Virus record (IMG/VR): IMGVR_UViG_3300033061_001635
Coordinates: 96,001-160,000 of that record
Origin: a virus
Taxonomy: Duplodnaviria; Caudoviricetes
Length of the DNA stretch: 64,000 nt
Reading direction: 5' to 3' (one strand)
This document shows, one piece after another, positions 1-64,000 of this stretch. Numbering within the stretch: the stretch's first letter is position 1; each line of letters begins with the position of its first letter. Position numbers and translations under genes: made by a program. Under the pieces are notes generated by a model. That model was not told where the DNA came from. It saw nothing but the letters and a program-made list of their open reading frames with translations, and did no database searches.

Positions 1-3000
1 TGGAGCAGATGATGCTGGGGTGACTGCTGAAGAATTCTGTGAAAACGGCCCGACTCCAACATTATTTTGCGCCGCAACCCTAAAACGATATGTGTTTAAA
101 GAAGACAGTCCTAAAATTGAACAATGAGTAGAATTACTTAGGGCCCTATTTAAAGTATAATTACCCACAGGCAATCTTGTCCATGTTGAACCAGAATCTA
201 AAGAAAATTCTAATATATAAGTTAGTATTGAGGCTCCACCATTACTTTGAGGAGCTGTCCAAACTAAAGAGACCTCTCCATTACCAATACCATTACCTTG
301 TGTAACTGCTAGATTTTGAGGAGCAGTGGGGGTTGTATAATTAGCTGTTGGGATTTGTGAAACTATTTTACCATTACGATCTAAAGTTAAAAATGCATTT
401 GCTATGTATTTGCCAGTATTATTTATACTTGGGGCGGGTCTTAAATATATATTTTCAGATACTATTTCAGATGCGTAAGCAATACCATTTACGGTTAAAT
501 CCGAATATAAATAACCATAGCCCGTTACTGTTATATTACCAACTTCATATGTTCCTGTTGCTAATGAGCCTAAAATATACGGGGTATCAGTATTAATAGT
601 AGTCTTAGATTTTGTATCATGAGACCATCCTGATGCAGTTGACTTGGCCCTGTCTAAGAATGTAGTAAAAGATATTCCACCATAAGCATTGCCATTCAAT
701 GCATTATTAATTTTTGGATATAAATATAGTCCTGGTTCACCAGTATTAGCATAAGCCCTTATTCCCTGATCAAAAGTAGTTATAACTTTATTATTGATTA
801 TAGAAGAAGTTGATGATGATAATACATTTCCAGCAATGTCTATTTGCTCAAGGTTTATATATTGTAGCTTTTTAGCTCTTATTCCACTTGATTCTATTAT
901 ACCAAGACTAACTAGTGCTGGCACATCAGAGTTAGCTGATCCAACCATAATATTGTTTGAATACAACCAACCACCAACTGTTAAGCTTGCTGGAACGTCA
1001 CTTTGTTGTTGAAAAATTACATTTTTCCCAGATGGTACAGTAAATAGATTTGATGTATTGACTCCTACCCTTGATCCACTAGCTTGTACAAATAAAGCGG
1101 GATTATCATTTAATCCATATATTTCAAAATTTGTATCTTTTTTTGATGTATTAAATACTGTACTTAGGTTGGGCCTAATGCTCAAAATGTGTGATGTTGA
1201 GTCAGAAGTTTCATTGTCTGCATATCTAAAAAGACTTAAATATCCACCTTTAGTAATAGACTTTACAGTAATATCATTGGTATCACTAAAAGGCATAGCC
1301 GTATCTAATAGCATTTCTGTAATTTGATTGCCGCCATTTAATGTAATACCGTCTACATTTCTATAATAATTAGCGCCTGATAAACTAATTACTATTTGAT
1401 CATCAATAGAAAATTCATTCGAACTAATTGGATTTGCTAATATGACTTGTCTCAAACACACCGTAGCTGATGTTGGAGAATATGTATTCCATGTTATATC
1501 TTTTTGTGTTAAGAAATAATCACCTATATTATAAATGCCAGTTACTGCACCATTAGATGTTGTACTAAGTATTTTATTCGATGGAATAGGTAAATTTAGT
1601 GATCCATTTCTATTAACTGTTATCTGACTATTAACAATTTTGCCACTAGATATTGTTAACAATCCACTTTGAGATAAACTACTAACATAAATGTTTGGGG
1701 AAGTTATATTTTGAGAATTAATTGTGTTTAAATATGAAACACCAGTTATTGTTACTATTTGAGATGATATGGTGGTTGACGATGATCCTACTGCTATCTG
1801 ATTTGATTCGTTGGTTAGCGTTATATCTCCATTATTATTAATGCTAATTTGATTGTTTGGGTATCCTAAAGTAGTATTTTCAACACTAGTATTGAGTGTT
1901 TTTACTCCTGTGCTTCCTGATACGACTATTAAATCAATTGCGCCTCTTTCAGATCCATGAGATGAATTTACTGCTCTAGCTTCTATTTTTCCATAATTTG
2001 TTTGAATGCCAGAAGAATTAGATCCGGCTAATTGTAGTCTTGATATTGTAGTATTAACAGGAATATTAGTTGATGGCTTATAATATAAAGTAATATTTGT
2101 GGGATAAGTTGAGGCTCTATTTTCTAGTCTAATACCCTCTTGACAACTTTGACATAGATTATTAACTATATGTAATAATGTTGATGGTCTTACTCCTGAT
2201 GGCATATTAATGCCTAATTTACCATCATAGGAGAAAAATAAATTCCTATTATCTGTACCGCTACCATAAACTATAAAATCATTGGATGCATTATTCTTAT
2301 TGAATAGAAAATTATTCGTTCCTGATGTTGCAAGAACAGAGTTGGCGTCATTGAGATTATCGGCGCCTAATAATAGAGCTTGTCCACTAGCATTGGAGTA
2401 CCAATATGCTTGTGATGATCCGAAGGTTGTATTATCATATTTGTATTGTAAAGAATAATTAGCACCAACAGGATTAGATAACATTGATACTGAATCATTT
2501 TCAGATAATGACTGTATATTAGCAGACTCTGATATTTTGTTTAGTACTACCCAATCCTCGCCAGTAGAAACCAGTCTGATATAATTATTGCTACCCACAA
2601 GAACAGTTAATACTCTATCGTTATAATCTCTAATAGTTAAAGCATTAGATGATTGTATTACTTTAAATTCTAGAAAAATATCTTTTTTAGACGGACTCGG
2701 CAATGTTAAAGAAACATCTCCATTAGAAGTATCTACTAAATATATAGCACTTATATTATCTAATATTGAGCTATGATCTAATATAATAACATTATTTAAT
2801 AGTGTATCAAAATAACTTTGATTAGCAAAAACATAAAATTCATTACCAGAATCTGGAAAGAAAACTGATTTATTATCATTAGAAGATGATGAAATCGAAT
2901 TTCTTTTAACGGAGATATTACCAGCGCCATCAAATACTATTTCTCCAACACCAGTTTCAAAATATTGATAAGATATATTTCTTGCTATATAAGGTATATA

Positions 3001-3129
3001 AAAACCAACATGAGTAGAATTTAATGAATTATAATTTTTCAGTTTTGATAAAATTTTAAAATGATCATTTTCTATAGTAAATGAAAATCCAACATTATCA
3101 AATACTTTTATTATTTTATTATTTATCAT
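1..3129 (-). CDS. Large tail/tail-tip structural protein with fibronectin type III domain (3' end truncated by window edge; missing from ORF track)
   Basis: ATG at 3129 (MINNKIIKVFDNVGF...), 31 bp after the TMP stop. The frame is open in the segments translated by hand, and both ends are in the same frame. Positions ~10-330 encode an FN3 pattern (PTAPQNLAVT...VSLVWTAPQSNGGASILTYILEFS...YRFRVAAQNNVGVGPFS). Confidence 0.85.
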   Translation of the reverse strand, partial: MINNKIIKVFDNVGFSFTIENDHFKILSKLKNYNSLNSTHVGFYIPYIARNISYQYFETGVGEIVFDGAGNISVKRNSISSSSNDNKSVFFPDSGNEFYVFANQSYFDTLLNNVIILDHSSILDNISAIYLVDTSNGDVSLTLPSPSKKDIFLEFKVIQSSNALTIRDYNDRVLTVLVGSNNYIRLVSTGEDWVVLNKISESANIQSLSENDSVSMLSNPVGANYSLQYKYDNTTFGSSQAYWYSNASGQALLLGADNLNDANSVLATSGTNNFLFNKNNASNDFIVYGSGTDNRNLFFSYDGKLGINMPSGVRPSTLLHIVNNLCQSCQEGIRLENRASTYPTNITLYYKPSTNIPVNTTISRLQLAGSNSSGIQTNYGKIEARAVNSSHGSERGAIDLIVVSGSTGVKTLNTSVENTTLGYPNNQISINNNGDITLTNESNQIAVGSSSTTISSQIVTITGVSYLNTINSQNITSPNIYVSSLSQSGLLTISSGKIVNSQITVNRNGSLNLPIPSNKILSTTSNGAVTGIYNIGDYFLTQKDITWNTYSPTSATVCLRQVILANPISSNEFSIDDQIVISLSGANYYRNVDGITLNGGNQITEMLLDTAMPFSDTNDITVKSITKGGYLSLFRYADNETSDSTSHILSIRPNLSTVFNTSKKDTNFEIYGLNDNPALFVQASGSRVGVNTSNLFTVPSGKNVIFQQQSDVPASLTVGGWLYSNNIMVGSANSDVPALVSLGIIESSGIRAKKLQYINLEQIDIAGNVLSSSTSSIINNKVITTFDQGIRAYANTGEPGLYLYPKINNALNGNAYGGISFTTFLDRAKSTASGWSHDTKSKTTINTDTPYILGSLATGTYEVGNITVTGYGYLYSDLTVNGIAYASEIVSENIYLRPAPSINNTGKYIANAFLTLDRNGKIVSQIPTANYTTPTAPQNLAVTQGNGIGNGEVSLVWTAPQSNGGASILTYILEFSLDSGSTWTRLPVGNYTLNRALSNSTHCSILGLSSLNTYRFRVAAQNNVGVGPFSQNSSAVTPASSAP

Positions 3130-3160
3130 TTAATGATACCTTATGAATATACAAATGTTG

Positions 3161-6100
3161 TTATGCTGTTCGTCCTATAATACTTTGTTTAGCGGCACTA
3201 TTCATGCCTCCCTCAAACACAGTTTTGTCGTATTGCATATGAGAATCTTGGGAGATATTTTTTGCGTTAATAGAAGTCTGGTCATATATTTTCTGTTCCA
3301 TATTGCCCTTTATGCTGTCTAAACCAATGTGGTGAAGTGATGTCGTTTGCGTAACATTAGCAGATAGTGATGTTGGTATAGCATTCGCGTGTTCTCCAAA
3401 TTGAGCCGTGGCAGTTTGGAACGTGTCGATAGATGATGATAAACTTTTTTGTGCAGAATTAAACTGTTCCGTAAAATTGGCCCCAATTTGCTCTGTGTAT
3501 TCATTGAACTGACCAATAGCATTTGTAACAGCATCCTGTATGGACGATGCTATATTAGCCGTATCTATACTAACATTATTAGATACACCACCAGAGGAAG
3601 ATGCTGTTTGTTTGAGGGTTTGTCCCGCATTAGAAATAGGCGCCAATTGCGCCAGCTGTGAGGTTCCACCAGCAGCAAGATATTTCGGACCGGCTATGCC
3701 TCCATTGGCCAAATAATTAACAATTCCACCTCTATTAAAGTGACCACTATTAATAGCATTAAGGATAGGCATATGCTTTTGGCTAGATTCTCTATTGACT
3801 ACAAATTCTCCCGGAGTCAACATGGCTGGAACATTATCCGTTCCAGATGCTCCAATAAGAGCACCATTATTAGCATAAATTAAGCCACCAGAACTATGAT
3901 CTTTGGCTTTTTCGTCATGCTGTTCTAGTCCTGTTTTATATGCATGGGTAGCTACGTGATTTCCAAGATCTGGAACATATAATGGAGAATGGGTTTGTCC
4001 TATTCTTGAATAATCTCTGAGAGAGTAAGACTTTCTAGGTCCCAAAACCATAGGATCATGTACAACGCGCGTTGTTCCTGGCATATCAGCAAATCTTGAT
4101 TCTACTTGACTATTCTTCATTTTTGTAATTGGTGAGCTCTTCTTAAGGGCGTTTTCTACTTGTTTTTTTGCGATTTCTCTCTGAGCAGCATATGCCATTT
4201 GTTCATCAGGGGTCATTTGAGCAATTTCTTTTGCTGGTTTAAAAGTTTGTTCGCTAAATTTTGTTACAACATCAGCTCCGGTGACCATATCAGCAGGGGC
4301 GCTTCTACCTGGATGAAGAACTGGGGCAGCTGACTGATTAGGCAATAATTCATTACTTAATTGAGATGTTAATGAGTCATCGAATAGGCTCTTAGAATTA
4401 TCTATCAAAGACTTATCTACCTTACTTTTTACTACATAAGCTTCGCCTCCGGTGGCCACATACGAATCTCTCGCATAAATAACCGGAACTTGTGGTGCGT
4501 CATGATGAAATGATCCTACGCTTCCGTGTCCAGCTCCTCCTCTATTGATATCCGAGGCATTTTCTGCCATTCTGGCTATAGCAGCATCTCTCATAGCTGA
4601 CTGTGGAATTGGTTCACTAGCGCCAAGATTACCGGTATTTCTAAATTTATTGTTAGGATCAAGATGCCAATCTCCACTTGTTCCGGAATGAATGTCGGTT
4701 GTTTCTGATCCCATATGTGCAAATGCAGCATCTCTTGGAGACATTCCGTGAGGAACAGCCGTTTCAGAGGCTATTCTAGCTGCTGCTATCGCAGCATCGC
4801 CTGAAGTTATCTGTATAGCTCTTCCAGTTTGAGCCATAGTCTCTGAACCAATTCCTTTTCCAATCCCCTCAACAGCTGATCCTGCGAGTCTTCTTACTCC
4901 TTGTGCAGCCTGATCTACATGAGTAAGTCCTACTTCAGTTGCGGCGCCAATCGGATCGGCAACTTTTCCAAGATTAGAAAAACCAGCACCTATTCTAGCT
5001 CCTCCTAGTGCTCCTACACCAGCAACCATAGCGGCCTGATTGGCAAGTGCGCCTGTGCCAACTTCTGCTGGTCCTTCTCTGAATTTTGTTCCATCAGCAT
5101 ATGTTAATGTTGTTGTTGGTTCTAACTCAGATTCTGGTAATACAACATGAGCCAAACCTTGTCCCATAAATATGGCTGCTCTCTCTGGTAAATTCAATAA
5201 AGTTCTACCCTGATTATCATAATATTCTTTGGATTGATCAAAATAATTACCAACCATACTTTCTGTTCTAGCTTCTGATACCGGCTTTTCTCCCGCCCTT
5301 TCCCCATAATTTCTTTGATAATGTAGACCAGCAGTAACGTCAGCGCCACTGGCCCCTCCCATAAACTGAGCAGTTCCTGATGCCAATCTATCTGCCTCTA
5401 ATTGTTCACCCATAAACCTTTCGGTCATTTGTCCTAGCACACCAGCAGAATCATACGATGACAATGCATCATTTGATCTTTGTTCTTTGTCTGATTTGCC
5501 TCCTTTAGCTAGATAATTTACCGGTCCTCCTTTACTATATCCAAATGGTCTAGTCAAATATGCTTGTCTATCATCCATTTGTCCAAATGGTCTTGTTAGA
5601 TATAATTCTTTTTGACGTTGATAAATCTGGCGTTCTTCTTTTTGACTTTGGTAAATCTGGCGTTCTTCATCTGTAATTATTCCATCTTTATTTAGATCTT
5701 CATCTTTGTCAATATTAGTTCCTGCTTTGCCACCATCGGCTAAATAATTTATCTTACCTCCTTTACTTTTATTGATAGAATGTAATAATCCCAAATTCTC
5801 CTTTGTTGACTTTGCATTAACAACAAACTCACCAGGGGTCAGCATCGCAGGAACAGTATCGGTTCCTTTTGGTGAAAAATCAATTAATTGTCCATTTTCA
5901 GCATATATCAATCCTCCGCTAGCTCTTCTGGCTGGTTTTCTGACCTTGGCTTGGTCTTTAGATTGAGATCCAAATAATCTGCCAATAGAGTCAGCAGCAA
6001 GTCCTGCCAAAGCTCCTGTTGTGCCATATTTTTTAGCAAAATTAACTGCACTGCCCAACATAGATTTTGGAGTTTGGGTCTGGAATGGTTGATCATCTGC

Positions 6101-9100
6101 ATAGCCCATGGTGCGATTGTATTGCTTTAATGCTCTGTTATATGATGGATTGTCTGTTGGTTTTTGACGCAAAGACGCCGAAACAGCAGCCTCTTCTTCA
6201 ACAAAAGCCTTTTGCATTGATTCAACTATAGATGGCTCAATAGGCTTAGAGGTTCCTCTAGTAGCTTGGCGAGCCCTAATGTATTCATCAAATGACCTGG
6301 CTCTATCAGCAGCACCACTAACTAATGGAGCATACTCTTTTGGTAGATTTTTTACTACTCCAGGAGTTAATAATCCAGCATCTTCTAATGCTCCTATGGC
6401 ATCAGAGGCTGCATGAAATCCTTCATGATTTAATGCAAAAGCATCATCTGCTAATTTTATATTTATTTGTCCACCAATACCAACACCTTCATCTAGAACA
6501 TCTGGCATAAAGTTTCCTCTCGGTTTTAGTCCCGGAGTGACTTCCGCATTATTTTTAGACTTTTCTACAAACTCAACTATTCTTTTTGCTAAAAACTTTT
6601 CTCCTTGAGAAGTAAGTTTGTATTGTCCACTAGTTGTTCGTCCAGATGATTTAAGATCTAACATTTCTGGTTCCATGGCCTTGGCTGCCCTGGCATTTAA
6701 TGTAGCAGAGTCTCCTCCTCCAAAACCATATTCTGTGCCCCGCATGGGTTGAGCAGACATCGCAGTTTTCTTAACCGACTCAACCACAGATTTGCCCGCT
6801 TTTCTAGTTTGCTGGTCTATGCTCTCCCATAGCCTCGCTTCTTCTGCGTCATTGAGCTTTTCAGTTATATTGTATCTGGATTCATCTAAAGCTTGCTTCA
6901 TATCTCTGTCTATAGCTGATTCTGCTTTAGCTTGTTCTGTTGCTCTTTGTCTTTGTGATTTTTGTCCACCAAGAATACCTTGTCCTCTACCACTTAATTG
7001 TTCAGCAGTTCTTGCGCTATTTGCCATGGAAACTATTCCAGACGTTATTTGAATAAGATCAATAGCGTCTTGAGGAGTTGATTCTCTCTTCATAACTCGT
7101 CCAGCAATATCGGGAACTTTTCTAAGAGATGCTCCAGCGGTAACTACTCCAACAGGAGTAAGCATACTAGCGGCAGTAACTCCAATAGCTGTTACATCTC
7201 CTGGTTCGGATGTTCTTAAATAGTTTGTTCCGTCACTAAATAATACATTACCATTTTTATCAGCATATTGTATAGGTCCATGCTTCTGAATCATTTCCTG
7301 CAAATCTTGATCTTTTTGAATTCTGTCTAAAGTTTGAACAGAGAGTGCTCCGGTTCCTCCTTGAGAAAAAATTATAGGAGGAACACCACCACTATCTTTC
7401 CATAAAGGATTTGTTGTCTGAGAATCTAAAGGAGGTAATATTTCTGCATCTGTTAGTGGACCAGCCAACATAGGATCTACGCCAAGCGACACAGCATCTG
7501 CTTTAGTTAACTTAGTTTTTGTTTTAGTCTCTTTAGATGTCTCTCTAGAAGCTTCAAATCTGTCTCTGGCTGATAATCTAGCAACATTTTTGCCGTCCGC
7601 AGCAATTTCCGTACCAGATGTGTGTCTTTCAGATCCGTCAAGTTTAAATCCTGTTGCGTAGTCTAGTAGTCCTGACATAAAATCAGAAACCGCTGCATCT
7701 CTTTCTTTAGTTCTTTTTGTTCTATCTGAGCCAACCATTTCTGGCGGAAGTGTGGAGTCAAATAGTTCTGAACCAAATAGCTTAGGTTTATCGGCACCAT
7801 ATTTTTTAAATAAATCTCCAGCTTTTTTAGCTTCAAAATAATCTTCAGCATTTTTATAAGATTCGCCAGCCCAGCGTTCTCCGTCTGGCTTATTAACGCC
7901 TCTTCCAAGTCCTATCGGATTTGACCCAGCACTGGCCCTGCCAGTAGAACCAAACTCAACCTGAGCATGTCTTAATTGCTGTAGTCGTTTCTCTCTTTCT
8001 TTATCGCTTATACCCTCTTCTTGAGAATGTTGTCTATATACGTCTATAATTTTTTTGCCTTCGTCTATAGCAAATTGTACTTTTCTTGCTGACTCTTGTG
8101 CTGTTGCTGTTCTGGAGGAAGTTGCCTGCTGAGCAACAGCAGCCGTTTGGGCTTCTTGATTGGCTGTTGGCTGAGTTGTAGTTGGCGATAAGGGTTCTTG
8201 TGTATTAACAGGTTGTGATTTTGTTGTATTAACCGGTGAAGTTCCGGAAGATGTATTAAGTGGTTTGCCATCTTTGTCCAGACCCATAGTAAATAATTTC
8301 TGTTGCGCTATCTGACGAGCCATGGCAGCCGTATTGTTAGGATCATTAGCCAAAGTAACCCAGTCCTTTGTTGCAAATTTACTAAAATCTGCATCTCCTA
8401 TATCATCGCCTGTTGTTCCATCTGCTTTTGGATATTTTCCTGTTGTAGTAGAAATAGTTGGTTTAGTAACAGCAGCCATCTGTTGATTTGTCTGTGTTTT
8501 TGCTAATTGGCCTGATGAAGAATTAAGCATGCCACCAGAGGGGTTTGGTAATAATAATTCAGTATTAGGATTAATAGTATTTGGAACATTTTTATAAGGT
8601 GGAGGCAGAATCAAATCAGCAACATTTTGAGTTGATCTTGATCCTTCCATTTTAAACATCTTACCTCTTGGAGATGTCCCATCAGGATAATATAACATTC
8701 CTGATTTTAGTAGTGATTTTTCTTTTCTCTCTCTGATTTCTGGTCTGAATCTAGATAAGTAGGCTTGTTGTCTTTCGTATCTTATTTGTCCTTTAGCTCT
8801 GTCTAGCATTTCTTTTCTTGTGTTAATGCCGCTAGATTTAGTTGTCTTATGTAATGATCTTAGATTTTGATACTCTGTTTCTTCCTCTTCTGTTCTAGAT
8901 TTTGATCCTTTGAGCCATAAACTTTTTCTTCTACTATATTGTTTACCCATGCCCAATTTGAATTCCTTCATGTCTATTGCATCATCTTTGTTCAAATCAA
9001 AATCAGAAAAATATTTAGTAAATTCTTTTTTATCTAGTAAATTATTTTTGTTTTTATCAAACTGTGTAAAGTCAGATACTAATCCTACTTTGTCAAAATA

Positions 9101-12100
9101 TCCAGAATTAATAGACTGTAATAATGGTAAGTGTTTTTGTGTAGACTTAGAATTGATAACAAACTCTCCAGGACTCAACATAGCAGGAACAGTATCCGTG
9201 CCCTTAGGCTTGAAATCAATAAGTTTTCCATTACTAGCATATATTAATCCTCCAGATGATCTGGCTACAGGAGGAGCAGCAACAGCCACCCCAGGATTTA
9301 CTATGTTGTTACCAGCAGCATCCTTTCCTATGTTCGCATCCTTCATATTTCCTTCAACACTTGCTCTTAAATCATCAATACTAATACGTAAATTATCATT
9401 AGAATCTTTTAGTATAGATTGTGATTCCGCTAATTCGCCCTGTCCCTTTGTCGCGCTTGAACGTAAACCCACGGACTCTAAATATCTTTCAGCAGCCTTT
9501 TGCATACTAGGGTCTGTTTTACGATCTTGTAAAGCAGCCAATGACTGTTGAACTAATGGATTATTGGCCATTCCACTTTCTATAGCCATTTGTTTCGTTA
9601 ATTGTAGTTGTTGTTTTTGGAAATATTCGGCTACTGCTTGATCAACATCTACTCCCGGTTTTCCTTGATTCTGAGCATATTGATTTCTTATTTGTAGTTC
9701 TTGAGCAGCTTTTACTCCGGGATCTTGTGATAAGGCTAACGTTTCTTTTCTTTGATTAGCAAGAACAGTATTCCCAGCCCTAGTAGCTTCTCTTACATTC
9801 CCTGTTTTAAATAAAGCTTCATTAAATGCTTTTCTAGCATCTCTTTGATTATATGGACTATTTAATCCACCAGAAAGATTTCGTTGCAGTCTAATAAAGC
9901 TTTGATTAAGCTTATCTGCTTCTTCTGGAGTATTGGTCAATAATTGATTAACAAAATTTTGTCTATTATTTTGTAATTCTGAAGTATGTTGAAGATCACT
10001 GAATGCTTTATCTACTAATTCTGTACTATTAGCAAGCATATCTAATGCTTCTCTATTATTTTGCAATTGATCATCTAATTTATTAAGCTGTTCAACATTG
10101 TTACGCAAAGCGTCTTTATCTGTAAGAGTACCCTGTTGTTTTTGTAAAGTATCTCTTTGTTGAGAAAGTCTTATTTGTCTGTTCTGAATGCCTTGGACAG
10201 TTGTTTCTCCGCCAGCTAAATTACTAACATCTCCCATGATTCTATTGCTTTTCTCATTATATGTTTCACCATATCCGCTTAAGATTTCTCTTAAGTTCAT
10301 ATTACCTTCGTTAGAGATGTCTCTCGATTTTCTAAAATAGTTTTGAGCTTCTTTAGCTGCTTTGCTAGCTTCGTTCAGTCCTTTTGCAAATTTATCTAAT
10401 GCTCCTTCTTTAAAAGAAGACAAGTTTTTAACAGAATCTAATAATTTTTTACCAAAATCACCCAAAATATTCGTACCATCTTCTAATTCTTTTCTAAATT
10501 CTGATACTTGCATAGTATTATCAGCATTATTTTCTTTGGCTTTCTTAGCCATGTTTTCAATTTTAGCAGTTGATATCTGTTTCAATTCGTCTTTTTGCTG
10601 TCTAGATAAATTAGGATTATTTTCTATTTCATTTTTAGCAGTATCAACTGCTGCTTTTTTAAGTTCATCTACTCCTGAGCCAGCACTCTTGTCTAAAACA
10701 GTTGCTATACTTTGTGTAATATTTTTGGGTATATTTTGTTGTAATTGAGCACCACCAATTAATTGTTTTCTAATTCCAGCATCTAATCCCGCTGTGGCAG
10801 ACTCTAATGCTTTAGTAAATTCTTCTTCAGAGTATGCATTAGGATTATCTAGAATATTTTTTTCTCTTAATTTTGGACCAGAAACTTTAGACTCTCCACG
10901 TAATGATGATGCATATTGGGTCGTTGCCTCTACCCTAGCATCAGACTCAAATGATATTTTATTAACAGACTCATTTACTATGTCTGCTATTTTATCAAAA
11001 CTAGCAGCCAATCGTCGTCCAGCTTTATCTGCAAGATCCATAGCTCTTGCTAATTTTGCGCTTTCTTGAGAAGCTTTTGCTAATTCATCATTAGCTAAAA
11101 ATTCATCTTGTGCTGCTTTACCAACGATAGTTTCTTTACCTTGTTCCCCAGCAGACATATATAGAGCTAATTTTTTAGGATCAGATAAAATCATGCCTTT
11201 TAAAGATTCTCTAACTATATTTCCAGCTTCATTACTGGGATCCATGATTTGATCATTACTGAATCCTTTTGAATAAAGTCTTTCTAAATCTCCGTATCCA
11301 GTATTGGCTATTTTTTGGTAATTTTCTAATTCTTTTTGAGCATCAACGCTTGCCTCTTCCGTACCATAAGAGCCTTTTTTGGATTTTGCAACTGTTACTG
11401 GATCAAGGTCTTGGTAGTATGGATTCATGCCAACGCCAATTTCTCCAATGCCTAATAATATTCCTCTACCAAAATCTGTCCAATTACGATCATTTTCTGC
11501 TTTATTTTTTCCAGCTGTTGCTGTATCTGCTGTACTTTCTATAGCGGTATCTGTTAAGGCCTTAACCGACGATGCTGTTTTTGCTCTCAAATCAACATTA
11601 TTAACATCCTTACTTAATTTTTCCAAAGCATTTGATAGACTATCACTAGCAGCAGATAATTTGTCATTTAATAAAGATCTTGTCATTTCTTGGGCAGCTT
11701 TTTTCGCTGTTCCAGAAAAATCAAATGCAGCATCAGCACCAGCATACAATGCTGTGCCTATAGCAGCAGCGGCCCCTAGCATAGGATTGATAGCGGCTAA
11801 TTGTGCTGATGTTGTTAAGCCTACAGATAGTGTTGTTGCTGCTTTGTCTATTCTAGCCCCTGCATCTGCTGCTTTTATTTTTCCCTTATCTGTTTTAGTA
11901 TCAAATAATGCTGATGATATATTTTGGCCTTGCCCAGCAACCAACCCCGCGGCCAACCCAACGTCACCAAGTCCTCGCTGCATACTTCTTCCTAAATTAC
12001 CAGTAAAATATCTTTCTCTAAATGCTCTATTAATAGGACTATTTCTAGTATCCATTAATCCAGCAGCCCCAACGCCTCGCTCTCCTCTCATTTTAGCTAA

Positions 12101-15100
12101 GTCATTTATAGCTTCTCTTCGCTTACTCACCTCTTCTTGTGCTAATTTTTTAGCCTCTTCTGCTGAAGCTACACTAATGCCTCTAATAGTTCCAGCATTT
12201 TTATATTCTTCCATCCTCGTAGCTATTAACTGCTGATCCATTTGTCTGAGGGTTTTTCTATCTCTCATAGAATCAGAAATATATTTTTGAATATCATTAC
12301 CGCTAATATTTAGATTTTTTAATTCACTTGCTGTTATATTGCCTTTTATACCAGTAGAAGTTTGTGTTCCAGTAGCCACTGTTGTAGCTCTAGAAAAAGC
12401 TTGTGTCTTAATATCATTTAATTCAGAAGATATAGCCTGTGCAACCTGATCAGCTAAGTCTGATGCAGCTATTGGTTGTTTGGACGATGATACTATATCA
12501 GCTTCTATAGCCTTTTTTCTTTTATCTATTAATCGTTGCTCTTCTTTTTCTGCTAAAGATAATATTTTTTGTTGTGTAGCTCCTGATCCTAGTTTTTTAC
12601 CAACTGAACTTTCTTTAAATCCAGATTCTAAAAATTGACGCTTAGTAACATCAATAAGTCCCTTATTTCTGATATTAGATAATGCTTTTTCGGCTTCTAT
12701 AATCTTATCTATAGATGCTCCACTGATTTTTAGTCTTTCTAAATCTTTGTTCCCTGCATCCAATACAGCTTTTATAGATAGTTGTTTATTTTCATTCAAT
12801 AAACGATTTAAATATTTCATGCCGTCTCCGGCATCATAAAGAGTGTCCACAAATGCTTTTGTATCTTGCAAAATAGATGGATCTACTGCTATTGTACTAG
12901 TATCGATTGAGTTTGGACGATTGCTCGTAATATTCTGTGTTTTTCCTAAATAACTTGTTATATTTTGCAATCCAGAAAGAACACTATCTACGCCACCACC
13001 AAAAGCAAATTTTTGTACTCCTCCTACAATTCCTCCTTTATTATATCCTTGTATTTTGTCTGCTTTATTTAATTGATGTAATTTATTATATCCTATTTTT
13101 TTAGCAGCGTTCTTATTAACAACAAATTCACCAGGAGTTAATAGTGCTGGCACCGTATCTTCTGAAGATAGTCCCGTATTTCCTCCTGATGCAAATTTTC
13201 TGATACTTCCGCCACCATTCCGAGATAAAAATGATAGTTGCTGGGCTTTAATATGCTCAGCATATTTTGGATCATTCATATTTATAACATCTGGACTATT
13301 AATCAAATCCGCAGACTTGTTATAGCCACTTTGAAGAATCCATGCCGGATCACTAGGTGGTGGCCAAGTTTCTTTTCTTCCATATAGTTTAGGATCAAGA
13401 TAGCTATGATTTTTAGTCCATTGACTTGGATCAAGGGGAGTTTTCTTTACATCTGAGCGATTATTAAAATAGTATGACCAAACAGATTTTGCAGATTCAC
13501 TCACTTGATTTCTGTCTGATGTTAACATACTTCCAGCAGCAGTGGCAGCTTCCATTACTATGTCATATAATCTTGGACCATATCCTTGGGTTGCTTTTGA
13601 TAAACCAACAGTAAATAAATTGCCGGTTGCTTTTTTAGCGCTAACAAAACCTTGTCTATCGTTATTTTTAAAGTATGTCGCCGTTATTTCAGATCCATCA
13701 GATCGTAATCCTATTTTGCTATAATTTTTAGGTTTTTTCTCTTGTGATTTTTGTAAACCGGTTACGCCAGCAGCCCCTATAGATCTTTCTGGCATTCCTG
13801 CTGTTAAACCAGCACCCTGAAAAGTCCTAGCAATAGAATCAGCAGAACCATACATAGAACTTATCAAACTAGACATGTCAGTGTCTTCTAATCCTAATGC
13901 CATACCTCCATCAGCATATTTAGGTAAAGTTTTATAAAAATCTGGATTCAGTCCACTCTCCCCAAAAGCCTGAGATAAAAGCTCAATAGCTCCTTTATTG
14001 TTTTCTACAGCGGCCGACAATAAAACGGGAATTAGTTCATTTTTACCCAAATCCCATTGTGTCGCACCAAGAGTGCTAAAAAGGTTTTGAGATACATTAT
14101 TTTTTTTCGTTATTTTTTTAACAGAGTCATGGGCTTCTGCTATAAAATTTCCAGAATATGGACTCTTGCTTGTTGCTGTTGGGAAAAAATGCTCAAGTCT
14201 ATAATCTTTTGGTCCTGCCCACTCGGCATTCTTTGGATCTTTATACCATTTTTCAACAGCATCTTTACGCTTTAATAAGCTTTCATGCAGTTTATCTATA
14301 ATTTCAGGATGATTATCATATAAATGTCCTTGAATATCATGAAAAGACTCATGAGCAAGAACACCTTTATGAAGTCCTCCTGCTGTTTTTATAGTATCAT
14401 CATTGCCTTCAAATAGTATTCGCTGATCAACAAATTGTTTAAGTGCCTTATATTCATCTTCTGGTAATTTACTTTTATATTTTTCAAGATTATGTCTAAG
14501 AACCTTGGGCATTAATCCACCCTGATAAAATGCTCCTGTTTGTTCTTCTGGGGGAGCCTTTTCAGATTTTCCCAACAGTATTGACATCACACTGCTTTTA
14601 CTTTTTTCAGCAAGACTTCTTCCTGGTATAAAATCAATAGGTTCTGCTTGACCAGATGGCATTTTAAGATAGCCATCAGATGTTAACATTTCTTTTGGTA
14701 GAATACTTGCTAATATTGACTTGTATTCTTCTTCAACTTTACCACCTTTAGCAAAGGTATAATGTATCGCTTCGTGCCCCTGGCCCTTCAATCGCATTAT
14801 TGTTTCTAAATTATCGTCAATCATCTTTTGATAACCGGTAATCTTCTTATTTTGCGGACCGTTTGATCCTCTAATTTTAGATTCCGGAATGGGTAATCCT
14901 AGATTTTGTAAGGTCTGAGCTAAAATACCGGTTTGATTAGGATTTCTGGCTGATAAAATACTAACGTTGTCTATTAAAGATGGCTCTTGTTTTAATGCTT
15001 CTGATAAGTGTTGTCCTAGGGGTGTAAGCTTGCCTTTCTTTAACATCTCTTGAACCAAAGGCATATCGTCTTTTCTTGATAAATCTAGTTTACCATCAGG

Positions 15101-18100
15101 AAGTCTAATTTCTCCACCAGTAACCAGAGTATCATCAAAATCAAAAACCATTTCTTTAAATGGGCCGGTCGAGTTATTGTTTGGGAATATTTCTCCATAC
15201 TTTTTAAGTAGTCCGCCGCCTGATAATTTCTGAACCATCTTATCATTCTTTGGTTCTGGTATTCCATATTGTGCTCTAAAATATTTTTGAAATTCTTCAA
15301 CAGCCTTGCCTCTACTATTACTATCTATTGTTCTTTTAACTTCTGTTGGAATATTAGGATCAATACCAAATATTTTTGCCGCTTTAGGTCCGATGCCCAT
15401 TGGAAAGTCGATTGGACGAGTTCTTAAAGCATCGTCCAATATGGTAGCATCTGCTGATCCAAAAATTTGTTCTAGTAAAGCCCCTTCAATATTTCCTTGT
15501 CCTAATGTTTCTCTTTGTTTTTTAGTTAATTCTTTAGGAGTAATACCAAGAAGTTTTGATGCTCCTTGTACTATTTCTGCTGTTTGTCCACTAAGATAAT
15601 CAATAACATTTTGGAATTCTGTTGGTAATCCTCTTTGTACTATGGAGGCATTTATTGACCTGTCTTTGCCGGACGAATCGGTGCCAAGATTCCAAGTTTC
15701 TGGACCTAATAATCCAGTATATCCTAATGGATTTAATCCTACTAAACCTAATTGTGTCGATGACAAAACAGCATTTGTTGTATCTTTTAATGCTGTTGCT
15801 TTTTGAGTTCCTTGTGATTGTTTAAATTTATCTATTAAGTAATCTCTTGTTCTTGTATAGTAAGCTAATTTATCTGCTTTAGTTTCTGGTCTAAATGCAG
15901 AATTCCAATATTTTAATTTGCCACCTTCAGCAGTATCAGATACTGTTTTTCCTGAGAATGGGCCAAAACTTGAATCATTTGGTAATCTTTCAGATCCAAA
16001 TCTTTTTAATATCTCTGTTCCTTGAGCTGGTAATATTCCAGAAGATTTTTTAACAGCTGTTTCTGTAGCTACTTTTGCTAAAATAGCTTGTTGTATAGCG
16101 GAAGATGGACCAGTTGGAGATGATGATGAATCAGTATCAAATCTTAGTCCATATTTTGCAGGATCGCTGGTTGCTAACTGTCTAAGAAGGCGATATGGTT
16201 CAAATGATTTTTTAGTTTCTAGTTTTTTCTTTTTATCTTTTAAGGACCGATAAAGCTCTAGTTGAGCAGCATACTCTTTGTCTGTCTCTGCTTTTTTATT
16301 ATCTGCGCGAGTTATTCCTGTTGCGGCCAACTGCTGGTCTATACCGGATACTTCTTCTTTGTATGCTGCTTCTGCTTGTTCTATTAGTGTTGGCAATACG
16401 TTGGATCTGTTCTGTAGTTGAACCATATTGTTTTTTAATAATGAAAATACCGAGGGGGAAACAACTTGTTGAAGACCCTCTAGATTTCCATTTAATACTA
16501 AATCCCTAACTTGTGTTCCACTTATTCCGCCTGTTCTTTTTAGATTAGAGACTCCATATCCTGCTTTTTTATATTTCTCCATTTGCTTTTCTGTCTTGTC
16601 TGCAACAAAAGCCATGCTTCCTTCACCAGCTAATGTAATCTGTCTACGACCATCCTTTTCTCCCATATCAAAAGCTAAAGGAACACTCATATCTCCAAAT
16701 GCCTTTGGTAGAACAGAGGCCCCCTTAGATCCGAATCCTGCTTTGGCCAGTGCTAATCTAAAATCTTTATCAAATACTGCTGTTCTATAATTTTCAGAAT
16801 CTACAGCCTCATCGGATCCGACTAATGCTATAAAGTCTTCATAGGGTATGCCAGCAGCTTTGGCTGCTTCCATCATAGATTCGTGACCTACTGTTGTTGG
16901 AGCAAATCCTCCCCAAGTTAATCCTATTTTTTTCTTAGTTGCTTCTACTAGTTCATTTCCTGTTTTACGACGTAATCCACCGTCGTCTTTTCGTCCTAAT
17001 ACTACTGATTTAGAACCTATTCTATCTTCTAATAAAGCTTCTTCTTTTGCCGTGTCTAATGGAGCCCCTGTTGTGCTACCAGCTGTTCTACCAAATAATC
17101 CAACACCACTAACGTCCCTCATTGTTCTTTGTTTAAGAATTCTATCTTTTTCTTCTTTTGTAGTAGACGATAATGTATAAGCTCTATCTACTTCCTGTAA
17201 CATACCCTCTAACTTATCCTGAGAAACTGTGCTTGTAAGCAACATAACTTCTGAAGCTTTAGTTATATCTTCTGGGGTTAGGATAGGGAAGCGATTTGTT
17301 TGTCGTAGTGTTCCGTTATCGTTGGATCCTCTTCCGGTAACAATACTACTTTTACCAGCTCCGGCCACGCCATATAGTGCTTTTAGAGAGTTTAAACTTT
17401 TTTCTTTTCTGGCTTTGATGGCTAGATCAGTTAAATACTCCGTATAATTTCTTGGTCCATCAACACCGGCTTTTTTCATAGCCTGTTCAATAACTTGGGC
17501 ATTTGCTGGATCATTAATTACATCAAAATCAATATATCCTAAATTTCTTGTAACCTTACCACCATCTGTATATTGTTGTCTTTGAATTCCAGCACTACCT
17601 AATAATTCATTTAGAGTAGAGTCTAATATTCCCTCCATATTAGAATCTAGCATTGGTCGTTTTTGAATTAGAGTTGTTAAAAATTCTTCTTTACCATTAT
17701 CTTCTGCTTTATTTATAACATCTTGCTTAACTCCGCCCTTTAATAGTAAGTCAGTAATTTTAGGATTTATTGGTCGATATTCACGAGCATTTTTCTTTTT
17801 TTCAGCTTCAAAATATAATGCTGATCCTTCTTTAGAAACTTCAGGATTGTCCGATCTTCCCGTTCTTATCGTATCTCTTCTTAAATTGCTTAATACGCTA
17901 TTAAGCATGTTGTTTTTATAGCTACGACCATATACAACATCGGCGCTATTATATCCGCCATCTTTCTCTGTTAGAGCATCAAAAGCATCAGCCAATCCAT
18001 CATTATCACCAGAGAATAATTGACTTACTCTATTTCTATATTGATCAAAAGCGCCTGATGATTGTGTCCTTATTGAATTTAATAATTGATGTGTTAATTC

Positions 18101-21100
18101 ATGATATAATGTATTTTTTTCTTGATTTGGGAAATATCTGGTGCTACTTAAACCCACTGTTCCTCGTCCGGTAGTTTCGGTAATTTCTTTTTTAGCCGCC
18201 ATTGCTGCTTTTCTAGCATAAGCTTGTTTATCTTTCACTTTAGATATTTGCATAGTTAATGCAGATTTTTCATCATAAGCCTTTTTAAATGCAGCATCAT
18301 CAATTGAAAAAGATCCATCATCAAAAGTTTTTGTTGGCGTTTTCATTATCTTCTTAATTTCTTTTTCTTTTTCCTCCCATAATTTTTGATAGCCATATAG
18401 ATCTTGTTCATCGGCCGTGGTGAACCCATACTGAGATAAATCTAACTTATCAAAATCTCTAGCGCCATAAGGATTTGCATAAAAAGTACCACGAGAACTA
18501 ACGTTTTGTCCTACTCCACCAAAATCAATATTTTGTGGTAAAACTTTAGACAAATCCTGTTCTGGTAAACCTATATATTTAGCAAAATTTGCTAGATCGC
18601 CCACTAAATCATTTCGTCTAATTTTAGTCTTAAACAAACTTTCAAATTTTTTGCGATCAAAAGCTTGTGACTTAAAATGTTCAGCAACTGCATTCTGATC
18701 AACATTTATTCTTTCATCTTTTGGATATTGATCCCACGCTAATGATACTTGTTCATCATTTAACTTCTTTTCCATTTCTTTAACATAAGCGTTCGTAATG
18801 CGCTTGGGAAATTTGGTTTGTCCTGTACCGAATGGGGTTGATTCTGCTTTTCCTCCGGCCATGAATCTTTGAATTCTTCCTCCAAGATTTTTTTTATCAA
18901 ACTTTTTTGGATCTTGTTCAATTAATCTTTTATTCTGCTTACCCTCTGGTAATGACAGATACTCTGCCTTAGTTATAGTTTCTGCTCGCTTCGGTCCTGT
19001 ACCAGAATATGAAAAACCTAATCCTTTATCTATTAAGTTCTGTTTTAGATTATCGTCAACAAAAAGCGGTCTCCCACTACGTTCTTTATCTGTCTGTTGA
19101 CTATATCCTTTAGTAAAATTCTCTGTTACATTTTTACCTTTTGTATATTGTGTTTCAGTTAATTTTTTTGCTTCAAGAGCAAGATTTTTTTTCCATTTTT
19201 GGTTACTTCTCATTTCAAATGTATCAACTCCGACAAGTCTACTACTAGTATCATATGCCGAAGTTTTTGGTGTGAACTTTACTACTGGACTGTCTCCGTC
19301 GTAAACATGGTCAACAACCACATTTAATGGCTCTGGGGCTTTTCCTCCACCGCCAAATCTTTGTCTTTTATTTGATTTTCCTGCTCTTATACTTCCACCA
19401 CCCCCATACTTATTCATATTATGAAGATTATCTGATCCTATAGTTTCAACAGCTTTCTTTCTTATAACAAATTCTCCTGGCTCTAACATTGCTGGTACAG
19501 TATCTCCACTGCCAGTACCAGGAACAACACCACCTCGTGCAAATTTTCTTATAACTCCGCCATTAGCTTTACCATCTGGTCCTCTTTTAACTCCTGTGGT
19601 AAATCCTGTAGTAAATTCTGTTAATGCTTTAAATCCCTTAAATGCTGCAAGAACTGCTAATGCTGGAAGAATTCCTTTAACGGCGTCTGCTACTTTTATC
19701 AAACCGCTAGTTAAAGATAATGCACCTCTAACTAAACTCTGAAATCCTTTAGATTGACCTATCTCACGAAATAGTGAGAAAAATTCTTCACGAACTTTGC
19801 TTATTTGATTTGCTAAACTAAGTTGTGCTGTAGCAGCATCTTTAGCCAGAGATGCCTGTCCTTGTTGTGCAACCTTTAATGCCTGCTGGGTCACAGTGAA
19901 TTGTTGAATAAGAGGAATAACTTTGCCAATTTGACGAAATCCACCAAGTTCTTCAACTATTCTGGAAAAATCTAAACTTCTAGGATCTATCTTGCCTAGT
20001 CCTTTGCTTAATAATTCAACGGCTTTATATGCTCCAACAAATTTACCTTCTGTGTCTGTTAGATTAACACCAAACTCTTTTAGCGCATCTATTGTTGTTC
20101 CTCTTTGAACACGAGTAAATATTGTCCGCAATCCAGTAGCAATAGTTTCAGCACTTTCACGACTAGTTGCTCTAATACTAGTAAATACCGAAATGAATTC
20201 ATTTAAAGCGTCTTTTCCTTCGCTTACTCCTTTGCTCGCAGTAGCAAATACGCTACCTGTTCTTTGTACAGCCGTAATGATGTCGCTGGATTCTACTGCG
20301 AATCTTGCGGCAACAGCATTAACTGCTCCTAATGATGCCTCCAAATCATTAGCGCTAATACCAAACTGTCTCATTATAGCAATACTGCCTTCGACAGTCT
20401 CATTCATATTATCGAATGATGGAGCTAAGCTACTAAGAGCTAAAGCCTTTAGAGCTTTCTCAGTTTCTCTAGCACTCAAACCAGCCTGAGCTAATGTTGA
20501 TGCTACTTGAGTTAACTCTTTAGAACTAACACCAAATTCTACAGCTAAATTAGTAATTTGAGATTGCAGTTTGGATAATCCAGCAGCAGATTCACCAGTA
20601 ACTTGTTGTAGCTTTACAAGTTCTTTATCATAATCAATAAAAGCTTGTATACCATTATTTATACTATTGGTTACGCCATATATAACGCTTGTAACAGCAC
20701 TAAATGCAACGAATCTTCTAACTGCTAAACCAGCCTGTTTACCGAATTCCTGCATCTCTGTTGCGGCATTTTGCAATCCTCCAGATGTTGATGAGGATAC
20801 TTTATTTAATTTAGCAATTGCTGACGAAGTTTGATTAATTTGTTGAGGGACATTGTTAATTTTAACAGAATTTACGCTATTACCAAAAGCCTTTATTGCT
20901 GATGTGGCAGCATTGGCTGATTTGACAGTTGAGGCAAAATTAGCATTTAGAACTTTTAATGAAGACGATAATGCTGCAACATTTTTTGATGCTGCCGGAT
21001 CAAGTTTAAACTGTACGTTTGCATTAAGAGTGCCAAGATCTTTTTTAATCTGAGCAGCTATTTGCTTAACGTTTGTTGGACCTTTAAGATTCAACTGTGC

Positions 21101-21121
21101 TGTTAGGTTAAAAGTTGCCAT
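3161..21121 (-). CDS. Giant tape measure protein (5,986 aa) carrying multiple enzymatic domains
   Basis: The N-terminal ~500 aa resemble TP901-type TMP (ELVKLQQVTG...LAQAGLSARET...AETIATGLRTIFTR). It has long helical Ala/Gln/Lys-rich stretches and sits right after tail tube and chaperone genes. Five DTVPAMLxPGEFV modules of the kind found in TMP C-termini. Confidence 0.9.
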   Translation of the reverse strand: MATFNLTAQLNLKGPTNVKQIAAQIKKDLGTLNANVQFKLDPAASKNVAALSSSLKVLNANFASTVKSANAATSAIKAFGNSVNSVKINNVPQQINQTSSAIAKLNKVSSSTSGGLQNAATEMQEFGKQAGLAVRRFVAFSAVTSVIYGVTNSINNGIQAFIDYDKELVKLQQVTGESAAGLSKLQSQITNLAVEFGVSSKELTQVASTLAQAGLSARETEKALKALALSSLAPSFDNMNETVEGSIAIMRQFGISANDLEASLGAVNAVAARFAVESSDIITAVQRTGSVFATASKGVSEGKDALNEFISVFTSIRATSRESAETIATGLRTIFTRVQRGTTIDALKEFGVNLTDTEGKFVGAYKAVELLSKGLGKIDPRSLDFSRIVEELGGFRQIGKVIPLIQQFTVTQQALKVAQQGQASLAKDAATAQLSLANQISKVREEFFSLFREIGQSKGFQSLVRGALSLTSGLIKVADAVKGILPALAVLAAFKGFKALTEFTTGFTTGVKRGPDGKANGGVIRKFARGGVVPGTGSGDTVPAMLEPGEFVIRKKAVETIGSDNLHNMNKYGGGGSIRAGKSNKRQRFGGGGKAPEPLNVVVDHVYDGDSPVVKFTPKTSAYDTSSRLVGVDTFEMRSNQKWKKNLALEAKKLTETQYTKGKNVTENFTKGYSQQTDKERSGRPLFVDDNLKQNLIDKGLGFSYSGTGPKRAETITKAEYLSLPEGKQNKRLIEQDPKKFDKKNLGGRIQRFMAGGKAESTPFGTGQTKFPKRITNAYVKEMEKKLNDEQVSLAWDQYPKDERINVDQNAVAEHFKSQAFDRKKFESLFKTKIRRNDLVGDLANFAKYIGLPEQDLSKVLPQNIDFGGVGQNVSSRGTFYANPYGARDFDKLDLSQYGFTTADEQDLYGYQKLWEEKEKEIKKIMKTPTKTFDDGSFSIDDAAFKKAYDEKSALTMQISKVKDKQAYARKAAMAAKKEITETTGRGTVGLSSTRYFPNQEKNTLYHELTHQLLNSIRTQSSGAFDQYRNRVSQLFSGDNDGLADAFDALTEKDGGYNSADVVYGRSYKNNMLNSVLSNLRRDTIRTGRSDNPEVSKEGSALYFEAEKKKNAREYRPINPKITDLLLKGGVKQDVINKAEDNGKEEFLTTLIQKRPMLDSNMEGILDSTLNELLGSAGIQRQQYTDGGKVTRNLGYIDFDVINDPANAQVIEQAMKKAGVDGPRNYTEYLTDLAIKARKEKSLNSLKALYGVAGAGKSSIVTGRGSNDNGTLRQTNRFPILTPEDITKASEVMLLTSTVSQDKLEGMLQEVDRAYTLSSTTKEEKDRILKQRTMRDVSGVGLFGRTAGSTTGAPLDTAKEEALLEDRIGSKSVVLGRKDDGGLRRKTGNELVEATKKKIGLTWGGFAPTTVGHESMMEAAKAAGIPYEDFIALVGSDEAVDSENYRTAVFDKDFRLALAKAGFGSKGASVLPKAFGDMSVPLAFDMGEKDGRRQITLAGEGSMAFVADKTEKQMEKYKKAGYGVSNLKRTGGISGTQVRDLVLNGNLEGLQQVVSPSVFSLLKNNMVQLQNRSNVLPTLIEQAEAAYKEEVSGIDQQLAATGITRADNKKAETDKEYAAQLELYRSLKDKKKKLETKKSFEPYRLLRQLATSDPAKYGLRFDTDSSSSPTGPSSAIQQAILAKVATETAVKKSSGILPAQGTEILKRFGSERLPNDSSFGPFSGKTVSDTAEGGKLKYWNSAFRPETKADKLAYYTRTRDYLIDKFKQSQGTQKATALKDTTNAVLSSTQLGLVGLNPLGYTGLLGPETWNLGTDSSGKDRSINASIVQRGLPTEFQNVIDYLSGQTAEIVQGASKLLGITPKELTKKQRETLGQGNIEGALLEQIFGSADATILDDALRTRPIDFPMGIGPKAAKIFGIDPNIPTEVKRTIDSNSRGKAVEEFQKYFRAQYGIPEPKNDKMVQKLSGGGLLKKYGEIFPNNNSTGPFKEMVFDFDDTLVTGGEIRLPDGKLDLSRKDDMPLVQEMLKKGKLTPLGQHLSEALKQEPSLIDNVSILSARNPNQTGILAQTLQNLGLPIPESKIRGSNGPQNKKITGYQKMIDDNLETIMRLKGQGHEAIHYTFAKGGKVEEEYKSILASILPKEMLTSDGYLKMPSGQAEPIDFIPGRSLAEKSKSSVMSILLGKSEKAPPEEQTGAFYQGGLMPKVLRHNLEKYKSKLPEDEYKALKQFVDQRILFEGNDDTIKTAGGLHKGVLAHESFHDIQGHLYDNHPEIIDKLHESLLKRKDAVEKWYKDPKNAEWAGPKDYRLEHFFPTATSKSPYSGNFIAEAHDSVKKITKKNNVSQNLFSTLGATQWDLGKNELIPVLLSAAVENNKGAIELLSQAFGESGLNPDFYKTLPKYADGGMALGLEDTDMSSLISSMYGSADSIARTFQGAGLTAGMPERSIGAAGVTGLQKSQEKKPKNYSKIGLRSDGSEITATYFKNNDRQGFVSAKKATGNLFTVGLSKATQGYGPRLYDIVMEAATAAGSMLTSDRNQVSESAKSVWSYYFNNRSDVKKTPLDPSQWTKNHSYLDPKLYGRKETWPPPSDPAWILQSGYNKSADLINSPDVINMNDPKYAEHIKAQQLSFLSRNGGGSIRKFASGGNTGLSSEDTVPALLTPGEFVVNKNAAKKIGYNKLHQLNKADKIQGYNKGGIVGGVQKFAFGGGVDSVLSGLQNITSYLGKTQNITSNRPNSIDTSTIAVDPSILQDTKAFVDTLYDAGDGMKYLNRLLNENKQLSIKAVLDAGNKDLERLKISGASIDKIIEAEKALSNIRNKGLIDVTKRQFLESGFKESSVGKKLGSGATQQKILSLAEKEEQRLIDKRKKAIEADIVSSSKQPIAASDLADQVAQAISSELNDIKTQAFSRATTVATGTQTSTGIKGNITASELKNLNISGNDIQKYISDSMRDRKTLRQMDQQLIATRMEEYKNAGTIRGISVASAEEAKKLAQEEVSKRREAINDLAKMRGERGVGAAGLMDTRNSPINRAFRERYFTGNLGRSMQRGLGDVGLAAGLVAGQGQNISSALFDTKTDKGKIKAADAGARIDKAATTLSVGLTTSAQLAAINPMLGAAAAIGTALYAGADAAFDFSGTAKKAAQEMTRSLLNDKLSAASDSLSNALEKLSKDVNNVDLRAKTASSVKALTDTAIESTADTATAGKNKAENDRNWTDFGRGILLGIGEIGVGMNPYYQDLDPVTVAKSKKGSYGTEEASVDAQKELENYQKIANTGYGDLERLYSKGFSNDQIMDPSNEAGNIVRESLKGMILSDPKKLALYMSAGEQGKETIVGKAAQDEFLANDELAKASQESAKLARAMDLADKAGRRLAASFDKIADIVNESVNKISFESDARVEATTQYASSLRGESKVSGPKLREKNILDNPNAYSEEEFTKALESATAGLDAGIRKQLIGGAQLQQNIPKNITQSIATVLDKSAGSGVDELKKAAVDTAKNEIENNPNLSRQQKDELKQISTAKIENMAKKAKENNADNTMQVSEFRKELEDGTNILGDFGKKLLDSVKNLSSFKEGALDKFAKGLNEASKAAKEAQNYFRKSRDISNEGNMNLREILSGYGETYNEKSNRIMGDVSNLAGGETTVQGIQNRQIRLSQQRDTLQKQQGTLTDKDALRNNVEQLNKLDDQLQNNREALDMLANSTELVDKAFSDLQHTSELQNNRQNFVNQLLTNTPEEADKLNQSFIRLQRNLSGGLNSPYNQRDARKAFNEALFKTGNVREATRAGNTVLANQRKETLALSQDPGVKAAQELQIRNQYAQNQGKPGVDVDQAVAEYFQKQQLQLTKQMAIESGMANNPLVQQSLAALQDRKTDPSMQKAAERYLESVGLRSSATKGQGELAESQSILKDSNDNLRISIDDLRASVEGNMKDANIGKDAAGNNIVNPGVAVAAPPVARSSGGLIYASNGKLIDFKPKGTDTVPAMLSPGEFVINSKSTQKHLPLLQSINSGYFDKVGLVSDFTQFDKNKNNLLDKKEFTKYFSDFDLNKDDAIDMKEFKLGMGKQYSRRKSLWLKGSKSRTEEEETEYQNLRSLHKTTKSSGINTRKEMLDRAKGQIRYERQQAYLSRFRPEIRERKEKSLLKSGMLYYPDGTSPRGKMFKMEGSRSTQNVADLILPPPYKNVPNTINPNTELLLPNPSGGMLNSSSGQLAKTQTNQQMAAVTKPTISTTTGKYPKADGTTGDDIGDADFSKFATKDWVTLANDPNNTAAMARQIAQQKLFTMGLDKDGKPLNTSSGTSPVNTTKSQPVNTQEPLSPTTTQPTANQEAQTAAVAQQATSSRTATAQESARKVQFAIDEGKKIIDVYRQHSQEEGISDKEREKRLQQLRHAQVEFGSTGRASAGSNPIGLGRGVNKPDGERWAGESYKNAEDYFEAKKAGDLFKKYGADKPKLFGSELFDSTLPPEMVGSDRTKRTKERDAAVSDFMSGLLDYATGFKLDGSERHTSGTEIAADGKNVARLSARDRFEASRETSKETKTKTKLTKADAVSLGVDPMLAGPLTDAEILPPLDSQTTNPLWKDSGGVPPIIFSQGGTGALSVQTLDRIQKDQDLQEMIQKHGPIQYADKNGNVLFSDGTNYLRTSEPGDVTAIGVTAASMLTPVGVVTAGASLRKVPDIAGRVMKRESTPQDAIDLIQITSGIVSMANSARTAEQLSGRGQGILGGQKSQRQRATEQAKAESAIDRDMKQALDESRYNITEKLNDAEEARLWESIDQQTRKAGKSVVESVKKTAMSAQPMRGTEYGFGGGDSATLNARAAKAMEPEMLDLKSSGRTTSGQYKLTSQGEKFLAKRIVEFVEKSKNNAEVTPGLKPRGNFMPDVLDEGVGIGGQINIKLADDAFALNHEGFHAASDAIGALEDAGLLTPGVVKNLPKEYAPLVSGAADRARSFDEYIRARQATRGTSKPIEPSIVESMQKAFVEEEAAVSASLRQKPTDNPSYNRALKQYNRTMGYADDQPFQTQTPKSMLGSAVNFAKKYGTTGALAGLAADSIGRLFGSQSKDQAKVRKPARRASGGLIYAENGQLIDFSPKGTDTVPAMLTPGEFVVNAKSTKENLGLLHSINKSKGGKINYLADGGKAGTNIDKDEDLNKDGIITDEERQIYQSQKEERQIYQRQKELYLTRPFGQMDDRQAYLTRPFGYSKGGPVNYLAKGGKSDKEQRSNDALSSYDSAGVLGQMTERFMGEQLEADRLASGTAQFMGGASGADVTAGLHYQRNYGERAGEKPVSEARTESMVGNYFDQSKEYYDNQGRTLLNLPERAAIFMGQGLAHVVLPESELEPTTTLTYADGTKFREGPAEVGTGALANQAAMVAGVGALGGARIGAGFSNLGKVADPIGAATEVGLTHVDQAAQGVRRLAGSAVEGIGKGIGSETMAQTGRAIQITSGDAAIAAARIASETAVPHGMSPRDAAFAHMGSETTDIHSGTSGDWHLDPNNKFRNTGNLGASEPIPQSAMRDAAIARMAENASDINRGGAGHGSVGSFHHDAPQVPVIYARDSYVATGGEAYVVKSKVDKSLIDNSKSLFDDSLTSQLSNELLPNQSAAPVLHPGRSAPADMVTGADVVTKFSEQTFKPAKEIAQMTPDEQMAYAAQREIAKKQVENALKKSSPITKMKNSQVESRFADMPGTTRVVHDPMVLGPRKSYSLRDYSRIGQTHSPLYVPDLGNHVATHAYKTGLEQHDEKAKDHSSGGLIYANNGALIGASGTDNVPAMLTPGEFVVNRESSQKHMPILNAINSGHFNRGGIVNYLANGGIAGPKYLAAGGTSQLAQLAPISNAGQTLKQTASSSGGVSNNVSIDTANIASSIQDAVTNAIGQFNEYTEQIGANFTEQFNSAQKSLSSSIDTFQTATAQFGEHANAIPTSLSANVTQTTSLHHIGLDSIKGNMEQKIYDQTSINAKNISQDSHMQYDKTVFEGGMNSAAKQSIIGRTA
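5611..5670 (-). repeat. 30-bp tandem duplication (EERQIYQxQK x2) plus adjacent YLTRPFG x2 in TMP
   Basis: tttgacgttgataaatctggcgttcttctt / tttgactttggtaaatctggcgttcttcat. Confidence 0.85.
6170..6560 (-). other. Zincin-like metallopeptidase domain 3 within TMP
   Basis: FALNHEGFHAA (HExxH at 6413-6427), with a downstream EEEAA. Confidence 0.5.
8960..9060 (-). other. EF-hand pair within TMP
   Basis: Two 12-residue loops, DKNKNNLLDKKE and DLNKDDAIDMKE, each flanked by F. A third loop, DLNKDGIITDEE, lies at 5663-5698. Confidence 0.65.
13280..13730 (-). other. GNAT-like acetyltransferase domain within TMP
   Basis: Beta strands, then KATQGYGPRLYDIVME (acetyl-CoA-binding motif A-like), then LTSDR..VSESAKSVW. 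Confidence 0.6.
13925..14735 (-). other. Zincin-like metallopeptidase domain 2 within TMP
   Basis: GVLAHESFHDIQ (HExxH at 14339-14353), with a downstream NEL as a candidate third ligand. Confidence 0.6.
14760..15160 (-). other. HAD-superfamily phosphatase domain within TMP
   Basis: All four HAD motifs in order: VFDFDDTL, ILSAR, NKK, MIDDN. Confidence 0.85.
15270..15700 (-). other. PD-(D/E)xK nuclease-like domain within TMP
   Basis: EGALLEQ ... RPIDF ... PTEVKRT gives the E / PD / ExK catalytic arrangement. Confidence 0.55.
16430..16935 (-). other. HIGH-motif (cytidylyltransferase-like, NadD/CoaD fold) nucleotidyltransferase domain within TMP
   Basis: GLTWGGFAPTTVGH (GxFxPxTxGH) and the C-terminal ISGTQVR...VSPSV signature. 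Confidence 0.8.
16980..17555 (-). other. P-loop kinase/NTPase domain within TMP
   Basis: ALYGVAGAGKSS Walker A at ~17348-17371, followed later by an RxxxR lid-like segment (RILKQRTMRD). Confidence 0.65.
17580..18840 (-). other. Zincin-like metallopeptidase domain 1 within TMP
   Basis: TLYHELTHQ (HExxH at 18089-18103), with a downstream EEF as a candidate third ligand. Confidence 0.6.
18990..19330 (-). other. Staphylococcal nuclease (thermonuclease)-like domain within TMP
   Basis: VDHVYDGDS ... RLVGVDTFE ... ALEAKK ... SGRPL ... LIDKGLGFSY follows the SNase pattern DGDT / RLxGxDTPE / GRxL / LxxxGxA. Confidence 0.75.
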
Positions 21122-21150
21122 AATATTATCCTATAAAGAATTAACGATCC

Positions 21151-21196
21151 AAAAAAATATTCCCAACCACAAGGATAAACTCATGGTTAGGAATAT
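21151..21196 (-). terminator. Rho-independent terminator immediately upstream of TMP
   Basis: Minus strand ATATTCCTAACCATGAG-TTTATC-CTTGTGGTTGGGAATAT forms a 17-bp stem with G:U pairs, followed by a T-run. Confidence 0.75.
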
Positions 21197-21222
21197 CTAT
21201 TAAATTAATACTATTAATCTTA

Positions 21223-22131
21223 TTATGAACTAACGGGTTCTGTGGATTCTGCAACAGTGCTTTTGGGTGGTTCAGAAACTGGGGGCTCTTTTGCTGTCTC
21301 TGTTTGTGCTGCTGTTGGTTCATCTTTTTTGTCTTCTTCTAAAATAATTGGATTTCCATTATCATCAAGGAACGGCTGAGGGTCAACCAGATAGTCTCCA
21401 TCAGAATTTACCTTGTTGCCATATTTATCAACAAAATTCCCTTCTTCATCTATGAATCTGCCACTTTCATCTACTAGCCTACCTTCAGCATCAACAAGTC
21501 TACCTTTTTTATCAACAAGTCGCAATTTATCATCAACAAATTTAAATTTCTTTAAGAATTTGTTTTCTGGCAGATTGCTTTCATAGTCATTATCCAATCC
21601 ATATAACATATTAGCCAAATTTTGCGCTCCTAACAAACCAACCTGATCGGTTGACCTATTAAGATAATCTTCCATATTATTAAAGTATGGTTGTTTAGTA
21701 TCATTATACACCACACAAACACTAACCAAATAATTAAACCTAGCATTATCAGCTTGACCTTCAGCACTATGATTATCTAAACTAGTTCTAACACTGATTA
21801 GATCTCGTATTTCATCTCTAATGCCCTTCATTTTAATAGCTAGGTCTTTGGCTTCATTTAAACTAAATCCACCCTTTGCTAGTCTTTTTTCACCGTCTAA
21901 AAGTTCTTTTTGTAAAGTGGTGAATTTAGCCTGTTTCTCATCATTCCATAAACCTTGATCTTCTAAAAGATCGTCTAACTTTGCTCTTACAACACTTTTG
22001 CTTTTTATAGCATCAGTAAAAGCTTGATTATAGACTTTTTGTGCTTCTCTTTGATCATTTAATGATGGTGTCTTGACAACAAATTCTTTTTCTGTACCGT
22101 CTATAGTAACCTTAAAATTTTTAGTTTTCAT
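21223..22131 (-). CDS. Putative tail assembly chaperone with 7-aa D-x-x-G-[RN] repeats
   Basis: Directly upstream of TMP, with a helical acidic N-terminus. Repeats VDKKGRL-VDAEGRL-VDESGRF-IDEEGNF-VDKYGNK-VNSDGDY. Confidence 0.6.
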   Translation of the reverse strand: MKTKNFKVTIDGTEKEFVVKTPSLNDQREAQKVYNQAFTDAIKSKSVVRAKLDDLLEDQGLWNDEKQAKFTTLQKELLDGEKRLAKGGFSLNEAKDLAIKMKGIRDEIRDLISVRTSLDNHSAEGQADNARFNYLVSVCVVYNDTKQPYFNNMEDYLNRSTDQVGLLGAQNLANMLYGLDNDYESNLPENKFLKKFKFVDDKLRLVDKKGRLVDAEGRLVDESGRFIDEEGNFVDKYGNKVNSDGDYLVDPQPFLDDNGNPIILEEDKKDEPTAAQTETAKEPPVSEPPKSTVAESTEPVSS

Positions 22132-22414
22132 ATTTATCTCCTATTTCCTTATTATTAAAATTATATGTTTGTTTAGTTTTATACGATCTATATAACATAG
22201 ATGATAGAGTCTCCAATGCTAATCTTATTTGTTTATTTCCATTATTCAAAATGGAATTTCTGGTATACTCCCAAAGGTCTATATATTCTTGCTGATCTGG
22301 TCCTGGTTCTTCCCACAAATGACCAAAAGATTGTTCGAATCTTGCTAATGAACCTATCATAGTTGTTTTTAATCGTGTTTCGATTTCAGTAATTAGTTGT
22401 TGTTGATAATCCAT
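22121..22414 (-). CDS. Hypothetical protein (tail chaperone region)
   Basis: 97-aa ORF overlapping the downstream gene by 11 nt. Confidence 0.7.
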   Translation of the reverse strand: MDYQQQLITEIETRLKTTMIGSLARFEQSFGHLWEEPGPDQQEYIDLWEYTRNSILNNGNKQIRLALETLSSMLYRSYKTKQTYNFNNKEIGDKYEN

Positions 22415-22417
22415 AAA

Positions 22418-23431
22418 TTAATTCCTATTTTTAGCCTCTTTTTGAATATCTGGTAATTCTGTATGTTCTATATGTTGATATTTATTAATTACATGTTCTC
22501 TGTGAGCAATATCCATCATTGCTTCATCAGAATTCATTGACATAACTTCTTGGATGCCCTCCTCAGAATCTGTAAAAATAAATACTTCTTGTGCTTTACC
22601 CAATTTATTATTTGTTTTTAATATATCATCTTGTTTCTTTGATTTTTCTATTGCTCTGCGTTGTATTATCATCCATCCATCAAGCATATCATCATCGCTG
22701 ATAACGTTATCTGTAGGTTTTTCGGGATGCTCATATACACTGTCATACATCATGCTATAGCTGACTATAGTTAATTGTTCTTCTGTCCATTCTGATACTG
22801 CATTTTTAAATATGTTAGTTTTTCCAACATTCCACAAAGATCTCCACAAATCAGATTTAGCGATTTTTCTATAATCTGATACAGAAAGTCCGTGCTTGTC
22901 TATTTCTGATACAATATTAGTAAATTTATTTAATGAATTGTTTAATGATTTGAATTTGTCAAAAGCTTTTTTACCATTATGGTAAATAGTATTAACCATT
23001 ATGAATTCATTTTTTATACTTTCAGCATATCCCTCTAGTGTTTGCATATAGTATGTTTGTTTGATTCCGTTTAGCTGTCCTAGTCTGGATCTTATATTAT
23101 TTAATTGTAATTTTGTTCTATTTGTTAGCTTTGCATTAAGTCTATTGTTATATAATGATACTTTAAGATTATCTATTTCTTTTTCTGATTTTTTCATAAA
23201 TGCTGTCATCTCAGATTCCCACACTCCCATATACTGCATATATTTATCTAAATTCTCTAATCTGATCCATTCATTATATTTTTCATCATTAATAATAGAT
23301 TCATAAATTAAATGAGCTTTATATTTTAATATTGGTTTAGGAAATGTCAATACATATTTTCTCTTATTATAAGAAAATAATAATTTTCCAGACAATATTC
23401 TATATACATCCCTCTCTAATTCTTGCACCAT
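22418..23431 (-). CDS. Hypothetical protein, possible tail assembly chaperone
   Basis: 337-aa helical ORF between the tube genes and TMP. C-terminal motif YDSVYEHPEKP...DDDMLDGW. Confidence 0.65.
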   Translation of the reverse strand: MVQELERDVYRILSGKLLFSYNKRKYVLTFPKPILKYKAHLIYESIINDEKYNEWIRLENLDKYMQYMGVWESEMTAFMKKSEKEIDNLKVSLYNNRLNAKLTNRTKLQLNNIRSRLGQLNGIKQTYYMQTLEGYAESIKNEFIMVNTIYHNGKKAFDKFKSLNNSLNKFTNIVSEIDKHGLSVSDYRKIAKSDLWRSLWNVGKTNIFKNAVSEWTEEQLTIVSYSMMYDSVYEHPEKPTDNVISDDDMLDGWMIIQRRAIEKSKKQDDILKTNNKLGKAQEVFIFTDSEEGIQEVMSMNSDEAMMDIAHREHVINKYQHIEHTELPDIQKEAKNRN

Positions 23432-23440
23432 ATCATTATA

Positions 23441-23602
23441 TTATTTTTCCATATTATCCTTAGGACTATTTACTAATTTACTTTTGAGCGCCAAGATTTC
23501 TCCGTCCTTAATTTTGATTTGTTCCTGGAGATTTTCTAAAAACTTTTGAGCATGATACATATCTGTATACAATTTTCCTATTATTTGAAATAATTCATCC
23601 AT
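23441..23602 (-). CDS. Small coiled-coil protein (53 aa, not in ORF track)
   Basis: MDELFQIIGKLYTDMYHAQKFLENLQEQIKIKDGEILALKSKLVNSPKDNMEK*, with an AGGA RBS upstream; it fills the intergenic gap. Confidence 0.7.
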   Translation of the reverse strand: MDELFQIIGKLYTDMYHAQKFLENLQEQIKIKDGEILALKSKLVNSPKDNMEK

Positions 23603-23668
23603 TTTAATCCTAAATCCTTGTTCTTATTCTATAAATTCCTAATTACCATTAAATTAAATATAATTTTA

Positions 23669-24781
23669 TTATACTGCTGGTACGACCGAGTAACTGCCGG
23701 TGGCTCTCACATAAAAATCATTATAATTTCTGAAACCATAAGTAATAGTAAGATTTCCACCACCAGTGTCACCACCAGCATAATTAACAGATGTTAGTTT
23801 ATTACCAGAGCCTAAAAAGAACTGTAAACTATTATTATCTGAAGTAGGACTACCACTACCACAAATTTTTAATCTAATGGGGAATTCGGTTAGGTTATTA
23901 TAGTTAACACCACAGCCGCTACTAAATATAAAATCATTTGCGGTAATATAGTCTCCAACCTGACCAATAATTTCAAATTCACTAGTAACTTCAACTGGGA
24001 AAGTAGCATATCTATAGTAAGGAGCCAACTGACCAAGTTCATTAATTTGTTCACGACCAAGATTTGCTGCTATTGTTATATTCTGTAAGTATAAATCAAC
24101 ATCAGTACCAGTTGGCAAACCACCACTTTTAAATACTCCATCAAATCCTGTTGGCAGTACCGACTCGCTAATATTTATATACTGTCTACGAGCTAATTTA
24201 TTAGCTGTTTTATTTATTGTTGCAGCTGTCATGGTTGTCATAGTGTCAGTATTGTTCTTGGCCCATTTTTTATTATTTCCAACTAATGTGATTTCTTCAG
24301 TAGCATTTCCATCTACTGGGAAAGTATAGTTTAAACTGGATAAATACATTGGTTCGCATAAAACCCAATCGGTTGTTGTGCTACTAACTGTAGACTTAGT
24401 ATCACTATATATTCCTAGTCTAAAATCTACAGTATTAAAAGCTAGCCCAGCGAAACCTTTAGTTTTAAGTTGTGTTGAGTCGGTGAAACTTGTAGTATTA
24501 GCTCCTCCAATACCGCCCTCTCCACCCATAGCCATTAAATATAGAGGACATGTACCGTCTAGGGCTTTATTAATAGTAACTTCAACTTCTGGAGTATTTT
24601 CGCTAATAGCATAAATATCTATAGCTCCTAATTGGAAAGCCTGCTCAGTAGATAGCGTATTATTGAATCCTACGCTCTGAACACCTTGAGGCTGATACCA
24701 TGACCCATACTTATTGCCTGTTGTTCCAGGCTTTAATTGAGCTATCTGTGAGCCGTAAAAAATTCTATTATTATTACCCAT
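23669..24781 (-). CDS. Major tail tube protein paralog 3
   Basis: Shares NNRIFY, GVQSVG, QLG, PEVEVT, MYLSS..FPVDGNATEEITLVG, LGRE.INELG, FP.EVTSEFE and NY.GGDTGGGN with the two upstream genes. Beta-rich, upstream of chaperones and TMP. Confidence 0.7.
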   Translation of the reverse strand: MGNNNRIFYGSQIAQLKPGTTGNKYGSWYQPQGVQSVGFNNTLSTEQAFQLGAIDIYAISENTPEVEVTINKALDGTCPLYLMAMGGEGGIGGANTTSFTDSTQLKTKGFAGLAFNTVDFRLGIYSDTKSTVSSTTTDWVLCEPMYLSSLNYTFPVDGNATEEITLVGNNKKWAKNNTDTMTTMTAATINKTANKLARRQYINISESVLPTGFDGVFKSGGLPTGTDVDLYLQNITIAANLGREQINELGQLAPYYRYATFPVEVTSEFEIIGQVGDYITANDFIFSSGCGVNYNNLTEFPIRLKICGSGSPTSDNNSLQFFLGSGNKLTSVNYAGGDTGGGNLTITYGFRNYNDFYVRATGSYSVVPAV

Positions 24782-24806
24782 TTAAAAACTCCTATTTAAT
24801 TGATGT

Positions 24807-26039
24807 TTAGTTTATTAATGTACCAGTGGCATAAGCTGTGCCATTATGGCTAAGATATTTGGCATAAGAGCCCACAGGAATAACATTGAACTTATTAAAG
24901 GTTTGATAGCTATATGTAACAGTAGCATTACCGCCACCAGTATCTCCTCCCGTATAATTAACTGATGTTAATCTATTCTTTTCTCCAAGATCTATATATA
25001 AAGCATCAGCATTTGTTGCTCCACAAACCTTGATAACAATTTCTTCGTTAGGAGTATTGCTATAGTTTGTTTCACATGTGGCAGCGCTCATTGGTTGATC
25101 TTCATTATCATAAACCATAAAATCATTAGCATCGATATAATCACCAGATACTGATACTAATTCAAATTCGCTAGTAACCTCAATAGGAAATGTGGTATAT
25201 TTGTAATATGGACCAAAAAATCCTAATTCATTAATATTTTCTCTATTAAGAGAAGCGCTAACTGTTATATTTTGCACCTTTGGCGTATCGTCTTTACCAT
25301 TAACTTGGCGCTTGTATGGAACTAATATTCCAGTTGGTAACATGGTAGCATTAGGATAGGATGTGAGTTTATTAGTTGTTTCGTCTCTTGCTGTTGTTAA
25401 AGCAACATTAGCTCCAGTTATTGAAACATGCTGTCTTCTAACAACAAGACTTGCTAATTCTCCAAGATCATCAGCAGCTGCTCCGCCGGGAACGGTAACT
25501 GAACCACCCCATATCTTTCTACTACCAGCCAATGTTACTTGCTCAGTAGCATTTCCATCAACAGGGAAGGTAAAAGATACGCTATTCAAATACATTCCAG
25601 AGCATAAAGTGTGATGGTTCAAGGTTCCACTAGCTTTAGAATCAGTATCTTTAGAAACAGCGAATCTAACATTAACCATATTTGTTGCTACCTCAGTAAT
25701 ATCTTTATTTATAGATACTAGATCGGTTGCGTCGGTCCATGCTGTGCATAAAGAATACAGAGGGGCTGTTCCGTCTACTAATTTAGATAACGTTACCTCA
25801 ACTTCTGGAGACGTTTCTACTTGAGTATAGATAGATAATGTTCCAAGTTGAGAAACTGGCTCAGTATTAAATGTTGTGCTTATACCAGCACTTTGTAAAC
25901 CCAATGGCTGAATCCAGTCTGGATATGATATATAATGACTAGGATTCCTATAATTTATAGGTTGAAAATTTCCAGTAGATACTGGTTGAAGATTGATACT
26001 TTGTGTAGCATAAAAAATTCTTTTATTAAGATTACCCAT
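24807..26039 (-). CDS. Major tail tube protein paralog 2
   Basis: Same conserved motifs; overlaps paralog 1 by 8 nt. Confidence 0.7.
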   Translation of the reverse strand: MGNLNKRIFYATQSINLQPVSTGNFQPINYRNPSHYISYPDWIQPLGLQSAGISTTFNTEPVSQLGTLSIYTQVETSPEVEVTLSKLVDGTAPLYSLCTAWTDATDLVSINKDITEVATNMVNVRFAVSKDTDSKASGTLNHHTLCSGMYLNSVSFTFPVDGNATEQVTLAGSRKIWGGSVTVPGGAAADDLGELASLVVRRQHVSITGANVALTTARDETTNKLTSYPNATMLPTGILVPYKRQVNGKDDTPKVQNITVSASLNRENINELGFFGPYYKYTTFPIEVTSEFELVSVSGDYIDANDFMVYDNEDQPMSAATCETNYSNTPNEEIVIKVCGATNADALYIDLGEKNRLTSVNYTGGDTGGGNATVTYSYQTFNKFNVIPVGSYAKYLSHNGTAYATGTLIN

Positions 26040-27234
26040 TATAAATATCTCCAGTATTTAATTCTAGTGTGGAAGTTGATGATGTAGAGCTATTGATATT
26101 TTGAACATTAACTGTATTATTAGCATCAGTAATAGTCAATCCCACAGCATATGTGCCACTAGCATCTATTTTAAAATCATTGAAATTTCTAAAACTATAC
26201 GTTACTGTGGCATTTCCACCACCAGTATCTCCACCAGCATAATTAACTGCTGTTAATGTATTTTTTGAGCCAAGATCAAAAGTCATACTATTATTACCAT
26301 TTCTATGATCAAAATCACAAATGGCTAATCTAATAGTTTTGTATGCTAAATTAGTTTTAGATGTTCCGCAAAAACTATCACCACTAAAGTCTTTGAAATC
26401 TAAACCATCGCCGTCTTCTGCAATAATTTCAAATTCGCTAGTAACTTCAATTGGGAAAGTTGCATATCTGCAATATGGACTAAATTTACCCAGCTGATTG
26501 ATACTTTCTCTTCCAAGATTAGCGCTCATGGTAATATTTTGAAGGTGAGGCAGTTTTGAAGGGTTGTATGTTGGACCACCAATTCCTCCCGTTCCAACAG
26601 GAAGCGTGGATCCTTGGATATTAAAATATTGTCTACGTAAAATTCCACTACTACTTGATGGTCTTACTCCATTCATTACTTTTCCTTGAGTAAAGGTGTC
26701 ACCAACTGATGGGCCCGACGTATTCACGCCAGCATAGTTGTGGTTCCATCGTTTATTATTTCCGACAAGTGTAATTTCTTCGGTAGCATTTCCTTCTACT
26801 GGTAATGTATAATTAAAACTAGATAAATACATTCCTGTGCATACAACATATGAAGCTGCTGAATTCTCTGTGAATTGATTATTATCTTCATAAATTCCTA
26901 GACGAAAATGAACTCTATTATTTGATAATGACACTAAACTAGCATTTTTAGCACTTCCTATTCCACCTCCACCTCCCATTGCCATTAAATACAAAGGACT
27001 GGTACTATCTATTACTTTGTTAATAGTCACTTCAACTTCTGGCACAGTTTCAACGTTGTCATATATTTCTACAGTTCCTAATTGAAAAGTTTGTTCTCGG
27101 TTAAAATTTGTTGTCATGCCAACGCTTTGGACACCTAGAGGATTATACCAATAGGCTGATTTCTGAGATCCATCAGCATTACATGGTCTTAATTGAGCAA
27201 CCTGAGAAGCATAATAAATTCTGTTGTTCGGCAT
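26032..27234 (-). CDS. Major tail tube protein paralog 1
   Basis: Same conserved motifs; preceded by a GGAG RBS and the GTGTAT motif. Confidence 0.7.
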   Translation of the reverse strand: MPNNRIYYASQVAQLRPCNADGSQKSAYWYNPLGVQSVGMTTNFNREQTFQLGTVEIYDNVETVPEVEVTINKVIDSTSPLYLMAMGGGGGIGSAKNASLVSLSNNRVHFRLGIYEDNNQFTENSAASYVVCTGMYLSSFNYTLPVEGNATEEITLVGNNKRWNHNYAGVNTSGPSVGDTFTQGKVMNGVRPSSSSGILRRQYFNIQGSTLPVGTGGIGGPTYNPSKLPHLQNITMSANLGRESINQLGKFSPYCRYATFPIEVTSEFEIIAEDGDGLDFKDFSGDSFCGTSKTNLAYKTIRLAICDFDHRNGNNSMTFDLGSKNTLTAVNYAGGDTGGGNATVTYSFRNFNDFKIDASGTYAVGLTITDANNTVNVQNINSSTSSTSTLELNTGDIYNG

Positions 27235-27271
27235 TGTAAACTCCCGTGAAATAGGATGTATATTTTATAGA

Positions 27272-27277
27272 ATACAC
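27272..27277 (-). promoter_or_regulatory. Putative late promoter motif GTGTAT upstream of tail tube operon
   Basis: GGTGTATTCTATAAAAT, 38 bp upstream of the ATG at 27234. The same motif recurs before six other starts. Confidence 0.6.
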
Positions 27278-27284
27278 CAAATAC

Positions 27285-28037
27285 TTAGTAATAAATTATA
27301 TTGTTTTGTTCGTTCTTTATCGAATCCAATAAGCTATGTGAAATTTCTTTGGCAACCGTATAATTATCAAAACTCATGCAAAATTTATGTAAAGTATCTT
27401 GGTTTTCAATCATGGCTATCATGGGTTTTTGATATAATATTACATTATTATTAATATTCATTATATCTGTATTTAATTGATCAATTCTACTACCATCATA
27501 CACCAAAAAATAATAACTGTTATTCATTTTAGCATTTGTGGATAAAATATGACTAATAGCATCGTCTATTATTATATCATATAAAAAATTATGAGCTTTC
27601 CACTTAGATTTTTGCATTAAGGAGTTGCAGATGTCATTATGTTTTTCTGGTAAAAATGGCCTAAATGACCTTGATCTGAACATAAAAGATATTGCAACTG
27701 GCGGAATATCTAAGTTGGATAGTTTGGCAATAATATTATCAAAATCAATAGAAGAATCAGAGCAGTCGATTAGCACATATAATCTGACCGAAGAATTAGC
27801 ACTTATCATTTCCTCCAAAGCGCCATCTGTAAAATTTTCTTCATATTGATTATATATATTTTGAGAAAAACCATATCTACAAGCATAATTTTGAATATGA
27901 TTATATCCCTTATCATCAACAGATATTTCTTTAATATCCATAATTTTAGAAATAATATCTTTGGAACATCCTTTTAATATATTTGAATTATCGAGAGGAG
28001 TAGCAAACATGCATTCACAACATTTTGTATTTACCAT
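27285..28037 (-). CDS. Hypothetical protein with Cys-rich N-terminus
   Basis: 250-aa ORF with an AAGGA RBS; CCEC..C..C pattern. Confidence 0.7.
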   Translation of the reverse strand: MVNTKCCECMFATPLDNSNILKGCSKDIISKIMDIKEISVDDKGYNHIQNYACRYGFSQNIYNQYEENFTDGALEEMISANSSVRLYVLIDCSDSSIDFDNIIAKLSNLDIPPVAISFMFRSRSFRPFLPEKHNDICNSLMQKSKWKAHNFLYDIIIDDAISHILSTNAKMNNSYYFLVYDGSRIDQLNTDIMNINNNVILYQKPMIAMIENQDTLHKFCMSFDNYTVAKEISHSLLDSIKNEQNNIIYY

Positions 28038-28048
28038 AAATATTCCTT

Positions 28049-28711
28049 TTATAAATATTGTTCGATATTAGTTTGTATAATTTTATATATATTATCTTCT
28101 ACGCTATTAATAGCTCTGGTAGTCCAATTATTGTCTTCTGTTCCCGCAAATTCTGATGGAACTTTCCACGATCCGCTTGAGGGTTTCATAATAGCCATTC
28201 CAGATCTAGAATATGAAAAATTACCATAAACAACCTCATAATCTCGTACTATTATTTCATTTCCTCCGTATAATAACCATTCTAACCAAGGAAGTATATA
28301 TCCTTTATTGTCATCTGAAACAGTAGCTATACTTGAAGATATAACTCCGTTCATATCGTCGGATTTCATCATAGTTATAGTAAATCCGCCTATTATACTA
28401 TTTGACGATATTTTTGTGTTTGAATTTTTAACATCTAAAGTTTCTATTAATGCATCTATTACTAGAGGTATTGATCCTGGATTTGATATCCCAAACTCTG
28501 CTTTTAATGTTCCTGCCATTAAAGAAGAATATTCTGGTTGAGACCGCAATGCTTCTGCTATTAAGAACTTAATTTCATTAGAAATAATTTTAATTGATTT
28601 ACTTAGGGCATTATCAATAACCTTTTTAATTTCAATCAGTATCAAGTCCTTAATTTTACTATCTGTTTCTAGTAAAGTTAAAGATATTTTCATTTTCTTT
28701 TCCACATACAA
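28049..28711 (-). CDS. Putative neck/tail completion protein
   Basis: Lies between the head-closure-like gene and the tube genes; motifs PWLEWLL and SRSGMAIM. Confidence 0.5.
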   Translation of the reverse strand: MYVEKKMKISLTLLETDSKIKDLILIEIKKVIDNALSKSIKIISNEIKFLIAEALRSQPEYSSLMAGTLKAEFGISNPGSIPLVIDALIETLDVKNSNTKISSNSIIGGFTITMMKSDDMNGVISSSIATVSDDNKGYILPWLEWLLYGGNEIIVRDYEVVYGNFSYSRSGMAIMKPSSGSWKVPSEFAGTEDNNWTTRAINSVEDNIYKIIQTNIEQYL

Positions 28712-29211
28712 ATGATATAGGCATTGTCTCCTAGTCCAGCGAGTTCAGGATCTCCGTATCTTTCATATATAAAATTACCATATTTATTAATAGTATTATC
28801 CACCACTAATTCTGTAGCATTTCTTATTTTGGATAATAATTCAATTTTACATATTGTCTGAACCATTCCATTGGGAATATTCAATGTTTTTGATGACCAA
28901 TTTAACCAATGCTTGCTATCAAAAATACAAGCCAAATAGACGATTTCTGTACCAATATTAGATTGTATCATTCCCATACCCATACAAACAGGACAAATAG
29001 TTCCTTCGGTAAATACAACTGGTCCTGTTTCATTATATTTATTAGTAGATAATTGTGATATACTATCAAAAATACAATTATTACAATATATAGGACTATT
29101 AGTTCCTGTGTATCTCAAAGTACATGGTACAGTTAGACCACTGCTGTCTAATAGCATATTAATACTATCTTTATAAAGATTTTTAAATTCGGCACCAAAT
29201 AAATTATGCAT
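28690..29211 (-). CDS. Putative head closure (stopper) protein with Zn-finger
   Basis: Neck-region position, CNNC...CPVCMG zinc ribbon, beta-rich C-terminus. Confidence 0.5.
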   Translation of the reverse strand: MHNLFGAEFKNLYKDSINMLLDSSGLTVPCTLRYTGTNSPIYCNNCIFDSISQLSTNKYNETGPVVFTEGTICPVCMGMGMIQSNIGTEIVYLACIFDSKHWLNWSSKTLNIPNGMVQTICKIELLSKIRNATELVVDNTINKYGNFIYERYGDPELAGLGDNAYIICMWKRK

Positions 29212-29212
29212 T

Positions 29213-29407
29213 TTATATATAAACTATATCTGAGGATGTTGTGTCTTTAATATCAATTAATGATTCAATAACCGACCCATATAATGTTGTGCTGGTATTT
29301 GATATGTAAATAGTTTTACTAATTAAGTCTATAAAATTTACAGATAAATCTTTTTGATAAATTTCTAATGCTACTTTTGCAATATTGGTTTGTAATGTTA
29401 TATTCAT
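29213..29407 (-). CDS. Hypothetical protein
   Basis: 64-aa ORF tightly packed between co-oriented genes. Confidence 0.55.
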   Translation of the reverse strand: MNITLQTNIAKVALEIYQKDLSVNFIDLISKTIYISNTSTTLYGSVIESLIDIKDTTSSDIVYI

Positions 29408-29640
29408 TATGATAATAACTTTTTAGGCTCTCCTGCTAATCCCGGACCGGCTGGAGCATACGGAGCATTCTCGTTAATTATTGCTTGTATACACAACTGA
29501 GCCCATGATTCTGCTTCGGCTGCTGATGACCATGCTGTTCCATTTGGCCAATCCGGCTGATATATAATTGGTTCTGGTCTATCATCAGAATATATCTTAA
29601 CACAAAAATTATTAGCATCTATTGAATAAGTTAAATTCAT
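29407..29640 (-). CDS. Hypothetical protein
   Basis: 77-aa ORF with a strong AAGGAG RBS; QPDWPNGTAW..AEAESWA motif. Confidence 0.7.
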   Translation of the reverse strand: MNLTYSIDANNFCVKIYSDDRPEPIIYQPDWPNGTAWSSAAEAESWAQLCIQAIINENAPYAPAGPGLAGEPKKLLS

Positions 29641-29654
29641 TTATTTCTCCTTAA

Positions 29655-31916
29655 TTATGTAAGATTAATCCAATTATAGTCAGCTATTGATCTTTGAGTC
29701 CAGTTAATTCCATTTGTTGATGTTAATACTGTGGTAGTGCTTCCTATAATAATAAAAGTATTATTTTTGTAAATGATTTTATTCCATGGTCCATTTAATA
29801 CTATATTACTAGTCCAATTTATTAGATCATTAGATACTATAATATTAGCTAAATTATATCCTATAGCAACATAAGTATTATTCCCATATGCTATAGATTT
29901 CCATCCTGCAGATTCGGGCAGGTTGGCCGTTGTCCATGATGTGCCGTTTGCGCTGTATGCTATTTTATTGGTTTGTGCAGCAACTATAGCAAATTTATTT
30001 CCATAAATAATATCATTCCAATTATTGGTACTGGGCAAAGATCTTTGTGTCCATGTTATACCATCAGCAGATGTTGCAATGGTTGCTGAATTATAATTCA
30101 TTGCTACAAAAATACCATTACCATAAGCACAACCATTCCAGCTAGATGAAGACGGAGCATTTGGCCCACCAATAAAAATTTGGAACGGTAATGTAAATTT
30201 TGTCCAATTTAACCCGTCTGTTGATATTATTCCATTTGCAGAAGCATTTGCCAATATGATAAATTTATTATTAGCATAAGCTATACATGTCCATTGATTA
30301 TTAACATTTGTCACATTGAAATTTCTGCTAGTCCATGTTATACCATTTGTTGAAAATTCGTAATCTGAACTACCATATGCACAAGCAATAAATTTAGAAT
30401 CTCCATAAGCCACGTCTTTCCATGATCTGGTTGCTGTTAAATTATTAACAGACCATGATGATCCATTATTATCACTTAATGCTATTACATTAGAGTTATC
30501 TGCAATTGCTATAAAATTATTTACAATATTAGTTAGTGTTGTACTAGAAGTAATGGTTGGCGTAGGAGTGGCGCTCAATGTTGGGGTAGACGTTAGCGTA
30601 GGAGTGGCGCTCAATGTTGGGGTAGACGTTAGCGTAGGAGTGGCGCTCAATGCTGGGGTAGATGTTAGCGTAGGAGTGGTGCTCAATGCTGGGGTAGATG
30701 TTAGCGTAGGCGTGGCGCTCAATGCTGGGGTAGATGTTAGCGTAGGAGTGGCGCTCAATGTTGGGGTAGATGTTAGCGTAGGAGTAGATGTTAGTACTGG
30801 AGCATCTCCACTTGTGGATGTTGGAGTTGGCGTTTTTGTAGGAGTAGGCGTTAAACTCTTAGTTGGAGTTGGAGTATTTCCGGTTGTGGATGTTGGTGTT
30901 GGAGTAGATGTTGGCGTAGCAGCACCGCCAGATGTTGGAGTTGGAGAGTTTGTCACCGACGGTGTTGATTGTGTGTTGTGATAAGGCAATATTTCTATAG
31001 ACCATCTTACTATTCCATTATATAAGGTACTGCTAAGCGTATTTAATTCACCCAATGATGTATCAATAATAGTAAAATAATTATGTTGAAATTCTTCTAC
31101 TAATTGTGGATAGTTTTTCCCATTAGGATTAATTGCTCCATATTTGTCTAATCCAAACGATAATGTTTTAGCCACAGCATCAGAATCATAAAGATGAAGA
31201 ACTTTATCTTTTTGTGCTATCAATATATCTATAATGGTATTTCTTTGAGTAGCAGACTGTGCAAAAATATGAAGAAATATTTCTTGAGTCCAAATATTTT
31301 CTGTCGTACCTAATTCATACGGTTTGAGTTTGGTGCTAGGAGCTAACTCTAGAATGATTGCTGGTAATTGAACTCTATGAATAGAGGTTATGGCATAGTC
31401 GCCGTTTGCTTTATAATTTGAAGGAGTATATGTTTCTTTTTGTACTTCTTTCCACCAAATAGAATCGCTAGCTTTATATGTTTGTATATATCTATAAGAA
31501 TAACTAGCAATAACAGAGCTAGATGATGATACTGCATTATTAAATTTTATTTGTCCAAGGGGATAGTTGACAGAATATCCGTATCCTCCGCTGCCTGTCG
31601 GTGCTGGTAAGAAAATATTATTTAGATATAATCCAGAAAATGATGATGGAACTGTATCATTATAGACTACTCCTGATTCATATACCCAATCTTTGCGAAT
31701 AGACTGCCATAGCCTGCTTCCTGCTACTGTTGGATCTGGTGCTAATTTAAGAACATGAAATCCGAACGCACCGGATATTGCAGGAGAAGGATTTGGCACA
31801 TTAACAAAGCCACCTATGTTTAAAAAAGACCAATCTAAAAATGATTTTAGATTATCTTCTAATAAAGAAATTTTATCTTTTTGAGTAATAGATCTGACAT
31901 TATGAAATTGGGTCAT
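29655..31916 (-). CDS. Tail terminator/neck-like N-domain + Pro/Thr linker + beta-propeller (BNR/Asp-box repeats)
   Basis: The N-terminal ~310 aa is globular (VQLPAIILE...IFLHIFA...RNTIIDIL), followed by a long TPT linker. The C-terminus has ~40-aa repeats W..IAYGN..F....S.DG..WT. Confidence 0.65.
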   Translation of the reverse strand: MTQFHNVRSITQKDKISLLEDNLKSFLDWSFLNIGGFVNVPNPSPAISGAFGFHVLKLAPDPTVAGSRLWQSIRKDWVYESGVVYNDTVPSSFSGLYLNNIFLPAPTGSGGYGYSVNYPLGQIKFNNAVSSSSSVIASYSYRYIQTYKASDSIWWKEVQKETYTPSNYKANGDYAITSIHRVQLPAIILELAPSTKLKPYELGTTENIWTQEIFLHIFAQSATQRNTIIDILIAQKDKVLHLYDSDAVAKTLSFGLDKYGAINPNGKNYPQLVEEFQHNYFTIIDTSLGELNTLSSTLYNGIVRWSIEILPYHNTQSTPSVTNSPTPTSGGAATPTSTPTPTSTTGNTPTPTKSLTPTPTKTPTPTSTSGDAPVLTSTPTLTSTPTLSATPTLTSTPALSATPTLTSTPALSTTPTLTSTPALSATPTLTSTPTLSATPTLTSTPTLSATPTPTITSSTTLTNIVNNFIAIADNSNVIALSDNNGSSWSVNNLTATRSWKDVAYGDSKFIACAYGSSDYEFSTNGITWTSRNFNVTNVNNQWTCIAYANNKFIILANASANGIISTDGLNWTKFTLPFQIFIGGPNAPSSSSWNGCAYGNGIFVAMNYNSATIATSADGITWTQRSLPSTNNWNDIIYGNKFAIVAAQTNKIAYSANGTSWTTANLPESAGWKSIAYGNNTYVAIGYNLANIIVSNDLINWTSNIVLNGPWNKIIYKNNTFIIIGSTTTVLTSTNGINWTQRSIADYNWINLT
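30556..30771. repeat. Six tandem 36-bp repeats encoding TPTLTSTP(A/T)LS(A/T)
   Basis: Unit gttagcgtaggagtggcgctcaatg(c/t)tggggtaga(t/c) starts at 30556, 30592, 30628, 30664, 30700 and 30736, with no spacers. Confidence 0.95.
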
Positions 31917-31953
31917 TTAATATACTGACCGCCCTTCTGATTTATTATTTAGG

Positions 31954-32913
31954 TTAGGGCTGATACGTTACTATTAGTTTCCATCCATCGATGTAACCTG
32001 ATCCTACAGGAGTTGGATCCGGATCAGTATCTTTGATCAATAATGACCATACTCCAGTTATACTGTGTCCAATAAGATTTCCAAAATTTGATGATAAAGT
32101 TTCATTAGAATATTTAACAATATCGGTTTTATTATATATATTACAATAAGATCCATTATTAATATTATATACATAAGATGTTGGAAGTGCCTTATTAGAA
32201 AACATAAAGTTGAAATTAGTTTTTGGCATTTTATGATTTGCAGATAATAAAATTTTATTGCCAGATGGTGGGGCTAAAAATATTTGCAAGTCTTGTGGAG
32301 ATGTATGATTTAAATTATTTATAACAACTTCTATATTTTCTATGTTATTCACATTTGTGGTCGTGATGCTACTATTTGATATTGATAAATCATTTATTAT
32401 TAACCCTGATCCTTGATATACTGTTGAGTAAATGTCTAAATTTAAACAGTCTGTATCTAAACACAGATTTTGAAAGTCTTGTGAAGACTCAGATGGAACT
32501 GGAGTTGTTGATGGGGTATCGTTAGCATTTGTTGAAGGGATACTAAGAATACAATTAGGAAATGGGGTTTGTCTTTTAATTATGTTAATAGTGCCATAAA
32601 CTAGTCTTGTTATTTTATTGCCAATAAGAACATCAAGATCATAAATAGCATTATCAAATTGAAAACTTTGTGTTAAAGCATTATTAATTTTTAATGTTAT
32701 TAATCCTTTATCATTAGAAAATAACGATGTGTTGCCAATTTTTTTAGTAGAAAATCCAAAAGAATCACCAGAGTTCGGAATAATTTGCATAACAACGCAA
32801 GATGTATTACTATCTCCGAGATTTACTGGCTGGCCATTAGAATCATTGTATTGGAAATTAACTTCAAAATCACTACCTTGCTCTATAGGAAAATTATAAT
32901 TTACTGCTGCCAT
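31954..32913 (-). CDS. Virion protein: N-terminal adaptor domain + proprotein-convertase P-domain-like C-terminus
   Basis: Likely start MAAVNYNFPIEQGSDF (32913), paralogous to 52122..52523 (IEQG..F, YDL, R..GT.NI.KR). The C-terminus NIEVVINNLNHT..QDLQIFLAPPSG...GVWSLLIKD....G.IDGWKL is the P-domain pattern. Confidence 0.7.
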   Translation of the reverse strand: MAAVNYNFPIEQGSDFEVNFQYNDSNGQPVNLGDSNTSCVVMQIIPNSGDSFGFSTKKIGNTSLFSNDKGLITLKINNALTQSFQFDNAIYDLDVLIGNKITRLVYGTINIIKRQTPFPNCILSIPSTNANDTPSTTPVPSESSQDFQNLCLDTDCLNLDIYSTVYQGSGLIINDLSISNSSITTTNVNNIENIEVVINNLNHTSPQDLQIFLAPPSGNKILLSANHKMPKTNFNFMFSNKALPTSYVYNINNGSYCNIYNKTDIVKYSNETLSSNFGNLIGHSITGVWSLLIKDTDPDPTPVGSGYIDGWKLIVTYQP

Positions 32914-32926
32914 AAAAAAATCCTTA

Positions 32927-33436
32927 TTAATATAAGTCTCGTCCTCTGTTATCAGAGAATAGTGATCGTGGATCAAATTTATTACCAACAAATGGACCAA
33001 GAATTGCTCTAATAGCAGTAGCTTGACTAATATCCCAATGAGAAGTTAATTCATCATATGATGCGCATGGTCCTTTTTCTAGTATCTTTATGAATCCTTC
33101 CAAACTTCCCTTTACTGTTAATGTTGCTGGTCCAAGTGCCGCTCTTATACCCTCTAAAGCAGCCTTTGTTCTTAGAGCACTTTGATCAATTATACAAGCA
33201 GCCTTAAGGGACACTAAGCTAATAAAAATTTCATCATTATGATCAGTTGGATCAGGACTAATTTTGCCTTCTATAACATCAACATTATAAGAATGATCAA
33301 GAACAACATCAAATTGAACATATTTAGCAGCAACAGTTATGATCTGTTTTATTCTTTCGTCGCTATATACTTGCTGATCATTGAGATCATTAATTAGCGT
33401 TCTTACTATTATTGGTATTTCAGCATCCCAAGACAT
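32927..33436 (-). CDS. Putative head-tail adaptor protein
   Basis: VRTLINDL....YSDERIKQII helical adaptor-like N-terminus; first gene of the neck operon. Confidence 0.55.
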   Translation of the reverse strand: MSWDAEIPIIVRTLINDLNDQQVYSDERIKQIITVAAKYVQFDVVLDHSYNVDVIEGKISPDPTDHNDEIFISLVSLKAACIIDQSALRTKAALEGIRAALGPATLTVKGSLEGFIKILEKGPCASYDELTSHWDISQATAIRAILGPFVGNKFDPRSLFSDNRGRDLY

Positions 33437-33493
33437 AATATGGCCTTTTTAAAAAAATGAAATATTAAGCACACTTATAGGCATTATCTATTT

Positions 33494-33499
33494 ATACAC
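33494..33499 (-). promoter_or_regulatory. Putative late promoter motif GTGTAT upstream of neck operon
   Basis: AAGTGTATAAATAG, 58 bp upstream of the ATG at 33436. Confidence 0.55.
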
Positions 33500-33502
33500 T
33501 TT

Positions 33503-33850
33503 TTAAACCGATCCTGATGGATTTGGGAGTGAATCTAGTATAGTTACTGTACCATCCTCATTCATGGTAAATTGACCAATTAAAGCCAATCCTTTACTAA
33601 TAGCTTCTGGTTTAATATTAGCAATTAATTGACCCAGAGCATAATGTAATTCAAATACCTCTTTAGCATCGTTTCCTAATGCCTCTGCTATTTCTGATGG
33701 AGTTGCTCGTGGATTATTCCAGAAAGTTTGTGATCCATTATTAAAAGCATTTACCATAGACTGAAAGGTAAATCTTGTGGTATTTTTAATATTATTAGAT
33801 ATCTGAATTGATTTGTCTATTGATGATTGATTATTGTCTAAAATACTCAT
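33503..33850 (-). CDS. Hypothetical protein
   Basis: 115-aa ORF with a GGAG RBS. Confidence 0.75.
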   Translation of the reverse strand: MSILDNNQSSIDKSIQISNNIKNTTRFTFQSMVNAFNNGSQTFWNNPRATPSEIAEALGNDAKEVFELHYALGQLIANIKPEAISKGLALIGQFTMNEDGTVTILDSLPNPSGSV

Positions 33851-34023
33851 ATTATTTCTCCATTATTTAGATTTGATAAATAACTTTCAACTAATTCATT
33901 AACTTCTTCTTGTGTTGGATAATGGTCAAATTTGAAAAACTGGGTTGAGTTTTCATCAATAATTACTCGTACCCTATATTTATCAGCGGCATCAAGAAAA
34001 ACTTCAGTAATAGTATAATTCAT
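33847..34023 (-). CDS. Small protein (58 aa, not in ORF track)
   Basis: MNYTITEVFLDAADKYRVRVIIDENSTQFFKFDHYPTQEEVNELVESYLSNLNNGEII*, with an AAGGTG RBS and an ATGA overlap with the next gene. Confidence 0.75.
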   Translation of the reverse strand: MNYTITEVFLDAADKYRVRVIIDENSTQFFKFDHYPTQEEVNELVESYLSNLNNGEII

Positions 34024-34032
34024 ATTTTCACC

Positions 34033-37000
34033 TTATATTTGTATTATAGTAAGATCATCTATATATCCAGTATATGTTGAACCGCCCCAGCATTCTGCCA
34101 ATAATTCAACAACTCCAGCTTCTGTTGGAGTGAAGCTTAAGGATACTTGTTCCCAAGTATCAGCAGCAGCAGTCATATAACTAATAACATCATTAGTAAC
34201 TCCGGCTATTTGTCCACCTTTAACTTTTAATCTAAAAGTTAATCCAGTACTTGTGCGTCTCATCCATGCTTTGATTGTGACTATACTATTTGCACTAACA
34301 GCAATTTGAGATATTGAAAAATCAAAAGGATAACTATCTCTACGATAATCACTTGTTGGAGCCAAACTCCATGCATACCCAGTATTACTATATCTTACGC
34401 TTGTTTGAGGTCTTACTAAACCAAAATCACTATATATAAACAAATTATTAGAGGTATTATCATGAGTGGTACAATATATTCTGCCATTACCTCCTCCATA
34501 AAAACCAAATTCTGAACTTTCATTGATCAAACAATTGTTCAGATACATGCTTCCACCAAAACTAAACAAAGAATTATAAGAGCTAATATTTGAAGTTGTA
34601 CAGTTATTTAAGACTATATTACTACCACATCCTTGGGTTCTAATAGCCTCTCCTTGATTATTGTTAAAACTACAATTATTAAAAGTAGTATTTGTTCCAC
34701 CTCCAGTATCATAACAGCCTATTGACCCATTATTGTTTATATAGCAACTATTAAAAGTTATATTATTAAAAGTAGCTAAATCCATTCCACGCAGATTATT
34801 ACTTTGAAAATAACAATTCGTAAATTTATGTACATTAAATCCAAAACTAGTAACCATGCCAATATTATTGCCATTAGCAAATATATTTTCAAATTTACAG
34901 TACTGAGTAGCTGTTGATAAATCAAAGTTATTAGTACAAGATATTACATAAAAATCTTTAAAGAAAGTGAAACTTGCATTTGTTACAGATACCCTATCAT
35001 ATCGGACAAATCCTAACTTTTTAAAGCTCCAACTAGCTCTGGATGGTGATGATATTCCGTAGCCTAAGCCGTTTTGTCCATCAAAAAAGGAGATCCCGCT
35101 TTGAGTACTCATGTTGGTTCGGTCATATCCTCCCTCAACAGATAGGACGGGAGCAAAATGACTTGCAGAGTCATTGATAATATGCACACCATTAGAAGCA
35201 GCACTCTGTACAGCTGTTTTTATAGTTTCTCTTTTATATGTTGTTATTGTTTCGGTAGTTCCGTAGTATCCTTTTGAAAAGTTCCCCTGAGTACTAACAA
35301 CTGGATTATTAGATAGTCTTCCGTCTATTATAACTCTTGTGCCAACAATACTTTGTACGGGATACCAACTTTCATTGGTAGTATTTTTGCCGATGAGAGA
35401 AGTTAAACTTAATGAATTTGCACTAGAACTAGCTTTGCAGGCGATAATATTGCTAATGAGTAGTATTTGTTGTCCTATGTCACTTGTAACACGAAGAGCC
35501 ACACTTTGAATGCTAGATCCTAAATTAGTAGCAAGATCAACAGTAAAAACATGCCATATATTTGATACTCCCAAAGCCGGAATATTAAATGTATTGACAG
35601 GAGTTGCTCCGGCAGAATCGCTACACAACTGTATTTGTAATTGGCCAGCAGATCCTGTTGTTCCTAGAATTTGTTGTATAAAAAAACTTAATTGTTGATA
35701 TCCGCTAAGATCCTTTGCACTAAAAGATTTGTATGCGGCAACGCCAGTTGTAAAATTAGCTCCTATAGAAATATTATCAGAAATATTTCCTTGTTTTGTT
35801 GTAGTAGAAAGTGCTGTTGTGACGTTCGAACTCGGAGTCCAAACAGTTCTTCCTTCTCCTACATTACCATGACCAGCAATATTGTCTGTTAATGCTGAAT
35901 TTAATCTTACTACACAGTTTGTTGCTCTTCTTGCTGTTCCTGCTGCTCCTCCAACTCCGTTGCCTGTTGAACCAGTAAGAGTAAACGCTGTTGAACTTGT
36001 TACTGTTATTTCCCATGTTCCGTTAGCATTGGTATTTGTTGTGTGATCACATATAAATACGGTATCTCCGGTTGAATATCCGTGTGTTGCTGACGTGGTA
36101 ATGGCTATTGGAGTAGCGTTGGTAGATGATGCTATTGCTACAGTAGGAGACGATCCTGCCCCGTTCCATGTTGCACTACCTATACTTGTTGGATCTGGAC
36201 TAGCTTGTACCCTTATAACATCACAAGAATGAGTTCTAACTGCGGTTAATCCGTTTGTAAATGTTTGTATTCTTCCGCCGATATAGTATTGGCGACCACT
36301 AGTATCGGCCAATGCGGTTCCTGAACTAATAGCTGATAATGTTAAGCTTGTGCTGCTTACTCTTGCTATTATGTGATAGTAAGCGTATATGCTTCCATTA
36401 AAAATACTCAATATTTGGCCGGGAGGATTTTCGTATGCTGTAACAGAAGCTGCGACCTCTATTTGAACAGCAGTGAAATAAATTCCTTTTGTTGTATCTC
36501 CCATATAGCTGGTGTTGAGAGCGTCTAATCCGTTATAACCATCTTCGGCCAAATAAAAAGCGAAATTATCAGTCGAAGCAGAAGCAGATGATGTTGCTGT
36601 CATACTTAGTCGATACCATCCTCCACCAATATTGCTAATAGCTGCTGTTGCACTTGCTCCTGTTGCTTCAACAGTTCCACTAGACAAGTTAAATCGTACT
36701 GATTTTGTCGCATCATTGGCTAACTGAAAAATGACCTTATTTCTTCCGGCAGTTCTGACATAAACAGAAAATGTATATTGAGTACTATTCGATAGTGTTA
36801 CAAAAGGAGAAGCTTGAGTTCTAGCCAAATGTGTTGTGACAGTTGGATATTCTTGAAGATAATAAATGTAAGAACTTATTCCTGTTGGACCAGTTATAAC
36901 TTCATCAACATAATAGTCCAAGCTTAACAATCTGCAACCATTGTAACTTCCATAATTTTGCCAGAAATTAGTATGCCAGCATATGTTTTTAAGAGGAGCT

Positions 37001-37146
37001 ATAGTATTGTTATTAGGAAAATTTGCTGTTGCCGAACTAAAAGTAGTAGACGTTATTGCTCCATCACTTCCAGAAGCCAAAAGAGAGAAACTAGTTCCGC
37101 TGTAATTATCATTTCCAGATTCATTATCTAAATAAAATGTTGGCAT
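34033..37146 (-). CDS. Receptor-binding/spike protein with carbohydrate-binding-like domains and parallel beta-helix
   Basis: YTFSVYVR...GGGWYRLSMT...AVQIE jelly-roll-like region, then an ATPIAITT..HGYSTGD.V small domain (FCCH-like). C-terminal F.NC.F..N repeats are typical of pectin-lyase beta-helices. Confidence 0.65.
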   Translation of the reverse strand: MPTFYLDNESGNDNYSGTSFSLLASGSDGAITSTTFSSATANFPNNNTIAPLKNICWHTNFWQNYGSYNGCRLLSLDYYVDEVITGPTGISSYIYYLQEYPTVTTHLARTQASPFVTLSNSTQYTFSVYVRTAGRNKVIFQLANDATKSVRFNLSSGTVEATGASATAAISNIGGGWYRLSMTATSSASASTDNFAFYLAEDGYNGLDALNTSYMGDTTKGIYFTAVQIEVAASVTAYENPPGQILSIFNGSIYAYYHIIARVSSTSLTLSAISSGTALADTSGRQYYIGGRIQTFTNGLTAVRTHSCDVIRVQASPDPTSIGSATWNGAGSSPTVAIASSTNATPIAITTSATHGYSTGDTVFICDHTTNTNANGTWEITVTSSTAFTLTGSTGNGVGGAAGTARRATNCVVRLNSALTDNIAGHGNVGEGRTVWTPSSNVTTALSTTTKQGNISDNISIGANFTTGVAAYKSFSAKDLSGYQQLSFFIQQILGTTGSAGQLQIQLCSDSAGATPVNTFNIPALGVSNIWHVFTVDLATNLGSSIQSVALRVTSDIGQQILLISNIIACKASSSANSLSLTSLIGKNTTNESWYPVQSIVGTRVIIDGRLSNNPVVSTQGNFSKGYYGTTETITTYKRETIKTAVQSAASNGVHIINDSASHFAPVLSVEGGYDRTNMSTQSGISFFDGQNGLGYGISSPSRASWSFKKLGFVRYDRVSVTNASFTFFKDFYVISCTNNFDLSTATQYCKFENIFANGNNIGMVTSFGFNVHKFTNCYFQSNNLRGMDLATFNNITFNSCYINNNGSIGCYDTGGGTNTTFNNCSFNNNQGEAIRTQGCGSNIVLNNCTTSNISSYNSLFSFGGSMYLNNCLINESSEFGFYGGGNGRIYCTTHDNTSNNLFIYSDFGLVRPQTSVRYSNTGYAWSLAPTSDYRRDSYPFDFSISQIAVSANSIVTIKAWMRRTSTGLTFRLKVKGGQIAGVTNDVISYMTAAADTWEQVSLSFTPTEAGVVELLAECWGGSTYTGYIDDLTIIQI

Positions 37147-38204
37147 TATACATTCCTACCTAAAGATGTTTGAAATGCTTGAATTGCATTATAAAATGCT
37201 ATTGCTTCTGATGAGGATAATGAGGATCCTATGGAGTATCCTGCAAGCAAAGATGTTGTTAGAAAAGTAAGAGTGTATGCTCCAAAGCCGGATCCTCCAT
37301 CTGATGGGGGGGATCCTGTGATTAAATTTCTACCAAATATTGTGAAAGGTACGTTCGTAGCAAATGCAGTTATGGACGCAGTATAAGGCGTCCCAGCAGT
37401 TGAATTGGTATATGCTATGGAATATGAAGATGAAGAACGAATTCCCAGTTGAAATGCAGGATAGCCACTTATTGTTGGAATTGTTGTTCCTCCAGTGGTA
37501 TTAAGAATGATAGTGTTCTGAGCTATTTCGTAACTATGTCTGTTAGCAGTTATTGTGGTGTCATAATAATATGATCCTATAAGGGCTTGAGTATTGCCGG
37601 CTGTTTTACGATAAGCAGATAAGTGACAATTATATTCAAATCCAGATGGCAACTTATCTGGTCTTAGTCCTGTTCTTAAATGCTTGCTTGTTCCATCTCC
37701 CAACAATCCTCCATTAGATCCCGTTTCATTATAATCACCACTAACAAAACCGTTGTTCATGTCTACAGCCAAACCTAAAGACTGACCATAATAAGATGTG
37801 CTTGTGTATAGTGGAACACAACATGCTTGTAGGTTGTTGCCACAAAATAAATTAAGACGATAAAATTTGCTTCTTATTCCCGCATTATCTATTGCATTGC
37901 AAAAAGTATTTAATGCTGTTATTGTTGTGGAGTTTGCACTTCCAGCATTCCAATAGATGTTGGAGAGCCATTTATCAACTTCCATATGATTAGCCACACT
38001 TCTCTCCAGACCAGTCAATCTATTATTATAGGCAGCAACAAAAGGCTGTGCTTTATAAACAACATCTAATCCTAAAGTATTCTCATTCTTAGCAACAACC
38101 TGTACAAACGGCTGAGCTTTATACGCAGTATCCATAGTCAATAATTGACTTTTCTTGGGAAGTCGTGATGATCGTTGAGTGAAATTTTGTCTTATACTAA
38201 ACAT
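37146..38204 (-). CDS. Putative virion structural protein (possible lectin-like C-terminus)
   Basis: 352-aa Ser/Thr/Gly-rich ORF inside the fibre cluster, with a duplicated D..YKAQPFV motif at the N-terminus. Confidence 0.55.
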   Translation of the reverse strand: MFSIRQNFTQRSSRLPKKSQLLTMDTAYKAQPFVQVVAKNENTLGLDVVYKAQPFVAAYNNRLTGLERSVANHMEVDKWLSNIYWNAGSANSTTITALNTFCNAIDNAGIRSKFYRLNLFCGNNLQACCVPLYTSTSYYGQSLGLAVDMNNGFVSGDYNETGSNGGLLGDGTSKHLRTGLRPDKLPSGFEYNCHLSAYRKTAGNTQALIGSYYYDTTITANRHSYEIAQNTIILNTTGGTTIPTISGYPAFQLGIRSSSSYSIAYTNSTAGTPYTASITAFATNVPFTIFGRNLITGSPPSDGGSGFGAYTLTFLTTSLLAGYSIGSSLSSSEAIAFYNAIQAFQTSLGRNV

Positions 38205-38209
38205 AATTT

Positions 38210-41200
38210 TTAACCATAATTTTGAGAGAAACTACCATACCAGAAAGAGCCATCACTAATAAAACTATATATATCAACTTTACTAGCAATAATAGTTGCT
38301 GTTGGAATAGCACTATCGGCCCATCTTACTCCGCTGAAAGATGCAGTATAGTTTCCACTGCCGCTATTTAAGAACATGCTAAAGCTCTTGCCAGCAGTTG
38401 CTGTGGGCATAGTGAATGTGCAGTTACCCGTTAGTGTACAAGTTTGAACAGTTCCACTAGCCAAGCTAATAGTTTTACTAGTACTACTATTGCCAATAGC
38501 TACAACACTTTCTGTGAAACTATCAAAGGTAAGATTACCATTAACATTAACTAACCCATTTAGTTCTATACTTGCTGAAGGATCACATGTTAAGATGATA
38601 GAGGATCCACCTAAGCCGATATCGCCTCCACATCCGATTCCAATATTATCACTTAAACCAATACTAGCACCATCACTAGAATATATACTGGAACAAGTTA
38701 TATTTCCATTAAAAAAAGCACTTCCATTAATATTAGTATAAGAACTATTTAAATTAGTAGTATCATTATTACTATTTCCAATATAAATAGTTCCATTACC
38801 CTCAGTAGAACTAATTATTGATATGGGATCTTGAAAAGTATTTAAACTAATACCTTCATTAGTAATACAGCTTATATGACAACCTTCTGATGGAGCAGCT
38901 GGTTCACTACGAACTCTAAAACCACCCAGTACATCTAATTTAGTTGATGGAGTTGCTGTACCAATTCCAACATTTCCTATACTATCTATTCTTAATCTTT
39001 CAACTCCGCTGGTGGTAATACCAAAAGTATTTGTCTCTGGGCTAAATAATCCAGTATCAGGGTCGTTAATAAATGATAAATATTCTATTGCTAATGAAGA
39101 TAAATTTGAGATAGATAAATATACTTCTTGTCTTGTATAAGAGAATCCTCCACCTCCACCCTGAATCCAACTAGAAAATTTAATTTTCCAATATCTATTA
39201 GTTGGAACATGTTTCATTATTAATTCAGCATTAGGTAAACTATATCCTAAATTACCTCCAACAGTATTATATAAAGTATCATATGTTCTAGTTTTGATAT
39301 TAGTAATGTTTGACCATCCATCATTATTCCATAAGGTATTTGATGGACTGAGGTAATTAATGCCATTCCAACCTCCTTCTACCGCTAGATTATATATTCC
39401 CCCACCATTTCCTCTGGTTATTACTAGTGCTCCGGCTATGATAGTATCATAATTAGTAGCATAGGATCCATCTGGATGAGTATATGATACTAAAATTCCA
39501 GTTGATACTATTGTTCCAACCTTAAGACTGTCCATAAAACCAGAGCCAGACACATGTAATGGATACTGAGGATTAGATAAGCCTATTCCAATATTATTAC
39601 CGCTTTGATAAATTACGCTATTATTTAATCCGCTACCTCCAGTTCCAAACTTACTTAAGTAATTAGCAGTTCCTACCGGTAGTAGTCCGCTTACGCTACT
39701 ATTGAAGTTTGTTATATCATTTGATGTATGAGTATGGCCACTAATACTAACACCAGTACCATTTACATTAAGACTGTTAGTGAAATTACCACTATTAGCT
39801 GTTATCAACCCACTAACTTGTAATCTACCGTTTGGAGAAGAAGTTCCAACACCAACATTTCCTTCTACAATCAAACCATTTGTTGGAGGAGTTAAATTAT
39901 AATTAGCGCCAATAGAAACACCGCCACTAATAGCTACTAAACCGCTAGGGGCAGTAAAACCAACACCAAATGTCCCACCGCCAATACAAACAAAGCTTCT
40001 ATTAGCTCCTCCACCAGCAAGAGAGTTGCTAAACTGATATCGTACAACCGAGTAGTCTGTTGAATAACCATAAAAGTAGCTATTTGAACTAACTGCTCCC
40101 CTAAAAATTGAATCTCCTCCTGTAACATCTAATTTGAATCCTACTTGTGGAGTATTACCAATACCAACATTTCCAATAGGATCAATATATAATCTATTAA
40201 CACCGCTGGTTGTTAGACTAAGAGCATTAGTTGCTGGATTGTACAAGCCCGCATTAGTATTTCCAATAAATGAATAAGATGGAGAAGATGCTGATCCAGA
40301 ACCGGCTAAAATACCGCTAGTAAAAGTACCGCTATTAGTAACATTTATTCCATTACTAAATTGCGCAGTAGTTCCACTGAAAGTTAGTCCACCGCCATTG
40401 CCGTCTTGAGAAATACTACCATAAGATGACAATTCGATAGCAGTAGCTGAACTACCGTTTCCAAGTCTTATTTTTGCTGCTTGAATTCTAAATGCTGTAT
40501 TGGTAGGTGAATTAAAGTATAATGCTCCATTATCTGCTTGAATTGATCCACCATAACCATCAGCATTTTCTAATCTTATACCTTGAGGATTTACAGACGA
40601 GCCACTAATGTGAATTAAATCTAATGGAGAATTCGTTCCAACGCCTATTCCAGAAGAAAAGATACCAGTACCAATTACATGAAGTTGTCCACTTGGAGTG
40701 GTTGTTCCAATACCAACTCCCGAACTAGTTACTCTCATAACTTCCGAGTTCATCGGAGTGAATTTAATATATTGATTTGCAAATGTTTGAGAAGAATTAT
40801 GACCAATAGTTATGGGACCATTTCCAGCATTCAAAACAACATCAGCACTTTGGTTTCCAACTTTAACATACGCATTTGCAGCATCTAAATATAGATTACC
40901 ATTCGTATCTGCTCTAACTTTAAGAGAAGTATCTGATGATGCTGATGTAGACTTAAAATATACTGTCCCTAAATTATTTCCAGTACCTCTAACATAAACA
41001 TCACCAGCAACATCAAGATGTCCGCTTGGAGTAGCAGTTCCTATTCCAAATCTTCCTCTATTATCAAAAGTCGCAACTTCTGAATAATAATTATAGATTT
41101 TTAATCTACCAGAAGATGATACGTCTATATACTGATCACCTGCTCCTTTACCTCTATAACCTATAATCATTGATCTAGTATTATTATCAAGAGTTATCCA

Positions 41201-42040
41201 ACTAGCGCCATCATTGTAGGAACGAATTGAAGCATTGGTGCCTTCACCATTATTAGTTGGATTTAATATAGTAAAACCATTTGGCAAAAACATTTTACTA
41301 AAAGTATCAATACCAATAACGTCAGTACCATTTCTAGATATAAAAAAACTATCATCAAAATTGCCAGGACCACCAATTCTAAAATCTATTCTAGGATTAT
41401 TAGTACTAGCTCCACTATTTAATCTCAATAAAGAACCAAATGCTCTTTCATTTACATCAGGGAAAAGTCCACTAGCTCCACTAATATGAACAAAAGTATG
41501 AGGAGTTGCAGCGTAAGATATCCAGTTTGGAAAACCGCTAATGCCTACTCCTAGTTTATTACTAAATATTCCTGTGCCTATAACATGTAATTGACCACTT
41601 GGTGTAATAGTTCCAATACCAACATTAGTTCCATTATCAAAAATGATTCCACTACTAATACTATTAGATCCGCTCCATCGTGTCAAATATCCACTAGTTC
41701 CAACTCCAGTAACAGGATTAGTAAGAGCTAATTGGTAAGGAGTTAATAATCCACTAACACTACTGTTAAAGTCAGTAATATTTGATGATACGTGAGTATG
41801 GCCGCTAAAGCTTACTCCGGTACCGTTTACTTGTAAAGATTGAGTAAAATTACCACTAGCTGGAGTTATACTAGTTCCACTAATACTAGTAACTCCAAGA
41901 TTAATTATAGAATTACTACTATTTTTAGTATATAATTTACCATCAACTATATTAATAGCTAATTCACCCTGGGCTAATCCTGTAACAGCAGGAGCAACAC
42001 CGCCGGTGCTACTCCTTTTATGTTGTATAATATTTGCCAT
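38210..42040 (-). CDS. Fibre protein (1,276 aa) with GNVGIGTxxP repeats
   Basis: N-terminal IQHKRS...GELAINIVDGKLY domain, many G(N)VGIGTxTP repeats, and GHTH motifs. Confidence 0.75.
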   Translation of the reverse strand: MANIIQHKRSSTGGVAPAVTGLAQGELAINIVDGKLYTKNSSNSIINLGVTSISGTSITPASGNFTQSLQVNGTGVSFSGHTHVSSNITDFNSSVSGLLTPYQLALTNPVTGVGTSGYLTRWSGSNSISSGIIFDNGTNVGIGTITPSGQLHVIGTGIFSNKLGVGISGFPNWISYAATPHTFVHISGASGLFPDVNERAFGSLLRLNSGASTNNPRIDFRIGGPGNFDDSFFISRNGTDVIGIDTFSKMFLPNGFTILNPTNNGEGTNASIRSYNDGASWITLDNNTRSMIIGYRGKGAGDQYIDVSSSGRLKIYNYYSEVATFDNRGRFGIGTATPSGHLDVAGDVYVRGTGNNLGTVYFKSTSASSDTSLKVRADTNGNLYLDAANAYVKVGNQSADVVLNAGNGPITIGHNSSQTFANQYIKFTPMNSEVMRVTSSGVGIGTTTPSGQLHVIGTGIFSSGIGVGTNSPLDLIHISGSSVNPQGIRLENADGYGGSIQADNGALYFNSPTNTAFRIQAAKIRLGNGSSATAIELSSYGSISQDGNGGGLTFSGTTAQFSNGINVTNSGTFTSGILAGSGSASSPSYSFIGNTNAGLYNPATNALSLTTSGVNRLYIDPIGNVGIGNTPQVGFKLDVTGGDSIFRGAVSSNSYFYGYSTDYSVVRYQFSNSLAGGGANRSFVCIGGGTFGVGFTAPSGLVAISGGVSIGANYNLTPPTNGLIVEGNVGVGTSSPNGRLQVSGLITANSGNFTNSLNVNGTGVSISGHTHTSNDITNFNSSVSGLLPVGTANYLSKFGTGGSGLNNSVIYQSGNNIGIGLSNPQYPLHVSGSGFMDSLKVGTIVSTGILVSYTHPDGSYATNYDTIIAGALVITRGNGGGIYNLAVEGGWNGINYLSPSNTLWNNDGWSNITNIKTRTYDTLYNTVGGNLGYSLPNAELIMKHVPTNRYWKIKFSSWIQGGGGGFSYTRQEVYLSISNLSSLAIEYLSFINDPDTGLFSPETNTFGITTSGVERLRIDSIGNVGIGTATPSTKLDVLGGFRVRSEPAAPSEGCHISCITNEGISLNTFQDPISIISSTEGNGTIYIGNSNNDTTNLNSSYTNINGSAFFNGNITCSSIYSSDGASIGLSDNIGIGCGGDIGLGGSSIILTCDPSASIELNGLVNVNGNLTFDSFTESVVAIGNSSTSKTISLASGTVQTCTLTGNCTFTMPTATAGKSFSMFLNSGSGNYTASFSGVRWADSAIPTATIIASKVDIYSFISDGSFWYGSFSQNYG

Positions 42041-42057
42041 TTAATCTCTAACTATTT

Positions 42058-45045
42058 TTAGAATGTTCCACCATCTAATGTGCAATCAACAATAGCAGCA
42101 CATACTGTTGCTGATGTTAAATATGCTGATGCTGCTGATGTAACAGCTGTAACATGTCCAAATGCATCTACTGTTATGCTAGCAATACCGTTGCTTCCTT
42201 GTGCTCCGTTAAGACTTGATGTTGAACTATGGGCTACTGTTATGCTTCCTGCTCCATTAGTAATAGCTATTCCAGTGCCTTGTGTCAAAGTGGCTTTAGT
42301 TAAAGTATTACCAGTAGAGTTACCAATTAATAATTGACCATTAGTATATGTTGTATCTCCAGTTCCACCATTAGCAACAGGTAGTGTTCCACTAACATGA
42401 GTTGTTAAACCAACTTTGCCCCATGAAGGAGCAGTTGAAACTCCACCGGCCAATAATACGTTGCCAGTAGCAACATCAGCTAATTTGGCTAAACTAGTTG
42501 TGGTATCAGCATATAATAAATCTCCAACAGCATATGAACTTTGGCCAGTTCCACCCTTGGTGGCAGATATATTTGTAGCACTCCAGGTTCCAGCAGTTAC
42601 TGTTCCCAATGTAGTTAAATTAGTAGAACCAGCCCAACTGCTTAGTGCTGTATTTTCAACACTACCTAAACCAATATCGCTTTTAATTTGACTAGGAGTT
42701 CTATGAGCCAGAGCTTGTGCTGCACTAGAAGGATCGCTTGTGAATACTGGAAAGTATAATCCTGACGAGGCTGTTGAAGCCATCAAAACAGACAGTCCAG
42801 AATTTAACACTGGTCTATCAGATAGAGTCTTTACTCCAGCAATAGTTTGGGCTCCAGTAGTATAAACTCCGTTTGTTACAGTAGCAGCATTACCGTCAAT
42901 ACTTGTTATACCAGTTAATACTAGAGATGAGCTACTTCTATTTATAGCAACACTGGTTGTTCCTATGAACATAGTTTGACCACTGGCCGCAGCTCCAATA
43001 GCTGTTCTAAAATCAGTATCGCTCAAAGACGATACGCTATTATCAGCATTGATTCTAGTAAAAGATATTGTTCCAGGATTAGTTAAACTTATTAAATTTT
43101 GACCAACTGTTGTGGCAGAGAACCCGGCATCTTTGATAATCTTACCAGTTGCTCCATTAAATAATGCAAAACGATTATCTGTTGACGAAGCTGGTCCCAC
43201 AACAGCTCCATCAATATTTGTTTGAGCAACAGTCCATGTGCTATTAACATTACCAAGAGCATCAGCAACACCTATAACTAAATCTCCAATTTCGCAAACC
43301 ACACCAGCATATGTTCCTGTTGCAACCACCCTATAGGTCCAACCAGCACTAATTGTTCCTGTTGGAAGAGTTCCTGGCGTACCTCCTGCTCCAATAGTTC
43401 CTTTAAAAATCATAGCATCATTAGCAGCTAATAAACTATCAACATAAGTTATAACAGCATCTGCCCTAGGAATAGCAGTAGAGCTACTAGATAGAGTAGT
43501 TTGTACGCTATATCCGTCAGATAAAGCATCTCCTGTTGTTCCATTCCATGCTGGAATATTGCCATTTGTTGAAGATGCTAACTTTTTAATTTGAGCATTA
43601 TCAGTAACATTGCTTAATCCTACTTTAGACTTGGCTAAACTACTTATCCATGCTGGATCAGCATATGAACCAGATGTATACACTCCGCTAGTTACTGTTC
43701 CAGCATTACCGTCTATACTAATACCTGTCAATGTTTGAGATGCTGAAGATCTATTGATAGCAAATAATGTAGTTCCAATATACATGTTTTGATTAGTAGC
43801 AGCCTTACCATCTATTTGTGTTTGAATAGCGCTAGTAACACCTTTTACATATGCTAATTCTGTTAATGATGGATATGTAGCTGTAGATAACGATGTAACG
43901 TTTTTGTTAGCGTCAAAACTAGCGATTGTACTAGCTGTTTGATTAGGTATATTTAATCCACTAGAAAAAATACCGCTACCAATAACGTGTAGTTGACCGC
44001 TTGGTGTATTTGTTCCAATTCCAACATTTCCATCATTTCTAGCAAATAAAATACTATTACTATTAGAATTAACAATATTTAAAACACCAAGACTTGAATC
44101 TGATGTTGATCCTTTTATGTTTAATCTGTGAGTAATACCAACAAATGAACCTATACCCATATTGCCGTCATTTCTGATATCCAAAATTGCACCATATGAC
44201 GAATCTAAGATTTTGCAAGCAGATGCTCCATTAGAGGTATCTGGAGTCAGGATATAAAGTGTAGGATTTAAAGATAATGGATTAGCCCCAAGACTTAATC
44301 CACTACTAAATAATTTTCTATCACTAATAGTTTGAACACCAGTTGTTCTTACAACAGTACTATCAACAGCTATAGCATCAGCACTAACGGTTATGCCGTC
44401 ACCTTGTCCGATATTAAATGTTCTATCAGCACTAAGATCAAGAGCAGCCGATCCAGCTAAGCCGCTTCCAGGAGTGATAGTTCTACTAGTATAAACTCCA
44501 CTAGTTACAGTACCAGCATTTCCAGTAACGCTTATATTCCATGTTCCAGTAGCATTAGCTCCACCCACAGATGGAGATCCAATACTATTATATGAAATTG
44601 TTTTTGCTGAACTTCCATTAAAAGTTGATCCACTGTTATCTCCAGCCCCACCATTATTAATAGTTAAAGAGTTAGTAACACTACCAGCACTTCCTGTTGT
44701 ATTTTGATTAAGAGTAGGAACATCAGACGCTATAATATTTCCCATAAGAACATTCGTTCCATTACCTCTCATGAAATATCCAGAAGTAACAGTGCCACCA
44801 GCTAAATTATTTCTTGATGTTTGAGTATTATTTAAGTCTGATAAATTATTATTTTTATTTAAATAGGCTCCACTACCAGCAATGGGTATAACTTGGGTGG
44901 CTGTTCCTCCTGCTCCGCCAGTGCCATATCCATAATAAAGAATATTATCTCCTTCATTATATGCTAACTCTGCATTGGCTAATCCAGACGGTGCTCCAGC
45001 GCCAACACCAGATGCACGACGTTTGATTCTTATTGTATTAGCCAT
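42058..45045 (-). CDS. Fibre protein (995 aa)
   Basis: N-terminal IRIKRR...AELAYNE..LYYG, Ser/Thr/Gly-rich fibre repeats (GGTG), C-terminal LDGGTF. Confidence 0.75.
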   Translation of the reverse strand: MANTIRIKRRASGVGAGAPSGLANAELAYNEGDNILYYGYGTGGAGGTATQVIPIAGSGAYLNKNNNLSDLNNTQTSRNNLAGGTVTSGYFMRGNGTNVLMGNIIASDVPTLNQNTTGSAGSVTNSLTINNGGAGDNSGSTFNGSSAKTISYNSIGSPSVGGANATGTWNISVTGNAGTVTSGVYTSRTITPGSGLAGSAALDLSADRTFNIGQGDGITVSADAIAVDSTVVRTTGVQTISDRKLFSSGLSLGANPLSLNPTLYILTPDTSNGASACKILDSSYGAILDIRNDGNMGIGSFVGITHRLNIKGSTSDSSLGVLNIVNSNSNSILFARNDGNVGIGTNTPSGQLHVIGSGIFSSGLNIPNQTASTIASFDANKNVTSLSTATYPSLTELAYVKGVTSAIQTQIDGKAATNQNMYIGTTLFAINRSSASQTLTGISIDGNAGTVTSGVYTSGSYADPAWISSLAKSKVGLSNVTDNAQIKKLASSTNGNIPAWNGTTGDALSDGYSVQTTLSSSSTAIPRADAVITYVDSLLAANDAMIFKGTIGAGGTPGTLPTGTISAGWTYRVVATGTYAGVVCEIGDLVIGVADALGNVNSTWTVAQTNIDGAVVGPASSTDNRFALFNGATGKIIKDAGFSATTVGQNLISLTNPGTISFTRINADNSVSSLSDTDFRTAIGAAASGQTMFIGTTSVAINRSSSSLVLTGITSIDGNAATVTNGVYTTGAQTIAGVKTLSDRPVLNSGLSVLMASTASSGLYFPVFTSDPSSAAQALAHRTPSQIKSDIGLGSVENTALSSWAGSTNLTTLGTVTAGTWSATNISATKGGTGQSSYAVGDLLYADTTTSLAKLADVATGNVLLAGGVSTAPSWGKVGLTTHVSGTLPVANGGTGDTTYTNGQLLIGNSTGNTLTKATLTQGTGIAITNGAGSITVAHSSTSSLNGAQGSNGIASITVDAFGHVTAVTSAASAYLTSATVCAAIVDCTLDGGTF

Positions 45046-45090
45046 TTTTTCCCCTTATTACGAAAAATATAAAAATTTAGTTAAATATAT

Positions 45091-45096
45091 ATACAC
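45091..45096 (-). promoter_or_regulatory. Putative late promoter motif GTGTAT
   Basis: AAGTGTATATATAT, 46 bp upstream of the ATG at 45045. Confidence 0.55.
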
Positions 45097-45098
45097 TT

Positions 45099-45365
45099 TT
45101 AACAATTTCCACCATCAAGAATATCAGAAGTATTAATTGTAGAATAATTAGCCACCAATAGAGAACCACTATTAGGAACAGAAACTGTACCACTAGCATA
45201 TATTCTTAATATACTAGGATTTAATGAACTTTTAAAATTAAGACTATTATCATTTAAAGCTTCAATAGTTATAGGAATATTTCCAGAACCAGTAAATTCA
45301 ATTCTAGGATATCCAGAAGTTCCAGTTTCTGGAAAAATACCAATTGTTTTATCAGCATTAGCCAT
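45099..45365 (-). CDS. Small fibre adaptor-like protein ending LDGGNC
   Basis: 88-aa ORF packed in the fibre cluster. Confidence 0.7.
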   Translation of the reverse strand: MANADKTIGIFPETGTSGYPRIEFTGSGNIPITIEALNDNSLNFKSSLNPSILRIYASGTVSVPNSGSLLVANYSTINTSDILDGGNC

Positions 45366-45366
45366 A

Positions 45367-47862
45367 TTATTGCTCCGGTATTAATTTAGGAACATCTTTA
45401 CGAATTCCTGTGAAGCTCCAATAAAAGTTAAACGGACCGCCACTCTTACTTCTATACCCCTTAATGATAAATTTATTATTTTTTAAATCTATTTTATCCA
45501 CATAAAGCATTTTATGATGACCATAATTAGTTAATTGAATACTAACATCTTCTTCATGAATTAAATACTTTAAATAATCTGGTAAAAGTATTTCACATAT
45601 TCCATTCTTTAATTTGTCTTTTCCTGTGAGTCTTACTCCGTGATATGGACTTTCTAATGATCCATATTGTAAAGATGAATATTTTGAATCTGGATCTGGG
45701 TGTTGGATTTTAAAGTATTTTTCTTTTGCATATACTCCTTCAGCAAATGTTACATCTTTATTAGCTTCTATCTTAATTACAGACTGTCCATTATCTAAGG
45801 TATAGTATAAATTACTAGATCCTACTGTAGATGTTCCTGCTATGTCTTTATTCAGAATAAATTTTTTGTTATTATTAGTAACATTAACAGATATCCCATT
45901 AGTCAATACTGTTCCATTAGTAAATCCAGAAGCCCTAACGAATCGCACATTACCAAAAGAAGTACTAGGAATAGGCGTTTCTACTTTATATATGCCATTA
46001 TAAACAGGATAATCAAAATTAGTAAATAATACCAAATCTCCTACAGATACATTAGCCTGAGTTTCCCAAATACTAATTAGAAACCCTGGTGTCCAGCTAG
46101 TATTAGACAGTATAGTAGTGGCCGGTAAAGAAACACTGCTAATATGTTTTACTGTTTTATTGGCTGCGGTATCAACAATATTAATGCCACTAGAATTAAT
46201 AGTCATATTAAAAGTATTTAAAAAACTATTATTAACCCTAATCACACCTTCCTTGACTAATAAATCATTAACTGTTATCTTTGAGGAAGTAATATTATTA
46301 TGATTATATAAGTTATAGGAATAAGCATTTTGTACAGTCAAGTCGCCGGATCCTAAAAGTGCCCAACCAGGCTTATATCCTGTGGGACTAAACGAATTAG
46401 AATAAATTCCATCGGCACCTCCTGGGCAATCAGCCGCTGTTGGTGCCCCATAAATATGATCATTACAACAGTACCAGTTTTCTGGAACAGATCCCATGGG
46501 ACATTGTGTAGTAAAATTTAATAATGATGTATAATATTGATTTTCAAATTTAACCACATCAGTTTTATTATAAAGAGCATTTTGATTCCATGCTGGTATA
46601 TCATTCTTCCCTAATAATGTAATATCTTTAAAATTATTTAATCCATTAGTATTTAATCCACTAGAGAATAATCCGCTACCATTAACATGAAGATTTGCTG
46701 TTGGAGATGTTGTTCCTATGCCAACATTTCCTTCTACAATCAAACCATTAGTTGGGGGAGTTAAATTATAGTTTGATCCTATAGATGCTCCACCGCTAAT
46801 AGCAACTAAGCCGCTAGGGGCGGTAAATCCGACTCCAAATGTCCCACCACCATTGCACACCCAACTACGATTAGCGCCGCCACCAGCAAGAGAGTTACTA
46901 AACTGATATCGTACAGCTGAATAATCAGTTGCATAACCGAGAAAAATATTATTTGATTGAACACTTCCTCTAATAATAGTACTTCCAGCAACATCTAACT
47001 TGAATCCCGCTTGTGGAGAAGTACCAATACCAACGTTACCTATATCATTCACTCGTAATCTTTCAACACCACTAGTGCTAACTGCGATAGTATTTGTTTC
47101 TGGACTAAATAATCCAGTATCAATGTCTCCAGTAAACTCAAAAGACGGATTGGCTGCACTACCAGATCCTGCTATAAAAAATCCTGTTGCTAAAACATCT
47201 CCGGCAACGTGAAGTTTACTAGACGGAGAACTTGTTCCAATACCAACATTACCATCAGATGTAATCCTCATTTTTTCGGTTAGTGATGGAGATGCTATTG
47301 TTCCATTATTTGTATAAAAAACTAAATTGCCTAGTGTTCCAACTCCACCGGCGGCTTCATTCCATGATCCATTTTTTAACATGCCAATTTTTGCACCAAT
47401 TCTTTGTACTACTCCAACAGTTGTATTAAATGAACACCCATCAAATCTAATACTATATTCAGTATTAGCATCATTTGCTCCATTGAATCCTGCAAATCCT
47501 CCATCAATATTTAATACTTCTAATGATCCTGTTGCTGATGGCGCTATGTATCTACCACTTCCAGCAACAGTAAGTTTGTACGTGCTAGGATTAGTTCCTA
47601 TGCCAACATTAGTTCCATTATCATAAATTAAACTATTAGTAACGCCCTGAGAACTATTAAACTTGGGCAAATATCCACTAGTTCCTGTTCCAGCCAAACC
47701 AACGTAGTTGAGTTCGCTCCAGGCTGTTGTTCCATCTCCTATTTTTAATCTTAATGTATCAACCTCAAATGCTGGTTCGCCACTAGCTAGAATCTGAGCA
47801 TTATTAGCAATCCACTGAGACAAAGTGCCTTTTCTAAATTGAATATTATTTTGTCTTGGCAT
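45367..47862 (-). CDS. Fibre protein with Mtd-N-like N-terminus and C-terminal chaperone-like domain
   Basis: IQFRKGT..W....LASGEPAFEVDT.RLKIGDG.TAW..L.Y N-domain, GNVGIGT repeats, and C-terminal FKIQHP...LQYGSLESP..GV...G...LPDY. Confidence 0.75.
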   Translation of the reverse strand: MPRQNNIQFRKGTLSQWIANNAQILASGEPAFEVDTLRLKIGDGTTAWSELNYVGLAGTGTSGYLPKFNSSQGVTNSLIYDNGTNVGIGTNPSTYKLTVAGSGRYIAPSATGSLEVLNIDGGFAGFNGANDANTEYSIRFDGCSFNTTVGVVQRIGAKIGMLKNGSWNEAAGGVGTLGNLVFYTNNGTIASPSLTEKMRITSDGNVGIGTSSPSSKLHVAGDVLATGFFIAGSGSAANPSFEFTGDIDTGLFSPETNTIAVSTSGVERLRVNDIGNVGIGTSPQAGFKLDVAGSTIIRGSVQSNNIFLGYATDYSAVRYQFSNSLAGGGANRSWVCNGGGTFGVGFTAPSGLVAISGGASIGSNYNLTPPTNGLIVEGNVGIGTTSPTANLHVNGSGLFSSGLNTNGLNNFKDITLLGKNDIPAWNQNALYNKTDVVKFENQYYTSLLNFTTQCPMGSVPENWYCCNDHIYGAPTAADCPGGADGIYSNSFSPTGYKPGWALLGSGDLTVQNAYSYNLYNHNNITSSKITVNDLLVKEGVIRVNNSFLNTFNMTINSSGINIVDTAANKTVKHISSVSLPATTILSNTSWTPGFLISIWETQANVSVGDLVLFTNFDYPVYNGIYKVETPIPSTSFGNVRFVRASGFTNGTVLTNGISVNVTNNNKKFILNKDIAGTSTVGSSNLYYTLDNGQSVIKIEANKDVTFAEGVYAKEKYFKIQHPDPDSKYSSLQYGSLESPYHGVRLTGKDKLKNGICEILLPDYLKYLIHEEDVSIQLTNYGHHKMLYVDKIDLKNNKFIIKGYRSKSGGPFNFYWSFTGIRKDVPKLIPEQ

Positions 47863-47936
47863 ATTTTAACCATATTATGAGTTATCCTATTATAGAATCT
47901 AATACTATAATATTGACTATATTAACTTTGTCCAGC

Positions 47937-50252
47937 CTATGGAGTGCCACCATCTATAATAAAGTTATGTAAATATGTTCCATTAATTCCATTCATTGGG
48001 ATAATACCACTAATAGACGTTGATGAATATGTCGGAGAAGTATATCCGTTAAATGACATATTATATGTACCGCTTATATTCTTTAGTATTAAAATATCAT
48101 CATTAGCATTATATTGTAATCCAGCATCAATAAATGGACGCTGAGAAGACGATGATTGATCAGCAACTAAAACTATAGACACAAGAGGATCTGTAGAAGT
48201 AGTACCACTTATATAAATACCACTAGCAGAAGTTGCATTGGTTGCTGTATCAGCATTACCAATTAATGTTCCAGTAATACTACCAGCACCAAAGTTACCA
48301 TTAGTATCTCTCAAAACTAGTGTATTGCCAGTATTAAGTGATGTTCCCAAATCTGTTCTCATTTGGGCTAAAGTTCTACTAACTAACTGTTGAGAAGCTG
48401 CTGTTGGATCACTAACGAATACTGGAAAATAACTACCAGTAGATGCTGTTGCTGCTACTTGCAGATTAATAGTTCCAGAAGATGTTAATCCGCCACTAAA
48501 AATAGGCGCAACTGTGAAGGTTTTGACTCCACTAATTGTTTGAACTCCTGACGTTCTAAGAACAGTAGCGTCAACACCAACAGAATCAGAGGCAACACTT
48601 ATACCATCTCCTGCCCCAACATCAAATACTAAGTTGCCGCTTAGTGATCCGCCACCAGTTAAACCGTTTCCTGCTGTTAATGAAACACCAGAAGCTGCTT
48701 TGCTATTTAATTGATCTTTAATACTACTAGCAACACCAGTTAAATGTGTTAATTCACTAGTTAGTACTCCAGTACTAAATAACATCTTGTTAGCATCAAA
48801 TACAGCAACCCTATGCTCTGTCTGACTGGTAGCATACAAATTTGTACCGCTAACATTGCCATTACTTACCAGTGAACCAACTTTAACTCTTCCAAATGTT
48901 CCCGCTCCATAGTCGTTATAGCCAATAGTTCCAGTAGTAGAACTTAAGAATATAAATTCACTACTTTGGTTATTCCAACCCATAAAACCAGTAGCAGCAG
49001 CAGATCCGTCCCAATATCTTAACTGTAACCCTCTATCTAAATTATCAGCGGCCGATATAACCCCTGTTCCTCCAAGAGTTAGTACAGGATCTTGAACTGT
49101 TATTGTAGTGCTATTTACCGTTGTAGTAACACCAGTAACGGTTAGATTAGCAACTGTTAAATTGCCTGTCACATTAACACTTGGAGCATAAATATTTAAA
49201 GTATTCTCACCAGTATTAGTATAAATATTTGTAGCATAAATATTACTACTTTTAACATCTGTTAATCCCGTAATAGAAGCATTAAGAGATATTGTTGGAT
49301 TATTAGAAATGCCATCTCCATTAGCAACAGAGATATTTGTACCTTGAGCTATTGATCTAGCAGAAAATGCCCCATTATTATTTGGTCCACTTGTGCGAAC
49401 CATCAAACCACTGCCTGTGAAAGAATGTAATGTGGCTGCTTGACCAGACAAAGCAAGTTGTAGAATATTACTACTAAAGTCTGCTCTTAGTCCTGTACTA
49501 ACAGTAAGAGCAGTATCAACACAACTTGCTACACCACTACAAAAATTTGTAATATCACTATATACATGATTATGACCACTTAAACTAACAGGGAATAGAT
49601 TAGTCCCTAAAGTTCCTCCTGTTGGACCAACATAAGGAGTTTGAGCATAATATACTGCTCCACTATAAATAGTTGGATTACCAGAATATACTATCGGACC
49701 TTGAGCAAGTACTGCTGCCGCAACCCTTATGTCTATATTTCCTCCAATATACAGAGTGCCGCTAACACTAAGATCGTCAACACCAACAACCCCGGATCCA
49801 GCATCAATATTGATACCACTACTAGCTGCTATCCTGAAATTATTAACTCCAGTAATAGATGTTATTCCCGTAATAGAAGGATTTAAACCAAAAGTTGGAT
49901 TGCCACCAAGACCACTAGGATTAGTAATAGAAATATTATTATTTGTTGAAGATAATCCTCCAACAGAGAAAGTATTATTTCCAGTTTTGAATAACATACC
50001 ACTATTAGTAGCGCCGAATGTTTCATTAATACTAATACCAACCTCTTGCCATGCTCTGCTACTATTAAGAAGATATACTTTATTAGTTTGCAAATCAGCA
50101 ACAATCATACCAGTATAAGCTATTCCACTAGTATCTGAATTTGTTAAATAACCGCTACGAGCTGCTGTGGTAGAAAAGACAAAAGAGCTATCAAGAGGAA
50201 CTCCGAATTGTCTAGAAAACTGAAACGGAGCATTAACATTGGAAGCTGGCAT
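47937..50252 (-). CDS. Fibre protein (771 aa)
   Basis: F.R....PLD N-domain, a GNLTV.G.TTTVNST...V.DP fibre segment, C-terminal IDGGTP. Confidence 0.75.
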   Translation of the reverse strand: MPASNVNAPFQFSRQFGVPLDSSFVFSTTAARSGYLTNSDTSGIAYTGMIVADLQTNKVYLLNSSRAWQEVGISINETFGATNSGMLFKTGNNTFSVGGLSSTNNNISITNPSGLGGNPTFGLNPSITGITSITGVNNFRIAASSGINIDAGSGVVGVDDLSVSGTLYIGGNIDIRVAAAVLAQGPIVYSGNPTIYSGAVYYAQTPYVGPTGGTLGTNLFPVSLSGHNHVYSDITNFCSGVASCVDTALTVSTGLRADFSSNILQLALSGQAATLHSFTGSGLMVRTSGPNNNGAFSARSIAQGTNISVANGDGISNNPTISLNASITGLTDVKSSNIYATNIYTNTGENTLNIYAPSVNVTGNLTVANLTVTGVTTTVNSTTITVQDPVLTLGGTGVISAADNLDRGLQLRYWDGSAAATGFMGWNNQSSEFIFLSSTTGTIGYNDYGAGTFGRVKVGSLVSNGNVSGTNLYATSQTEHRVAVFDANKMLFSTGVLTSELTHLTGVASSIKDQLNSKAASGVSLTAGNGLTGGGSLSGNLVFDVGAGDGISVASDSVGVDATVLRTSGVQTISGVKTFTVAPIFSGGLTSSGTINLQVAATASTGSYFPVFVSDPTAASQQLVSRTLAQMRTDLGTSLNTGNTLVLRDTNGNFGAGSITGTLIGNADTATNATSASGIYISGTTSTDPLVSIVLVADQSSSSQRPFIDAGLQYNANDDILILKNISGTYNMSFNGYTSPTYSSTSISGIIPMNGINGTYLHNFIIDGGTP

Positions 50253-50278
50253 ATTATATTCCTTAAATTATAAAGATA

Positions 50279-51739
50279 TTAGTTAAGAGTAATTTTGTGC
50301 GTTGATGAACCAACGAATGGACCATCTGGTATAAAACTATATACGTTATAGGTAACAGCAGCTGCCGAGTTAGCTCCTGCAACACTAACAGTTGTTAAAG
50401 GATACCCAGTAGTAATAAATGAATTTGATGTTTCGTCAAAAACAGTAATCGTATTTCCAAGACTATATAGGCCAACAGGAACGGCAACAATAACCCTTCT
50501 GGTGCCCGCTGGGGGCTCAACTCTAAAAATCGTACCAGGACCATAGTTCAAAAAGGTTTTGCCAGACTCAAATGTGACAGTAACATCAGGTAAAGACCTA
50601 ATATTTGCACTAGTAGTAGGTGCCGATGCTGTAGTATCATAGCTACAAAATAGTCTTCTAACTCCTGTGAAAGCAGCACTATTAGTGACAGTTCCACCAG
50701 CTGCCAGAACAGTTGTAGTAGCAGAATTAGCACCTAGACTATTTATTGGAGTAATACCAGAAGCATGAGTAATAGTTGCAGAAGCTGTGTTTGGACCTTC
50801 TACCACAGCATAACTATTAACTGTATGGCTAGTTCCGACAGTATTAGTATTGCCGTTAAAAGTTCTACTATACGCAGTTGCTGCCCCAGCTCTTACCCCT
50901 TGATCTCCACCAGATCTCCAACCAGCCCCTAATCCAGTACCAGCAACATAACCCTGATCCAAAGTAGAAGATATTGTGATATTTCCTGTTGTTCCAACTT
51001 CATATCTTCCGCTAGTCGTAAAAGACGACGATGATCCAACAGGACTAACAGCACCACTAAGTCCCATAGTAACGCCGGGTACCCTGCCTACTGTTGGTTC
51101 GTATACTACTTCTAACATTTTTTTCAAGATATTTGTTATACCACTAGAGGTAGTAAATGATTCACCAATCGACAATCCTCCGATTGCAGATGTAACAGTA
51201 ATACCGTCCGTTATATTTCTAATATTGATACCAGATGCTGTGACAATTCCACCATCAGGATTTAATGATATGGTACTAAGGTTATATCCACTAACAGTTA
51301 TACCACTTGAAGTTGATGATAAAGTATTACTAGAAATACTAATACTACTATCTTGAAAATTTTCTAATTTTGCACTAAGACCTATAGTATAATAAGTACC
51401 ACTAACACTAGTATCATTTAATAGTCCGCTAAGAGGAAGAGTCTGAAAGGTTATACCATCTTGTCCACCACTAATTCCAGTAATATAACTATATAATGTA
51501 TAAGCATTATTTAAACTACTGAATCTAAAACCTATACCTGTTGAAGATATTAAAGCACTACCACCAGCATAAGGTAAACCATCCCAATTACTTCCTGCAG
51601 TTAAGCCAAGACCAGTAGCACCAATCTTGAATTTACCAGTATCTAATTCAAAACCTATTTCACCAGGAGCCAACACTGTGTTTGGTAACCAATCTGCTGC
51701 AAGACCTCTTCTTAACTGAATTTTAGTATTACGAGCCAT
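50279..51739 (-). CDS. Fibre/adaptor protein with Mtd-N-like N-terminus
   Basis: IQLRRG..W....LAPGEIGFELDTGKFKIG...W..LPY. Confidence 0.75.
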   Translation of the reverse strand: MARNTKIQLRRGLAADWLPNTVLAPGEIGFELDTGKFKIGATGLGLTAGSNWDGLPYAGGSALISSTGIGFRFSSLNNAYTLYSYITGISGGQDGITFQTLPLSGLLNDTSVSGTYYTIGLSAKLENFQDSSISISSNTLSSTSSGITVSGYNLSTISLNPDGGIVTASGINIRNITDGITVTSAIGGLSIGESFTTSSGITNILKKMLEVVYEPTVGRVPGVTMGLSGAVSPVGSSSSFTTSGRYEVGTTGNITISSTLDQGYVAGTGLGAGWRSGGDQGVRAGAATAYSRTFNGNTNTVGTSHTVNSYAVVEGPNTASATITHASGITPINSLGANSATTTVLAAGGTVTNSAAFTGVRRLFCSYDTTASAPTTSANIRSLPDVTVTFESGKTFLNYGPGTIFRVEPPAGTRRVIVAVPVGLYSLGNTITVFDETSNSFITTGYPLTTVSVAGANSAAAVTYNVYSFIPDGPFVGSSTHKITLN

Positions 51740-51774
51740 TTTGTATTCTCCCGGTATATTGTTATATTATTTAA

Positions 51775-52125
51775 TTAAGGCATTCCGCAATCAAACTGAT
51801 ACTGATCTAAATACCCACTCAATCCAACATTATTAATACCCCAAAGAAGATCATCAACATGAACACTAGCATTATCTCCCAAAAAATCAGTTATGTACTG
51901 ATCCAAGCCATCAATTCTACTAACATCTAATGTTCCACTAATTTTACTAAAAGGAATATTATCTGGCAAATCACTCCAAAGAATTTTTTCAGTATTTACA
52001 ATTTCCAAATTAAAAGAGTCATATCGTTCAACTTCTATAATGTCTGTAACAGTATCCAAAAACATAGTTTCAATTTCAATAATATGATTTGTTGGTTCTG
52101 TAATTTCAATTATATAATTGCTCAT
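51775..52125 (-). CDS. Small acidic virion protein ending FDCGMP
   Basis: Likely start MSNYIIEI at 52125 (ATGA overlap with the upstream stop); IIEI repeats. Confidence 0.7.
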   Translation of the reverse strand: MSNYIIEITEPTNHIIEIETMFLDTVTDIIEVERYDSFNLEIVNTEKILWSDLPDNIPFSKISGTLDVSRIDGLDQYITDFLGDNASVHVDDLLWGINNVGLSGYLDQYQFDCGMP

Positions 52126-52523
52126 ACAGAACACTCCAAAGGATCATTAGATTGACTAAATCGCTTAACTATGTTTAATGTTCCAAATAATATTCTAGTA
52201 GTATATTTACCTCCTCCGCTATATAACTCATCTGGACTTTGCAATTCTAAATCATATTTAGCTGAATTAAAATTAAAAGAATTAGTATATAAAGCAGAAA
52301 ACATTAATGTTATTTTACCACTAGAACCATTTATGCTAAAACTATATACACCATCCGTATTGTCAGTTGAAAAAATATATGACAATCCAGTATTGGTCTT
52401 CCAAGTTAATCTAGCACACCAATTAGTCAAGTCTACTGGAATACCATTAGCATCTTTATAAATTAAACTAATTTTAAAAGAGGTGCCTTGTTCTATAGCA
52501 AAATCATATTTACTAGCTGCCAT
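52122..52523 (-). CDS. Virion adaptor protein (BppU-N-like Ig fold), paralog of 31954..32913 N-domain
   Basis: YDFAIEQGTSF...D..G.PVDLT...KYDLEL...RILFGTLNIVKR. Confidence 0.6.
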   Translation of the reverse strand: MAASKYDFAIEQGTSFKISLIYKDANGIPVDLTNWCARLTWKTNTGLSYIFSTDNTDGVYSFSINGSSGKITLMFSALYTNSFNFNSAKYDLELQSPDELYSGGGKYTTRILFGTLNIVKRFSQSNDPLECSV

Positions 52524-52566
52524 AGCTTATTGCCCCATTATAATAATGTAAAGAATATATAAACTT

Positions 52567-52572
52567 ATACAC
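52567..52572 (-). promoter_or_regulatory. Putative late promoter motif GTGTAT for fibre cluster
   Basis: AGGTGTATAAG right after the capsid terminator, 44 bp upstream of the ATG at 52523. Confidence 0.6.
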
Positions 52573-52575
52573 CTA

Positions 52576-52607
52576 ATAAAAAAGGCCAGCCTTTTAGGCT
52601 AGCCTTT
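52576..52607 (-). terminator. Rho-independent terminator after major capsid gene
   Basis: AAAGGCTAGCCT-AAA-AGGCTGGCCTTT followed by TTTATT. Confidence 0.8.
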
Positions 52608-52642
52608 AATATTTCTAATTTTAATAAATTAAAATAAAGATA

Positions 52643-53665
52643 TTATAGAGCACCAATTAGAACTCTACGATTGTCAAGAACAGCAAAGCCAAGTTCTGCC
52701 CAACCATAGAATCCGGCTCTCTTTTGACGATGTAGTGTTTCGTCTTCGAAGATTTGAACTTCTTGACGAATTGGCATTATGAAACTATCTCTCTTGCGTT
52801 GATCTAAACCAACTACAATCTCAGTCTTGCCGCCTCCTGGCATTGAAGCACCTAGTCCACCTGTGGCTGAACTATAGAATAGTTGATACTGTTGACCAAC
52901 ACCAAGCTCATCTAGATCATGAAGGTTAACGCCGAATACTCTGTTGATAGAACCATCACCAGCAGTATAAATTTCTCTGCGAGTAACTTCATCAACTTGG
53001 TCAATACCCCAATTGCGGATATCTTCCATAGCTTCTGGACTAACATAAAGATCAGTTAATAAGCCTCTGTTGTTTGATGTGCTGTTACCGCCGCCATTAC
53101 GACGCATAACAGTTTTCATAAGACTTACTAAACGCTTGGTGAACTGACTGCTGTTAGCATCGCTATCGTATACAACAATATTACGATCAACACCAGCAGC
53201 AAGTAGTGTATGCCAACCATCATCGTTCATCTTCTTAACAAAAGAAGCTTCTAAGACTTCCATAGCACGACCAACAACGTCCCAACGGGCGTCACGAGCA
53301 TACTTTAGAAGATAATCGATACTAGCACCAACATCATAGGTTGGAACCATGACGTAATCGCCTTCAACATGGCGTTCTGGAATATAACCATGATTAGGAA
53401 TTGTATAGGCAACAAAGTCTTTCTCTGTGCCAGGAGCTAAGAAATCGAGTGGGAATTCTGGAGTAGCACTTTGAGCTAATTGAATTGGCTCGAAGATACC
53501 ATCAAGAACATCCCCACTAAGGATACCTTTACGAAGAGGAAGCTCAAGAGCTTTTGCAAATTCTGCATTAGCAGCAAGAGCGGTCTCTCTATTAGCCGAA
53601 CCAGAACGCATTAGAAGATCTGTTAATTCTGGTGTTGGCTGAAATCTTTCGGTTTTGGCTGACAT
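52643..53665 (-). CDS. Major capsid protein (HK97 fold)
   Basis: 340 aa, after the protease/scaffold and decoration genes. Strong RBS, downstream terminator, and C-terminal GFYGWAELGFAVLD typical of HK97-fold capsids. Confidence 0.85.
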   Translation of the reverse strand: MSAKTERFQPTPELTDLLMRSGSANRETALAANAEFAKALELPLRKGILSGDVLDGIFEPIQLAQSATPEFPLDFLAPGTEKDFVAYTIPNHGYIPERHVEGDYVMVPTYDVGASIDYLLKYARDARWDVVGRAMEVLEASFVKKMNDDGWHTLLAAGVDRNIVVYDSDANSSQFTKRLVSLMKTVMRRNGGGNSTSNNRGLLTDLYVSPEAMEDIRNWGIDQVDEVTRREIYTAGDGSINRVFGVNLHDLDELGVGQQYQLFYSSATGGLGASMPGGGKTEIVVGLDQRKRDSFIMPIRQEVQIFEDETLHRQKRAGFYGWAELGFAVLDNRRVLIGAL

Positions 53666-53695
53666 GTGTTTTTCTCCCTTTATTTAAAAAATGAA

Positions 53696-54151
53696 TTATA
53701 GGTTAACTGATACTTTGGCATAACCGTCGGCGTCTTTGGCACTTAGGAACTGGCCAATCTTAACAGCGTTAGTTGAGCTTGTTCCAATTAAACCACTGAC
53801 ACCAACATAAGCATCAGCACCAGCAGATGGCGTTGTGCTCGCAACTAGCATATTTGTTGTTACTTGACCTTGACGAAGGAGGGTGACTTTACCACCAACC
53901 TGTGTCTCGTCTTTGTGCCAATTGATGTGTTGTCTTGTTAGATCAAGATTAACAACATCATTTAATAGAACGCCTACCGGCTTACCGGAAACAGAAGCGC
54001 CATATTCTACTACAGCATTGCCATCATCCATCGAGACGCCAACACCGCTGGTAGCTGTTACAACACTAACAACACCACCTCTCTCTGCTGTTGATGTCAT
54101 GAAGAATGAGACGTCAGTTAAAAGTTCGATACGATCTGGTTTTAGAGCCAT
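53696..54151 (-). CDS. Capsid decoration/cement protein
   Basis: 151 aa between scaffold and MCP; PVGVLLNDV...VTLLRQGQVTT...AYVG.SG beta-tulip-like pattern. Confidence 0.7.
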   Translation of the reverse strand: MALKPDRIELLTDVSFFMTSTAERGGVVSVVTATSGVGVSMDDGNAVVEYGASVSGKPVGVLLNDVVNLDLTRQHINWHKDETQVGGKVTLLRQGQVTTNMLVASTTPSAGADAYVGVSGLIGTSSTNAVKIGQFLSAKDADGYAKVSVNL

Positions 54152-54177
54152 TGTAATTTCTCCGTATTAATTGGTGA

Positions 54178-54906
54178 TTACTTATTGTTTTTTTTACCTA
54201 GTTTACTACTTACAAATTCGATCAAAGCTGCTCTAGTTGTTTCTAGTGCAGATACTACATCGTCGCTACCAACCCCCAAATTTACACTAGCTTCAACTTC
54301 GGCTGTTTCTAGGACCGATGGATCTGCTTCAACTGAAGTTTGTTCTGATGCTGTTTTACGCATCATCATAGCCTTATCTTCTTTTTTGTCTTCTTTATCT
54401 TGTTCTTCATCTTGCTTTTTAATCTTTTCTAACCAAGGTGGCATTTTTCCAGCAAAAAGAGAAGTCATAGCTTGAAAAGCCTCATCATCCAAACTTTCGA
54501 ATTTGTCAACTGTTGCCTCGGCTGATTCATTATCAATACCAGCCTCAATTAAAGTAGCCATTCTCTTCATCTTTTTTTCTTTCTTCATCATAGCTTCTTC
54601 TTTAGCAACATATTCTGCGATAGTGGTAAGAGCAGCTTCTAATTCACTCTTGGCTTTCTTCATCATCTCTTCTTCTTTTTTCATTTGTTCTTCGGTCTTT
54701 TTAGCTGCTTCTGATTTGATTTGTTCAATTTCAGCTTTTAGTGTTTCATTGGCAACAGTTAACTCTTCAATTTTTGATGTTAATTCTGCAGCATTAACTT
54801 CTGCAACTTGAACAACTTCTGTTTGTTCAACTTGTTCTGCTGCAACTTCTGCAACCACTGGCACTTCTTTATTTTCCGTATTAATTTCTGTATTAGCTGA
54901 ACTCAT
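54178..54906 (-). CDS. Nested in-frame scaffolding protein (242 aa, MSSANTE...)
   Basis: Internal ATG at 54906 with GGAG at 54916-54919 and GTGTAT at 54945-54950. It starts at the protease/coiled-coil boundary. Confidence 0.6.
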   Translation of the reverse strand: MSSANTEINTENKEVPVVAEVAAEQVEQTEVVQVAEVNAAELTSKIEELTVANETLKAEIEQIKSEAAKKTEEQMKKEEEMMKKAKSELEAALTTIAEYVAKEEAMMKKEKKMKRMATLIEAGIDNESAEATVDKFESLDDEAFQAMTSLFAGKMPPWLEKIKKQDEEQDKEDKKEDKAMMMRKTASEQTSVEADPSVLETAEVEASVNLGVGSDDVVSALETTRAALIEFVSSKLGKKNNK

Positions 54907-55749
54907 AATTAAAGTCTCCGATTGTATATTGGATTGAATATTTAATACACCTGAATTGACAATTTCTTGATTTTTTTCTTTATTATTATCATTTATGGCA
55001 AGATTATTATTTGGAGATATTAGATTTTTAGAAAATATAATACTATCTTCATTGGCTGGTTTATTTACAAATCCTTTGCCACTAAATGTTATATTTCTTA
55101 AAACTCTACCAATTTTATAGTCTTGATGTTCACCGATTCCACCATAGGATCGTAAAAATTTTGTTAAATATGCTGTTTCAGAATTACGTCCTAATATTTT
55201 ATATTCTCCGGTATTCTTATTTAATAATCCATAATCGAATCCTTTAAAAAAACATTCCATACTAACATATTTTGTGCCGTCTTCTATTTCTGATATTAGT
55301 TTTAAAGATCGTTCTCTCAGATCTTCACCACTAAAACCTTTATAAATAACTGATCCTGTTAAAATATGATATTTTTCTGGAAGATTTTCTACAGGAGTAT
55401 TTTCATCTATTAATATTCCGTCTTCTGTGATTGGCCAATTCGAAACAATATGGCCGATAATACTATGTTCATCGTGTTCTAAATTTGTTGGTTTGTGTTC
55501 AGGAGTATTTTTAGCATTCCATACTTCTACTTTATCAAAGATATCATCATTTTTGTTCCATGAAGATGATACTAAAATAGATTGAACATAATATAGATCT
55601 TCGTCATCAAAAGAAGCTATGCTTTTTAAGTATTTTGAGTCTTTTTTATTGCCGACATATGGCTCAACAACACAAGCATATGATATTGATGCTGAACTTT
55701 TTAGAATTTCTTCTAATCCATCATTTTTTTCTTGATCATATATTTTCAT
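54178..55749 (-). CDS. Prohead protease fused to C-terminal scaffolding domain
   Basis: NKNDDIF, KPTNLEHD, VSMEC and FSGKGFVNKPAN protease motifs, followed by an acidic coiled-coil C-terminal half. Confidence 0.8.
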   Translation of the reverse strand: MKIYDQEKNDGLEEILKSSASISYACVVEPYVGNKKDSKYLKSIASFDDEDLYYVQSILVSSSWNKNDDIFDKVEVWNAKNTPEHKPTNLEHDEHSIIGHIVSNWPITEDGILIDENTPVENLPEKYHILTGSVIYKGFSGEDLRERSLKLISEIEDGTKYVSMECFFKGFDYGLLNKNTGEYKILGRNSETAYLTKFLRSYGGIGEHQDYKIGRVLRNITFSGKGFVNKPANEDSIIFSKNLISPNNNLAINDNNKEKNQEIVNSGVLNIQSNIQSETLIMSSANTEINTENKEVPVVAEVAAEQVEQTEVVQVAEVNAAELTSKIEELTVANETLKAEIEQIKSEAAKKTEEQMKKEEEMMKKAKSELEAALTTIAEYVAKEEAMMKKEKKMKRMATLIEAGIDNESAEATVDKFESLDDEAFQAMTSLFAGKMPPWLEKIKKQDEEQDKEDKKEDKAMMMRKTASEQTSVEADPSVLETAEVEASVNLGVGSDDVVSALETTRAALIEFVSSKLGKKNNK

Positions 55750-55770
55750 ATTATTTAACCTTTATTTTGG

Positions 55771-57969
55771 TTAGTTATCTATTTCAGTATACACCATAGA
55801 ATAAAAAGATGCTTTAGCCTGCTTAGTTTCGTCAACAGATAATTCTCGACCAATATCAGACTGCAAAGCTTTTAGCCATATATAATATTGATTTAATATA
55901 GTATTATTATTTGATGAAGAATTTAAATTATTTATAATGGACTCGTCTGCTATAGAAGAAAACGGAGTAATATTTAGTAATATACTAGTTTTAATATCTT
56001 CTAATTTTTGAGACTCTGTGTTACTTAAACTTCTTAAATTTTTCTTTTGAAAGAACTCTAGTATTATAGGATTAATTACTTCACTAATTTTTTCTTGTGC
56101 TCCTGATGACCATAATATTAATTTAGCTCCTGTTTGAGGAGAGAATTTTTTGGTTTGTCTTTTTTCGCTGTCTTTAGATAATTTTGGGCGACCTTCTCCT
56201 GGTTGTTTTGGTAAAGAAGAGGTCTTTGGAGCAGTATTTCCTCCTCCGAATGGAACCGGAGGAGTTTTCATTTCAAGAGCTGATTTTTCTCCTCCTTTTT
56301 TCTTATCTAATTCTAATCCTACTTGACTTGGAGAAACAACCCCTGTTTGTAAAGCAATCTTTTTTAACGAATTTTCAAACTGAGGATCAAACCATGGACC
56401 AGATTTTTGAACCATTCTATCGCTATCTCTTTCTCTACTTTCTCTATTAAGCCTAGTTTTTTCCATATCAGGATCAATACCAAATCTTGTTTGTAATAAT
56501 TCATCACTGATAAGATTTCTATCAGCTAACTGTACCAATAGTGCTTTCTCAGTATCTTCATTACTAAGATCCATTCGATCAAACTCAATTTTTGCAGGAA
56601 ACTTGAAGCCCATAGCTTTTTGTACAATTGCTATTTCTTCTTCTAAAAACTCTACAAGTCGATCTCTACCGTATTGTAATCTTTGGGTTAGTGTTTTTAA
56701 ACTAATAAAATTATTTGTAGTCCCTGCGGCTCCAAATGTTCCTGTAAGAGTTGGAGGTATTCCCAAACCAGCATATATTGCATTCAAATGTGGGATATAT
56801 TTACCTTCTCCTAGAAAATTATGAACATTCGTATTACTTTCCATTAACTCTATATCTGGCCCCCAGATTAAATCCATTGTTCCTCCGCCTACATTATTTC
56901 CTAAGATTTGTGCTAATTTGCTAGTGGCTGCCTTGGTTGGGGCGATCTTATGTTCTAAACTACCCAATTTGAAAATTCTAATATTACTTATTGCACCGTC
57001 GAGGGCCGCCATATCTGCTAATTTTAATTTTTCAACAACTGTAATATCGTCCATAATAGCATATATCATAGGATATGCCCATGCTTGCCAATCGTCTTTT
57101 TTATAATGAAATACTAGAGTCTTATCAGGATCAAGCGGATATGGTTTCTTGTTTTTAGCAGCTTCTATTATTTGCTCTGGTAAACCGTCTATAACTCTTT
57201 TTTCGTTTTCTGTTTTAGGATTATTTATCAATTTCCTCAAGGATGCTGGTAATTGTAACTCATAAGTTTTTTCAGTAAGGAATGAAGACAATGCGCCAGC
57301 GGAAACTTCTATACAAACAGGATCAATAAATGTATATTTCCAAGGAACCTCTCGTTTTTCAACACTTAATTCTGGTATATCATTAAGTTGTATGTCTGCG
57401 GTTCCAAGAGCTTTATATAGCTTATCTGAAGCTTTTATACTTAATTTAGCAGTTCTTCTATCTATAACAACATTTCCACTTTTATAAAGATTATTAAGAA
57501 ATCTTTCACTTCTATCTTTTCCGTTTATTTTTTTAAACCATCTGCGATAAAATCTTTCAATTCTTTTATTTCTATGTACTAGTCGTATTCCTTGGCTTGC
57601 GAAATCACCCATAAGATCAATCACATTTTTTACTAAACCAACTCTCTGATAAATTCGTTCCGCTCTTTGCAGAATCATTTTTATCTCATTAGGAGGGGCT
57701 TCTTGTGGTCTAAAAGTGTAGTAATCGTCTTTGGTTAATCCTGGGCGACTCCCGGTTAATCCATCTAAACTAGAAAAATCTAAACTATATCTTCTTCCGC
57801 CAGCGGCAGTTGCTCTTTCTACTAGAGCAAATTCGTCTAATGATGCTCCTGCTATTTTTAATGCTTCTTGTTTGCTGGATAAATCATCACCCCATGTTAT
57901 ATAAGCCTCTGTTGGTACAGAAGATACTGTTCCTAGAACTTCCTCTTTTGATCTTTTTTTATTAGCCAT
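55771..57969 (-). CDS. Portal protein
   Basis: Between TerL and protease. Portal-like motifs LVKNVIDLMGDF, YKSGNV, YTFIDP, AGLGIPPTL. Confidence 0.8.
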   Translation of the reverse strand: MANKKRSKEEVLGTVSSVPTEAYITWGDDLSSKQEALKIAGASLDEFALVERATAAGGRRYSLDFSSLDGLTGSRPGLTKDDYYTFRPQEAPPNEIKMILQRAERIYQRVGLVKNVIDLMGDFASQGIRLVHRNKRIERFYRRWFKKINGKDRSERFLNNLYKSGNVVIDRRTAKLSIKASDKLYKALGTADIQLNDIPELSVEKREVPWKYTFIDPVCIEVSAGALSSFLTEKTYELQLPASLRKLINNPKTENEKRVIDGLPEQIIEAAKNKKPYPLDPDKTLVFHYKKDDWQAWAYPMIYAIMDDITVVEKLKLADMAALDGAISNIRIFKLGSLEHKIAPTKAATSKLAQILGNNVGGGTMDLIWGPDIELMESNTNVHNFLGEGKYIPHLNAIYAGLGIPPTLTGTFGAAGTTNNFISLKTLTQRLQYGRDRLVEFLEEEIAIVQKAMGFKFPAKIEFDRMDLSNEDTEKALLVQLADRNLISDELLQTRFGIDPDMEKTRLNRESRERDSDRMVQKSGPWFDPQFENSLKKIALQTGVVSPSQVGLELDKKKGGEKSALEMKTPPVPFGGGNTAPKTSSLPKQPGEGRPKLSKDSEKRQTKKFSPQTGAKLILWSSGAQEKISEVINPIILEFFQKKNLRSLSNTESQKLEDIKTSILLNITPFSSIADESIINNLNSSSNNNTILNQYYIWLKALQSDIGRELSVDETKQAKASFYSMVYTEIDN
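55789..55794 (-). promoter_or_regulatory. Putative late promoter motif GTGTAT for protease/capsid operon
   Basis: TGGTGTATACT within the last codons of the portal gene, 40 bp upstream of the ATG at 55749. Confidence 0.5.
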
Positions 57970-58020
57970 AATTATTTAATTCTAATGTAATAGTATTGTA
58001 AAGAGATTACTAGTTTAATA

Positions 58021-58026
58021 ATACAC
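58021..58026 (-). promoter_or_regulatory. Putative late promoter motif GTGTAT for portal
   Basis: AAGTGTATTATTA right after the TerL stop, 52 bp upstream of the ATG at 57969. Confidence 0.55.
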
Positions 58027-58027
58027 T

Positions 58028-60055
58028 TTATCTATAAATTCCTGTATATGCGTCATCATTTGCTCCTCCATTTACGAACCATTCTGGTCCTTTGTACATA
58101 CTTCCATTATTTTTTGTTGAGTCTTTTGCATTAGCTCCTATAATATCATAATCAACTGGTTTTAATACTTTTGTTAATTGTCTAGCTAACATATTAGCTA
58201 TTATTAAAGAGCTATATCTATCTTTTCTAAGTCTTCCTTTTTTACCATGTCCCAATTTAGTCTCTGGAGTATCCCATCTGTCTCTGGCGTTTGGTCCATT
58301 ACTTGTTTGTGTCATAACTATTGTTGTCAATTCGTTTTTTAGTTCTTCAATTTCTAAAATACATTCGCTTACATTATCATATAATGGATTAAGATCTGCT
58401 TCTAGTATATTTTGGCCTTCTTTTTCTATAGCCAATCCTAAAGTTAAATTATCGAACGATGGGAATAATAGAGTTTTGTCCTCTAAATCTTTTCTAAGTC
58501 CATGATTAGCTTGGCTAGTCCAGTCTGCTTTAGCAAATTGTACAAGCTCTAATATGTGCAGTCCTGATTGATCATCTGTGTCCTTGGCTTTGTCATCATT
58601 TATGATTGGCCAAATTAATAATTCCCCGTCTTCTAATTTATTTGGGTCGTGCAATGATTCTTCAATAGCCACACCACCTCCCTGAGCATCCATTCCTATC
58701 CTTAAGGGCTTAAAAGTTTTCATCAAATTTCTAATTTTACGAGCACAGAATCCATAGAAATCATGTTCCGTAATTAACCCTGTTTTTTGACGTTCTTTAA
58801 AATTAGCTCTATTAGTAGTCCAGCAATATACGATTTTAGAATGTGTAGAATTAACTTCTAATACAACTATACTAAAGTTATCTTGTTCGCTAGCTGGATC
58901 TATTCCATAGATATATTGCTTATCTGCATCTCCTTTAGCTACTGCATCAAAAAGAATTCTTTTACCATCAATAATAATTTCTTTATTAGATACAACACAA
59001 CCTTCTATTAGACTACGTCTGAAGAAACCTTCGCTGTCTTTAACAAAACAAGCAGCATATTCCATATTATATATTCCATTATGGATAGTTGCTTTAGCCC
59101 TACTAACTTGTTTATCGTCCATGAATCCTTTTGGTATTAATTCATAAGGAATGCGTATGATACTATAGTCTCTCCAATTAAAATTCTCAGGAACTTCTCC
59201 TTTAAATATATCTTCTAATTTAGATTTATCTCCTTTGCTTTCTATAATTGTTTTATATCTTTTCCAATAACTAGCAAAGTGTTTAAAATCATAATCTGCT
59301 GTTCCTGAAATTATTGCTTGATTTCCCATCTTGGTATTAAGAATCTCTAATTCTTCATTCCATAAGCCAGCATCTATCATGGCTTTCTTTTTGGCTTGTT
59401 CTTTAACATTTTGAATGGGACTAGCACTAACGGCAGCGAATCCAGAAACTACGGTTTCATAAATATCTGGACTTATGGATGCAAATTCGTCAGCAATAAT
59501 AATATGTGCTCTTAATCCTCTAATTTTACTTCCGTCGCCCATTGGAATGGCTATTGTCCAACTATCTCCTAATCGGATAGTACATCGGTCAACGTCTCTT
59601 CTTGGTCCATCGTCATTGCCATTAAAAATACTTCTTAAAATAGGACTATTTCTCCATATTGTTTCCATATATTCAAAGATGATTTTACTCTGACGAAATG
59701 CCGCACCAACAACCACTATTTTAGTACCAGGACAAAACGTACATTTTATAACACAATACAAAGCTAATAAGAATGATTTTCCCCAACCACGGCTAGCAAT
59801 ATACATTGGGAATGGTCGTATCCAAAATTCTTGTAAAATTACAACTTGCATAGGATGTAACTCTATATTAAATAATAGTTTAACCATACTACCAATATAT
59901 TTAGGATTTTTTAAAATGCGCATTAAATGAAGATCTGGAAACTCTATGTCTTTCTCAGACCTGTGTATCATTACATTGTTAGGCAGATTTAGGGCTGATA
60001 GATCACCAAGACCCAGCCATGCATCATCAAAGATTATATCAGTATTATTGGACAT
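58028..60055 (-). CDS. terL: Terminase large subunit
   Basis: Walker A ASRGWGKS, RGLRA..IIADEF Walker B, ISGTA coupling motif, RNase H-like YGIDPA and KDRYS. Confidence 0.92.
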   Translation of the reverse strand: MSNNTDIIFDDAWLGLGDLSALNLPNNVMIHRSEKDIEFPDLHLMRILKNPKYIGSMVKLLFNIELHPMQVVILQEFWIRPFPMYIASRGWGKSFLLALYCVIKCTFCPGTKIVVVGAAFRQSKIIFEYMETIWRNSPILRSIFNGNDDGPRRDVDRCTIRLGDSWTIAIPMGDGSKIRGLRAHIIIADEFASISPDIYETVVSGFAAVSASPIQNVKEQAKKKAMIDAGLWNEELEILNTKMGNQAIISGTADYDFKHFASYWKRYKTIIESKGDKSKLEDIFKGEVPENFNWRDYSIIRIPYELIPKGFMDDKQVSRAKATIHNGIYNMEYAACFVKDSEGFFRRSLIEGCVVSNKEIIIDGKRILFDAVAKGDADKQYIYGIDPASEQDNFSIVVLEVNSTHSKIVYCWTTNRANFKERQKTGLITEHDFYGFCARKIRNLMKTFKPLRIGMDAQGGGVAIEESLHDPNKLEDGELLIWPIINDDKAKDTDDQSGLHILELVQFAKADWTSQANHGLRKDLEDKTLLFPSFDNLTLGLAIEKEGQNILEADLNPLYDNVSECILEIEELKNELTTIVMTQTSNGPNARDRWDTPETKLGHGKKGRLRKDRYSSLIIANMLARQLTKVLKPVDYDIIGANAKDSTKNNGSMYKGPEWFVNGGANDDAYTGIYR

Positions 60056-60536
60056 CTGTTTTCTTTACCATTTCGATATAATGTATTTTTTTTAATATAA
60101 ATTCAGCTATTTTTTCAGCACTGGTTGCATTGCCACAGAATATTACTTTAATATTATGATTTAATTGTAACTCTAGTATATTTTTAACCAAAAAAGCCGG
60201 GGTAATTTTAACTTTGTCCCACATTTTCTTTGGAACAGTACTTCCTGTAGGATAGATTAATAAGTCTTCTAAATTAAATTCTAGTAATAAAAATGAATAT
60301 TTAAATTGACTCAAGCGCATAATAACATCTTTGAATCGACTTTCCACTATGTTTGTAGCAAATTCACTAGCGCTCTTTTTTCTTTCGATGGTCAGAATGT
60401 TTTCCAGTCCTTCGATGCTATAATCTCCAGTATCAAGTTTCTTATTTGCTATTGTATAACTATGGAAAGTCCACGGTTGTTGTTCTCGCGTATCTATTAT
60501 GATAGTAAAATTATTATACGTATTATTGTTTATCAT
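60045..60536 (-). CDS. ERCC4/XPF-family nuclease
   Basis: IIIDTREQ, LDTGDYS and IERKK motifs. Confidence 0.85.
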   Translation of the reverse strand: MINNNTYNNFTIIIDTREQQPWTFHSYTIANKKLDTGDYSIEGLENILTIERKKSASEFATNIVESRFKDVIMRLSQFKYSFLLLEFNLEDLLIYPTGSTVPKKMWDKVKITPAFLVKNILELQLNHNIKVIFCGNATSAEKIAEFILKKIHYIEMVKKTDVQ

Positions 60537-60798
60537 TGTTTTTCTGTTTTACTATGTTATAAAAAACAGCCTCATAATAACTTTCTACACCAGTAATTCC
60601 TTTATGATGATCTTTACATAATGTTATTCCGTTATCAACAGCGAACCGTAGTCCTGGAAAATCAGCCCAACGACGAATATGATGAGCATTTAATTTTTTC
60701 TTACTAGAACATCCTGGCCATTGACATGTGTGGCTATCTCTTGCATAAATTTTTTTTCTCCATTTTTTATACTCAGGATCATCAAAATTCCTAATCAT
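60523..60798 (-). CDS. HNH endonuclease
   Basis: RDSHTCQWPGC...AHHI...NGITLCKDHH. Likely start MIRNF at 60798, overlapping the gmd stop. Confidence 0.85.
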   Translation of the reverse strand: MIRNFDDPEYKKWRKKIYARDSHTCQWPGCSSKKKLNAHHIRRWADFPGLRFAVDNGITLCKDHHKGITGVESYYEAVFYNIVKQKNNDKQ

Positions 60799-61783
60799 TC
60801 TTTGTTGTCTCAATATCTTGAGTTACCATATCTTTAACTAAATGTTCAAATGGTATCTGAGGCTCCCAATCTAGTAGTTTTTTAGCTTTGTTGGAGTTTC
60901 CTCTTAGGTAATCTACTTCGGCTGGTCTATAAAACTCAGGATCTATAACAACATAATTATTCCAATCTTTATTTATTAAATCAAAAGCTATTTGTAAAAA
61001 CTGCTCAACACTATAGCATTGTCCTGTGCTTATAACAAAATCATCAGCTTTATCTTGAGCTAACATTAATCTCATAGCTTCAACATAATCTTTAGCATGT
61101 CCCCAGTCTCTTACTGCTTTTATATTTCCTAATCTTAGCTTCTCATCAGGTTCTAATTTATTATTAACCAAACGACCAATATATCTGGTAATCTTGCGCG
61201 TTACAAAGTTTTCGCCGCGTCGTGGACTTTCGTGATTGAATAGTATTCCGCTAGTAGCATAAAGATTATAGGCTTCACGATATATTTGAACCATTCGGTG
61301 ACTAGCAAGTTTCGCCACCGCATATGGACTTTGTGGCAATAAGGGTGTTTCTTCATTTTGATATTTATTGCCAGAACTATCAACCGAGTAATTTCGCCCA
61401 AACATTTCGCTAGTACTTGCCTGATAAAACTTAGTATGTTTTGAAAATAGTCTGATAGCTTCTAACACATTAATAACGCCAACCGCATTGATTTCAAATG
61501 TTGCTGTTGGTTGTTTAAAACTTGTTCCAACATGACTTTGAGCAGCTAAATTATAAAATTCATCTGGCTGTGCTGATGATATTAAAGAAACACATCCGCT
61601 AGGATCAGTAATATCGTATTCTTGTAAAATAAAATTAGAATTATTTATATGTTTTATTCTGTTAAAAGTATTAGTACTTGATCTTCTATAAAGTCCAATA
61701 ACCTTATAGTCTTTACTTAATAAATTTTCCGCTAGATAACTTCCATCTTGTCCTGTTATTCCCGTAATAATTGCTGTTTTCAT
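60791..61783 (-). CDS. gmd: GDP-mannose 4,6-dehydratase
   Basis: ITGITGQDGSYL, YNLAAQSHV, FYQASTSEMFG, SPYAVAK, GILFNHESPRRGENFVTRKIT, RDWGHAKDYV and RPAEVD.L are all characteristic GMD motifs. Confidence 0.95.
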   Translation of the reverse strand: MKTAIITGITGQDGSYLAENLLSKDYKVIGLYRRSSTNTFNRIKHINNSNFILQEYDITDPSGCVSLISSAQPDEFYNLAAQSHVGTSFKQPTATFEINAVGVINVLEAIRLFSKHTKFYQASTSEMFGRNYSVDSSGNKYQNEETPLLPQSPYAVAKLASHRMVQIYREAYNLYATSGILFNHESPRRGENFVTRKITRYIGRLVNNKLEPDEKLRLGNIKAVRDWGHAKDYVEAMRLMLAQDKADDFVISTGQCYSVEQFLQIAFDLINKDWNNYVVIDPEFYRPAEVDYLRGNSNKAKKLLDWEPQIPFEHLVKDMVTQDIETTKND

Positions 61784-61786
61784 TAT

Positions 61787-62602
61787 TTACTCCACAGTGT
61801 CTGGTGTTAAGAGAGGTTTGTCTATAGTATTGTCCTGGAAAGAATGATAGCTAGCCAATTGCTGTTTATATTTTTCGCTAGCTAAGTGTATAATCTCCAT
61901 TTGTCGTCCTTCTTTTTCTCGTGTTTCTTCGTCTTCTAGCATGCGTATTAATCCTGTCCAACTACTTTTACCGTCTTCTATTCTTTTGATACGCTGTTCA
62001 CGAGTAGCCTTGAGATCCTTACTAATCTTTTGTTGTTCATTTAAAAGTTTAGTATACTCATTAGTATAATTAGCAATGCTATTGCGAGCAAAACTTAATT
62101 GAGTTTCTAAATTAGCCAATTTAGGTATGTCTCTTTGTTCTTCGCTTTTTTCATATTCTTTATCCACTTGCTTTTGTAGTTTTTCAGTTTCCGAAATATG
62201 ACGTTTTCGTTCTTTCATACTTCGGTTAATCAGAATATCAATAGTTATAAACTGTTTAATCTGAAGTTCTTCGGCTGGCAAAACATCTTCACGAAATTGT
62301 TTGACTAAATTAACCCAGGTACTTTCAAAGTATTCTAATTCGCCGCCATCTTTGTCAAATTGGCGCTGAATTTCTCTCCAGAAAGTTTTACTATGTAATT
62401 TTTGTTTTAGTACCTGATCGTCCTGAGTATTATGAACAACAGATAACTGATTCTCATTAACATATCTTTCTACTGGAGCTAAGTTTCTATTTAATTGATC
62501 AGCAATTTGCTGTAATGGTAATGAACTATAGTTATCACGAATATATTTTTCTTCTTCTAAACTTAGTTGTCCTCGTTTTCTTGGAATGCTTCTATTTTCC
62601 AA
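61787..62602 (-). CDS. HTH + coiled-coil protein, putative terminase small subunit
   Basis: N-terminal HTH (LQQIADQLNRNLAPVERY) and a long coiled coil, upstream of TerL in the same operon. Confidence 0.45.
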   Translation of the reverse strand: MENRSIPRKRGQLSLEEEKYIRDNYSSLPLQQIADQLNRNLAPVERYVNENQLSVVHNTQDDQVLKQKLHSKTFWREIQRQFDKDGGELEYFESTWVNLVKQFREDVLPAEELQIKQFITIDILINRSMKERKRHISETEKLQKQVDKEYEKSEEQRDIPKLANLETQLSFARNSIANYTNEYTKLLNEQQKISKDLKATREQRIKRIEDGKSSWTGLIRMLEDEETREKEGRQMEIIHLASEKYKQQLASYHSFQDNTIDKPLLTPDTVE

Positions 62603-63219
62603 TTGTTGTCCTCCATTATTTTTTGAATATGAGCTTTGAGTTTTTTAAGTTCGGTCTTATTAATTTTGGTTCCGTGTTTTAGTTTTAAATAACTTTCTCT
62701 ATATTCGCTTTGGATATTAGAGTCTAGAAATTTAATTAATTCTTGATTTTCTAATAGTGGTGCAGGAAGAGACGGGCCTAATGAGGTGTTATTCTCAATA
62801 TAACCGGGTTGAATAATATTCTTTTTGGCCTCATTTCTTTTTGCCCATGCTGCATATAGTTCACAATCATTTTTATTTTTATATTGTTCACACTGATTAA
62901 TGCTAACTTTGCAACCCTTGTCGAAGAAAGGACAAGTTAAACAGGGTTTGTCGGGCCTTTGGTAGTTATTACGTTTGTAATTAAATAGTCTATTTCTAAC
63001 GTGGGTCCAAAGAAAGTTTTCTAGGGGTCTTTTTTTATCATAATTTTTTAATCCTTCCAAAGCAAATATAGCAGCTTGTTGCTTCATATCTTCTACGCTA
63101 TGATAGGCGAATCTGAATTTATGAGCTAGTCTTTTGGTAATATTATCTAAAACTAATAAAAATTCTTCAGTTTCTACGCCATTGGGCAGTTTATCTTTGT
63201 TCTGTGGTTTTTTGGTCAT
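62563..63219 (-). CDS. Phage sigma-70-like factor (region 2) with Cys-rich insert
   Basis: LAHKF...EDMKQQA.I..LEGLKNYD..RPLENFLWTHVRNRL.NYKR fits sigma region 2; followed by a five-Cys cluster. Confidence 0.7.
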   Translation of the reverse strand: MTKKPQNKDKLPNGVETEEFLLVLDNITKRLAHKFRFAYHSVEDMKQQAAIFALEGLKNYDKKRPLENFLWTHVRNRLFNYKRNNYQRPDKPCLTCPFFDKGCKVSINQCEQYKNKNDCELYAAWAKRNEAKKNIIQPGYIENNTSLGPSLPAPLLENQELIKFLDSNIQSEYRESYLKLKHGTKINKTELKKLKAHIQKIMEDNNWKIEAFQENEDN

Positions 63220-63361
63220 TTAGTAATTCTGCTATGCTCTTTCCGTTATCTAATAATAAATCATTAATAACTTCATCATTTAGTGATCCAGAAGCTTTTA
63301 CAGATAGTACGCTATCGGTAATGGTTGGAAAATTGGGCGAATTTAAATTTGAGAATGTCAT
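63191..63361 (-). CDS. Small acidic protein (56 aa, not in ORF track)
   Basis: MTFSNLNSPNFPTITDSVLSVKASGSLNDEVINDLLLDNGKSIAELLNDQKTTEQR*, with an AAGGA RBS; overlaps the sigma gene start. Confidence 0.6.
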   Translation of the reverse strand: MTFSNLNSPNFPTITDSVLSVKASGSLNDEVINDLLLDNGKSIAELLNDQKTTEQR

Positions 63362-63371
63362 TGGTTTATCC

Positions 63372-63440
63372 TTGCGCTAAACTTGTCAACTGTTATTATA
63401 ATATGTTTTGACGGATGATTGTCAACAATTAATAAGTATA
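63372..63440. promoter_or_regulatory. Divergent sigma70-type promoter region
   Basis: Minus-strand TTGACA (63425-63420) with TATTAT/TATAAT 16-19 bp downstream. The palindromic ATTATAAT could serve either strand. TTGTCAAC occurs twice. Confidence 0.55.
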
Positions 63441-63450
63441 GGAGTATTTT

Positions 63451-63705
63451 ATGGCTAATTATAAAAAGTGGGCACCCTCAGAATTGGACTATATTCAAAA
63501 TAATCATAATGTGTTGTGTGATGAGAGTTTAGCAGCATCATTAAGTAAAATTACTGGACAAAATATTAGTACAGCAATGGTTCGTAGACAACGAAGGAAA
63601 CTATCATTAAGGAAGAGCAGAGGACGTCCACGAAAGACCAAGCCTGCTATTGTTGCTACTACAGCATCATCAAATATTCAGGTTCAGCAGAGTGTACTGT
63701 CTTAA
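63451..63705 (+). CDS. Small DNA-binding protein (HTH-like + AT-hook-like GRPRK)
   Basis: AGGAG RBS; W...ELDYI...LAASLSKITG..IS..MVRRQRRKL and RGRPRK. Confidence 0.75.
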   Translation: MANYKKWAPSELDYIQNNHNVLCDESLAASLSKITGQNISTAMVRRQRRKLSLRKSRGRPRKTKPAIVATTASSNIQVQQSVLS

Positions 63706-63728
63706 ACTATTTAATTAAGAATTGATTA

Positions 63729-63775
63729 TAGCGGCGGCCATAGCTAAGAAATTAGTTGTGGCCGTTGTTGTTTTT
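63729..63775 (+). terminator. Rho-independent terminator
   Basis: gcggccatagctaa-gaaa-ttagttgtggccgt stem-loop followed by tgttgttttt. Confidence 0.75.
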
Positions 63776-63836
63776 ATCGGGGTTGGCCGTTATAATAAGG
63801 TGACATGAAGTCAAAAATACCTTTAGGAGATTAATA

Positions 63837-64000
63837 ATGAAAATTTTTATGCTATTAGTTTGTGGTTTGTTTTGTTGTATTGGAAATAGTAGTAATGCTT
63901 GTGAATGGACAAGAGCAAGAAATATTCATACTCAGCCAGTTTATGCTCCTGTTCAGCAGCTTCAGCCAGTTGTATCATGGTCTTATGTTCAACAGAATGT
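63837..64000 (+). CDS. Putative secreted protein (truncated at window edge)
   Basis: AGGAG RBS, MKIFMLLVCGLFCCIGNSSNA signal-peptide-like start, TATAAT at 63791-63796. Confidence 0.6.
   Translation, partial: MKIFMLLVCGLFCCIGNSSNACEWTRARNIHTQPVYAPVQQLQPVVSWSYVQQN

What the first reader, a model, noticed from the sequence alone, without database searches (positions are those of the whole stretch)
3161..21121. Tape measure protein as an injected multi-enzyme cartridge (polyprotein of host-takeover effectors)
Seen: after a normal TP901-type TMP N-terminus, aa ~600-2630 (19330-13230) are a string of unrelated enzyme domains. In order: SNase (DGDS/RLVGVDTFE), HELTH peptidase, P-loop (GVAGAGKS), HIGH nucleotidyltransferase (GGFAPTTVGH...ISGTQVR), PD-(D/E)xK, HAD phosphatase (DFDDTL/SAR/K/DD), HESFH peptidase, GNAT. 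A helical, partly hydrophobic TMP-like stretch follows, then two more cargo blocks (EF-hands, HEGFH peptidase, possible ART). Established: TMPs leave the tail at infection, and the TMP enzyme domains I know are mostly single cell-wall hydrolases; phage and plasmid 'polyvalent proteins' carry similar zincin/GNAT/nuclease/ART mixtures. Inference: this phage uses its tail ruler to deliver about ten cytoplasm-acting enzymes before any phage gene is expressed, for anti-defence or host takeover.
Basis: partly seen in the sequence, partly recalled or inferred. Interest (0 to 1): 0.95.

Follow-up and report, generated by a model that had tools for sequence, protein, structure and literature searches.

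The report
Giant tape measure carrying swappable enzymes
The tail-length ruler protein of an uncultured 175-kb lake phage is a 5,986-residue, cysteine-free chain that carries a row of conserved, interchangeable enzyme modules, so the tail probably delivers ready-made enzymes into the host, although delivery itself is untested.

Summary

At least 531 related giant tape measures (3.3-7.7 thousand aa) exist. In 120 chosen only by N-terminus and length, the modules occur in 39 different orders, and homology breaks fall at [FY]xxGG linkers. Catalytic residues are invariant. These 120 proteins hold 14 cysteines in 630,018 aa, while free-standing homologues of one module have 0.99% Cys.

This favours cargo that stays in the virion ruler and is ejected. 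Thermus phage P23-45, whose tape measure carries a virion RNA polymerase, is a proven single-enzyme precedent. Delivery, cleavage and targets remain untested here. This scan has already noted the same kind of protein in at least 38 other genomes. I found no paper describing it. I class it as a new variant of a known kind.

The parts
3161..21121 (-). Whole tape measure ORF, 5,986 aa, no cysteine
19562..21121 (-). N-terminal TP901-type TMP scaffold (aa 1-520), with hydrophobic stretches at aa 132-151 and 473-502
   Evidence: TIGR01760 E 2e-27 at aa 147-492; PF10145 and PHROG TMP families; hydrophobic stretches. It is conserved at 50-98% identity in at least 531 giant proteins.
19334..19561 (-). 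Boundary element 1 (aa 521-596): GGxIRKFARGG...DTVPAMLEPGEFV, followed by GGGG linkers
   Evidence: The same element occurs in Gordonia, Rhodococcus, Clavibacter and Nitrincola TMPs.
18887..19333 (-). SNase-like nuclease module (aa 597-745)
   Evidence: PF00565 E 3.8e-4, 21.3 bits against a cut-off of 21. This type is present in 13 of 120 relatives.
17567..18853 (-). HELTH module (aa 757-1185): large, mostly helical HExxH domain of unplaced fold
   Evidence: H1007, E1008 and H1011 are invariant in 11 sequences. AF2 pLDDT is about 85-90, with HExxH in a helix after a strand. No fold match was listed. There is a weak PG_bind_siph hit at aa 767-824, E 0.076.
16937..17554 (-). P-loop kinase-like module (aa 1190-1395)
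16322..16936 (-). HIGH-family adenylyltransferase-like module (aa 1396-1600), NMNAT/NaMNAT/PPAT-like
16022..16321 (-). Long helical linker (aa 1601-1700)
   Evidence: AF2 secondary structure
15227..16021 (-).
   Evidence: E1884, D1905 and P-T-E-V-K-R 1925-1930 are invariant in 20 sequences. It is 87-91% identical in relatives whose N-terminus is 58-79% identical. A HAD module is inserted inside it in some relatives. Fold not confirmed.
14747..15169 (-). Small HAD-type phosphatase-like module (aa 1985-2125)
   Evidence: DxDxT, (S/T)AR and DD invariant in 7 sequences. No PDB profile hit. Not folded.
13916..14746 (-). HESFH zincin-like module (aa 2126-2402)
13217..13729 (-). GNAT acetyltransferase-like module (aa 2465-2635)
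   Evidence: G2513 and G2515 invariant
12977..13216 (-). Boundary element 2 (aa 2636-2715)
9272..12976 (-). Middle scaffold (aa 2716-3950): helix-former-rich, proline-poor, with a hydrophobic stretch at aa 3108-3127
   Evidence: Composition. Conserved at 34-85% identity in relatives and detected in 84 of 120. Helicity is inferred, not modelled.
9074..9271 (-). Boundary element 3 (aa 3951-4016)
5936..9073 (-). Cargo block 2 (aa 4017-5062): EF-hand pair at about aa 4017-4055, a hydrophobic stretch at aa 4642-4667, HEGFH at aa 4899-4903, the rest unknown
   Evidence: EF-hand Pfam hits below cut-off. The block is shared only with L003 and a few others, 3-10 of 120. GC is 0.41 against 0.35 for the rest of the gene.
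5717..5935 (-). Boundary element 4 (aa 5063-5135)
3908..5716 (-). Cargo block 3 (aa 5136-5738): canonical EF-hand loop DLNKDGIITDEE at aa 5142-5153, the rest unknown
   Evidence: Sequence read directly. No family hit. Rare among relatives.
3647..3907 (-). Boundary element 5 (aa 5739-5825)
3164..3646 (-). C-terminal segment (aa 5826-5986)
   Evidence: 70% identical to the C-terminus of the complete 4,953-aa relative L004

Best explanation
This is the genuine tail tape measure protein of an uncultured lake phage of about 175 kb. It belongs to a large family of giant tape measures of 3.3-7.7 thousand aa.

A conserved scaffold is interrupted by slots. The scaffold has a TP901-type N-terminus, a helical middle of about 1,200 aa, and a C-terminus. 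Each slot is fenced by a roughly 65-aa element (GGxIxx...DTVPAMLTPGEFV). Inside a slot, independently folding modules are joined by short [FY]xxGG linkers.

This copy carries:
- an SNase-like nuclease;
- three HExxH domains;
- a fixed pair of a P-loop kinase-like domain and an NMNAT/PPAT-like adenylyltransferase;
- a very conserved domain of unknown fold;
- a small HAD phosphatase-like domain;
- a GNAT;
- EF-hand loops.

Shown here: the modules are conserved with intact catalytic motifs, they are shuffled between relatives at the linkers, and they lack cysteine like the scaffold.

Inferred mechanism:
1. The whole chain is built into the tail lumen, probably as a trimer and largely unfolded.
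2. It is expelled ahead of the DNA at infection.
3. Its modules refold at or inside the host cytoplasm, possibly after cleavage at the linkers.
4. They act there in catalytic, low-copy fashion on host factors or on the entering phage DNA.
For: ORF and TMP identity. It is the only TMP match in a record that CheckV rates complete.

Family size: at least 531 clusters of 3,292-10,476 aa share the N-terminus at E <= 1e-10. 1,582 proteins match the cargo profile.

Catalytic motifs are invariant at 30-55% identity.

Modularity:
- Homology breakpoints fall at linkers at aa 750, 1182-3, 1970-88, 2123 and 2401.
- Module order differs between relatives.
- A HAD module is inserted inside another module in some relatives.
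- There are 39 orders in 120 proteins chosen without regard to cargo.
- The linker motif is enriched, 15 against 2.8, and linkers are low-pLDDT joints.

Cysteine: 0 in 5,986 aa against 0.80% in neighbouring genes. There are 14 in 630,018 aa of 120 relatives. Free-standing homologues of the HESFH module have 0.99%, and T5 pb2 has none. The cargo therefore obeys the same constraint as a virion tape measure.

Precedents: the P23-45 TMP-fused virion RNA polymerase acts on entering DNA (PMC10770324). T5 pb2 is cut between its body and its enzyme domain and is a trimer (PMC10038345).

From established knowledge: kinase, adenylyltransferase and GNAT folds need ATP or acyl-CoA, which are cytoplasmic.
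Against: - There is no direct evidence that the cargo is in virions, is ejected, crosses the inner membrane, is cleaved or is active.
- Three folded copies of 150-430-aa globular modules would not fit a lumen of about 4 nm, so storage in an unfolded state has to be assumed.
- About three molecules per infection is too few for a bulk metabolic effect such as NAD or CoA synthesis.
- The nuclease and the HExxH domains could act in the envelope, as classical TMP lytic domains do. A weak peptidoglycan-binding hit at aa 767-824 and a LysM protein among the viral fold matches point that way.
- Fold matches say nothing about substrates; NMNAT and PPAT score alike.
- The HELTH domain, the PDExK-like domain and blocks 2-3 have no confirmed fold.
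- Being cysteine-free may reflect exposure of the virion to oxidising water rather than translocation.
Confidence: 0.6

Rival explanations
1. The modules act only in the cell envelope or outside the cell, on peptidoglycan, periplasmic proteins or extracellular DNA. This would be an enlarged version of the classical lytic tape measure, and nothing would reach the cytoplasm.
For: Known TMP-embedded enzymes are muralytic: T5 pb2 (PMC10038345) and SPbeta YomI, annotated as transglycosylase/TMP. Three modules are HExxH domains and one is SNase-like. SNase and EF-hands use Ca2+, which is more available outside the cytoplasm (my own knowledge). There is a weak PG_bind_siph hit and a LysM protein among the fold matches.
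Against: The best-supported folds (P-loop kinase, NMNAT/PPAT-like adenylyltransferase, GNAT) need ATP or acyl-CoA, which are absent from the periplasm. Their cofactor-binding motifs are invariant. P23-45 shows that a TMP-fused enzyme can work on the cytoplasmic side.
Confidence: 0.14
2. The gene is a late-expressed polyprotein. The enzymes are cut out at the linkers in the producing cell and work there, and only the scaffold enters the tail.
For: Conserved linkers are enriched between modules. The chain holds three HExxH domains that could cut it. T5 and lambda TMPs are processed during tail assembly. The start of the boundary element, R(S/A)SGGLIY, lines up with the T5 cleavage site PR|AEGGMMY, but only over 9 columns at E 0.056.
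Against: Enzymes released into the cytoplasm would have no reason to lose all cysteines, yet embedded modules have none while free-standing homologues have 0.99%. Cargo blocks lie between scaffold parts, so excising them would break the ruler into pieces. Expression at tape-measure stoichiometry and timing is an odd way to make enzymes.
Confidence: 0.12
3. The modules are mainly length spacers. Captured domains lengthen the ruler and hence the tail, and their chemistry is irrelevant or decaying.
For: TMP length sets tail length, and embedded motifs count towards it in mycobacteriophages (my own knowledge). P23-45, with 5,002 aa, has an extremely long tail. Pfam barely recognises the modules.
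Against: Catalytic and cofactor-binding residues are invariant where overall identity is 30-55%. The models are confident globular folds rather than extended helices. P-loop and NTase are kept as a pair in 68 of 70 proteins that carry either.
Confidence: 0.05
4. The ORF is an assembly chimera or a run of separate genes wrongly joined.
For: It comes from a metagenome. Laying public contigs on the gene gave only fragments.
Against: There is no stop codon in 17,961 nt. More than 20 independent contigs from different samples carry collinear giant ORFs, including identical architectures from different samples: L004/L005, L006/L007 and L008/L009. At least 531 clusters of such proteins exist. The cysteine-free composition is uniform along the chain.
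Confidence: 0.01

Closest known systems
Thermus phage P23-45 gp96: 5,002-aa tape measure with an N-terminal virion RNA polymerase (Nat Commun 2024, PMC10770324)
   Same: A giant tape measure fused to a cytoplasm-acting enzyme that works on the entering genome. It belongs to a very long-tailed siphophage and shows that a ruler can carry an enzyme into the host.
   Different: P23-45 carries one enzyme at the N-terminus, with no slots, linkers or boundary elements reported. Here 8 or more unrelated modules lie between scaffold parts and are shuffled among hundreds of relatives. No RNA polymerase was seen here, and no sequence relationship was tested.
Polyvalent proteins of phages and conjugative elements (Iyer et al. 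2017, PMC5512222)
   Same: Single polypeptides with 2-15 unrelated conflict-type domains (zincin peptidases, GNAT, ART, nucleases, kinases), proposed to enter with the DNA and to be separated by an embedded peptidase.
   Different: That paper never mentions tape measures. Its proteins are thought to travel from the head or through conjugation. Here the carrier is the tail ruler, with its own boundary element and linker code. Whether the HExxH domains belong to the paper's MPTase family was not resolved.
Tape measures with embedded muralytic domains (T5 pb2, PMC10038345; SPbeta YomI; mycobacteriophage TMP motifs)
   Same: An enzyme domain lies inside a TMP. T5 pb2 is a cysteine-free trimer that is cut between its body and its enzyme domain. 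The DTVPAML-type element is shared with actinophage TMPs.
   Different: Those carry one or two cell-wall hydrolases that act in the envelope. Here most supported folds are not wall hydrolases and need cytoplasmic cofactors.
TMP-related effectors of actinobacterial contractile injection systems (Sle1; J Bacteriol 2026, PMC13277306)
   Same: A tape-measure-like carrier with an exchangeable functional domain, packed inside a tail-like tube and expelled.
   Different: That is a bacterial nanomachine, not a phage, with one functional domain per protein. Homology was not tested.
MARTX-type multi-effector toxins (my own knowledge, not tested here)
   Same: A giant chain with a variable string of effector domains, translocated unfolded and released by cleavage.
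   Different: Those are secreted bacterial toxins with a cysteine protease domain and repeat regions. There is no relationship in sequence or carrier.

Membership tests
TP901-family phage tail tape measure protein (TIGR01760 / PF10145) | Match to the family model above the curated cut-off | tested here: met
   TIGR01760: 96 bits against a cut-off of 28.8, aa 147-492. PF10145: 77.1 bits against 33.2.
TP901-family phage tail tape measure protein (TIGR01760 / PF10145) | Position in a tail gene module, downstream of chaperone-like genes and upstream of tail tip genes | tested here: inconclusive
   The gene order (337, 97 and 302 aa, then the TMP, then a large ORF) is shared with relative L010, but the neighbours have no family hits. 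Tail fibre and major head hits lie further upstream.
Polyvalent proteins (Iyer et al. 2017) | Several unrelated enzymatic or effector domains in one polypeptide of a phage or plasmid | tested here: met
   At least five modules have independent support: SNase, P-loop, NTase, GNAT and HAD.
Polyvalent proteins (Iyer et al. 2017) | Zincin-like MPTase domain for autoprocessing | tested here: inconclusive
Polyvalent proteins (Iyer et al. 2017) | Delivered into the recipient cell with the DNA | not testable with these tools
   Needs virion and early-infection proteomics.
Staphylococcal nuclease (PF00565) | Family model at or above the gathering score, plus the Ca-site and catalytic pattern | tested here: met
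   21.3 bits against 21 for the isolated segment, but 13.7 bits in the long scan, so the match is borderline. The DGDS ... RLVGVDTFE pattern was read.
HIGH-signature nucleotidyltransferases (NMNAT / NaMNAT / PPAT) | (H/T)xGH and ISxTxxR motifs | tested here: met
   TVGH and ISGTQVR are present. G1412, H1413, S1534, T1536 and R1539 are invariant in 14 sequences.
HIGH-signature nucleotidyltransferases (NMNAT / NaMNAT / PPAT) | Rossmann-like fold of the family | tested here: met
HIGH-signature nucleotidyltransferases (NMNAT / NaMNAT / PPAT) | Substrate specificity (NMN, phosphopantetheine or other) | not testable with these tools
   NMNAT and PPAT score alike. An enzyme assay is needed.
Zeta-toxin-like / PNK-like P-loop kinases | Walker A motif and the kinase fold | tested here: met
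GNAT acyl-CoA N-acyltransferases | GNAT fold and the Q/RxxGxG/A CoA-binding loop | tested here: met
HAD phosphatases | Motifs I-IV (DxDxT, S/T, K, DD) | tested here: met
   Invariant in 7 sequences at 33-41% identity.
HAD phosphatases | Rossmannoid HAD fold | not tested
The profile search against PDB gave nothing. One relative has PF00702 at E 0.08.
PD-(D/E)xK nucleases | alpha-beta-beta-beta-alpha-beta core with D and (D/E)xK on adjacent strands | tested here: inconclusive
   E1884, D1905 and E1927-x-K1929 are invariant. In the model a helix separates the two short strands that carry them. No nuclease appeared in the fold lists, which were filled by another domain.
Zincin metallopeptidases | HExxH in an active-site helix plus a third ligand, and the zincin fold | tested here: inconclusive
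EF-hand | 12-residue DxDxDG-type loop pair; Pfam model | tested here: inconclusive
   The loops fit the pattern by eye. Pfam gives 18.1 bits against a cut-off of 25. Relatives carry PF13202, PF00036 and PF13499 in their precomputed annotation.
ADP-ribosyltransferases | Any ART family or fold match in this protein | tested here: inconclusive
   No hit in blocks 2-3, and these blocks were not folded. Relatives have a different module with PF03496 at E 1.8e-4 and 6.6e-3, below the cut-off. That module is absent here.

The most novel reading that the evidence does not exclude
A widespread clade of lake phages uses the tail ruler as a reprogrammable injection cartridge. Cysteine-free enzyme modules are stored unfolded in the tail lumen and threaded into the host ahead of the DNA. 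They refold, perhaps helped by Ca2+ at the EF-hand loops, and are released by cleavage at the R-x-x-GG / [FY]xxGG joints. They then modify host defence or gene-expression factors, or the ends of the entering genome, before any phage gene is expressed. Recombination at the joints lets phages trade modules like cassettes.
Probability: 0.3. Interest if true: 0.9.

Novelty: new variant of a known kind. Interest (0 to 1): 0.72.

Why it matters
If the cargo is really ejected, this is a general, modular route of protein injection by non-contractile phages. It would be distinct from head-packaged proteins such as T4 Alt, P1 Dar and N4 RNA polymerase. It would also extend the single proven case, P23-45, to hundreds of phages and dozens of enzyme types.

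It would explain why some tape measures reach 5-7 thousand residues. It would give a catalogue of candidate early-acting effectors to mine, including many modules of unknown family. It would also suggest a natural scaffold for delivering designed proteins into bacteria.

The cysteine purge gives a simple sequence signature for proteins that travel through the tail. Even if delivery fails, the linker-delimited shuffling is a clear natural example of domain-cassette exchange.

Tried and rejected
- Pfam, PHROGs and NCBIfam on the whole protein and on segments gave only the TMP N-terminus and weak SNase, NTase and EF-hand hits. Pfam on relatives and on free-standing homologues gave nothing useful.
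- phmmer and profile searches against PDB sequences gave nothing, apart from a HIGH-family protein (3gmi, E 0.0019) and Walker A matches.
- Word-indexed homologue searches for cargo found only TMP fragments.
- The language-model atlas gave only leads for one free-standing homologue and nothing for another.
- One large MAFFT alignment of all modules misplaced the fragments. I therefore folded aa 766-1965 and aa 2126-2640 with clean alignments and left the HAD module out.
- In the multi-domain fold searches one domain filled each list, so the HELTH domain, the PDExK-like domain and most of the HESFH domain remain untested rather than novel.
- A viral-contig scan with blocks 2-3 found no relatives.
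- Laying public runs on the gene: only Logan contigs were available, no RNA holder was listed, the presumed source run barely laid, and no piece spans the gene. This gives no evidence either way on chimerism or expression.
- T5 cleavage-site similarity: BLAST found none. hhalign aligned 9 columns exactly at the site, but with no statistical weight.
- No sheath family hit was found in the genome. This is weak evidence, because the phage's proteins are very divergent.
- Literature searches found no description of multi-enzyme tape measures.
Full report
**The object.** Window 3161-21121 on the minus strand is one open reading frame of 5,986 codons with no stop. The window lies in an IMG/VR virus record of 175,133 bp that CheckV rates complete. 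This ORF is the record's only match to the tape measure family PF10145. The N-terminal 500 residues are a standard TP901-type tape measure: TIGR01760 at 96 bits for aa 147-492, PF10145 at E 2e-21, and several PHROG tape measure families. All genes in the window run on the same strand. Tail-fibre-like genes and a weak major head hit lie upstream. Three small unannotated ORFs (337, 97 and 302 aa) directly precede the gene, in the same order as in a distant relative. No sheath family match was found in the genome. That is weak evidence for a non-contractile tail.

**Architecture.** Five copies of a roughly 65-aa element (GGxI..., then DTVPAMLTPGEFV(V/I)N) divide the chain. The order is: N-terminal scaffold, cargo block 1 (aa 597-2635), a scaffold of about 1,200 aa rich in helix formers and almost free of proline (aa 2716-3950), cargo block 2, cargo block 3, and a C-terminal piece. 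The same element occurs once or twice in ordinary tape measures of Gordonia, Rhodococcus, Clavibacter and Nitrincola phages. Inside the blocks, modules are joined by short [FY]xxGG linkers. There are 15 of these against 2.8 +/- 1.65 in 2,000 shuffles. In the AlphaFold models they fall in low-confidence joints between well-modelled domains.

**What the modules are.** Sequence methods see little:
- SNase reaches Pfam's cut-off only when scanned alone (21.3 bits against 21).
- The cytidylyltransferase families and EF-hands are below cut-off.
- Searches of PDB sequences gave almost nothing.

I collected relatives from viral contigs and metagenomes and ran an exhaustive profile search. I then built clean alignments and folded aa 766-1965 (pLDDT 78.9) and aa 2126-2640 (pLDDT 81.3).

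- The HELTH domain and the supposed PD-(D/E)xK domain did not appear in any list, because another domain filled the lists. Their folds are untested, not new.
- The HAD call rests on motifs I-IV being invariant in seven sequences at 33-41% identity.
- No ART was found in this protein. Relatives carry a different module with sub-threshold ADP-ribosyltransferase hits.

**Conservation.** Overall identity among relatives is 30-55%, yet the following are invariant:
- HE(L/M)TH;
- G(A/S)GKSS;
- (T/R)GH together with ISxTxxR;
- the GNAT glycine loop;
- HExFHDIQ;
- the E...D...PTEVKR pattern.

That is the signature of working active sites, not of decayed spacers.

**A large, shuffled family.** At least 531 sequence clusters of 3,292-10,476 aa share the N-terminus at E <= 1e-10. 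They reach 7,733 aa and sit on contigs up to 247 kb. 1,582 proteins match the cargo profile. Public runs that hold small shares of the gene are mostly lake-water metagenomes.

Pairwise maps show scaffold conserved at 34-85% identity, while modules are present or absent. Homology breaks fall within a few residues of the linkers at aa 750, 1182-3, 1970-88, 2123 and 2401. Module order also changes: in several relatives the HELTH domain follows the P-loop, NTase and PDExK-like modules instead of preceding them. In others the HAD module sits inside the PDExK-like domain.

I took a census of 120 giant relatives chosen only by N-terminus and length:
- P-loop and NTase occur together in 68 proteins and apart in 2.
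- The PDExK-like module occurs in 84, HAD in 52, HELTH in 35, GNAT in 27, HESFH in 17, and this SNase type in 13.
- These 8 modules appear in 39 different orders.
- Sixteen proteins have none of the eight modules, so they carry other cargo.
- Modules of blocks 2 and 3 are rare (3-10 of 120). That stretch of the gene has a higher GC content, 0.41 against 0.35, as expected for a recent acquisition.

The many independent, collinear contigs rule out an assembly chimera for practical purposes. The attempt to lay public data on the gene was uninformative.

**The cysteine purge.** The protein has no cysteine. The other 34 ORFs of the window have 0.80%, which gives a chance of about 1e-21 for none in 5,986 aa. 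The 120 relatives hold 14 cysteines in 630,018 residues, and 112 of them have none. Thirty small free-standing homologues of the HESFH module have 88 cysteines in 8,928 residues, or 0.99%. The classical T5 tape measure has none in 1,219 residues.

Embedded modules have therefore been adapted to the same constraint as a virion tape measure. This argues that they stay in the ruler through assembly rather than being cut out to work in the producing cell. It fits storage or passage in an unfolded state, or long exposure to oxidising water. It does not tell these two apart.

**How it most likely works.** The anatomy, conservation, shuffling and cysteine purge described above are shown. The mechanism is inferred. 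The whole chain is laid into the tail lumen during assembly, probably as a trimer as in T5 (PMC10038345). It is expelled ahead of the DNA, and the modules fold on the host side.

The kinase, adenylyltransferase and GNAT folds need ATP or acyl-CoA. If they are active they must reach the cytoplasm or its face of the membrane. A published case shows this is possible: the 5,002-aa tape measure of Thermus phage P23-45 carries a virion RNA polymerase that transcribes pre-early genes (PMC10770324).

Processing at the linkers is possible. T5 pb2 is cut after R1127, between its body and its enzyme domain. The T5 site PR|AEGGMMY resembles the start of the boundary element here, R(S/A)SGGLIY. However, the alignment covers nine columns and has no statistical weight.

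With about three copies per virion, bulk metabolite synthesis is implausible. Low-copy targets are more likely, either host proteins or the entering phage genome. The nuclease and the HExxH domains may instead act in the envelope.

**Comparison with what is known.** The closest functional precedent is the P23-45 tape measure, which carries one fused enzyme. The closest concept is the polyvalent protein of Iyer et al. 2017, a paper that never mentions tape measures. Classical lytic tape measures and the TMP-like effectors of actinobacterial injection systems (PMC13277306) are further relatives in kind.

What differs here is a ruler with fenced slots, a linker code, 8 or more unrelated modules and family-wide cassette exchange. 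My literature searches found no description of this. That library is incomplete. This scan has already flagged and followed up the same kind of protein in at least 38 other genomes, with similar conclusions. Two of those notes gave me the P23-45 and T5 leads, which I checked in the papers.

**Verdict.** I rate it a new variant of a known kind, with interest 0.72.

Noticed in passing
window 3161-21121 and 120 related proteins: The chain has no cysteine, and the 120 relatives hold 14 Cys in 630,018 aa. Free-standing homologues of one embedded module have 0.99% Cys, and T5 pb2 is also Cys-free. This may be a usable sequence signature for proteins that live in or pass through the tail lumen.
   Followed up: yes
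window 4001-8000: The part of the gene encoding cargo blocks 2b-3 has GC 0.41, against about 0.35 for the rest of the gene and 0.29-0.38 for the rest of the window. Its modules are rare among relatives. This suggests a recent acquisition.
   Followed up: partly
L010:12578-13780 and L012:7605-8771 (relatives): In these relatives the HAD module is inserted inside the PDExK-like domain, between its N-terminal and C-terminal halves. In the window's protein it follows that domain instead. This is domain-in-domain cassette insertion.
   Followed up: yes
window 15227-16021: The PDExK-like module is the most conserved part of the protein: 87-91% identical in relatives whose tape measure N-terminus is only 58-79% identical. 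It is present in 84 of 120 relatives. It may be a core functional part rather than optional cargo.
   Followed up: partly
window 21223-22414: Two ORFs directly upstream of the tape measure (97 aa at 22121-22414 and 302 aa at 21223-22131) overlap by 11 nt. The second lies in the +1 frame relative to the first. By position they could be the tail assembly chaperone pair, but the frame relation is not the usual -1 shift, and neither has a family hit.
   Followed up: no
window 34033-51739: This stretch holds a run of six large genes (352-1,276 aa). Tail-fibre PHROG hits fall on short shared N-terminal or internal segments. This suggests a set of modular fibres or spikes.
   Followed up: no
window 5663-5698 and 8957-9070: Canonical EF-hand loops sit just after boundary elements 3 and 4. 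Calcium-dependent folding after ejection is one possible reason.
   Followed up: no
L002:8996-10000 and L004:12533-13507 (relatives): Cargo modules that are absent from the window's protein give sub-threshold hits to ADP-ribosyltransferase exoenzyme PF03496 (E 1.8e-4 and 6.6e-3).
   Followed up: partly
L039:12125-12664 (phage T5 pb2 C-terminus): The published T5 tape measure cleavage site, PR|AEGGMMYP, resembles the start of the boundary element here, R(S/A)SGGLIYA. hhalign aligns the two exactly at that site, but over only 9 columns (E 0.056).
   Followed up: partly

What the first reader, a model, noticed from the sequence alone, without database searches (positions are those of the whole stretch)
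3660..19570. Recurring [FYL]-x-x-GG motif marks TMP domain boundaries: candidate polyprotein cleavage code
Seen at the junctions: RKFARGG, QRFGGGG | SNase | QRFMAGG | peptidase | QQYTDGG | kinase-NTase-nuclease | QKLSGGG | HAD | YTFAKGG | peptidase | PKYADGG | GNAT | RKFASGG, GYNKGG, QKFAFGG; later NYLADGG, GYSKGG, NYLAKGG, HFNRGG, NYLANGG, KYLAAGG. The motif clusters at domain edges rather than inside domains. Established: lambda TMP gpH is proteolytically processed and, from memory, has similar FATGG/YATGG motifs in its C-terminal region; xxGG sites are cut by adenoviral and ubiquitin-like proteases. Inference: these are protease sites that release each enzyme as a separate protein.
Basis: partly seen in the sequence, partly recalled or inferred. 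Interest (0 to 1): 0.88.

Follow-up and report, generated by a model that had tools for sequence, protein, structure and literature searches.

The report
Conserved glycine joints in giant tape measure
A 5,986-residue phage tail "ruler" protein carries a row of enzyme-like cassettes separated by one short aromatic-x-x-Gly-Gly joint. The joint comes from the region where phage lambda cuts its own ruler, and related phages swap cassettes exactly there, but nothing yet shows that the protein is cut at these joints.

Summary
Window 3161-21121 (-) is one 5,986-aa tape measure protein (TMP). [FY]xxGG occurs 15 times against 2.8 expected.

Of the 23 [FYL]xxGG hits, 17 lie at cassette joints or on the flanks of five copies of a roughly 60-75-aa hairpin module. 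The other six match the chance background. The full joint is GG-x-[VI]-[QKR]-[KR]-[FY]-[AM]-x-GG-x-V.

Three independent tests put the joints at domain edges:
- Breakpoints among 15 related giant TMPs, including one exact in-frame excision at GG|.
- Breakpoints among 150 diverse giant TMPs.
- AlphaFold confidence dips at all six joints modelled.

DNA at the joints is not conserved, so selection acts on the protein. The module profile finds 25,575 protein clusters and aligns to lambda gpH 732-787 (FATGG, YATGG). That is the glycine-rich region where gpH is cut at a still unmapped site.

The cleavage reading is plausible but unproven. I found no GG-specific protease in the genome. HExxH cassettes are missing from about two thirds of relatives. 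The motif has its aromatic residue at P5, not P4.

This scan reached the same conclusion earlier on at least seven other genomes. I class it as a new variant of a known kind.

The parts
3161..21121 (-). Single ORF, 5,986 aa: giant tail tape measure protein
   Evidence: TIGR01760 3.6e-28 and PF10145 5e-22 on aa 147-492; PHROG TMP families
19562..21121 (-). aa 1-520: TP901-type TMP core ending in a hydrophobic stretch
   Evidence: conserved as block A in all 15 relatives
19343..19561 (-). Hairpin module 1 (aa 521-593): GGVIRKFARGG, DTVPAMLEPGEFV, then YGGGG and FGGGG
   Evidence: aligns to lambda gpH 732-787 and JBD30 gp46 1016-1085
18866..19342 (-). Cassette C1 (aa 594-752), SNase-like
   Evidence: PF00565 at 21.0 bits, equal to the gathering score, E 4.7e-4
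18851..18865 (-). Joint J1, FMAGG (aa 753-757), within GGRIQRFMAGG
   Evidence: family breakpoints at aa 747-760; pLDDT below 50
17573..18850 (-). Cassette C2 (aa 758-1183): helical domain with invariant YHE(L/M)THQL, a putative zincin
   Evidence: A2 alignment; AF2 pLDDT 78.9, ordered over Q 761-1184; no fold match
17558..17572 (-). Joint J2, YTDGG (aa 1184-1188), within GIQRQQYTDGG
   Evidence: six family breakpoints cluster at aa 1186; pLDDT below 50 from Q 1185
15227..17557 (-). Cassette C3 (aa 1189-1965): multidomain, includes a HIGH-type nucleotidyltransferase signal
   Evidence: PF01467 E 0.011 and PF16581 E 2.9e-4, both below threshold; blocks D+C always travel together
15212..15226 (-). 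Joint J3, LSGGG (aa 1966-1970), the Leu variant ([VI]QxL[SA]xGG in orthologues)
   Evidence: breakpoints at aa 1970-1975; pLDDT below 50
14756..15211 (-). Cassette C4 (aa 1971-2122): HAD-fold phosphatase-like, with DxDxT motif FDFDDT
   Evidence: AF2; Foldseek hits to HAD phosphatases including T4 Pnkp 3'-phosphatase, prob 1.00, TMt 0.53
14741..14755 (-). Joint J4, FAKGG (aa 2123-2127)
   Evidence: breakpoints at aa 2121-2126 in the family and in many diverse relatives; pLDDT below 50 at Q 2124-2126
13919..14740 (-). Cassette C5 (aa 2128-2401): folded domain with HESFH
   Evidence: AF2 ordered over Q 2127-2402; no Pfam or PDB sequence match
13904..13918 (-). Joint J5, YADGG (aa 2402-2406), followed by a roughly 60-aa disordered linker
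   Evidence: pLDDT below 50 from Q 2403 to 2466
13217..13903 (-). Cassette C6 (aa 2407-2635): alpha/beta domain; the GNAT label is unverified
   Evidence: AF2 ordered over Q 2467-2630; no Pfam or PDB match
12995..13216 (-). Hairpin module 2 (aa 2636-2709): FASGG, DTVPALLTPGEFV, then YNKGG and FAFGG
9254..12994 (-). aa 2710-3956: long helical TMP-like stretch (block B in relatives)
9077..9253 (-). Hairpin module 3 (aa 3957-4015): GGLIYASNG, DTVPAMLSPGEFV
5498..5917 (-). Hairpin module 4 with C-flank joints (aa 5069-5208): GGLIYAENG, DTVPAMLTPGEFV, LADGG, YSKGG, LAKGG
3665..3889 (-). Hairpin module 5 (aa 5745-5819): GGLIYANNG, DNVPAMLTPGEFV, FNRGG, LANGG, LAAGG
3164..3664 (-). aa 5820-5986: C-terminal tail (block H), the presumed tail-tip anchor
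   Evidence: shared with L004, L006 and L007; the anchor role is inferred by analogy to lambda, T5 and JBD30

Best explanation
The motif is the core of a 9-13-residue joint, GG-x-[VI]-[QKR]-[KR]-[FY]-[AM]-x-GG-x-V. This joint is the flanking repeat of a conserved glycine-rich hairpin module ([FY]AxGG ... DTVPAMLTPGEFVVN ... L..IN ... [FY]xxGG) found near the C-terminus of tens of thousands of tape measure proteins, including lambda gpH.

In this phage lineage the module has multiplied. Single copies of its flank serve as the standard disordered connector between cargo cassettes, which sit between module 1 and module 2. Cassettes are inserted, deleted and reordered in frame exactly at GG|.

Shown: the joint marks fold and cassette edges, is under protein-level selection, and is homologous in pattern to the lambda gpH maturation region.

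Inferred: the joint is a recognition and processing signal inherited from TMP maturation. It would be cut at least at some positions, after tail assembly or after ejection, by a protease not yet identified (host, tail-associated, or in some members an embedded zincin). That would free the enzymes in the host.
For: - Enrichment and TMP specificity.
- In the family, 34.5% of homology-block ends lie within 10 aa of a motif, against 5% null.
- Cassette order is shuffled among relatives.
- Exact excision: L004 reads FMVGG|KAKETR...[C2]...YAAGG|KVERKI, while L007 reads FMVGG|KVERKI.
- Across 150 diverse giant TMPs the motif is 5.6-fold enriched in every one, and breakpoints are 5-fold enriched within 5 aa of it.
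- All six joints modelled by AF2 fall in pLDDT below 50 segments between confident domains.
- Joint DNA averages 45% identity with shared words of at most 12 nt and varied Gly codons, so the constraint is on the peptide.
- The solo-joint logo equals the module N-flank logo.
- The module aligns to lambda gpH 732-787.
- gpH is cut in its glycine-rich region at an unknown site. A cut after G737 would give a 12.2-kDa fragment, against the roughly 14 kDa reported.
- Precedents: the TP901-1 Tal glycine-rich junction before its catalytic domain is processed, and Gly>Arg blocks this (PMC11409707). T5 pb2 is cut just upstream of its enzyme domain (PMC10038345).
- Polyvalent proteins are predicted to be processed (PMC5512222).
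Against: - There is no direct evidence of cutting.
- No JAB, C48, C39 or C5 protease is detectable in the genome.
- HExxH cassettes are absent from L015, L017, L019 and L021, and from 103 of 150 relatives.
- C2 has no peptidase fold match.
- Conservation spans about 13 residues and forms period-9 tandem arrays in the modules. That looks more like a structural or docking repeat than a minimal protease site.
- Some orthologous joints have lost a Gly (L014 YAAGR, L004 FANAG) without losing the cassette.
- P23-45 gp96 RNA polymerase is modelled as working while fused to the TMP.
- The mapped T5 sites (R1127 or V1148, disputed) are not GG| sites, and the module profile does not detect T5 pb2.
Confidence: 0.42

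Rival explanations
1. The joint is an uncut structural joint. It would be a flexible Gly-bracketed strand that lets a several-thousand-residue chain with folded or partly unfolded cargo thread through the tail tube. It might also dock on the tube lumen, the assembly chaperone or sister TMP chains to keep the 3-6 chains in register. The enzymes would then act while tethered to the ejected TMP.
For: - The conserved element is long (about 13 residues) and occurs as period-9 tandem units (GGIVNYLANGGIAGPKYLAAGG and GGVIRKFARGGVV).
- It flanks the hairpin in 25,575 protein clusters, most of which are unlikely to carry cargo arrays; only the best 150 hits were examined.
- No protease was found.
- P23-45 gp96 is proposed to transcribe while fused.
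- Only the lambda and T5 TMPs are known to be cut at all.
Against: - AF2 gives the joints no defined structure, and the flanks of one cassette do not pair.
- Lambda is cut somewhere in this very region.
- Enzymes with nuclease, phosphatase or nucleotidyltransferase folds would reach their targets more easily if free (inference).
Confidence: 0.35
2. The joint is only an evolutionary seam. Cassettes enter the insertion-tolerant glycine-rich region by recombination between repeated flank units, and the motif persists as a by-product with no biochemical role of its own.
For: - In-frame excision lies exactly between two joints (L004 versus L007).
- Cassette reordering has breakpoints at joints.
- Joints share microhomologies of 11-12 nt.
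- Occasional degenerate joints are tolerated.
Against: - Joint DNA is poorly conserved (45% mean identity, synonymous codons vary) while the peptide logo is sharp across 150 proteins drawn from separate 50%-identity clusters.
- A neutral scar would decay.
Confidence: 0.15
3. The motif is a chance or compositional artefact of a Gly-rich protein.
For: GG dipeptides as such are only mildly enriched (60 observed against 47 expected).
Against: - None of 2000 shuffles reached the observed motif counts.
- The pattern was replicated in 15 plus 150 other proteins.
- The positions match fold edges.
Confidence: 0.01

Closest known systems
Phage lambda tape measure gpH and its maturation to gpH* plus gpHC
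   Same: - Same order of parts: hydrophobic stretch, then glycine-rich region, then [FY]AxGG, a GEFV hairpin and [FY]AxGG (gpH 732-787).
- gpH is cut in this glycine-rich region (PMC12617516).
   Different: - Lambda has one module and no cargo. Here there are five modules plus five solo joints bracketing six cassettes.
- The lambda site and protease are unmapped, so the link to [FY]AxGG is only a consistency: 12.2 kDa predicted against about 14 kDa reported.
Polyvalent proteins of phages and conjugative elements (Iyer et al. 2017, PMC5512222)
   Same: - Many unrelated enzyme domains sit in one injected polypeptide.
- Domain shuffling is extensive.
- Processing by embedded zincin-like peptidases is predicted.
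   Different: - That paper does not mention tape measure proteins (0 occurrences of 'tape') or any conserved inter-domain motif.
- Here the carrier is the TMP and every junction carries one defined joint.
- An HExxH cassette is not universal.
Thermus phage P23-45 gp96, a 5,002-aa TMP fused to a virion RNA polymerase (PMC10770324)
   Same: A giant TMP that carries a working enzyme into the host.
   Different: - It carries one N-terminal enzyme, not a motif-delimited array.
- The enzyme is proposed to act while fused, and no processing is reported.
TP901-1/Tuc2009 tail-associated lysin Tal, glycine-rich processing site (PMC11409707)
   Same: A glycine-rich junction between a structural part and a catalytic domain of a tail protein is proteolytically processed, and Gly>Arg blocks it.
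   Different: - It is a different protein (Tal, not the TMP).
- It has a different motif (NGGGNSGGGD, no aromatic residue).
- It has a single site.
T5 tape measure pb2 maturation (PMC10038345; PMC11937520)
   Same: [quoted passage not shown]
   Different: - The site is disputed (R1127 or V1148 +/- 1), and neither is GG|.
- By eye, R|AEGG...GEHGTEVV resembles the module, but the hmmsearch and hhalign profiles do not support homology.
GG|X viral polyprotein and ubiquitin-like processing (adenain, DUB/ULP-type proteases)
   Same: Cleavage after a Gly-Gly pair releases mature proteins from a precursor (established knowledge).
   Different: - Those sites have their key hydrophobic residue at P4. 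Here the aromatic is at P5 with Ala at P4.
- No such protease family is detectable in this genome.

Membership tests
Tail tape measure protein (TP901 type) | N-terminal TMP core domain (TIGR01760 / PF10145) | tested here: met
   TIGR01760 at 98.6 bits against a 28.8 cut-off; PF10145 at 79.2 bits against 33.2
Tail tape measure protein (TP901 type) | Position in a tail gene block of a tailed phage | tested here: inconclusive
   The record is a 175-kb, CheckV-complete IMG/VR virus. Neighbouring genes have no PHROG or Pfam assignment. There is a weak S78 prohead-protease hit upstream.
Lambda gpH-type glycine-rich maturation module | [FY]AxGG flank, then a P-A-x-L-x-GE[FY]V hairpin, then a helix ending in N, then a [FY]xxGG flank | tested here: met
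   Five copies. Alignment to gpH 732-787 and JBD30 gp46 1016-1085. The profile scores gpH at 16.4 bits. In cultured phages the module always lies under annotated TMP genes.
Lambda gpH-type glycine-rich maturation module | Proteolytic cut within the region during tail maturation | not testable with these tools
   Needs protein chemistry. Even the lambda site is unknown.
Polyvalent proteins (Iyer et al. 2017) | Several unrelated effector or enzyme domains in one phage polypeptide, with variable architectures among relatives | tested here: met
   SNase-like, HIGH-NTase-like and HAD-fold domains plus three unassigned folded cassettes. Architectures are shuffled among relatives.
Polyvalent proteins (Iyer et al. 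2017) | Embedded zincin-like metallopeptidase (MPTase) for processing | tested here: inconclusive
   Invariant YHE(L/M)THQL in C2, but no Pfam or fold match. HExxH is absent in many relatives.
GG|X polyprotein processing (adenain, ULP, DUB or C39 type) | A cognate protease family encoded by the virus | tested here: inconclusive
   PF14464, PF02902, PF03412 and PF00770 give no hit at E <= 1 in the 175-kb genome. Divergent or host enzymes cannot be excluded.
GG|X polyprotein processing (adenain, ULP, DUB or C39 type) | Hydrophobic residue at P4 of xxGG (LxGG or (M/I/L)xGG) | tested here: not met
   Logo of 1,729 motifs: aromatic at P5, Ala 42% at P4.
GG|X polyprotein processing (adenain, ULP, DUB or C39 type) | The same site is used in other virion proteins | tested here: not met
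   No other ORF of the genome carries the joint context.

The most novel reading that the evidence does not exclude
The [FY]AxGG nonapeptide is the general maturation site of tape measure proteins. It would be cut by one conserved (host or tail-borne) activity or autocatalytically, and the same event would produce lambda gpH* and gpHC. Giant multi-module TMPs would then be true polyproteins that use this site repeatedly to release a changeable set of free enzymes into the host ahead of the DNA.
Probability: 0.25. Interest if true: 0.85.

Novelty: new variant of a known kind. Interest (0 to 1): 0.6.

Why it matters
If the joints are cut, this is a defined and portable processing code for a large, undescribed class of phage-delivered enzyme trains. 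At least 150 clusters of 1,360-7,872-aa proteins carry 3-11 modules each. It would also point to the site of the 50-year-old, still unmapped lambda gpH cleavage.

If the joints are not cut, they are still a natural in-frame docking point where phages exchange tail-delivered cargo. That is useful for reading giant TMPs in metagenomes and for engineering cargo into laboratory phages.

Either way the claim can be tested directly in lambda by point mutations at FATGG and YATGG.

Tried and rejected
- Megablast of the flanking 25 kb against cultured phages found no match. Cultured relatives of the N-terminal core are distant: SPbeta YomI at about 25% identity, with only one FASGG and no cassette array.
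- Nodularia phage 2AV2 TMP (3,404 aa) has two hairpins but no cargo array.
- The ESM Atlas search for C2 gave only unnamed clusters, plus a weak LPD23 lead.
- Foldseek and VIA searches with the C2 model found nothing above the helical background.
- phmmer of C3, C5 and C6 against PDB sequences found nothing.
- The search for homologous proteins for C2 at near lengths found only two fragments of similar giants.
- Complex prediction of the module as three copies gave no verdict (score 0.02). This is not evidence either way.
- I tested the idea that T5 pb2's cut site lies in a homologous module. The resemblance is by eye only, and hmmsearch and hhalign do not support it.
- I tested the idea that long DNA repeats at the joints drive the pattern and rejected it.
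- I tested whether other proteins of the phage use the motif, and they do not.
- Literature searches for a prior description of motif-delimited cargo arrays in TMPs found none.

Full report
**What is there.** Window 3161-21121 on the minus strand is one open reading frame of 5,986 codons.
- Residues 147-492 match the TP901-type tape measure core: TIGR01760 at 3.6e-28 and PF10145 at 5e-22. Several PHROG tape-measure families match as well.
- The window lies in a 175-kb IMG/VR virus record rated complete.
- The neighbouring genes have no family assignment, so the phage is far from cultured ones. Megablast finds nothing, and the nearest cultured TMP core is SPbeta YomI at about 25% identity.

**The observation.**
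- [FY]xxGG occurs 15 times against 2.8 +/- 1.65 expected from shuffles. [FYL]xxGG occurs 23 times against 6.7. None of 2000 shuffles reached either count.
- The other ORFs of the genome carry the motif at 0.6 per 1000 aa, against 2.5 per 1000 aa in the TMP, and never in the extended context.
- The motif is part of a longer element, GG-x-[VI]-[QKR]-[KR]-[FY]-[AM]-x-GG-x-V.
- This element is the flank of a hairpin module of about 60-75 aa ([FY]AxGG ... G-T-D-T-V-P-A-M-L-T-P-G-E-F-V-V-N ... L..I-N ... [FY]xxGG). The module occurs five times, at about aa 521, 2636, 3957, 5069 and 5745.
- Of the 23 hits, 17 are module flanks or one of five solo joints (aa 753, 1184, 1966, 2123, 2402). Four lie inside folded domains and two are unresolved. 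The six non-joint hits equal the chance expectation.

**Are the joints at domain edges?** Three independent tests say yes.
1. Family breakpoints.
   - A scan of IMG/VR found 19 related loci, giving 15 distinct giant TMPs of 2,959 to over 7,275 aa.
   - Homology blocks between them start and stop at the joints. 34.5% of block ends lie within 10 aa of a motif, against 5% for random positions.
   - Splitting each protein at the motifs and clustering the pieces shows the same cassettes in different orders and combinations between module 1 and module 2.
   - One comparison is exact. L004 reads ...FMVGG|KAKETR-[C2 cassette]-YAAGG|KVERKI..., and L007 reads ...FMVGG|KVERKI....
2. Diverse relatives.
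   - A profile of the module found 25,575 clusters among 1.84 billion representative proteins at E <= 1e-3.
   - The best 150 are proteins of 1,360-7,872 aa with 3-11 module copies.
   - The motif is 5.6-fold enriched in all 150. Recurrent homology breakpoints are 5-fold enriched within 5 aa of it.
3. AlphaFold models.
   - I modelled Q 741-1200 (pLDDT 78.9) and Q 1955-2720 (pLDDT 69.6).
   - All six joints covered fall in segments with pLDDT below 50, between confidently folded domains.
   - FYQGG at aa 2198 lies inside a fold.

**Domain labels.**
- C1 reaches the SNase gathering score exactly.
- C4 has a HAD fold and a DxDxT motif.
- C3 shows weak HIGH-nucleotidyltransferase signals.
- C2 has an invariant YHE(L/M)THQL but no Pfam or fold match.
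- C5 and C6 fold confidently but are unassigned.

**What kind of constraint holds the joints.** The DNA of the joints is not conserved. Mean identity is 45%, Gly, Phe and Ala codons vary, and shared words between separate joints reach at most 12 nt. The peptide logo, however, is sharp across 150 proteins drawn from separate 50%-identity clusters, and it is the same for solo joints and for module N-flanks. Selection therefore acts on the peptide. A neutral recombination scar is unlikely, although recombination clearly uses these sites.

**Link to known biology.**
- The module aligns to lambda gpH 732-787 and to JBD30 gp46 1016-1085. In cultured phages it always lies under annotated TMP genes.
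- A 2025 structural study states that gpH is cut in the glycine-rich region near its C-terminus into gpH* and a roughly 14-kDa gpHC. It also states that the site and the protease are unknown, and that gpH residues from about 690 to 817 are unresolved (PMC12617516).
- A cut after G737 would give 12.2 kDa. That is compatible with the reported size but not diagnostic.
- TP901-1 Tal is processed at a glycine-rich junction ahead of its catalytic domain, and Gly>Arg blocks this (PMC11409707).
- T5 pb2 is cut just upstream of its enzyme domain, but the site is disputed (R1127 or V1148) and neither is GG|. Profile methods do not relate T5 to this module.
- Polyvalent proteins are predicted to be processed by embedded zincins (PMC5512222). 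That paper does not mention tape measures or any junction motif.
- P23-45 gp96 shows that a giant TMP can carry a working enzyme. Its authors model the enzyme as acting while fused (PMC10770324).

**Mechanism.**
- Shown: the joint is a conserved, disordered, peptide-level boundary element at which cassettes are exchanged, and it derives from the TMP glycine-rich maturation module.
- Inferred, and my preferred reading at about 0.4: it is a processing signal cut at some or all positions after tail assembly or after ejection.
- Against that reading:
  - I found no JAB, C48, C39 or adenain-type protease in the genome.
  - HExxH cassettes are absent from four complete family members and from 103 of 150 relatives.
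  - The conserved span is long and forms period-9 tandem units, which suits a structural or docking strand.
  - Two orthologous joints have lost a Gly.
  - The aromatic residue sits at P5, unlike adenain or PLpro sites.
- The main rival, at about 0.35, is an uncut hinge or docking joint.
- A pure evolutionary seam rates about 0.15.
- Chance is excluded.

**Novelty.**
- Four literature searches found no description of motif-delimited cargo arrays in tape measure proteins.
- This scan has already reported the same phenomenon on at least seven other genomes, with the same verdict. Those notes gave me the P23-45 and T5 leads, which I checked myself.
- I rate this a new variant of a known kind: polyvalent, cargo-bearing virion proteins, combined with lambda-type TMP maturation.
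- The specific 'cleavage code' remains a hypothesis that simple lambda genetics and mass spectrometry could settle.

Noticed in passing
window 3161-21121 (-), aa 1-593, 2636-4015, 4016-5131, 5132-5820: The protein reads like several TMP-like units in series. Each unit ends in a hairpin module, and hydrophobic Gly/Ala-rich stretches precede modules 1 and 3.
   Followed up: partly
window 8942-9076 (-), aa about 4016-4060: Directly after module 3 there is an EF-hand-like pair (DKNKNNLLDKKEF ... DLNKDDAIDMKEF). The Pfam EF-hand hits are weak, with E 0.003-0.06, below threshold.
   Followed up: no
window about 5520-5660 (-), aa about 5150-5200: A short internal duplication (ERQIYQ.QKE twice, and YLTRPFG twice) leads into the YSKGG and LAKGG joints.
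   Followed up: no
window 27285-28037 (-): A 250-aa ORF upstream has weak hits to the S78 prohead protease (E 0.014) and to Zincin_1 (E 0.068). It is the only protease-like signal found outside the TMP.
   Followed up: partly
window 1-3129 (-): The gene just downstream of the TMP (over 1,043 aa, running off the window) ends in a fibronectin type III domain (PF00041, 7e-8). It is probably a tail tip or fibre protein.
   Followed up: no
L014 aa about 2340-2350; L004 aa about 590-600: Two orthologous joints have lost a glycine (YAAGR in L014, FANAG in L004) while the flanking cassettes remain.
   Followed up: partly
L011 aa 2411-2430: The C2 cassette's terminal joint is fused directly to a hairpin (GIQRQKYATGG|TVPALV...). 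A solo joint and a module N-flank are therefore interchangeable.
   Followed up: partly
L025 (Nodularia phage vB_NpeS-2AV2) 8983-19197: This cultured cyanosiphovirus has a 3,404-aa TMP with two hairpin copies at aa 1005-1040 and 1078-1112, but only two [FY]xxGG motifs and no cargo array.
   Followed up: partly
G000:C1:1-60 (outside the window): The virus record starts with a GGACCACCACCC-type simple repeat.
   Followed up: no

What the first reader, a model, noticed from the sequence alone, without database searches (positions are those of the whole stretch)
3794..19504. Five-copy DTVPAMLxPGEFV module bracketing the cargo blocks: autoprocessing or recombination cassette
Seen: the module occurs at aa ~540, 2655, 3976, 5088 and 5762 with invariant D, P, G-E-F-V, each flanked by GG motifs. 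Copies 1-2 enclose the 2,000-aa enzyme block; copies 3-4 and 4-5 enclose the later blocks. Copies 3 and 4 keep DNA similarity. TMPs I know usually have one such module near the C-terminus. Inference: either a small (auto)peptidase or recognition domain acting on the neighbouring GG sites, with the invariant D/E as candidate catalytic residues, or a homology anchor for gaining and swapping cargo by recombination, or both.
Basis: partly seen in the sequence, partly recalled or inferred. Interest (0 to 1): 0.75.

Follow-up and report, generated by a model that had tools for sequence, protein, structure and literature searches.

The report
Repeated joint motif in giant tape measure
A 5,986-residue phage tail "ruler" protein carries five copies of a short conserved joint, the same element that sits where phage lambda cuts its own ruler protein; the copies fence off swappable enzyme blocks, so they probably mark cutting or docking points and are not enzymes themselves.

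Summary
The 5,986-aa ORF (window 3161-21121, minus strand) is a tape measure protein (TMP). It holds five copies of the D-x-V-P-A...G-E-F-V module at aa 540, 2655, 3976, 5088 and 5762.

What the searches showed:
- The module is not peculiar to this gene. A profile finds it in about 19,000 protein clusters, all those inspected being TMPs.
- It matches lambda gpH aa ~717-797 and occurs two or three times in some actinophage TMPs.
- Simple TMPs have one copy, of type A. Giant TMPs follow a conserved order, A-B-C-C-C, which this protein has.
- No Pfam family and no solved structure covers it.
- AlphaFold finds only a turn plus two short helices, so a self-contained peptidase is unlikely.
- Homology with the closest relatives breaks at the modules and their Gly-Gly flanks: 13 of 17 breakpoints lie within 10 aa of a GG, against 2.9 expected. 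Two insertions sit exactly between repeated GG joints.
- DNA similarity among the five copies is no more than the shared residues require.
- The published cleavage positions of lambda gpH and T5 pb2 fall at the N-terminal GG edge of this element or its T5 look-alike.

Best reading: a conserved joint and probable processing site that separates scaffold from cargo. Cleavage here is inferred, not shown. The scan had already noted similar giant TMPs on other DNA.

The parts
3161..21121 (-). Giant tape measure protein ORF, 5,986 aa, no cysteine
   Evidence: PF10145 at aa 188-380 (E 5e-22). PHROG TMP families phrog_28 and phrog_4211 over aa 18-499. Zero Cys.
19571..21121 (-). TMP core, aa 1-517, ending in the only strong hydrophobic stretch before a module (aa 473-496)
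   Evidence: Shared with about 180 of 229 relatives.
19343..19570 (-). Module copy 1, type A, aa 518-593: upstream GG hairpin, core at 19466-19504, two short helices, trailing GGGG runs
   Evidence: i-E 1e-31. AlphaFold model.
13226..19342 (-). Cargo block X, aa 594-2632: a string of enzyme-like cassettes (SNase-like, HExxH, nucleotidyltransferase-like and others) separated by short aromatic-x-x-GG joints
   Evidence: Weak Pfam hits to SNase and CTP_transf_like/HIGH_NTase1_ass. HExxH motifs. Shared by only 11-40 relatives.
18851..18883 (-). Stand-alone GG hairpin joint, aa 747-757, the left border of a 429-aa cassette
   Evidence: exact junction against P0019.
17558..18850 (-). Cassette aa 758-1188 with the first HExxH motif. 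It is absent from the closest relative and ends in its own aromatic-x-x-GG.
12992..13225 (-). Module copy 2, type B, aa 2633-2710, core at 13121-13159, with three trailing GG joints
   Evidence: i-E 1e-33.
9263..12991 (-). Conserved low-Pro/Gly block, aa 2711-3953, between types B and C; probably the ruler proper
   Evidence: Its length is about 1050-1320 aa in many relatives. Shared by 40-90 relatives. Composition.
9086..9262 (-). Module copy 3, type C, aa 3954-4012, core at 9158-9196
   Evidence: i-E 1e-20.
5927..9085 (-). Cargo block Y, aa 4013-5065, with an HExxH at aa 4899. No relative shares aa 4200-4900.
   Evidence: Relative L087 has one type-C module where the window has copy 3, block Y and copy 4.
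5729..5926 (-). Module copy 4, type C, aa 5066-5131, core at 5822-5860
   Evidence: i-E 1e-24.
5498..5728 (-). Insertion of about 66 aa (aa 5132-5197) with internal short repeats, followed by a second GG hairpin joint (aa 5198-5208). The closest relative has a single joint and no insertion.
   Evidence: The flanking joints share 37 of 51 nt.
3899..5497 (-). Cargo block Z, aa 5209-5741, nearly unique to this phage
3665..3898 (-). Module copy 5, type C, aa 5742-5819, core at 3800-3838, with three trailing GG joints
   Evidence: i-E 7e-25. AlphaFold model.
3164..3664 (-). C-terminal tail, aa 5820-5986. By position it is the counterpart of the hub-binding end of gpHC.
   Evidence: The last module lies 140-350 aa from the C-end in 145 of 150 giant TMPs. 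85% DNA identity to L087.

Best explanation
The five elements are position-specific paralogues (types A, B, C, C, C) of one conserved joint. Ordinary tape measure proteins carry this joint once, between the ruler and the C-terminal piece that plugs the tail tip.

Each joint has three parts: a Gly-Gly-bounded hairpin-like flank, the D-x-V-P-A-x-L-x-P-G-E-F-V strand-turn, and two short helices. It has no fold of its own.

In this giant protein the joints belong to the conserved scaffold: core plus A, B plus ruler plus C, C, and C plus tail. Exchangeable cargo blocks sit between pairs of joints.

Most likely each joint is a docking and processing signal. After the tail tube has formed around the uncut chain, the chain is cut at the N-terminal edge of the joint, at a basic residue followed by a small residue, any residue, then Gly-Gly. 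This is where lambda gpH and T5 pb2 appear to be cut. The scaffold pieces and cargo blocks would then leave the tail as separate polypeptides.

The protease is unknown. Candidates are a host enzyme, one of the four HExxH-bearing cassettes, or assembly-dependent self-cleavage that uses the invariant Asp and Glu.

Shown here: the copies, their homology to gpH, the A-B-C-C-C order, the lack of a globular fold in the models, and the coincidence with mosaic breakpoints.

Inferred: that cleavage happens here, and where it happens.
For: - The copies are real and strongly conserved. Across 771 instances G is 100%, E 97%, P 97%, D 94% and N 96%.
- The profile finds 19,340 clusters. The top 150 are TMP giants with 3-10 copies. 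The first copy lies at aa 430-700 in 130 of 150, and the last 140-350 aa from the end in 145 of 150.
- Named hits are TP901-family TMPs with PF10145.
- A profile match to lambda gpH 728-797 has E 7e-7. Douge gp16 has two copies, E 1e-14. My own HMM aligns gpH 716-806.
- Lambda gpH loses a C-terminal piece of about 14 kDa from the Gly-rich region. The site and the catalyst are unknown (PMC12617516). A 14-kDa piece puts the cut at about aa 710-720, the first GG of the module.
- T5 pb2 is reported cut after R1127 or V1148 (PMC11937520). The only local match of the type-C profile in pb2 is 1127-1134.
- Type-C joints have K/R at -3 (51%) and A/S at -2 (73%) before the GG.
- A hydrophobic stretch precedes copy 1, as in lambda and T5.
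- AlphaFold gives only short helices.
- Cargo is bracketed by joints, and relatives differ exactly there.
Against: - No cleavage data exist for this phage or for any multi-copy TMP.
- The lambda site is only a mass estimate.
- The two T5 sites disagree. R1127 may be an artefact of tryptic mapping.
- The T5 resemblance is not significant: E 0.22 in a one-sequence search, and nothing by hhalign.
- Copy 5 has His, not Lys or Arg, at -3.
- Conservation of the joint in simple TMPs without cargo shows that its first role is not cargo release.
- AlphaFold's failure to fold it could reflect a fold that needs partners.
Confidence: 0.5

Rival explanations
1. The module is a purely structural joint. It never gets cut. 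It clamps the three or six TMP chains together, or docks them to the tube lumen, the distal tail ring or the tail chaperone, at intervals. Cargo blocks are then held between fixed points inside the tube.
For: The joint is conserved in simple TMPs that have nothing to release. It has no fold of its own, as expected of a segment that folds on a partner. TMP C-terminal parts are known to form trimers in tail tips. Giant TMP genes are almost never split into separate ORFs; one possible case among 80 loci.
Against: There is only one hub per tail, yet up to ten copies per chain. The module region is not resolved in the solved lambda or Douge tails: only gpH 818-842/849 and Douge gp16 1658-1699 are modelled, which suggests that it is not rigidly docked there. 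The proximity to the lambda and T5 cut sites would be a coincidence.
Confidence: 0.28
2. The module is itself a small self-cleaving peptidase, with the invariant Asp and Glu as catalytic residues. It cuts its own GG flank once the tail has assembled.
For: Gly-Glu is invariant and Asp nearly so across about 770 instances, in a very short element. The catalyst of gpH cleavage is unknown. The protein has no cysteine and no recognised protease domain. By eye the core resembles the Ser-Met-x-Pro-Thr-Leu...Gly-Asp hairpin of LexA and signal peptidases, which self-cleave upstream.
Against: There is no globular fold in two AlphaFold runs. No Pfam match. hhalign against LexA and LepB gives probabilities below 1%. 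Asp occupies the position of the catalytic Ser and there is no counterpart of the catalytic-Lys box. In lambda the Asp position is not strictly kept.
Confidence: 0.1
3. The module exists mainly as a recombination anchor. Its conserved DNA lets phages exchange cargo by homologous recombination, and the protein-level role is secondary.
For: 9 of 17 breakpoints with the two closest relatives lie in module spans that make up 7% of the protein (p 7e-7), and 13 of 17 lie within 10 aa of a GG. L087 has one type-C module where the window has C-cargo-C, the signature of an unequal exchange. Two insertions are flanked by repeated GG joints.
Against: The residues are invariant while codons drift. Copies within the gene share at most about 14-nt exact runs and 51-77% DNA identity. 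Position-specific types A, B and C have stayed distinct across hundreds of proteins, so there is no homogenisation. Several breakpoints are at tiny GG joints with no DNA similarity, 15 of 54 nt. Because relatives were selected by the module, BLAST segments end at conserved islands by construction.
Confidence: 0.1

Closest known systems
Lambda gpH, the region at the gpH*/gpHC junction (aa ~717-797)
   Same: Statistically supported homology to the module. The same order applies: hydrophobic or Gly-rich stretch, then module, then a C-terminal piece that binds the tail tip. A cut of unknown mechanism occurs at about its N-terminal edge.
   Different: Lambda has one copy and no cargo. Its Asp-x-Val-Pro-Ala part is degenerate. 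The exact cut site is unmapped.
T5 pb2 (pb2* / pb2C)
   Same: A TMP cut during tail assembly between a hydrophobic stretch and a C-terminal piece that stays in the tip. That piece carries a muralytic motif, so cleavage frees a cargo-like part. The local motif at 1127-1134 fits the type-C flank consensus.
   Different: No significant sequence match. The two published cut sites are in dispute.
Actinophage TMPs with several copies (mycobacteriophage Douge gp16, Gordonia phage Agueybana gp17)
   Same: They have two and three significant copies respectively. In Agueybana an SLT transglycosylase domain ends just before copy 2, so modules border an embedded enzyme in cultured phages too.
   Different: These TMPs are much shorter (1,699 and 2,146 aa). 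They lack the A-B-C-C-C order. Only the last 42 residues of the Douge TMP are resolved.
Thermus phage P23-45 gp96 (5,002-aa TMP fused to a virion RNA polymerase)
   Same: A giant TMP that carries an enzyme used after ejection (PMC10770324).
   Different: No module at all: no HMM hit even at E 10. The paper describes no TMP processing.
Polyvalent proteins of phages and conjugative elements (Iyer et al. 2017)
   Same: Very large injected multi-enzyme chains with mosaic domain content, proposed to be processed by zincin-like peptidases. Here there are four HExxH motifs.
   Different: Those proteins travel in the head or through conjugation systems. The paper does not mention tape measures, and this joint motif is not part of their description.
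Conserved motifs of T-even tail-fibre adhesins (His boxes, glycine-rich motifs) that delimit swapped segments
   Same: Works alike in evolution: short conserved protein motifs separate hypervariable segments and coincide with exchange junctions. This comparison rests on my own knowledge and was not checked in the library.
   Different: A different protein, and unrelated sequences. Whether recombination is targeted here is not shown.

Membership tests
Tail tape measure protein (TP901-type core, PF10145 / COG5281) | Match to the TMP core profile above the curated cut-off | tested here: met
   PF10145 79 bits against a cut-off of 33. PHROG TMP families E 4e-24.
Tail tape measure protein (TP901-type core, PF10145 / COG5281) | Gene lies in a tail module between chaperone genes and distal tail/hub genes | tested here: inconclusive
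   The gene lies in one long co-oriented block with fibre-like genes (Mtd_N, BppL_N, beta-helix). The immediate neighbours match no PHROG family.
Lambda-gpH-type C-proximal TMP joint (no database name) | Profile-level sequence match to gpH aa ~717-797 | tested here: met
   E 6.9e-7 in the PDB sequence search. Domain E 1.3e-9 with my own HMM.
Lambda-gpH-type C-proximal TMP joint (no database name) | One copy follows the hydrophobic end of the core, and one copy lies about 150-350 aa before the C-end | tested here: met
   Copy 1 comes after the hydrophobic stretch at aa 473-496. Copy 5 lies 244 aa from the end.
Lambda-gpH-type C-proximal TMP joint (no database name) | Proteolytic cut at or next to the joint in assembled tails | not testable with these tools
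   Needs virion proteomics. Only lambda and T5 have data.
S24/S26 self-cleaving serine peptidases (LexA, signal peptidase) | Ser-Lys dyad in a LexA-like fold, with profile similarity | tested here: not met
   hhalign probabilities 0.1% and 0.3%. Asp sits at the Ser position. No Pfam hit. No beta fold in the models.
Polyvalent proteins (Iyer et al. 2017) | Several unrelated effector enzyme domains in one virion-delivered chain | tested here: inconclusive
   Only sub-threshold Pfam hits: SNase 20.9 bits against a cut-off of 21, and CTP_transf_like E 0.0045. HExxH motifs.
Polyvalent proteins (Iyer et al. 2017) | Recognised zincin-like metallopeptidase domain for processing | tested here: inconclusive
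   Four HExxH motifs but no Pfam peptidase match.
Recombination-anchor motifs (boundary sequences of mosaic phage genes) | Exchange junctions coincide with the motif | tested here: met
   13 of 17 breakpoints lie within 10 aa of a GG (expected 2.9). 9 of 17 lie in module spans. Exact joints.
Recombination-anchor motifs (boundary sequences of mosaic phage genes) | DNA identity at the motif long enough for homologous exchange | tested here: not met
   Within the gene, 51-77% identity and exact runs of about 14 nt or less. Between phages, 75-92%.

The most novel reading that the evidence does not exclude
The joint is an assembly-triggered self-cleaving element. Once the tube has closed around the chain, the invariant Asp and Glu of neighbouring chains cut the Gly-Gly flank. 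This would be the unknown catalyst of the lambda gpH and T5 pb2 cleavages. It would also make giant tape measures true polyproteins that are diced inside the tail into an ordered queue of ejected enzymes.
Probability: 0.12. Interest if true: 0.85.

Novelty: new variant of a known kind. Interest (0 to 1): 0.62.

Why it matters
How lambda and T5 cut their tape measure proteins has been open for fifty years. The 2025 Ur-lambda paper states that the site and the catalyst are unknown.

This work ties the cut region to a short, very widespread and unnamed motif, found in about 19,000 protein clusters with no Pfam entry. It shows that giant TMPs reuse the motif as punctuation between scaffold and cargo.

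This gives a concrete, testable site: the residues before the first Gly-Gly, and the invariant Asp and Glu. The tests can be done in lambda and in cultured actinophages.

If the joints are cut, giant TMPs are tail-borne polyproteins that deliver an ordered set of enzymes ahead of the DNA. The joints would then be natural splice points for reading, and for exchanging, cargo in laboratory phages.

Tried and rejected
- Homotrimer prediction of the module (three copies, alignment A4): no verdict, score 0.01 against a mark of 0.42, controls not run. It says nothing either way.
- PDB sequence search with the five-copy profile found nothing. The broad profile found only full-length TMP entries in which the module is not modelled.
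- I considered a resemblance of the core to the LexA/signal-peptidase hairpin and dropped it after hhalign.
- Homology to T5 pb2 could not be shown with the broad HMM, hhalign or the type-C HMM. The T5 link stays a by-eye lead.
- Pfam on 118 module instances at E up to 10 gave no family.
- PHROGs gave nothing for ten neighbouring ORFs, so I did not establish the tail type (contractile or not).
- The SPbeta YomI TMP has no module, and neither does P23-45 gp96.
- The DNA of the closest relative, P0019, could not be fetched because the protein is over the 5,000-residue limit. I used L086/L087 instead.
- I did not run fold searches on the two models because only about 25 residues are confident.
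- A search for relatives whose TMP is split into separate genes at the joints found one doubtful case among 80 loci (L029), which I did not follow up.


Full report
**The object**

The window is part of a 175,133-bp IMG/VR virus record that CheckV rates as complete. Window 3161-21121 on the minus strand is one ORF of 5,986 aa.

Its first 500 residues are a tape measure core. PF10145 scores 79 bits, and the PHROG TMP families reach E 4e-24.

The rest matches little in Pfam. There are sub-threshold hits to staphylococcal nuclease, a cytidylyltransferase-like fold and EF-hand loops, plus four HExxH motifs. The protein has no cysteine at all.

**The observation**

A profile made only from other phages scores the five copies at i-E 1e-20 to 1e-33. 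It finds no further full copy in the protein, and there is none elsewhere in the genome.

Each copy is preceded by a Gly-Gly-bounded stretch 18-22 residues upstream. Four of the five are followed by more such stretches.

The same short unit, Gly-Gly then about six residues with an aromatic-Ala pair then Gly-Gly, also stands alone at aa 747-757 and 5198-5208. Half-units (aromatic, two or three residues, Gly-Gly) sit at other cassette borders. Aromatic-GG motifs number 25, against 10 +/- 3 in shuffles.

**How widespread it is**

A profile of the five copies finds 19,340 cluster representatives at E 1e-3 among 1.84 billion. Of these, 992 score below 1e-30, which means several copies per protein.

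The best 150 are proteins of 1,360-7,872 aa with 3-10 copies by my own count. Named or annotated hits are TP901-type TMPs.

In GenBank phages the module lies in annotated TMPs of phages of:
- Gordonia
- Stenotrophomonas
- Achromobacter
- Acinetobacter
- Corynebacterium
- Microcystis

It also lies in unannotated or otherwise named ORFs of phages of Pelagibacter, Bacteroides and marine Synechococcus.

No Pfam model touches it.

**The grammar**

In 80 IMG/VR loci the TMPs run from about 500 to over 4,000 aa, with one to five modules.

Single-module TMPs always carry one flavour, type A, placed after the core.

In the giants:
- The first copy is type A in 50 of 59.
- The second is usually a distinct type B.
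- The later copies are type C, and the last is type C in 55 of 59.

Twenty proteins of 2,614-5,986 aa read exactly A-B-C-C-C, as the window's protein does. The five copies are therefore old, position-specific paralogues and not recent repeats.

The first copy lies at aa 430-700 in 130 of 150 giants. The last lies 140-350 aa from the end in 145 of 150.

The A-to-B distance varies from about 45 aa (an empty slot with the two joints in tandem) to 2,116 aa here. The B-to-C block is often 1,050-1,320 aa.

**Relation to known proteins**

The broad profile (alignment A4, 118 instances) hits two PDB sequences:
- Lambda gpH at aa 728-797, E 7e-7.
- Mycobacteriophage Douge gp16 twice, at aa 959-1033 and 1409-1473, E 1e-14.

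My own HMM aligns gpH 716-806.

In all these structures only the last 25-42 residues of the TMP are modelled. No experimental structure of the module exists.

Gordonia phage Agueybana gp17 has three copies, with an SLT transglycosylase domain ending just before the second. The giant TMP of Thermus phage P23-45 has none.

**Structure prediction**

I ran AlphaFold2 twice: on copy 5 with the mixed alignment, and on copy 1 with a type-A-only alignment. Both gave mean pLDDT 66.

Confidence was confined to the Pro-Gly-Glu-Phe-Val turn and two short helices after it. This is a linear motif with a small helical cap. It is not a domain that could house an active site by itself.

A homotrimer job gave no verdict.

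**Evolutionary behaviour**

BLAST of the protein against 229 module-bearing relatives shows sharp conservation islands at the five modules. Between them lie blocks shared by few relatives (X), by many (the B-to-C block) or by none (most of Y and Z).

Against the closest relative, P0019, identity runs as follows along the chain:
- 97%
- an insertion in the window's protein
- 80%
- no detectable homology
- 94%
- no detectable homology
- 88%
- 41%

Against L086/L087 the DNA segments end as follows:
- after the Gly run behind copy 1
- inside copy 2
- at the end of copy 3
- at the start of copy 4
- after the joint behind copy 4
- at the start of copy 5

Of 17 breakpoints, 13 lie within 10 aa of a GG (2.9 expected, none of 20,000 permutations as high). 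Nine lie in module spans that make up 7% of the chain.

Two joints can be read to the residue:
- A 429-aa HExxH cassette is inserted directly after the stand-alone joint at aa 757. It ends in its own aromatic-x-x-GG, after which both proteins continue identically.
- A ~66-aa insert lies between two copies of the joint where the relative has one.

L087 has one type-C module where the window has C, cargo Y, C.

One caveat applies. The relatives were found through the module, so alignments end at conserved islands partly by construction. The joints at aa 757 and 1188 are free of that bias.

**Is it a recombination anchor?**

Within the gene the copies share 51-77% DNA identity in the core. Exact runs reach about 14 nt, and codon identity at conserved residues is not clearly above expectation. 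The flanks of the large cassette share 15 of 54 nt.

The A, B and C flavours have not been homogenised. Selection therefore acts on the protein. The joints are where exchanges survive, and they may sometimes guide exchange between phages, whose modules are 75-92% identical in DNA. I do not read this as the module's function.

**Link to processing**

Lambda gpH loses a C-terminal peptide of about 14 kDa from its Gly-rich region after tail assembly. The site and the catalyst are unknown, and gpHC stays in the tip (PMC12617516). A 14-kDa piece puts the cut at about aa 710-720, which is the first Gly-Gly of the aligned module.

T5 pb2 is cut between its hydrophobic stretch and a C-terminal piece that holds a motif credited with muralytic activity. 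The reported sites are R1127 or V1148, and they are disputed.

The type-C flank has K/R at -3 and A/S at -2 before the Gly-Gly, followed by hydrophobic, Ile/Val, Tyr. The only local match of that profile in the 1,219-aa pb2 is aa 1127-1134. It is not significant on its own, E 0.22.

As in lambda and T5, a hydrophobic stretch precedes copy 1.

**Reading**

I take the module to be the conserved joint of TMPs and the probable signal for their maturation cleavage. In the giants it is reiterated so that the scaffold pieces and the cargo blocks become separate polypeptides in the tube.

I put this at about 0.5. A purely structural joint gets about 0.28. A self-contained autopeptidase and a recombination anchor as main function get about 0.1 each.

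**Earlier notes of this scan**

After I had made the lambda link, the look-ups showed that the scan had already followed up giant TMPs with swappable enzymes on other DNA. Those reports describe the same fence motif and name P23-45 gp96 as the closest known protein. I took the P23-45 lead from there and tested it.

Noticed in passing
window 3161-21121 (-): The 5,986-aa protein contains no cysteine. About 60 would be expected at a typical 1% frequency. This may fit a chain that must travel unfolded and work outside the cytoplasm.
   Followed up: no
window 18089-18103, 14762-14776, 14339-14353, 6413-6427 (-): Four HExxH motifs at aa 1007, 2116, 2257 and 4899, in different cargo cassettes. None matches a Pfam peptidase. 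They are candidate zincin-like processing or effector peptidases.
   Followed up: partly
window 18851-19342 and 16052-17560 (-): Sub-threshold staphylococcal-nuclease match (aa 628-716, 20.9 bits against a cut-off of 21). Also a cytidylyltransferase-like match plus HIGH_NTase1_ass inside cargo block X.
   Followed up: partly
window 5531-5728 (-): The insert after module copy 4 (aa 5132-5197) holds an EF-hand-like loop and two short internal repeats. It is absent from the closest relative.
   Followed up: partly
window 42058-51739 (-): Four large co-oriented ORFs that alternate Mtd_N and BppL_N N-terminal domains, plus a beta-helix ORF at 34033-37146. This fibre or receptor-binding gene set lies upstream of the TMP, which is an unusual order.
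   Followed up: no
L086 and L087 (whole loci): Two IMG/VR contigs from different samples (3300042882 and 3300002835) are 100% identical over 20.6 kb, including a 4,950-aa TMP gene.
   Followed up: no
H27, H62, H63 (Synechococcus phages S-SM2, S-CRM01, S-SCSM1): The module also occurs in large cyanophage genomes, in ORFs annotated as transmembrane protein, hypothetical protein or endolysin. It may therefore not be confined to proteins annotated as TMPs or to non-contractile tails.
   Followed up: no
L033, L041, L047, L064 and P0009, P0018, P0022, P0026: In some relatives types A and B stand in tandem about 45-55 aa apart, sharing one GG joint. This looks like an empty cargo slot.
   Followed up: partly
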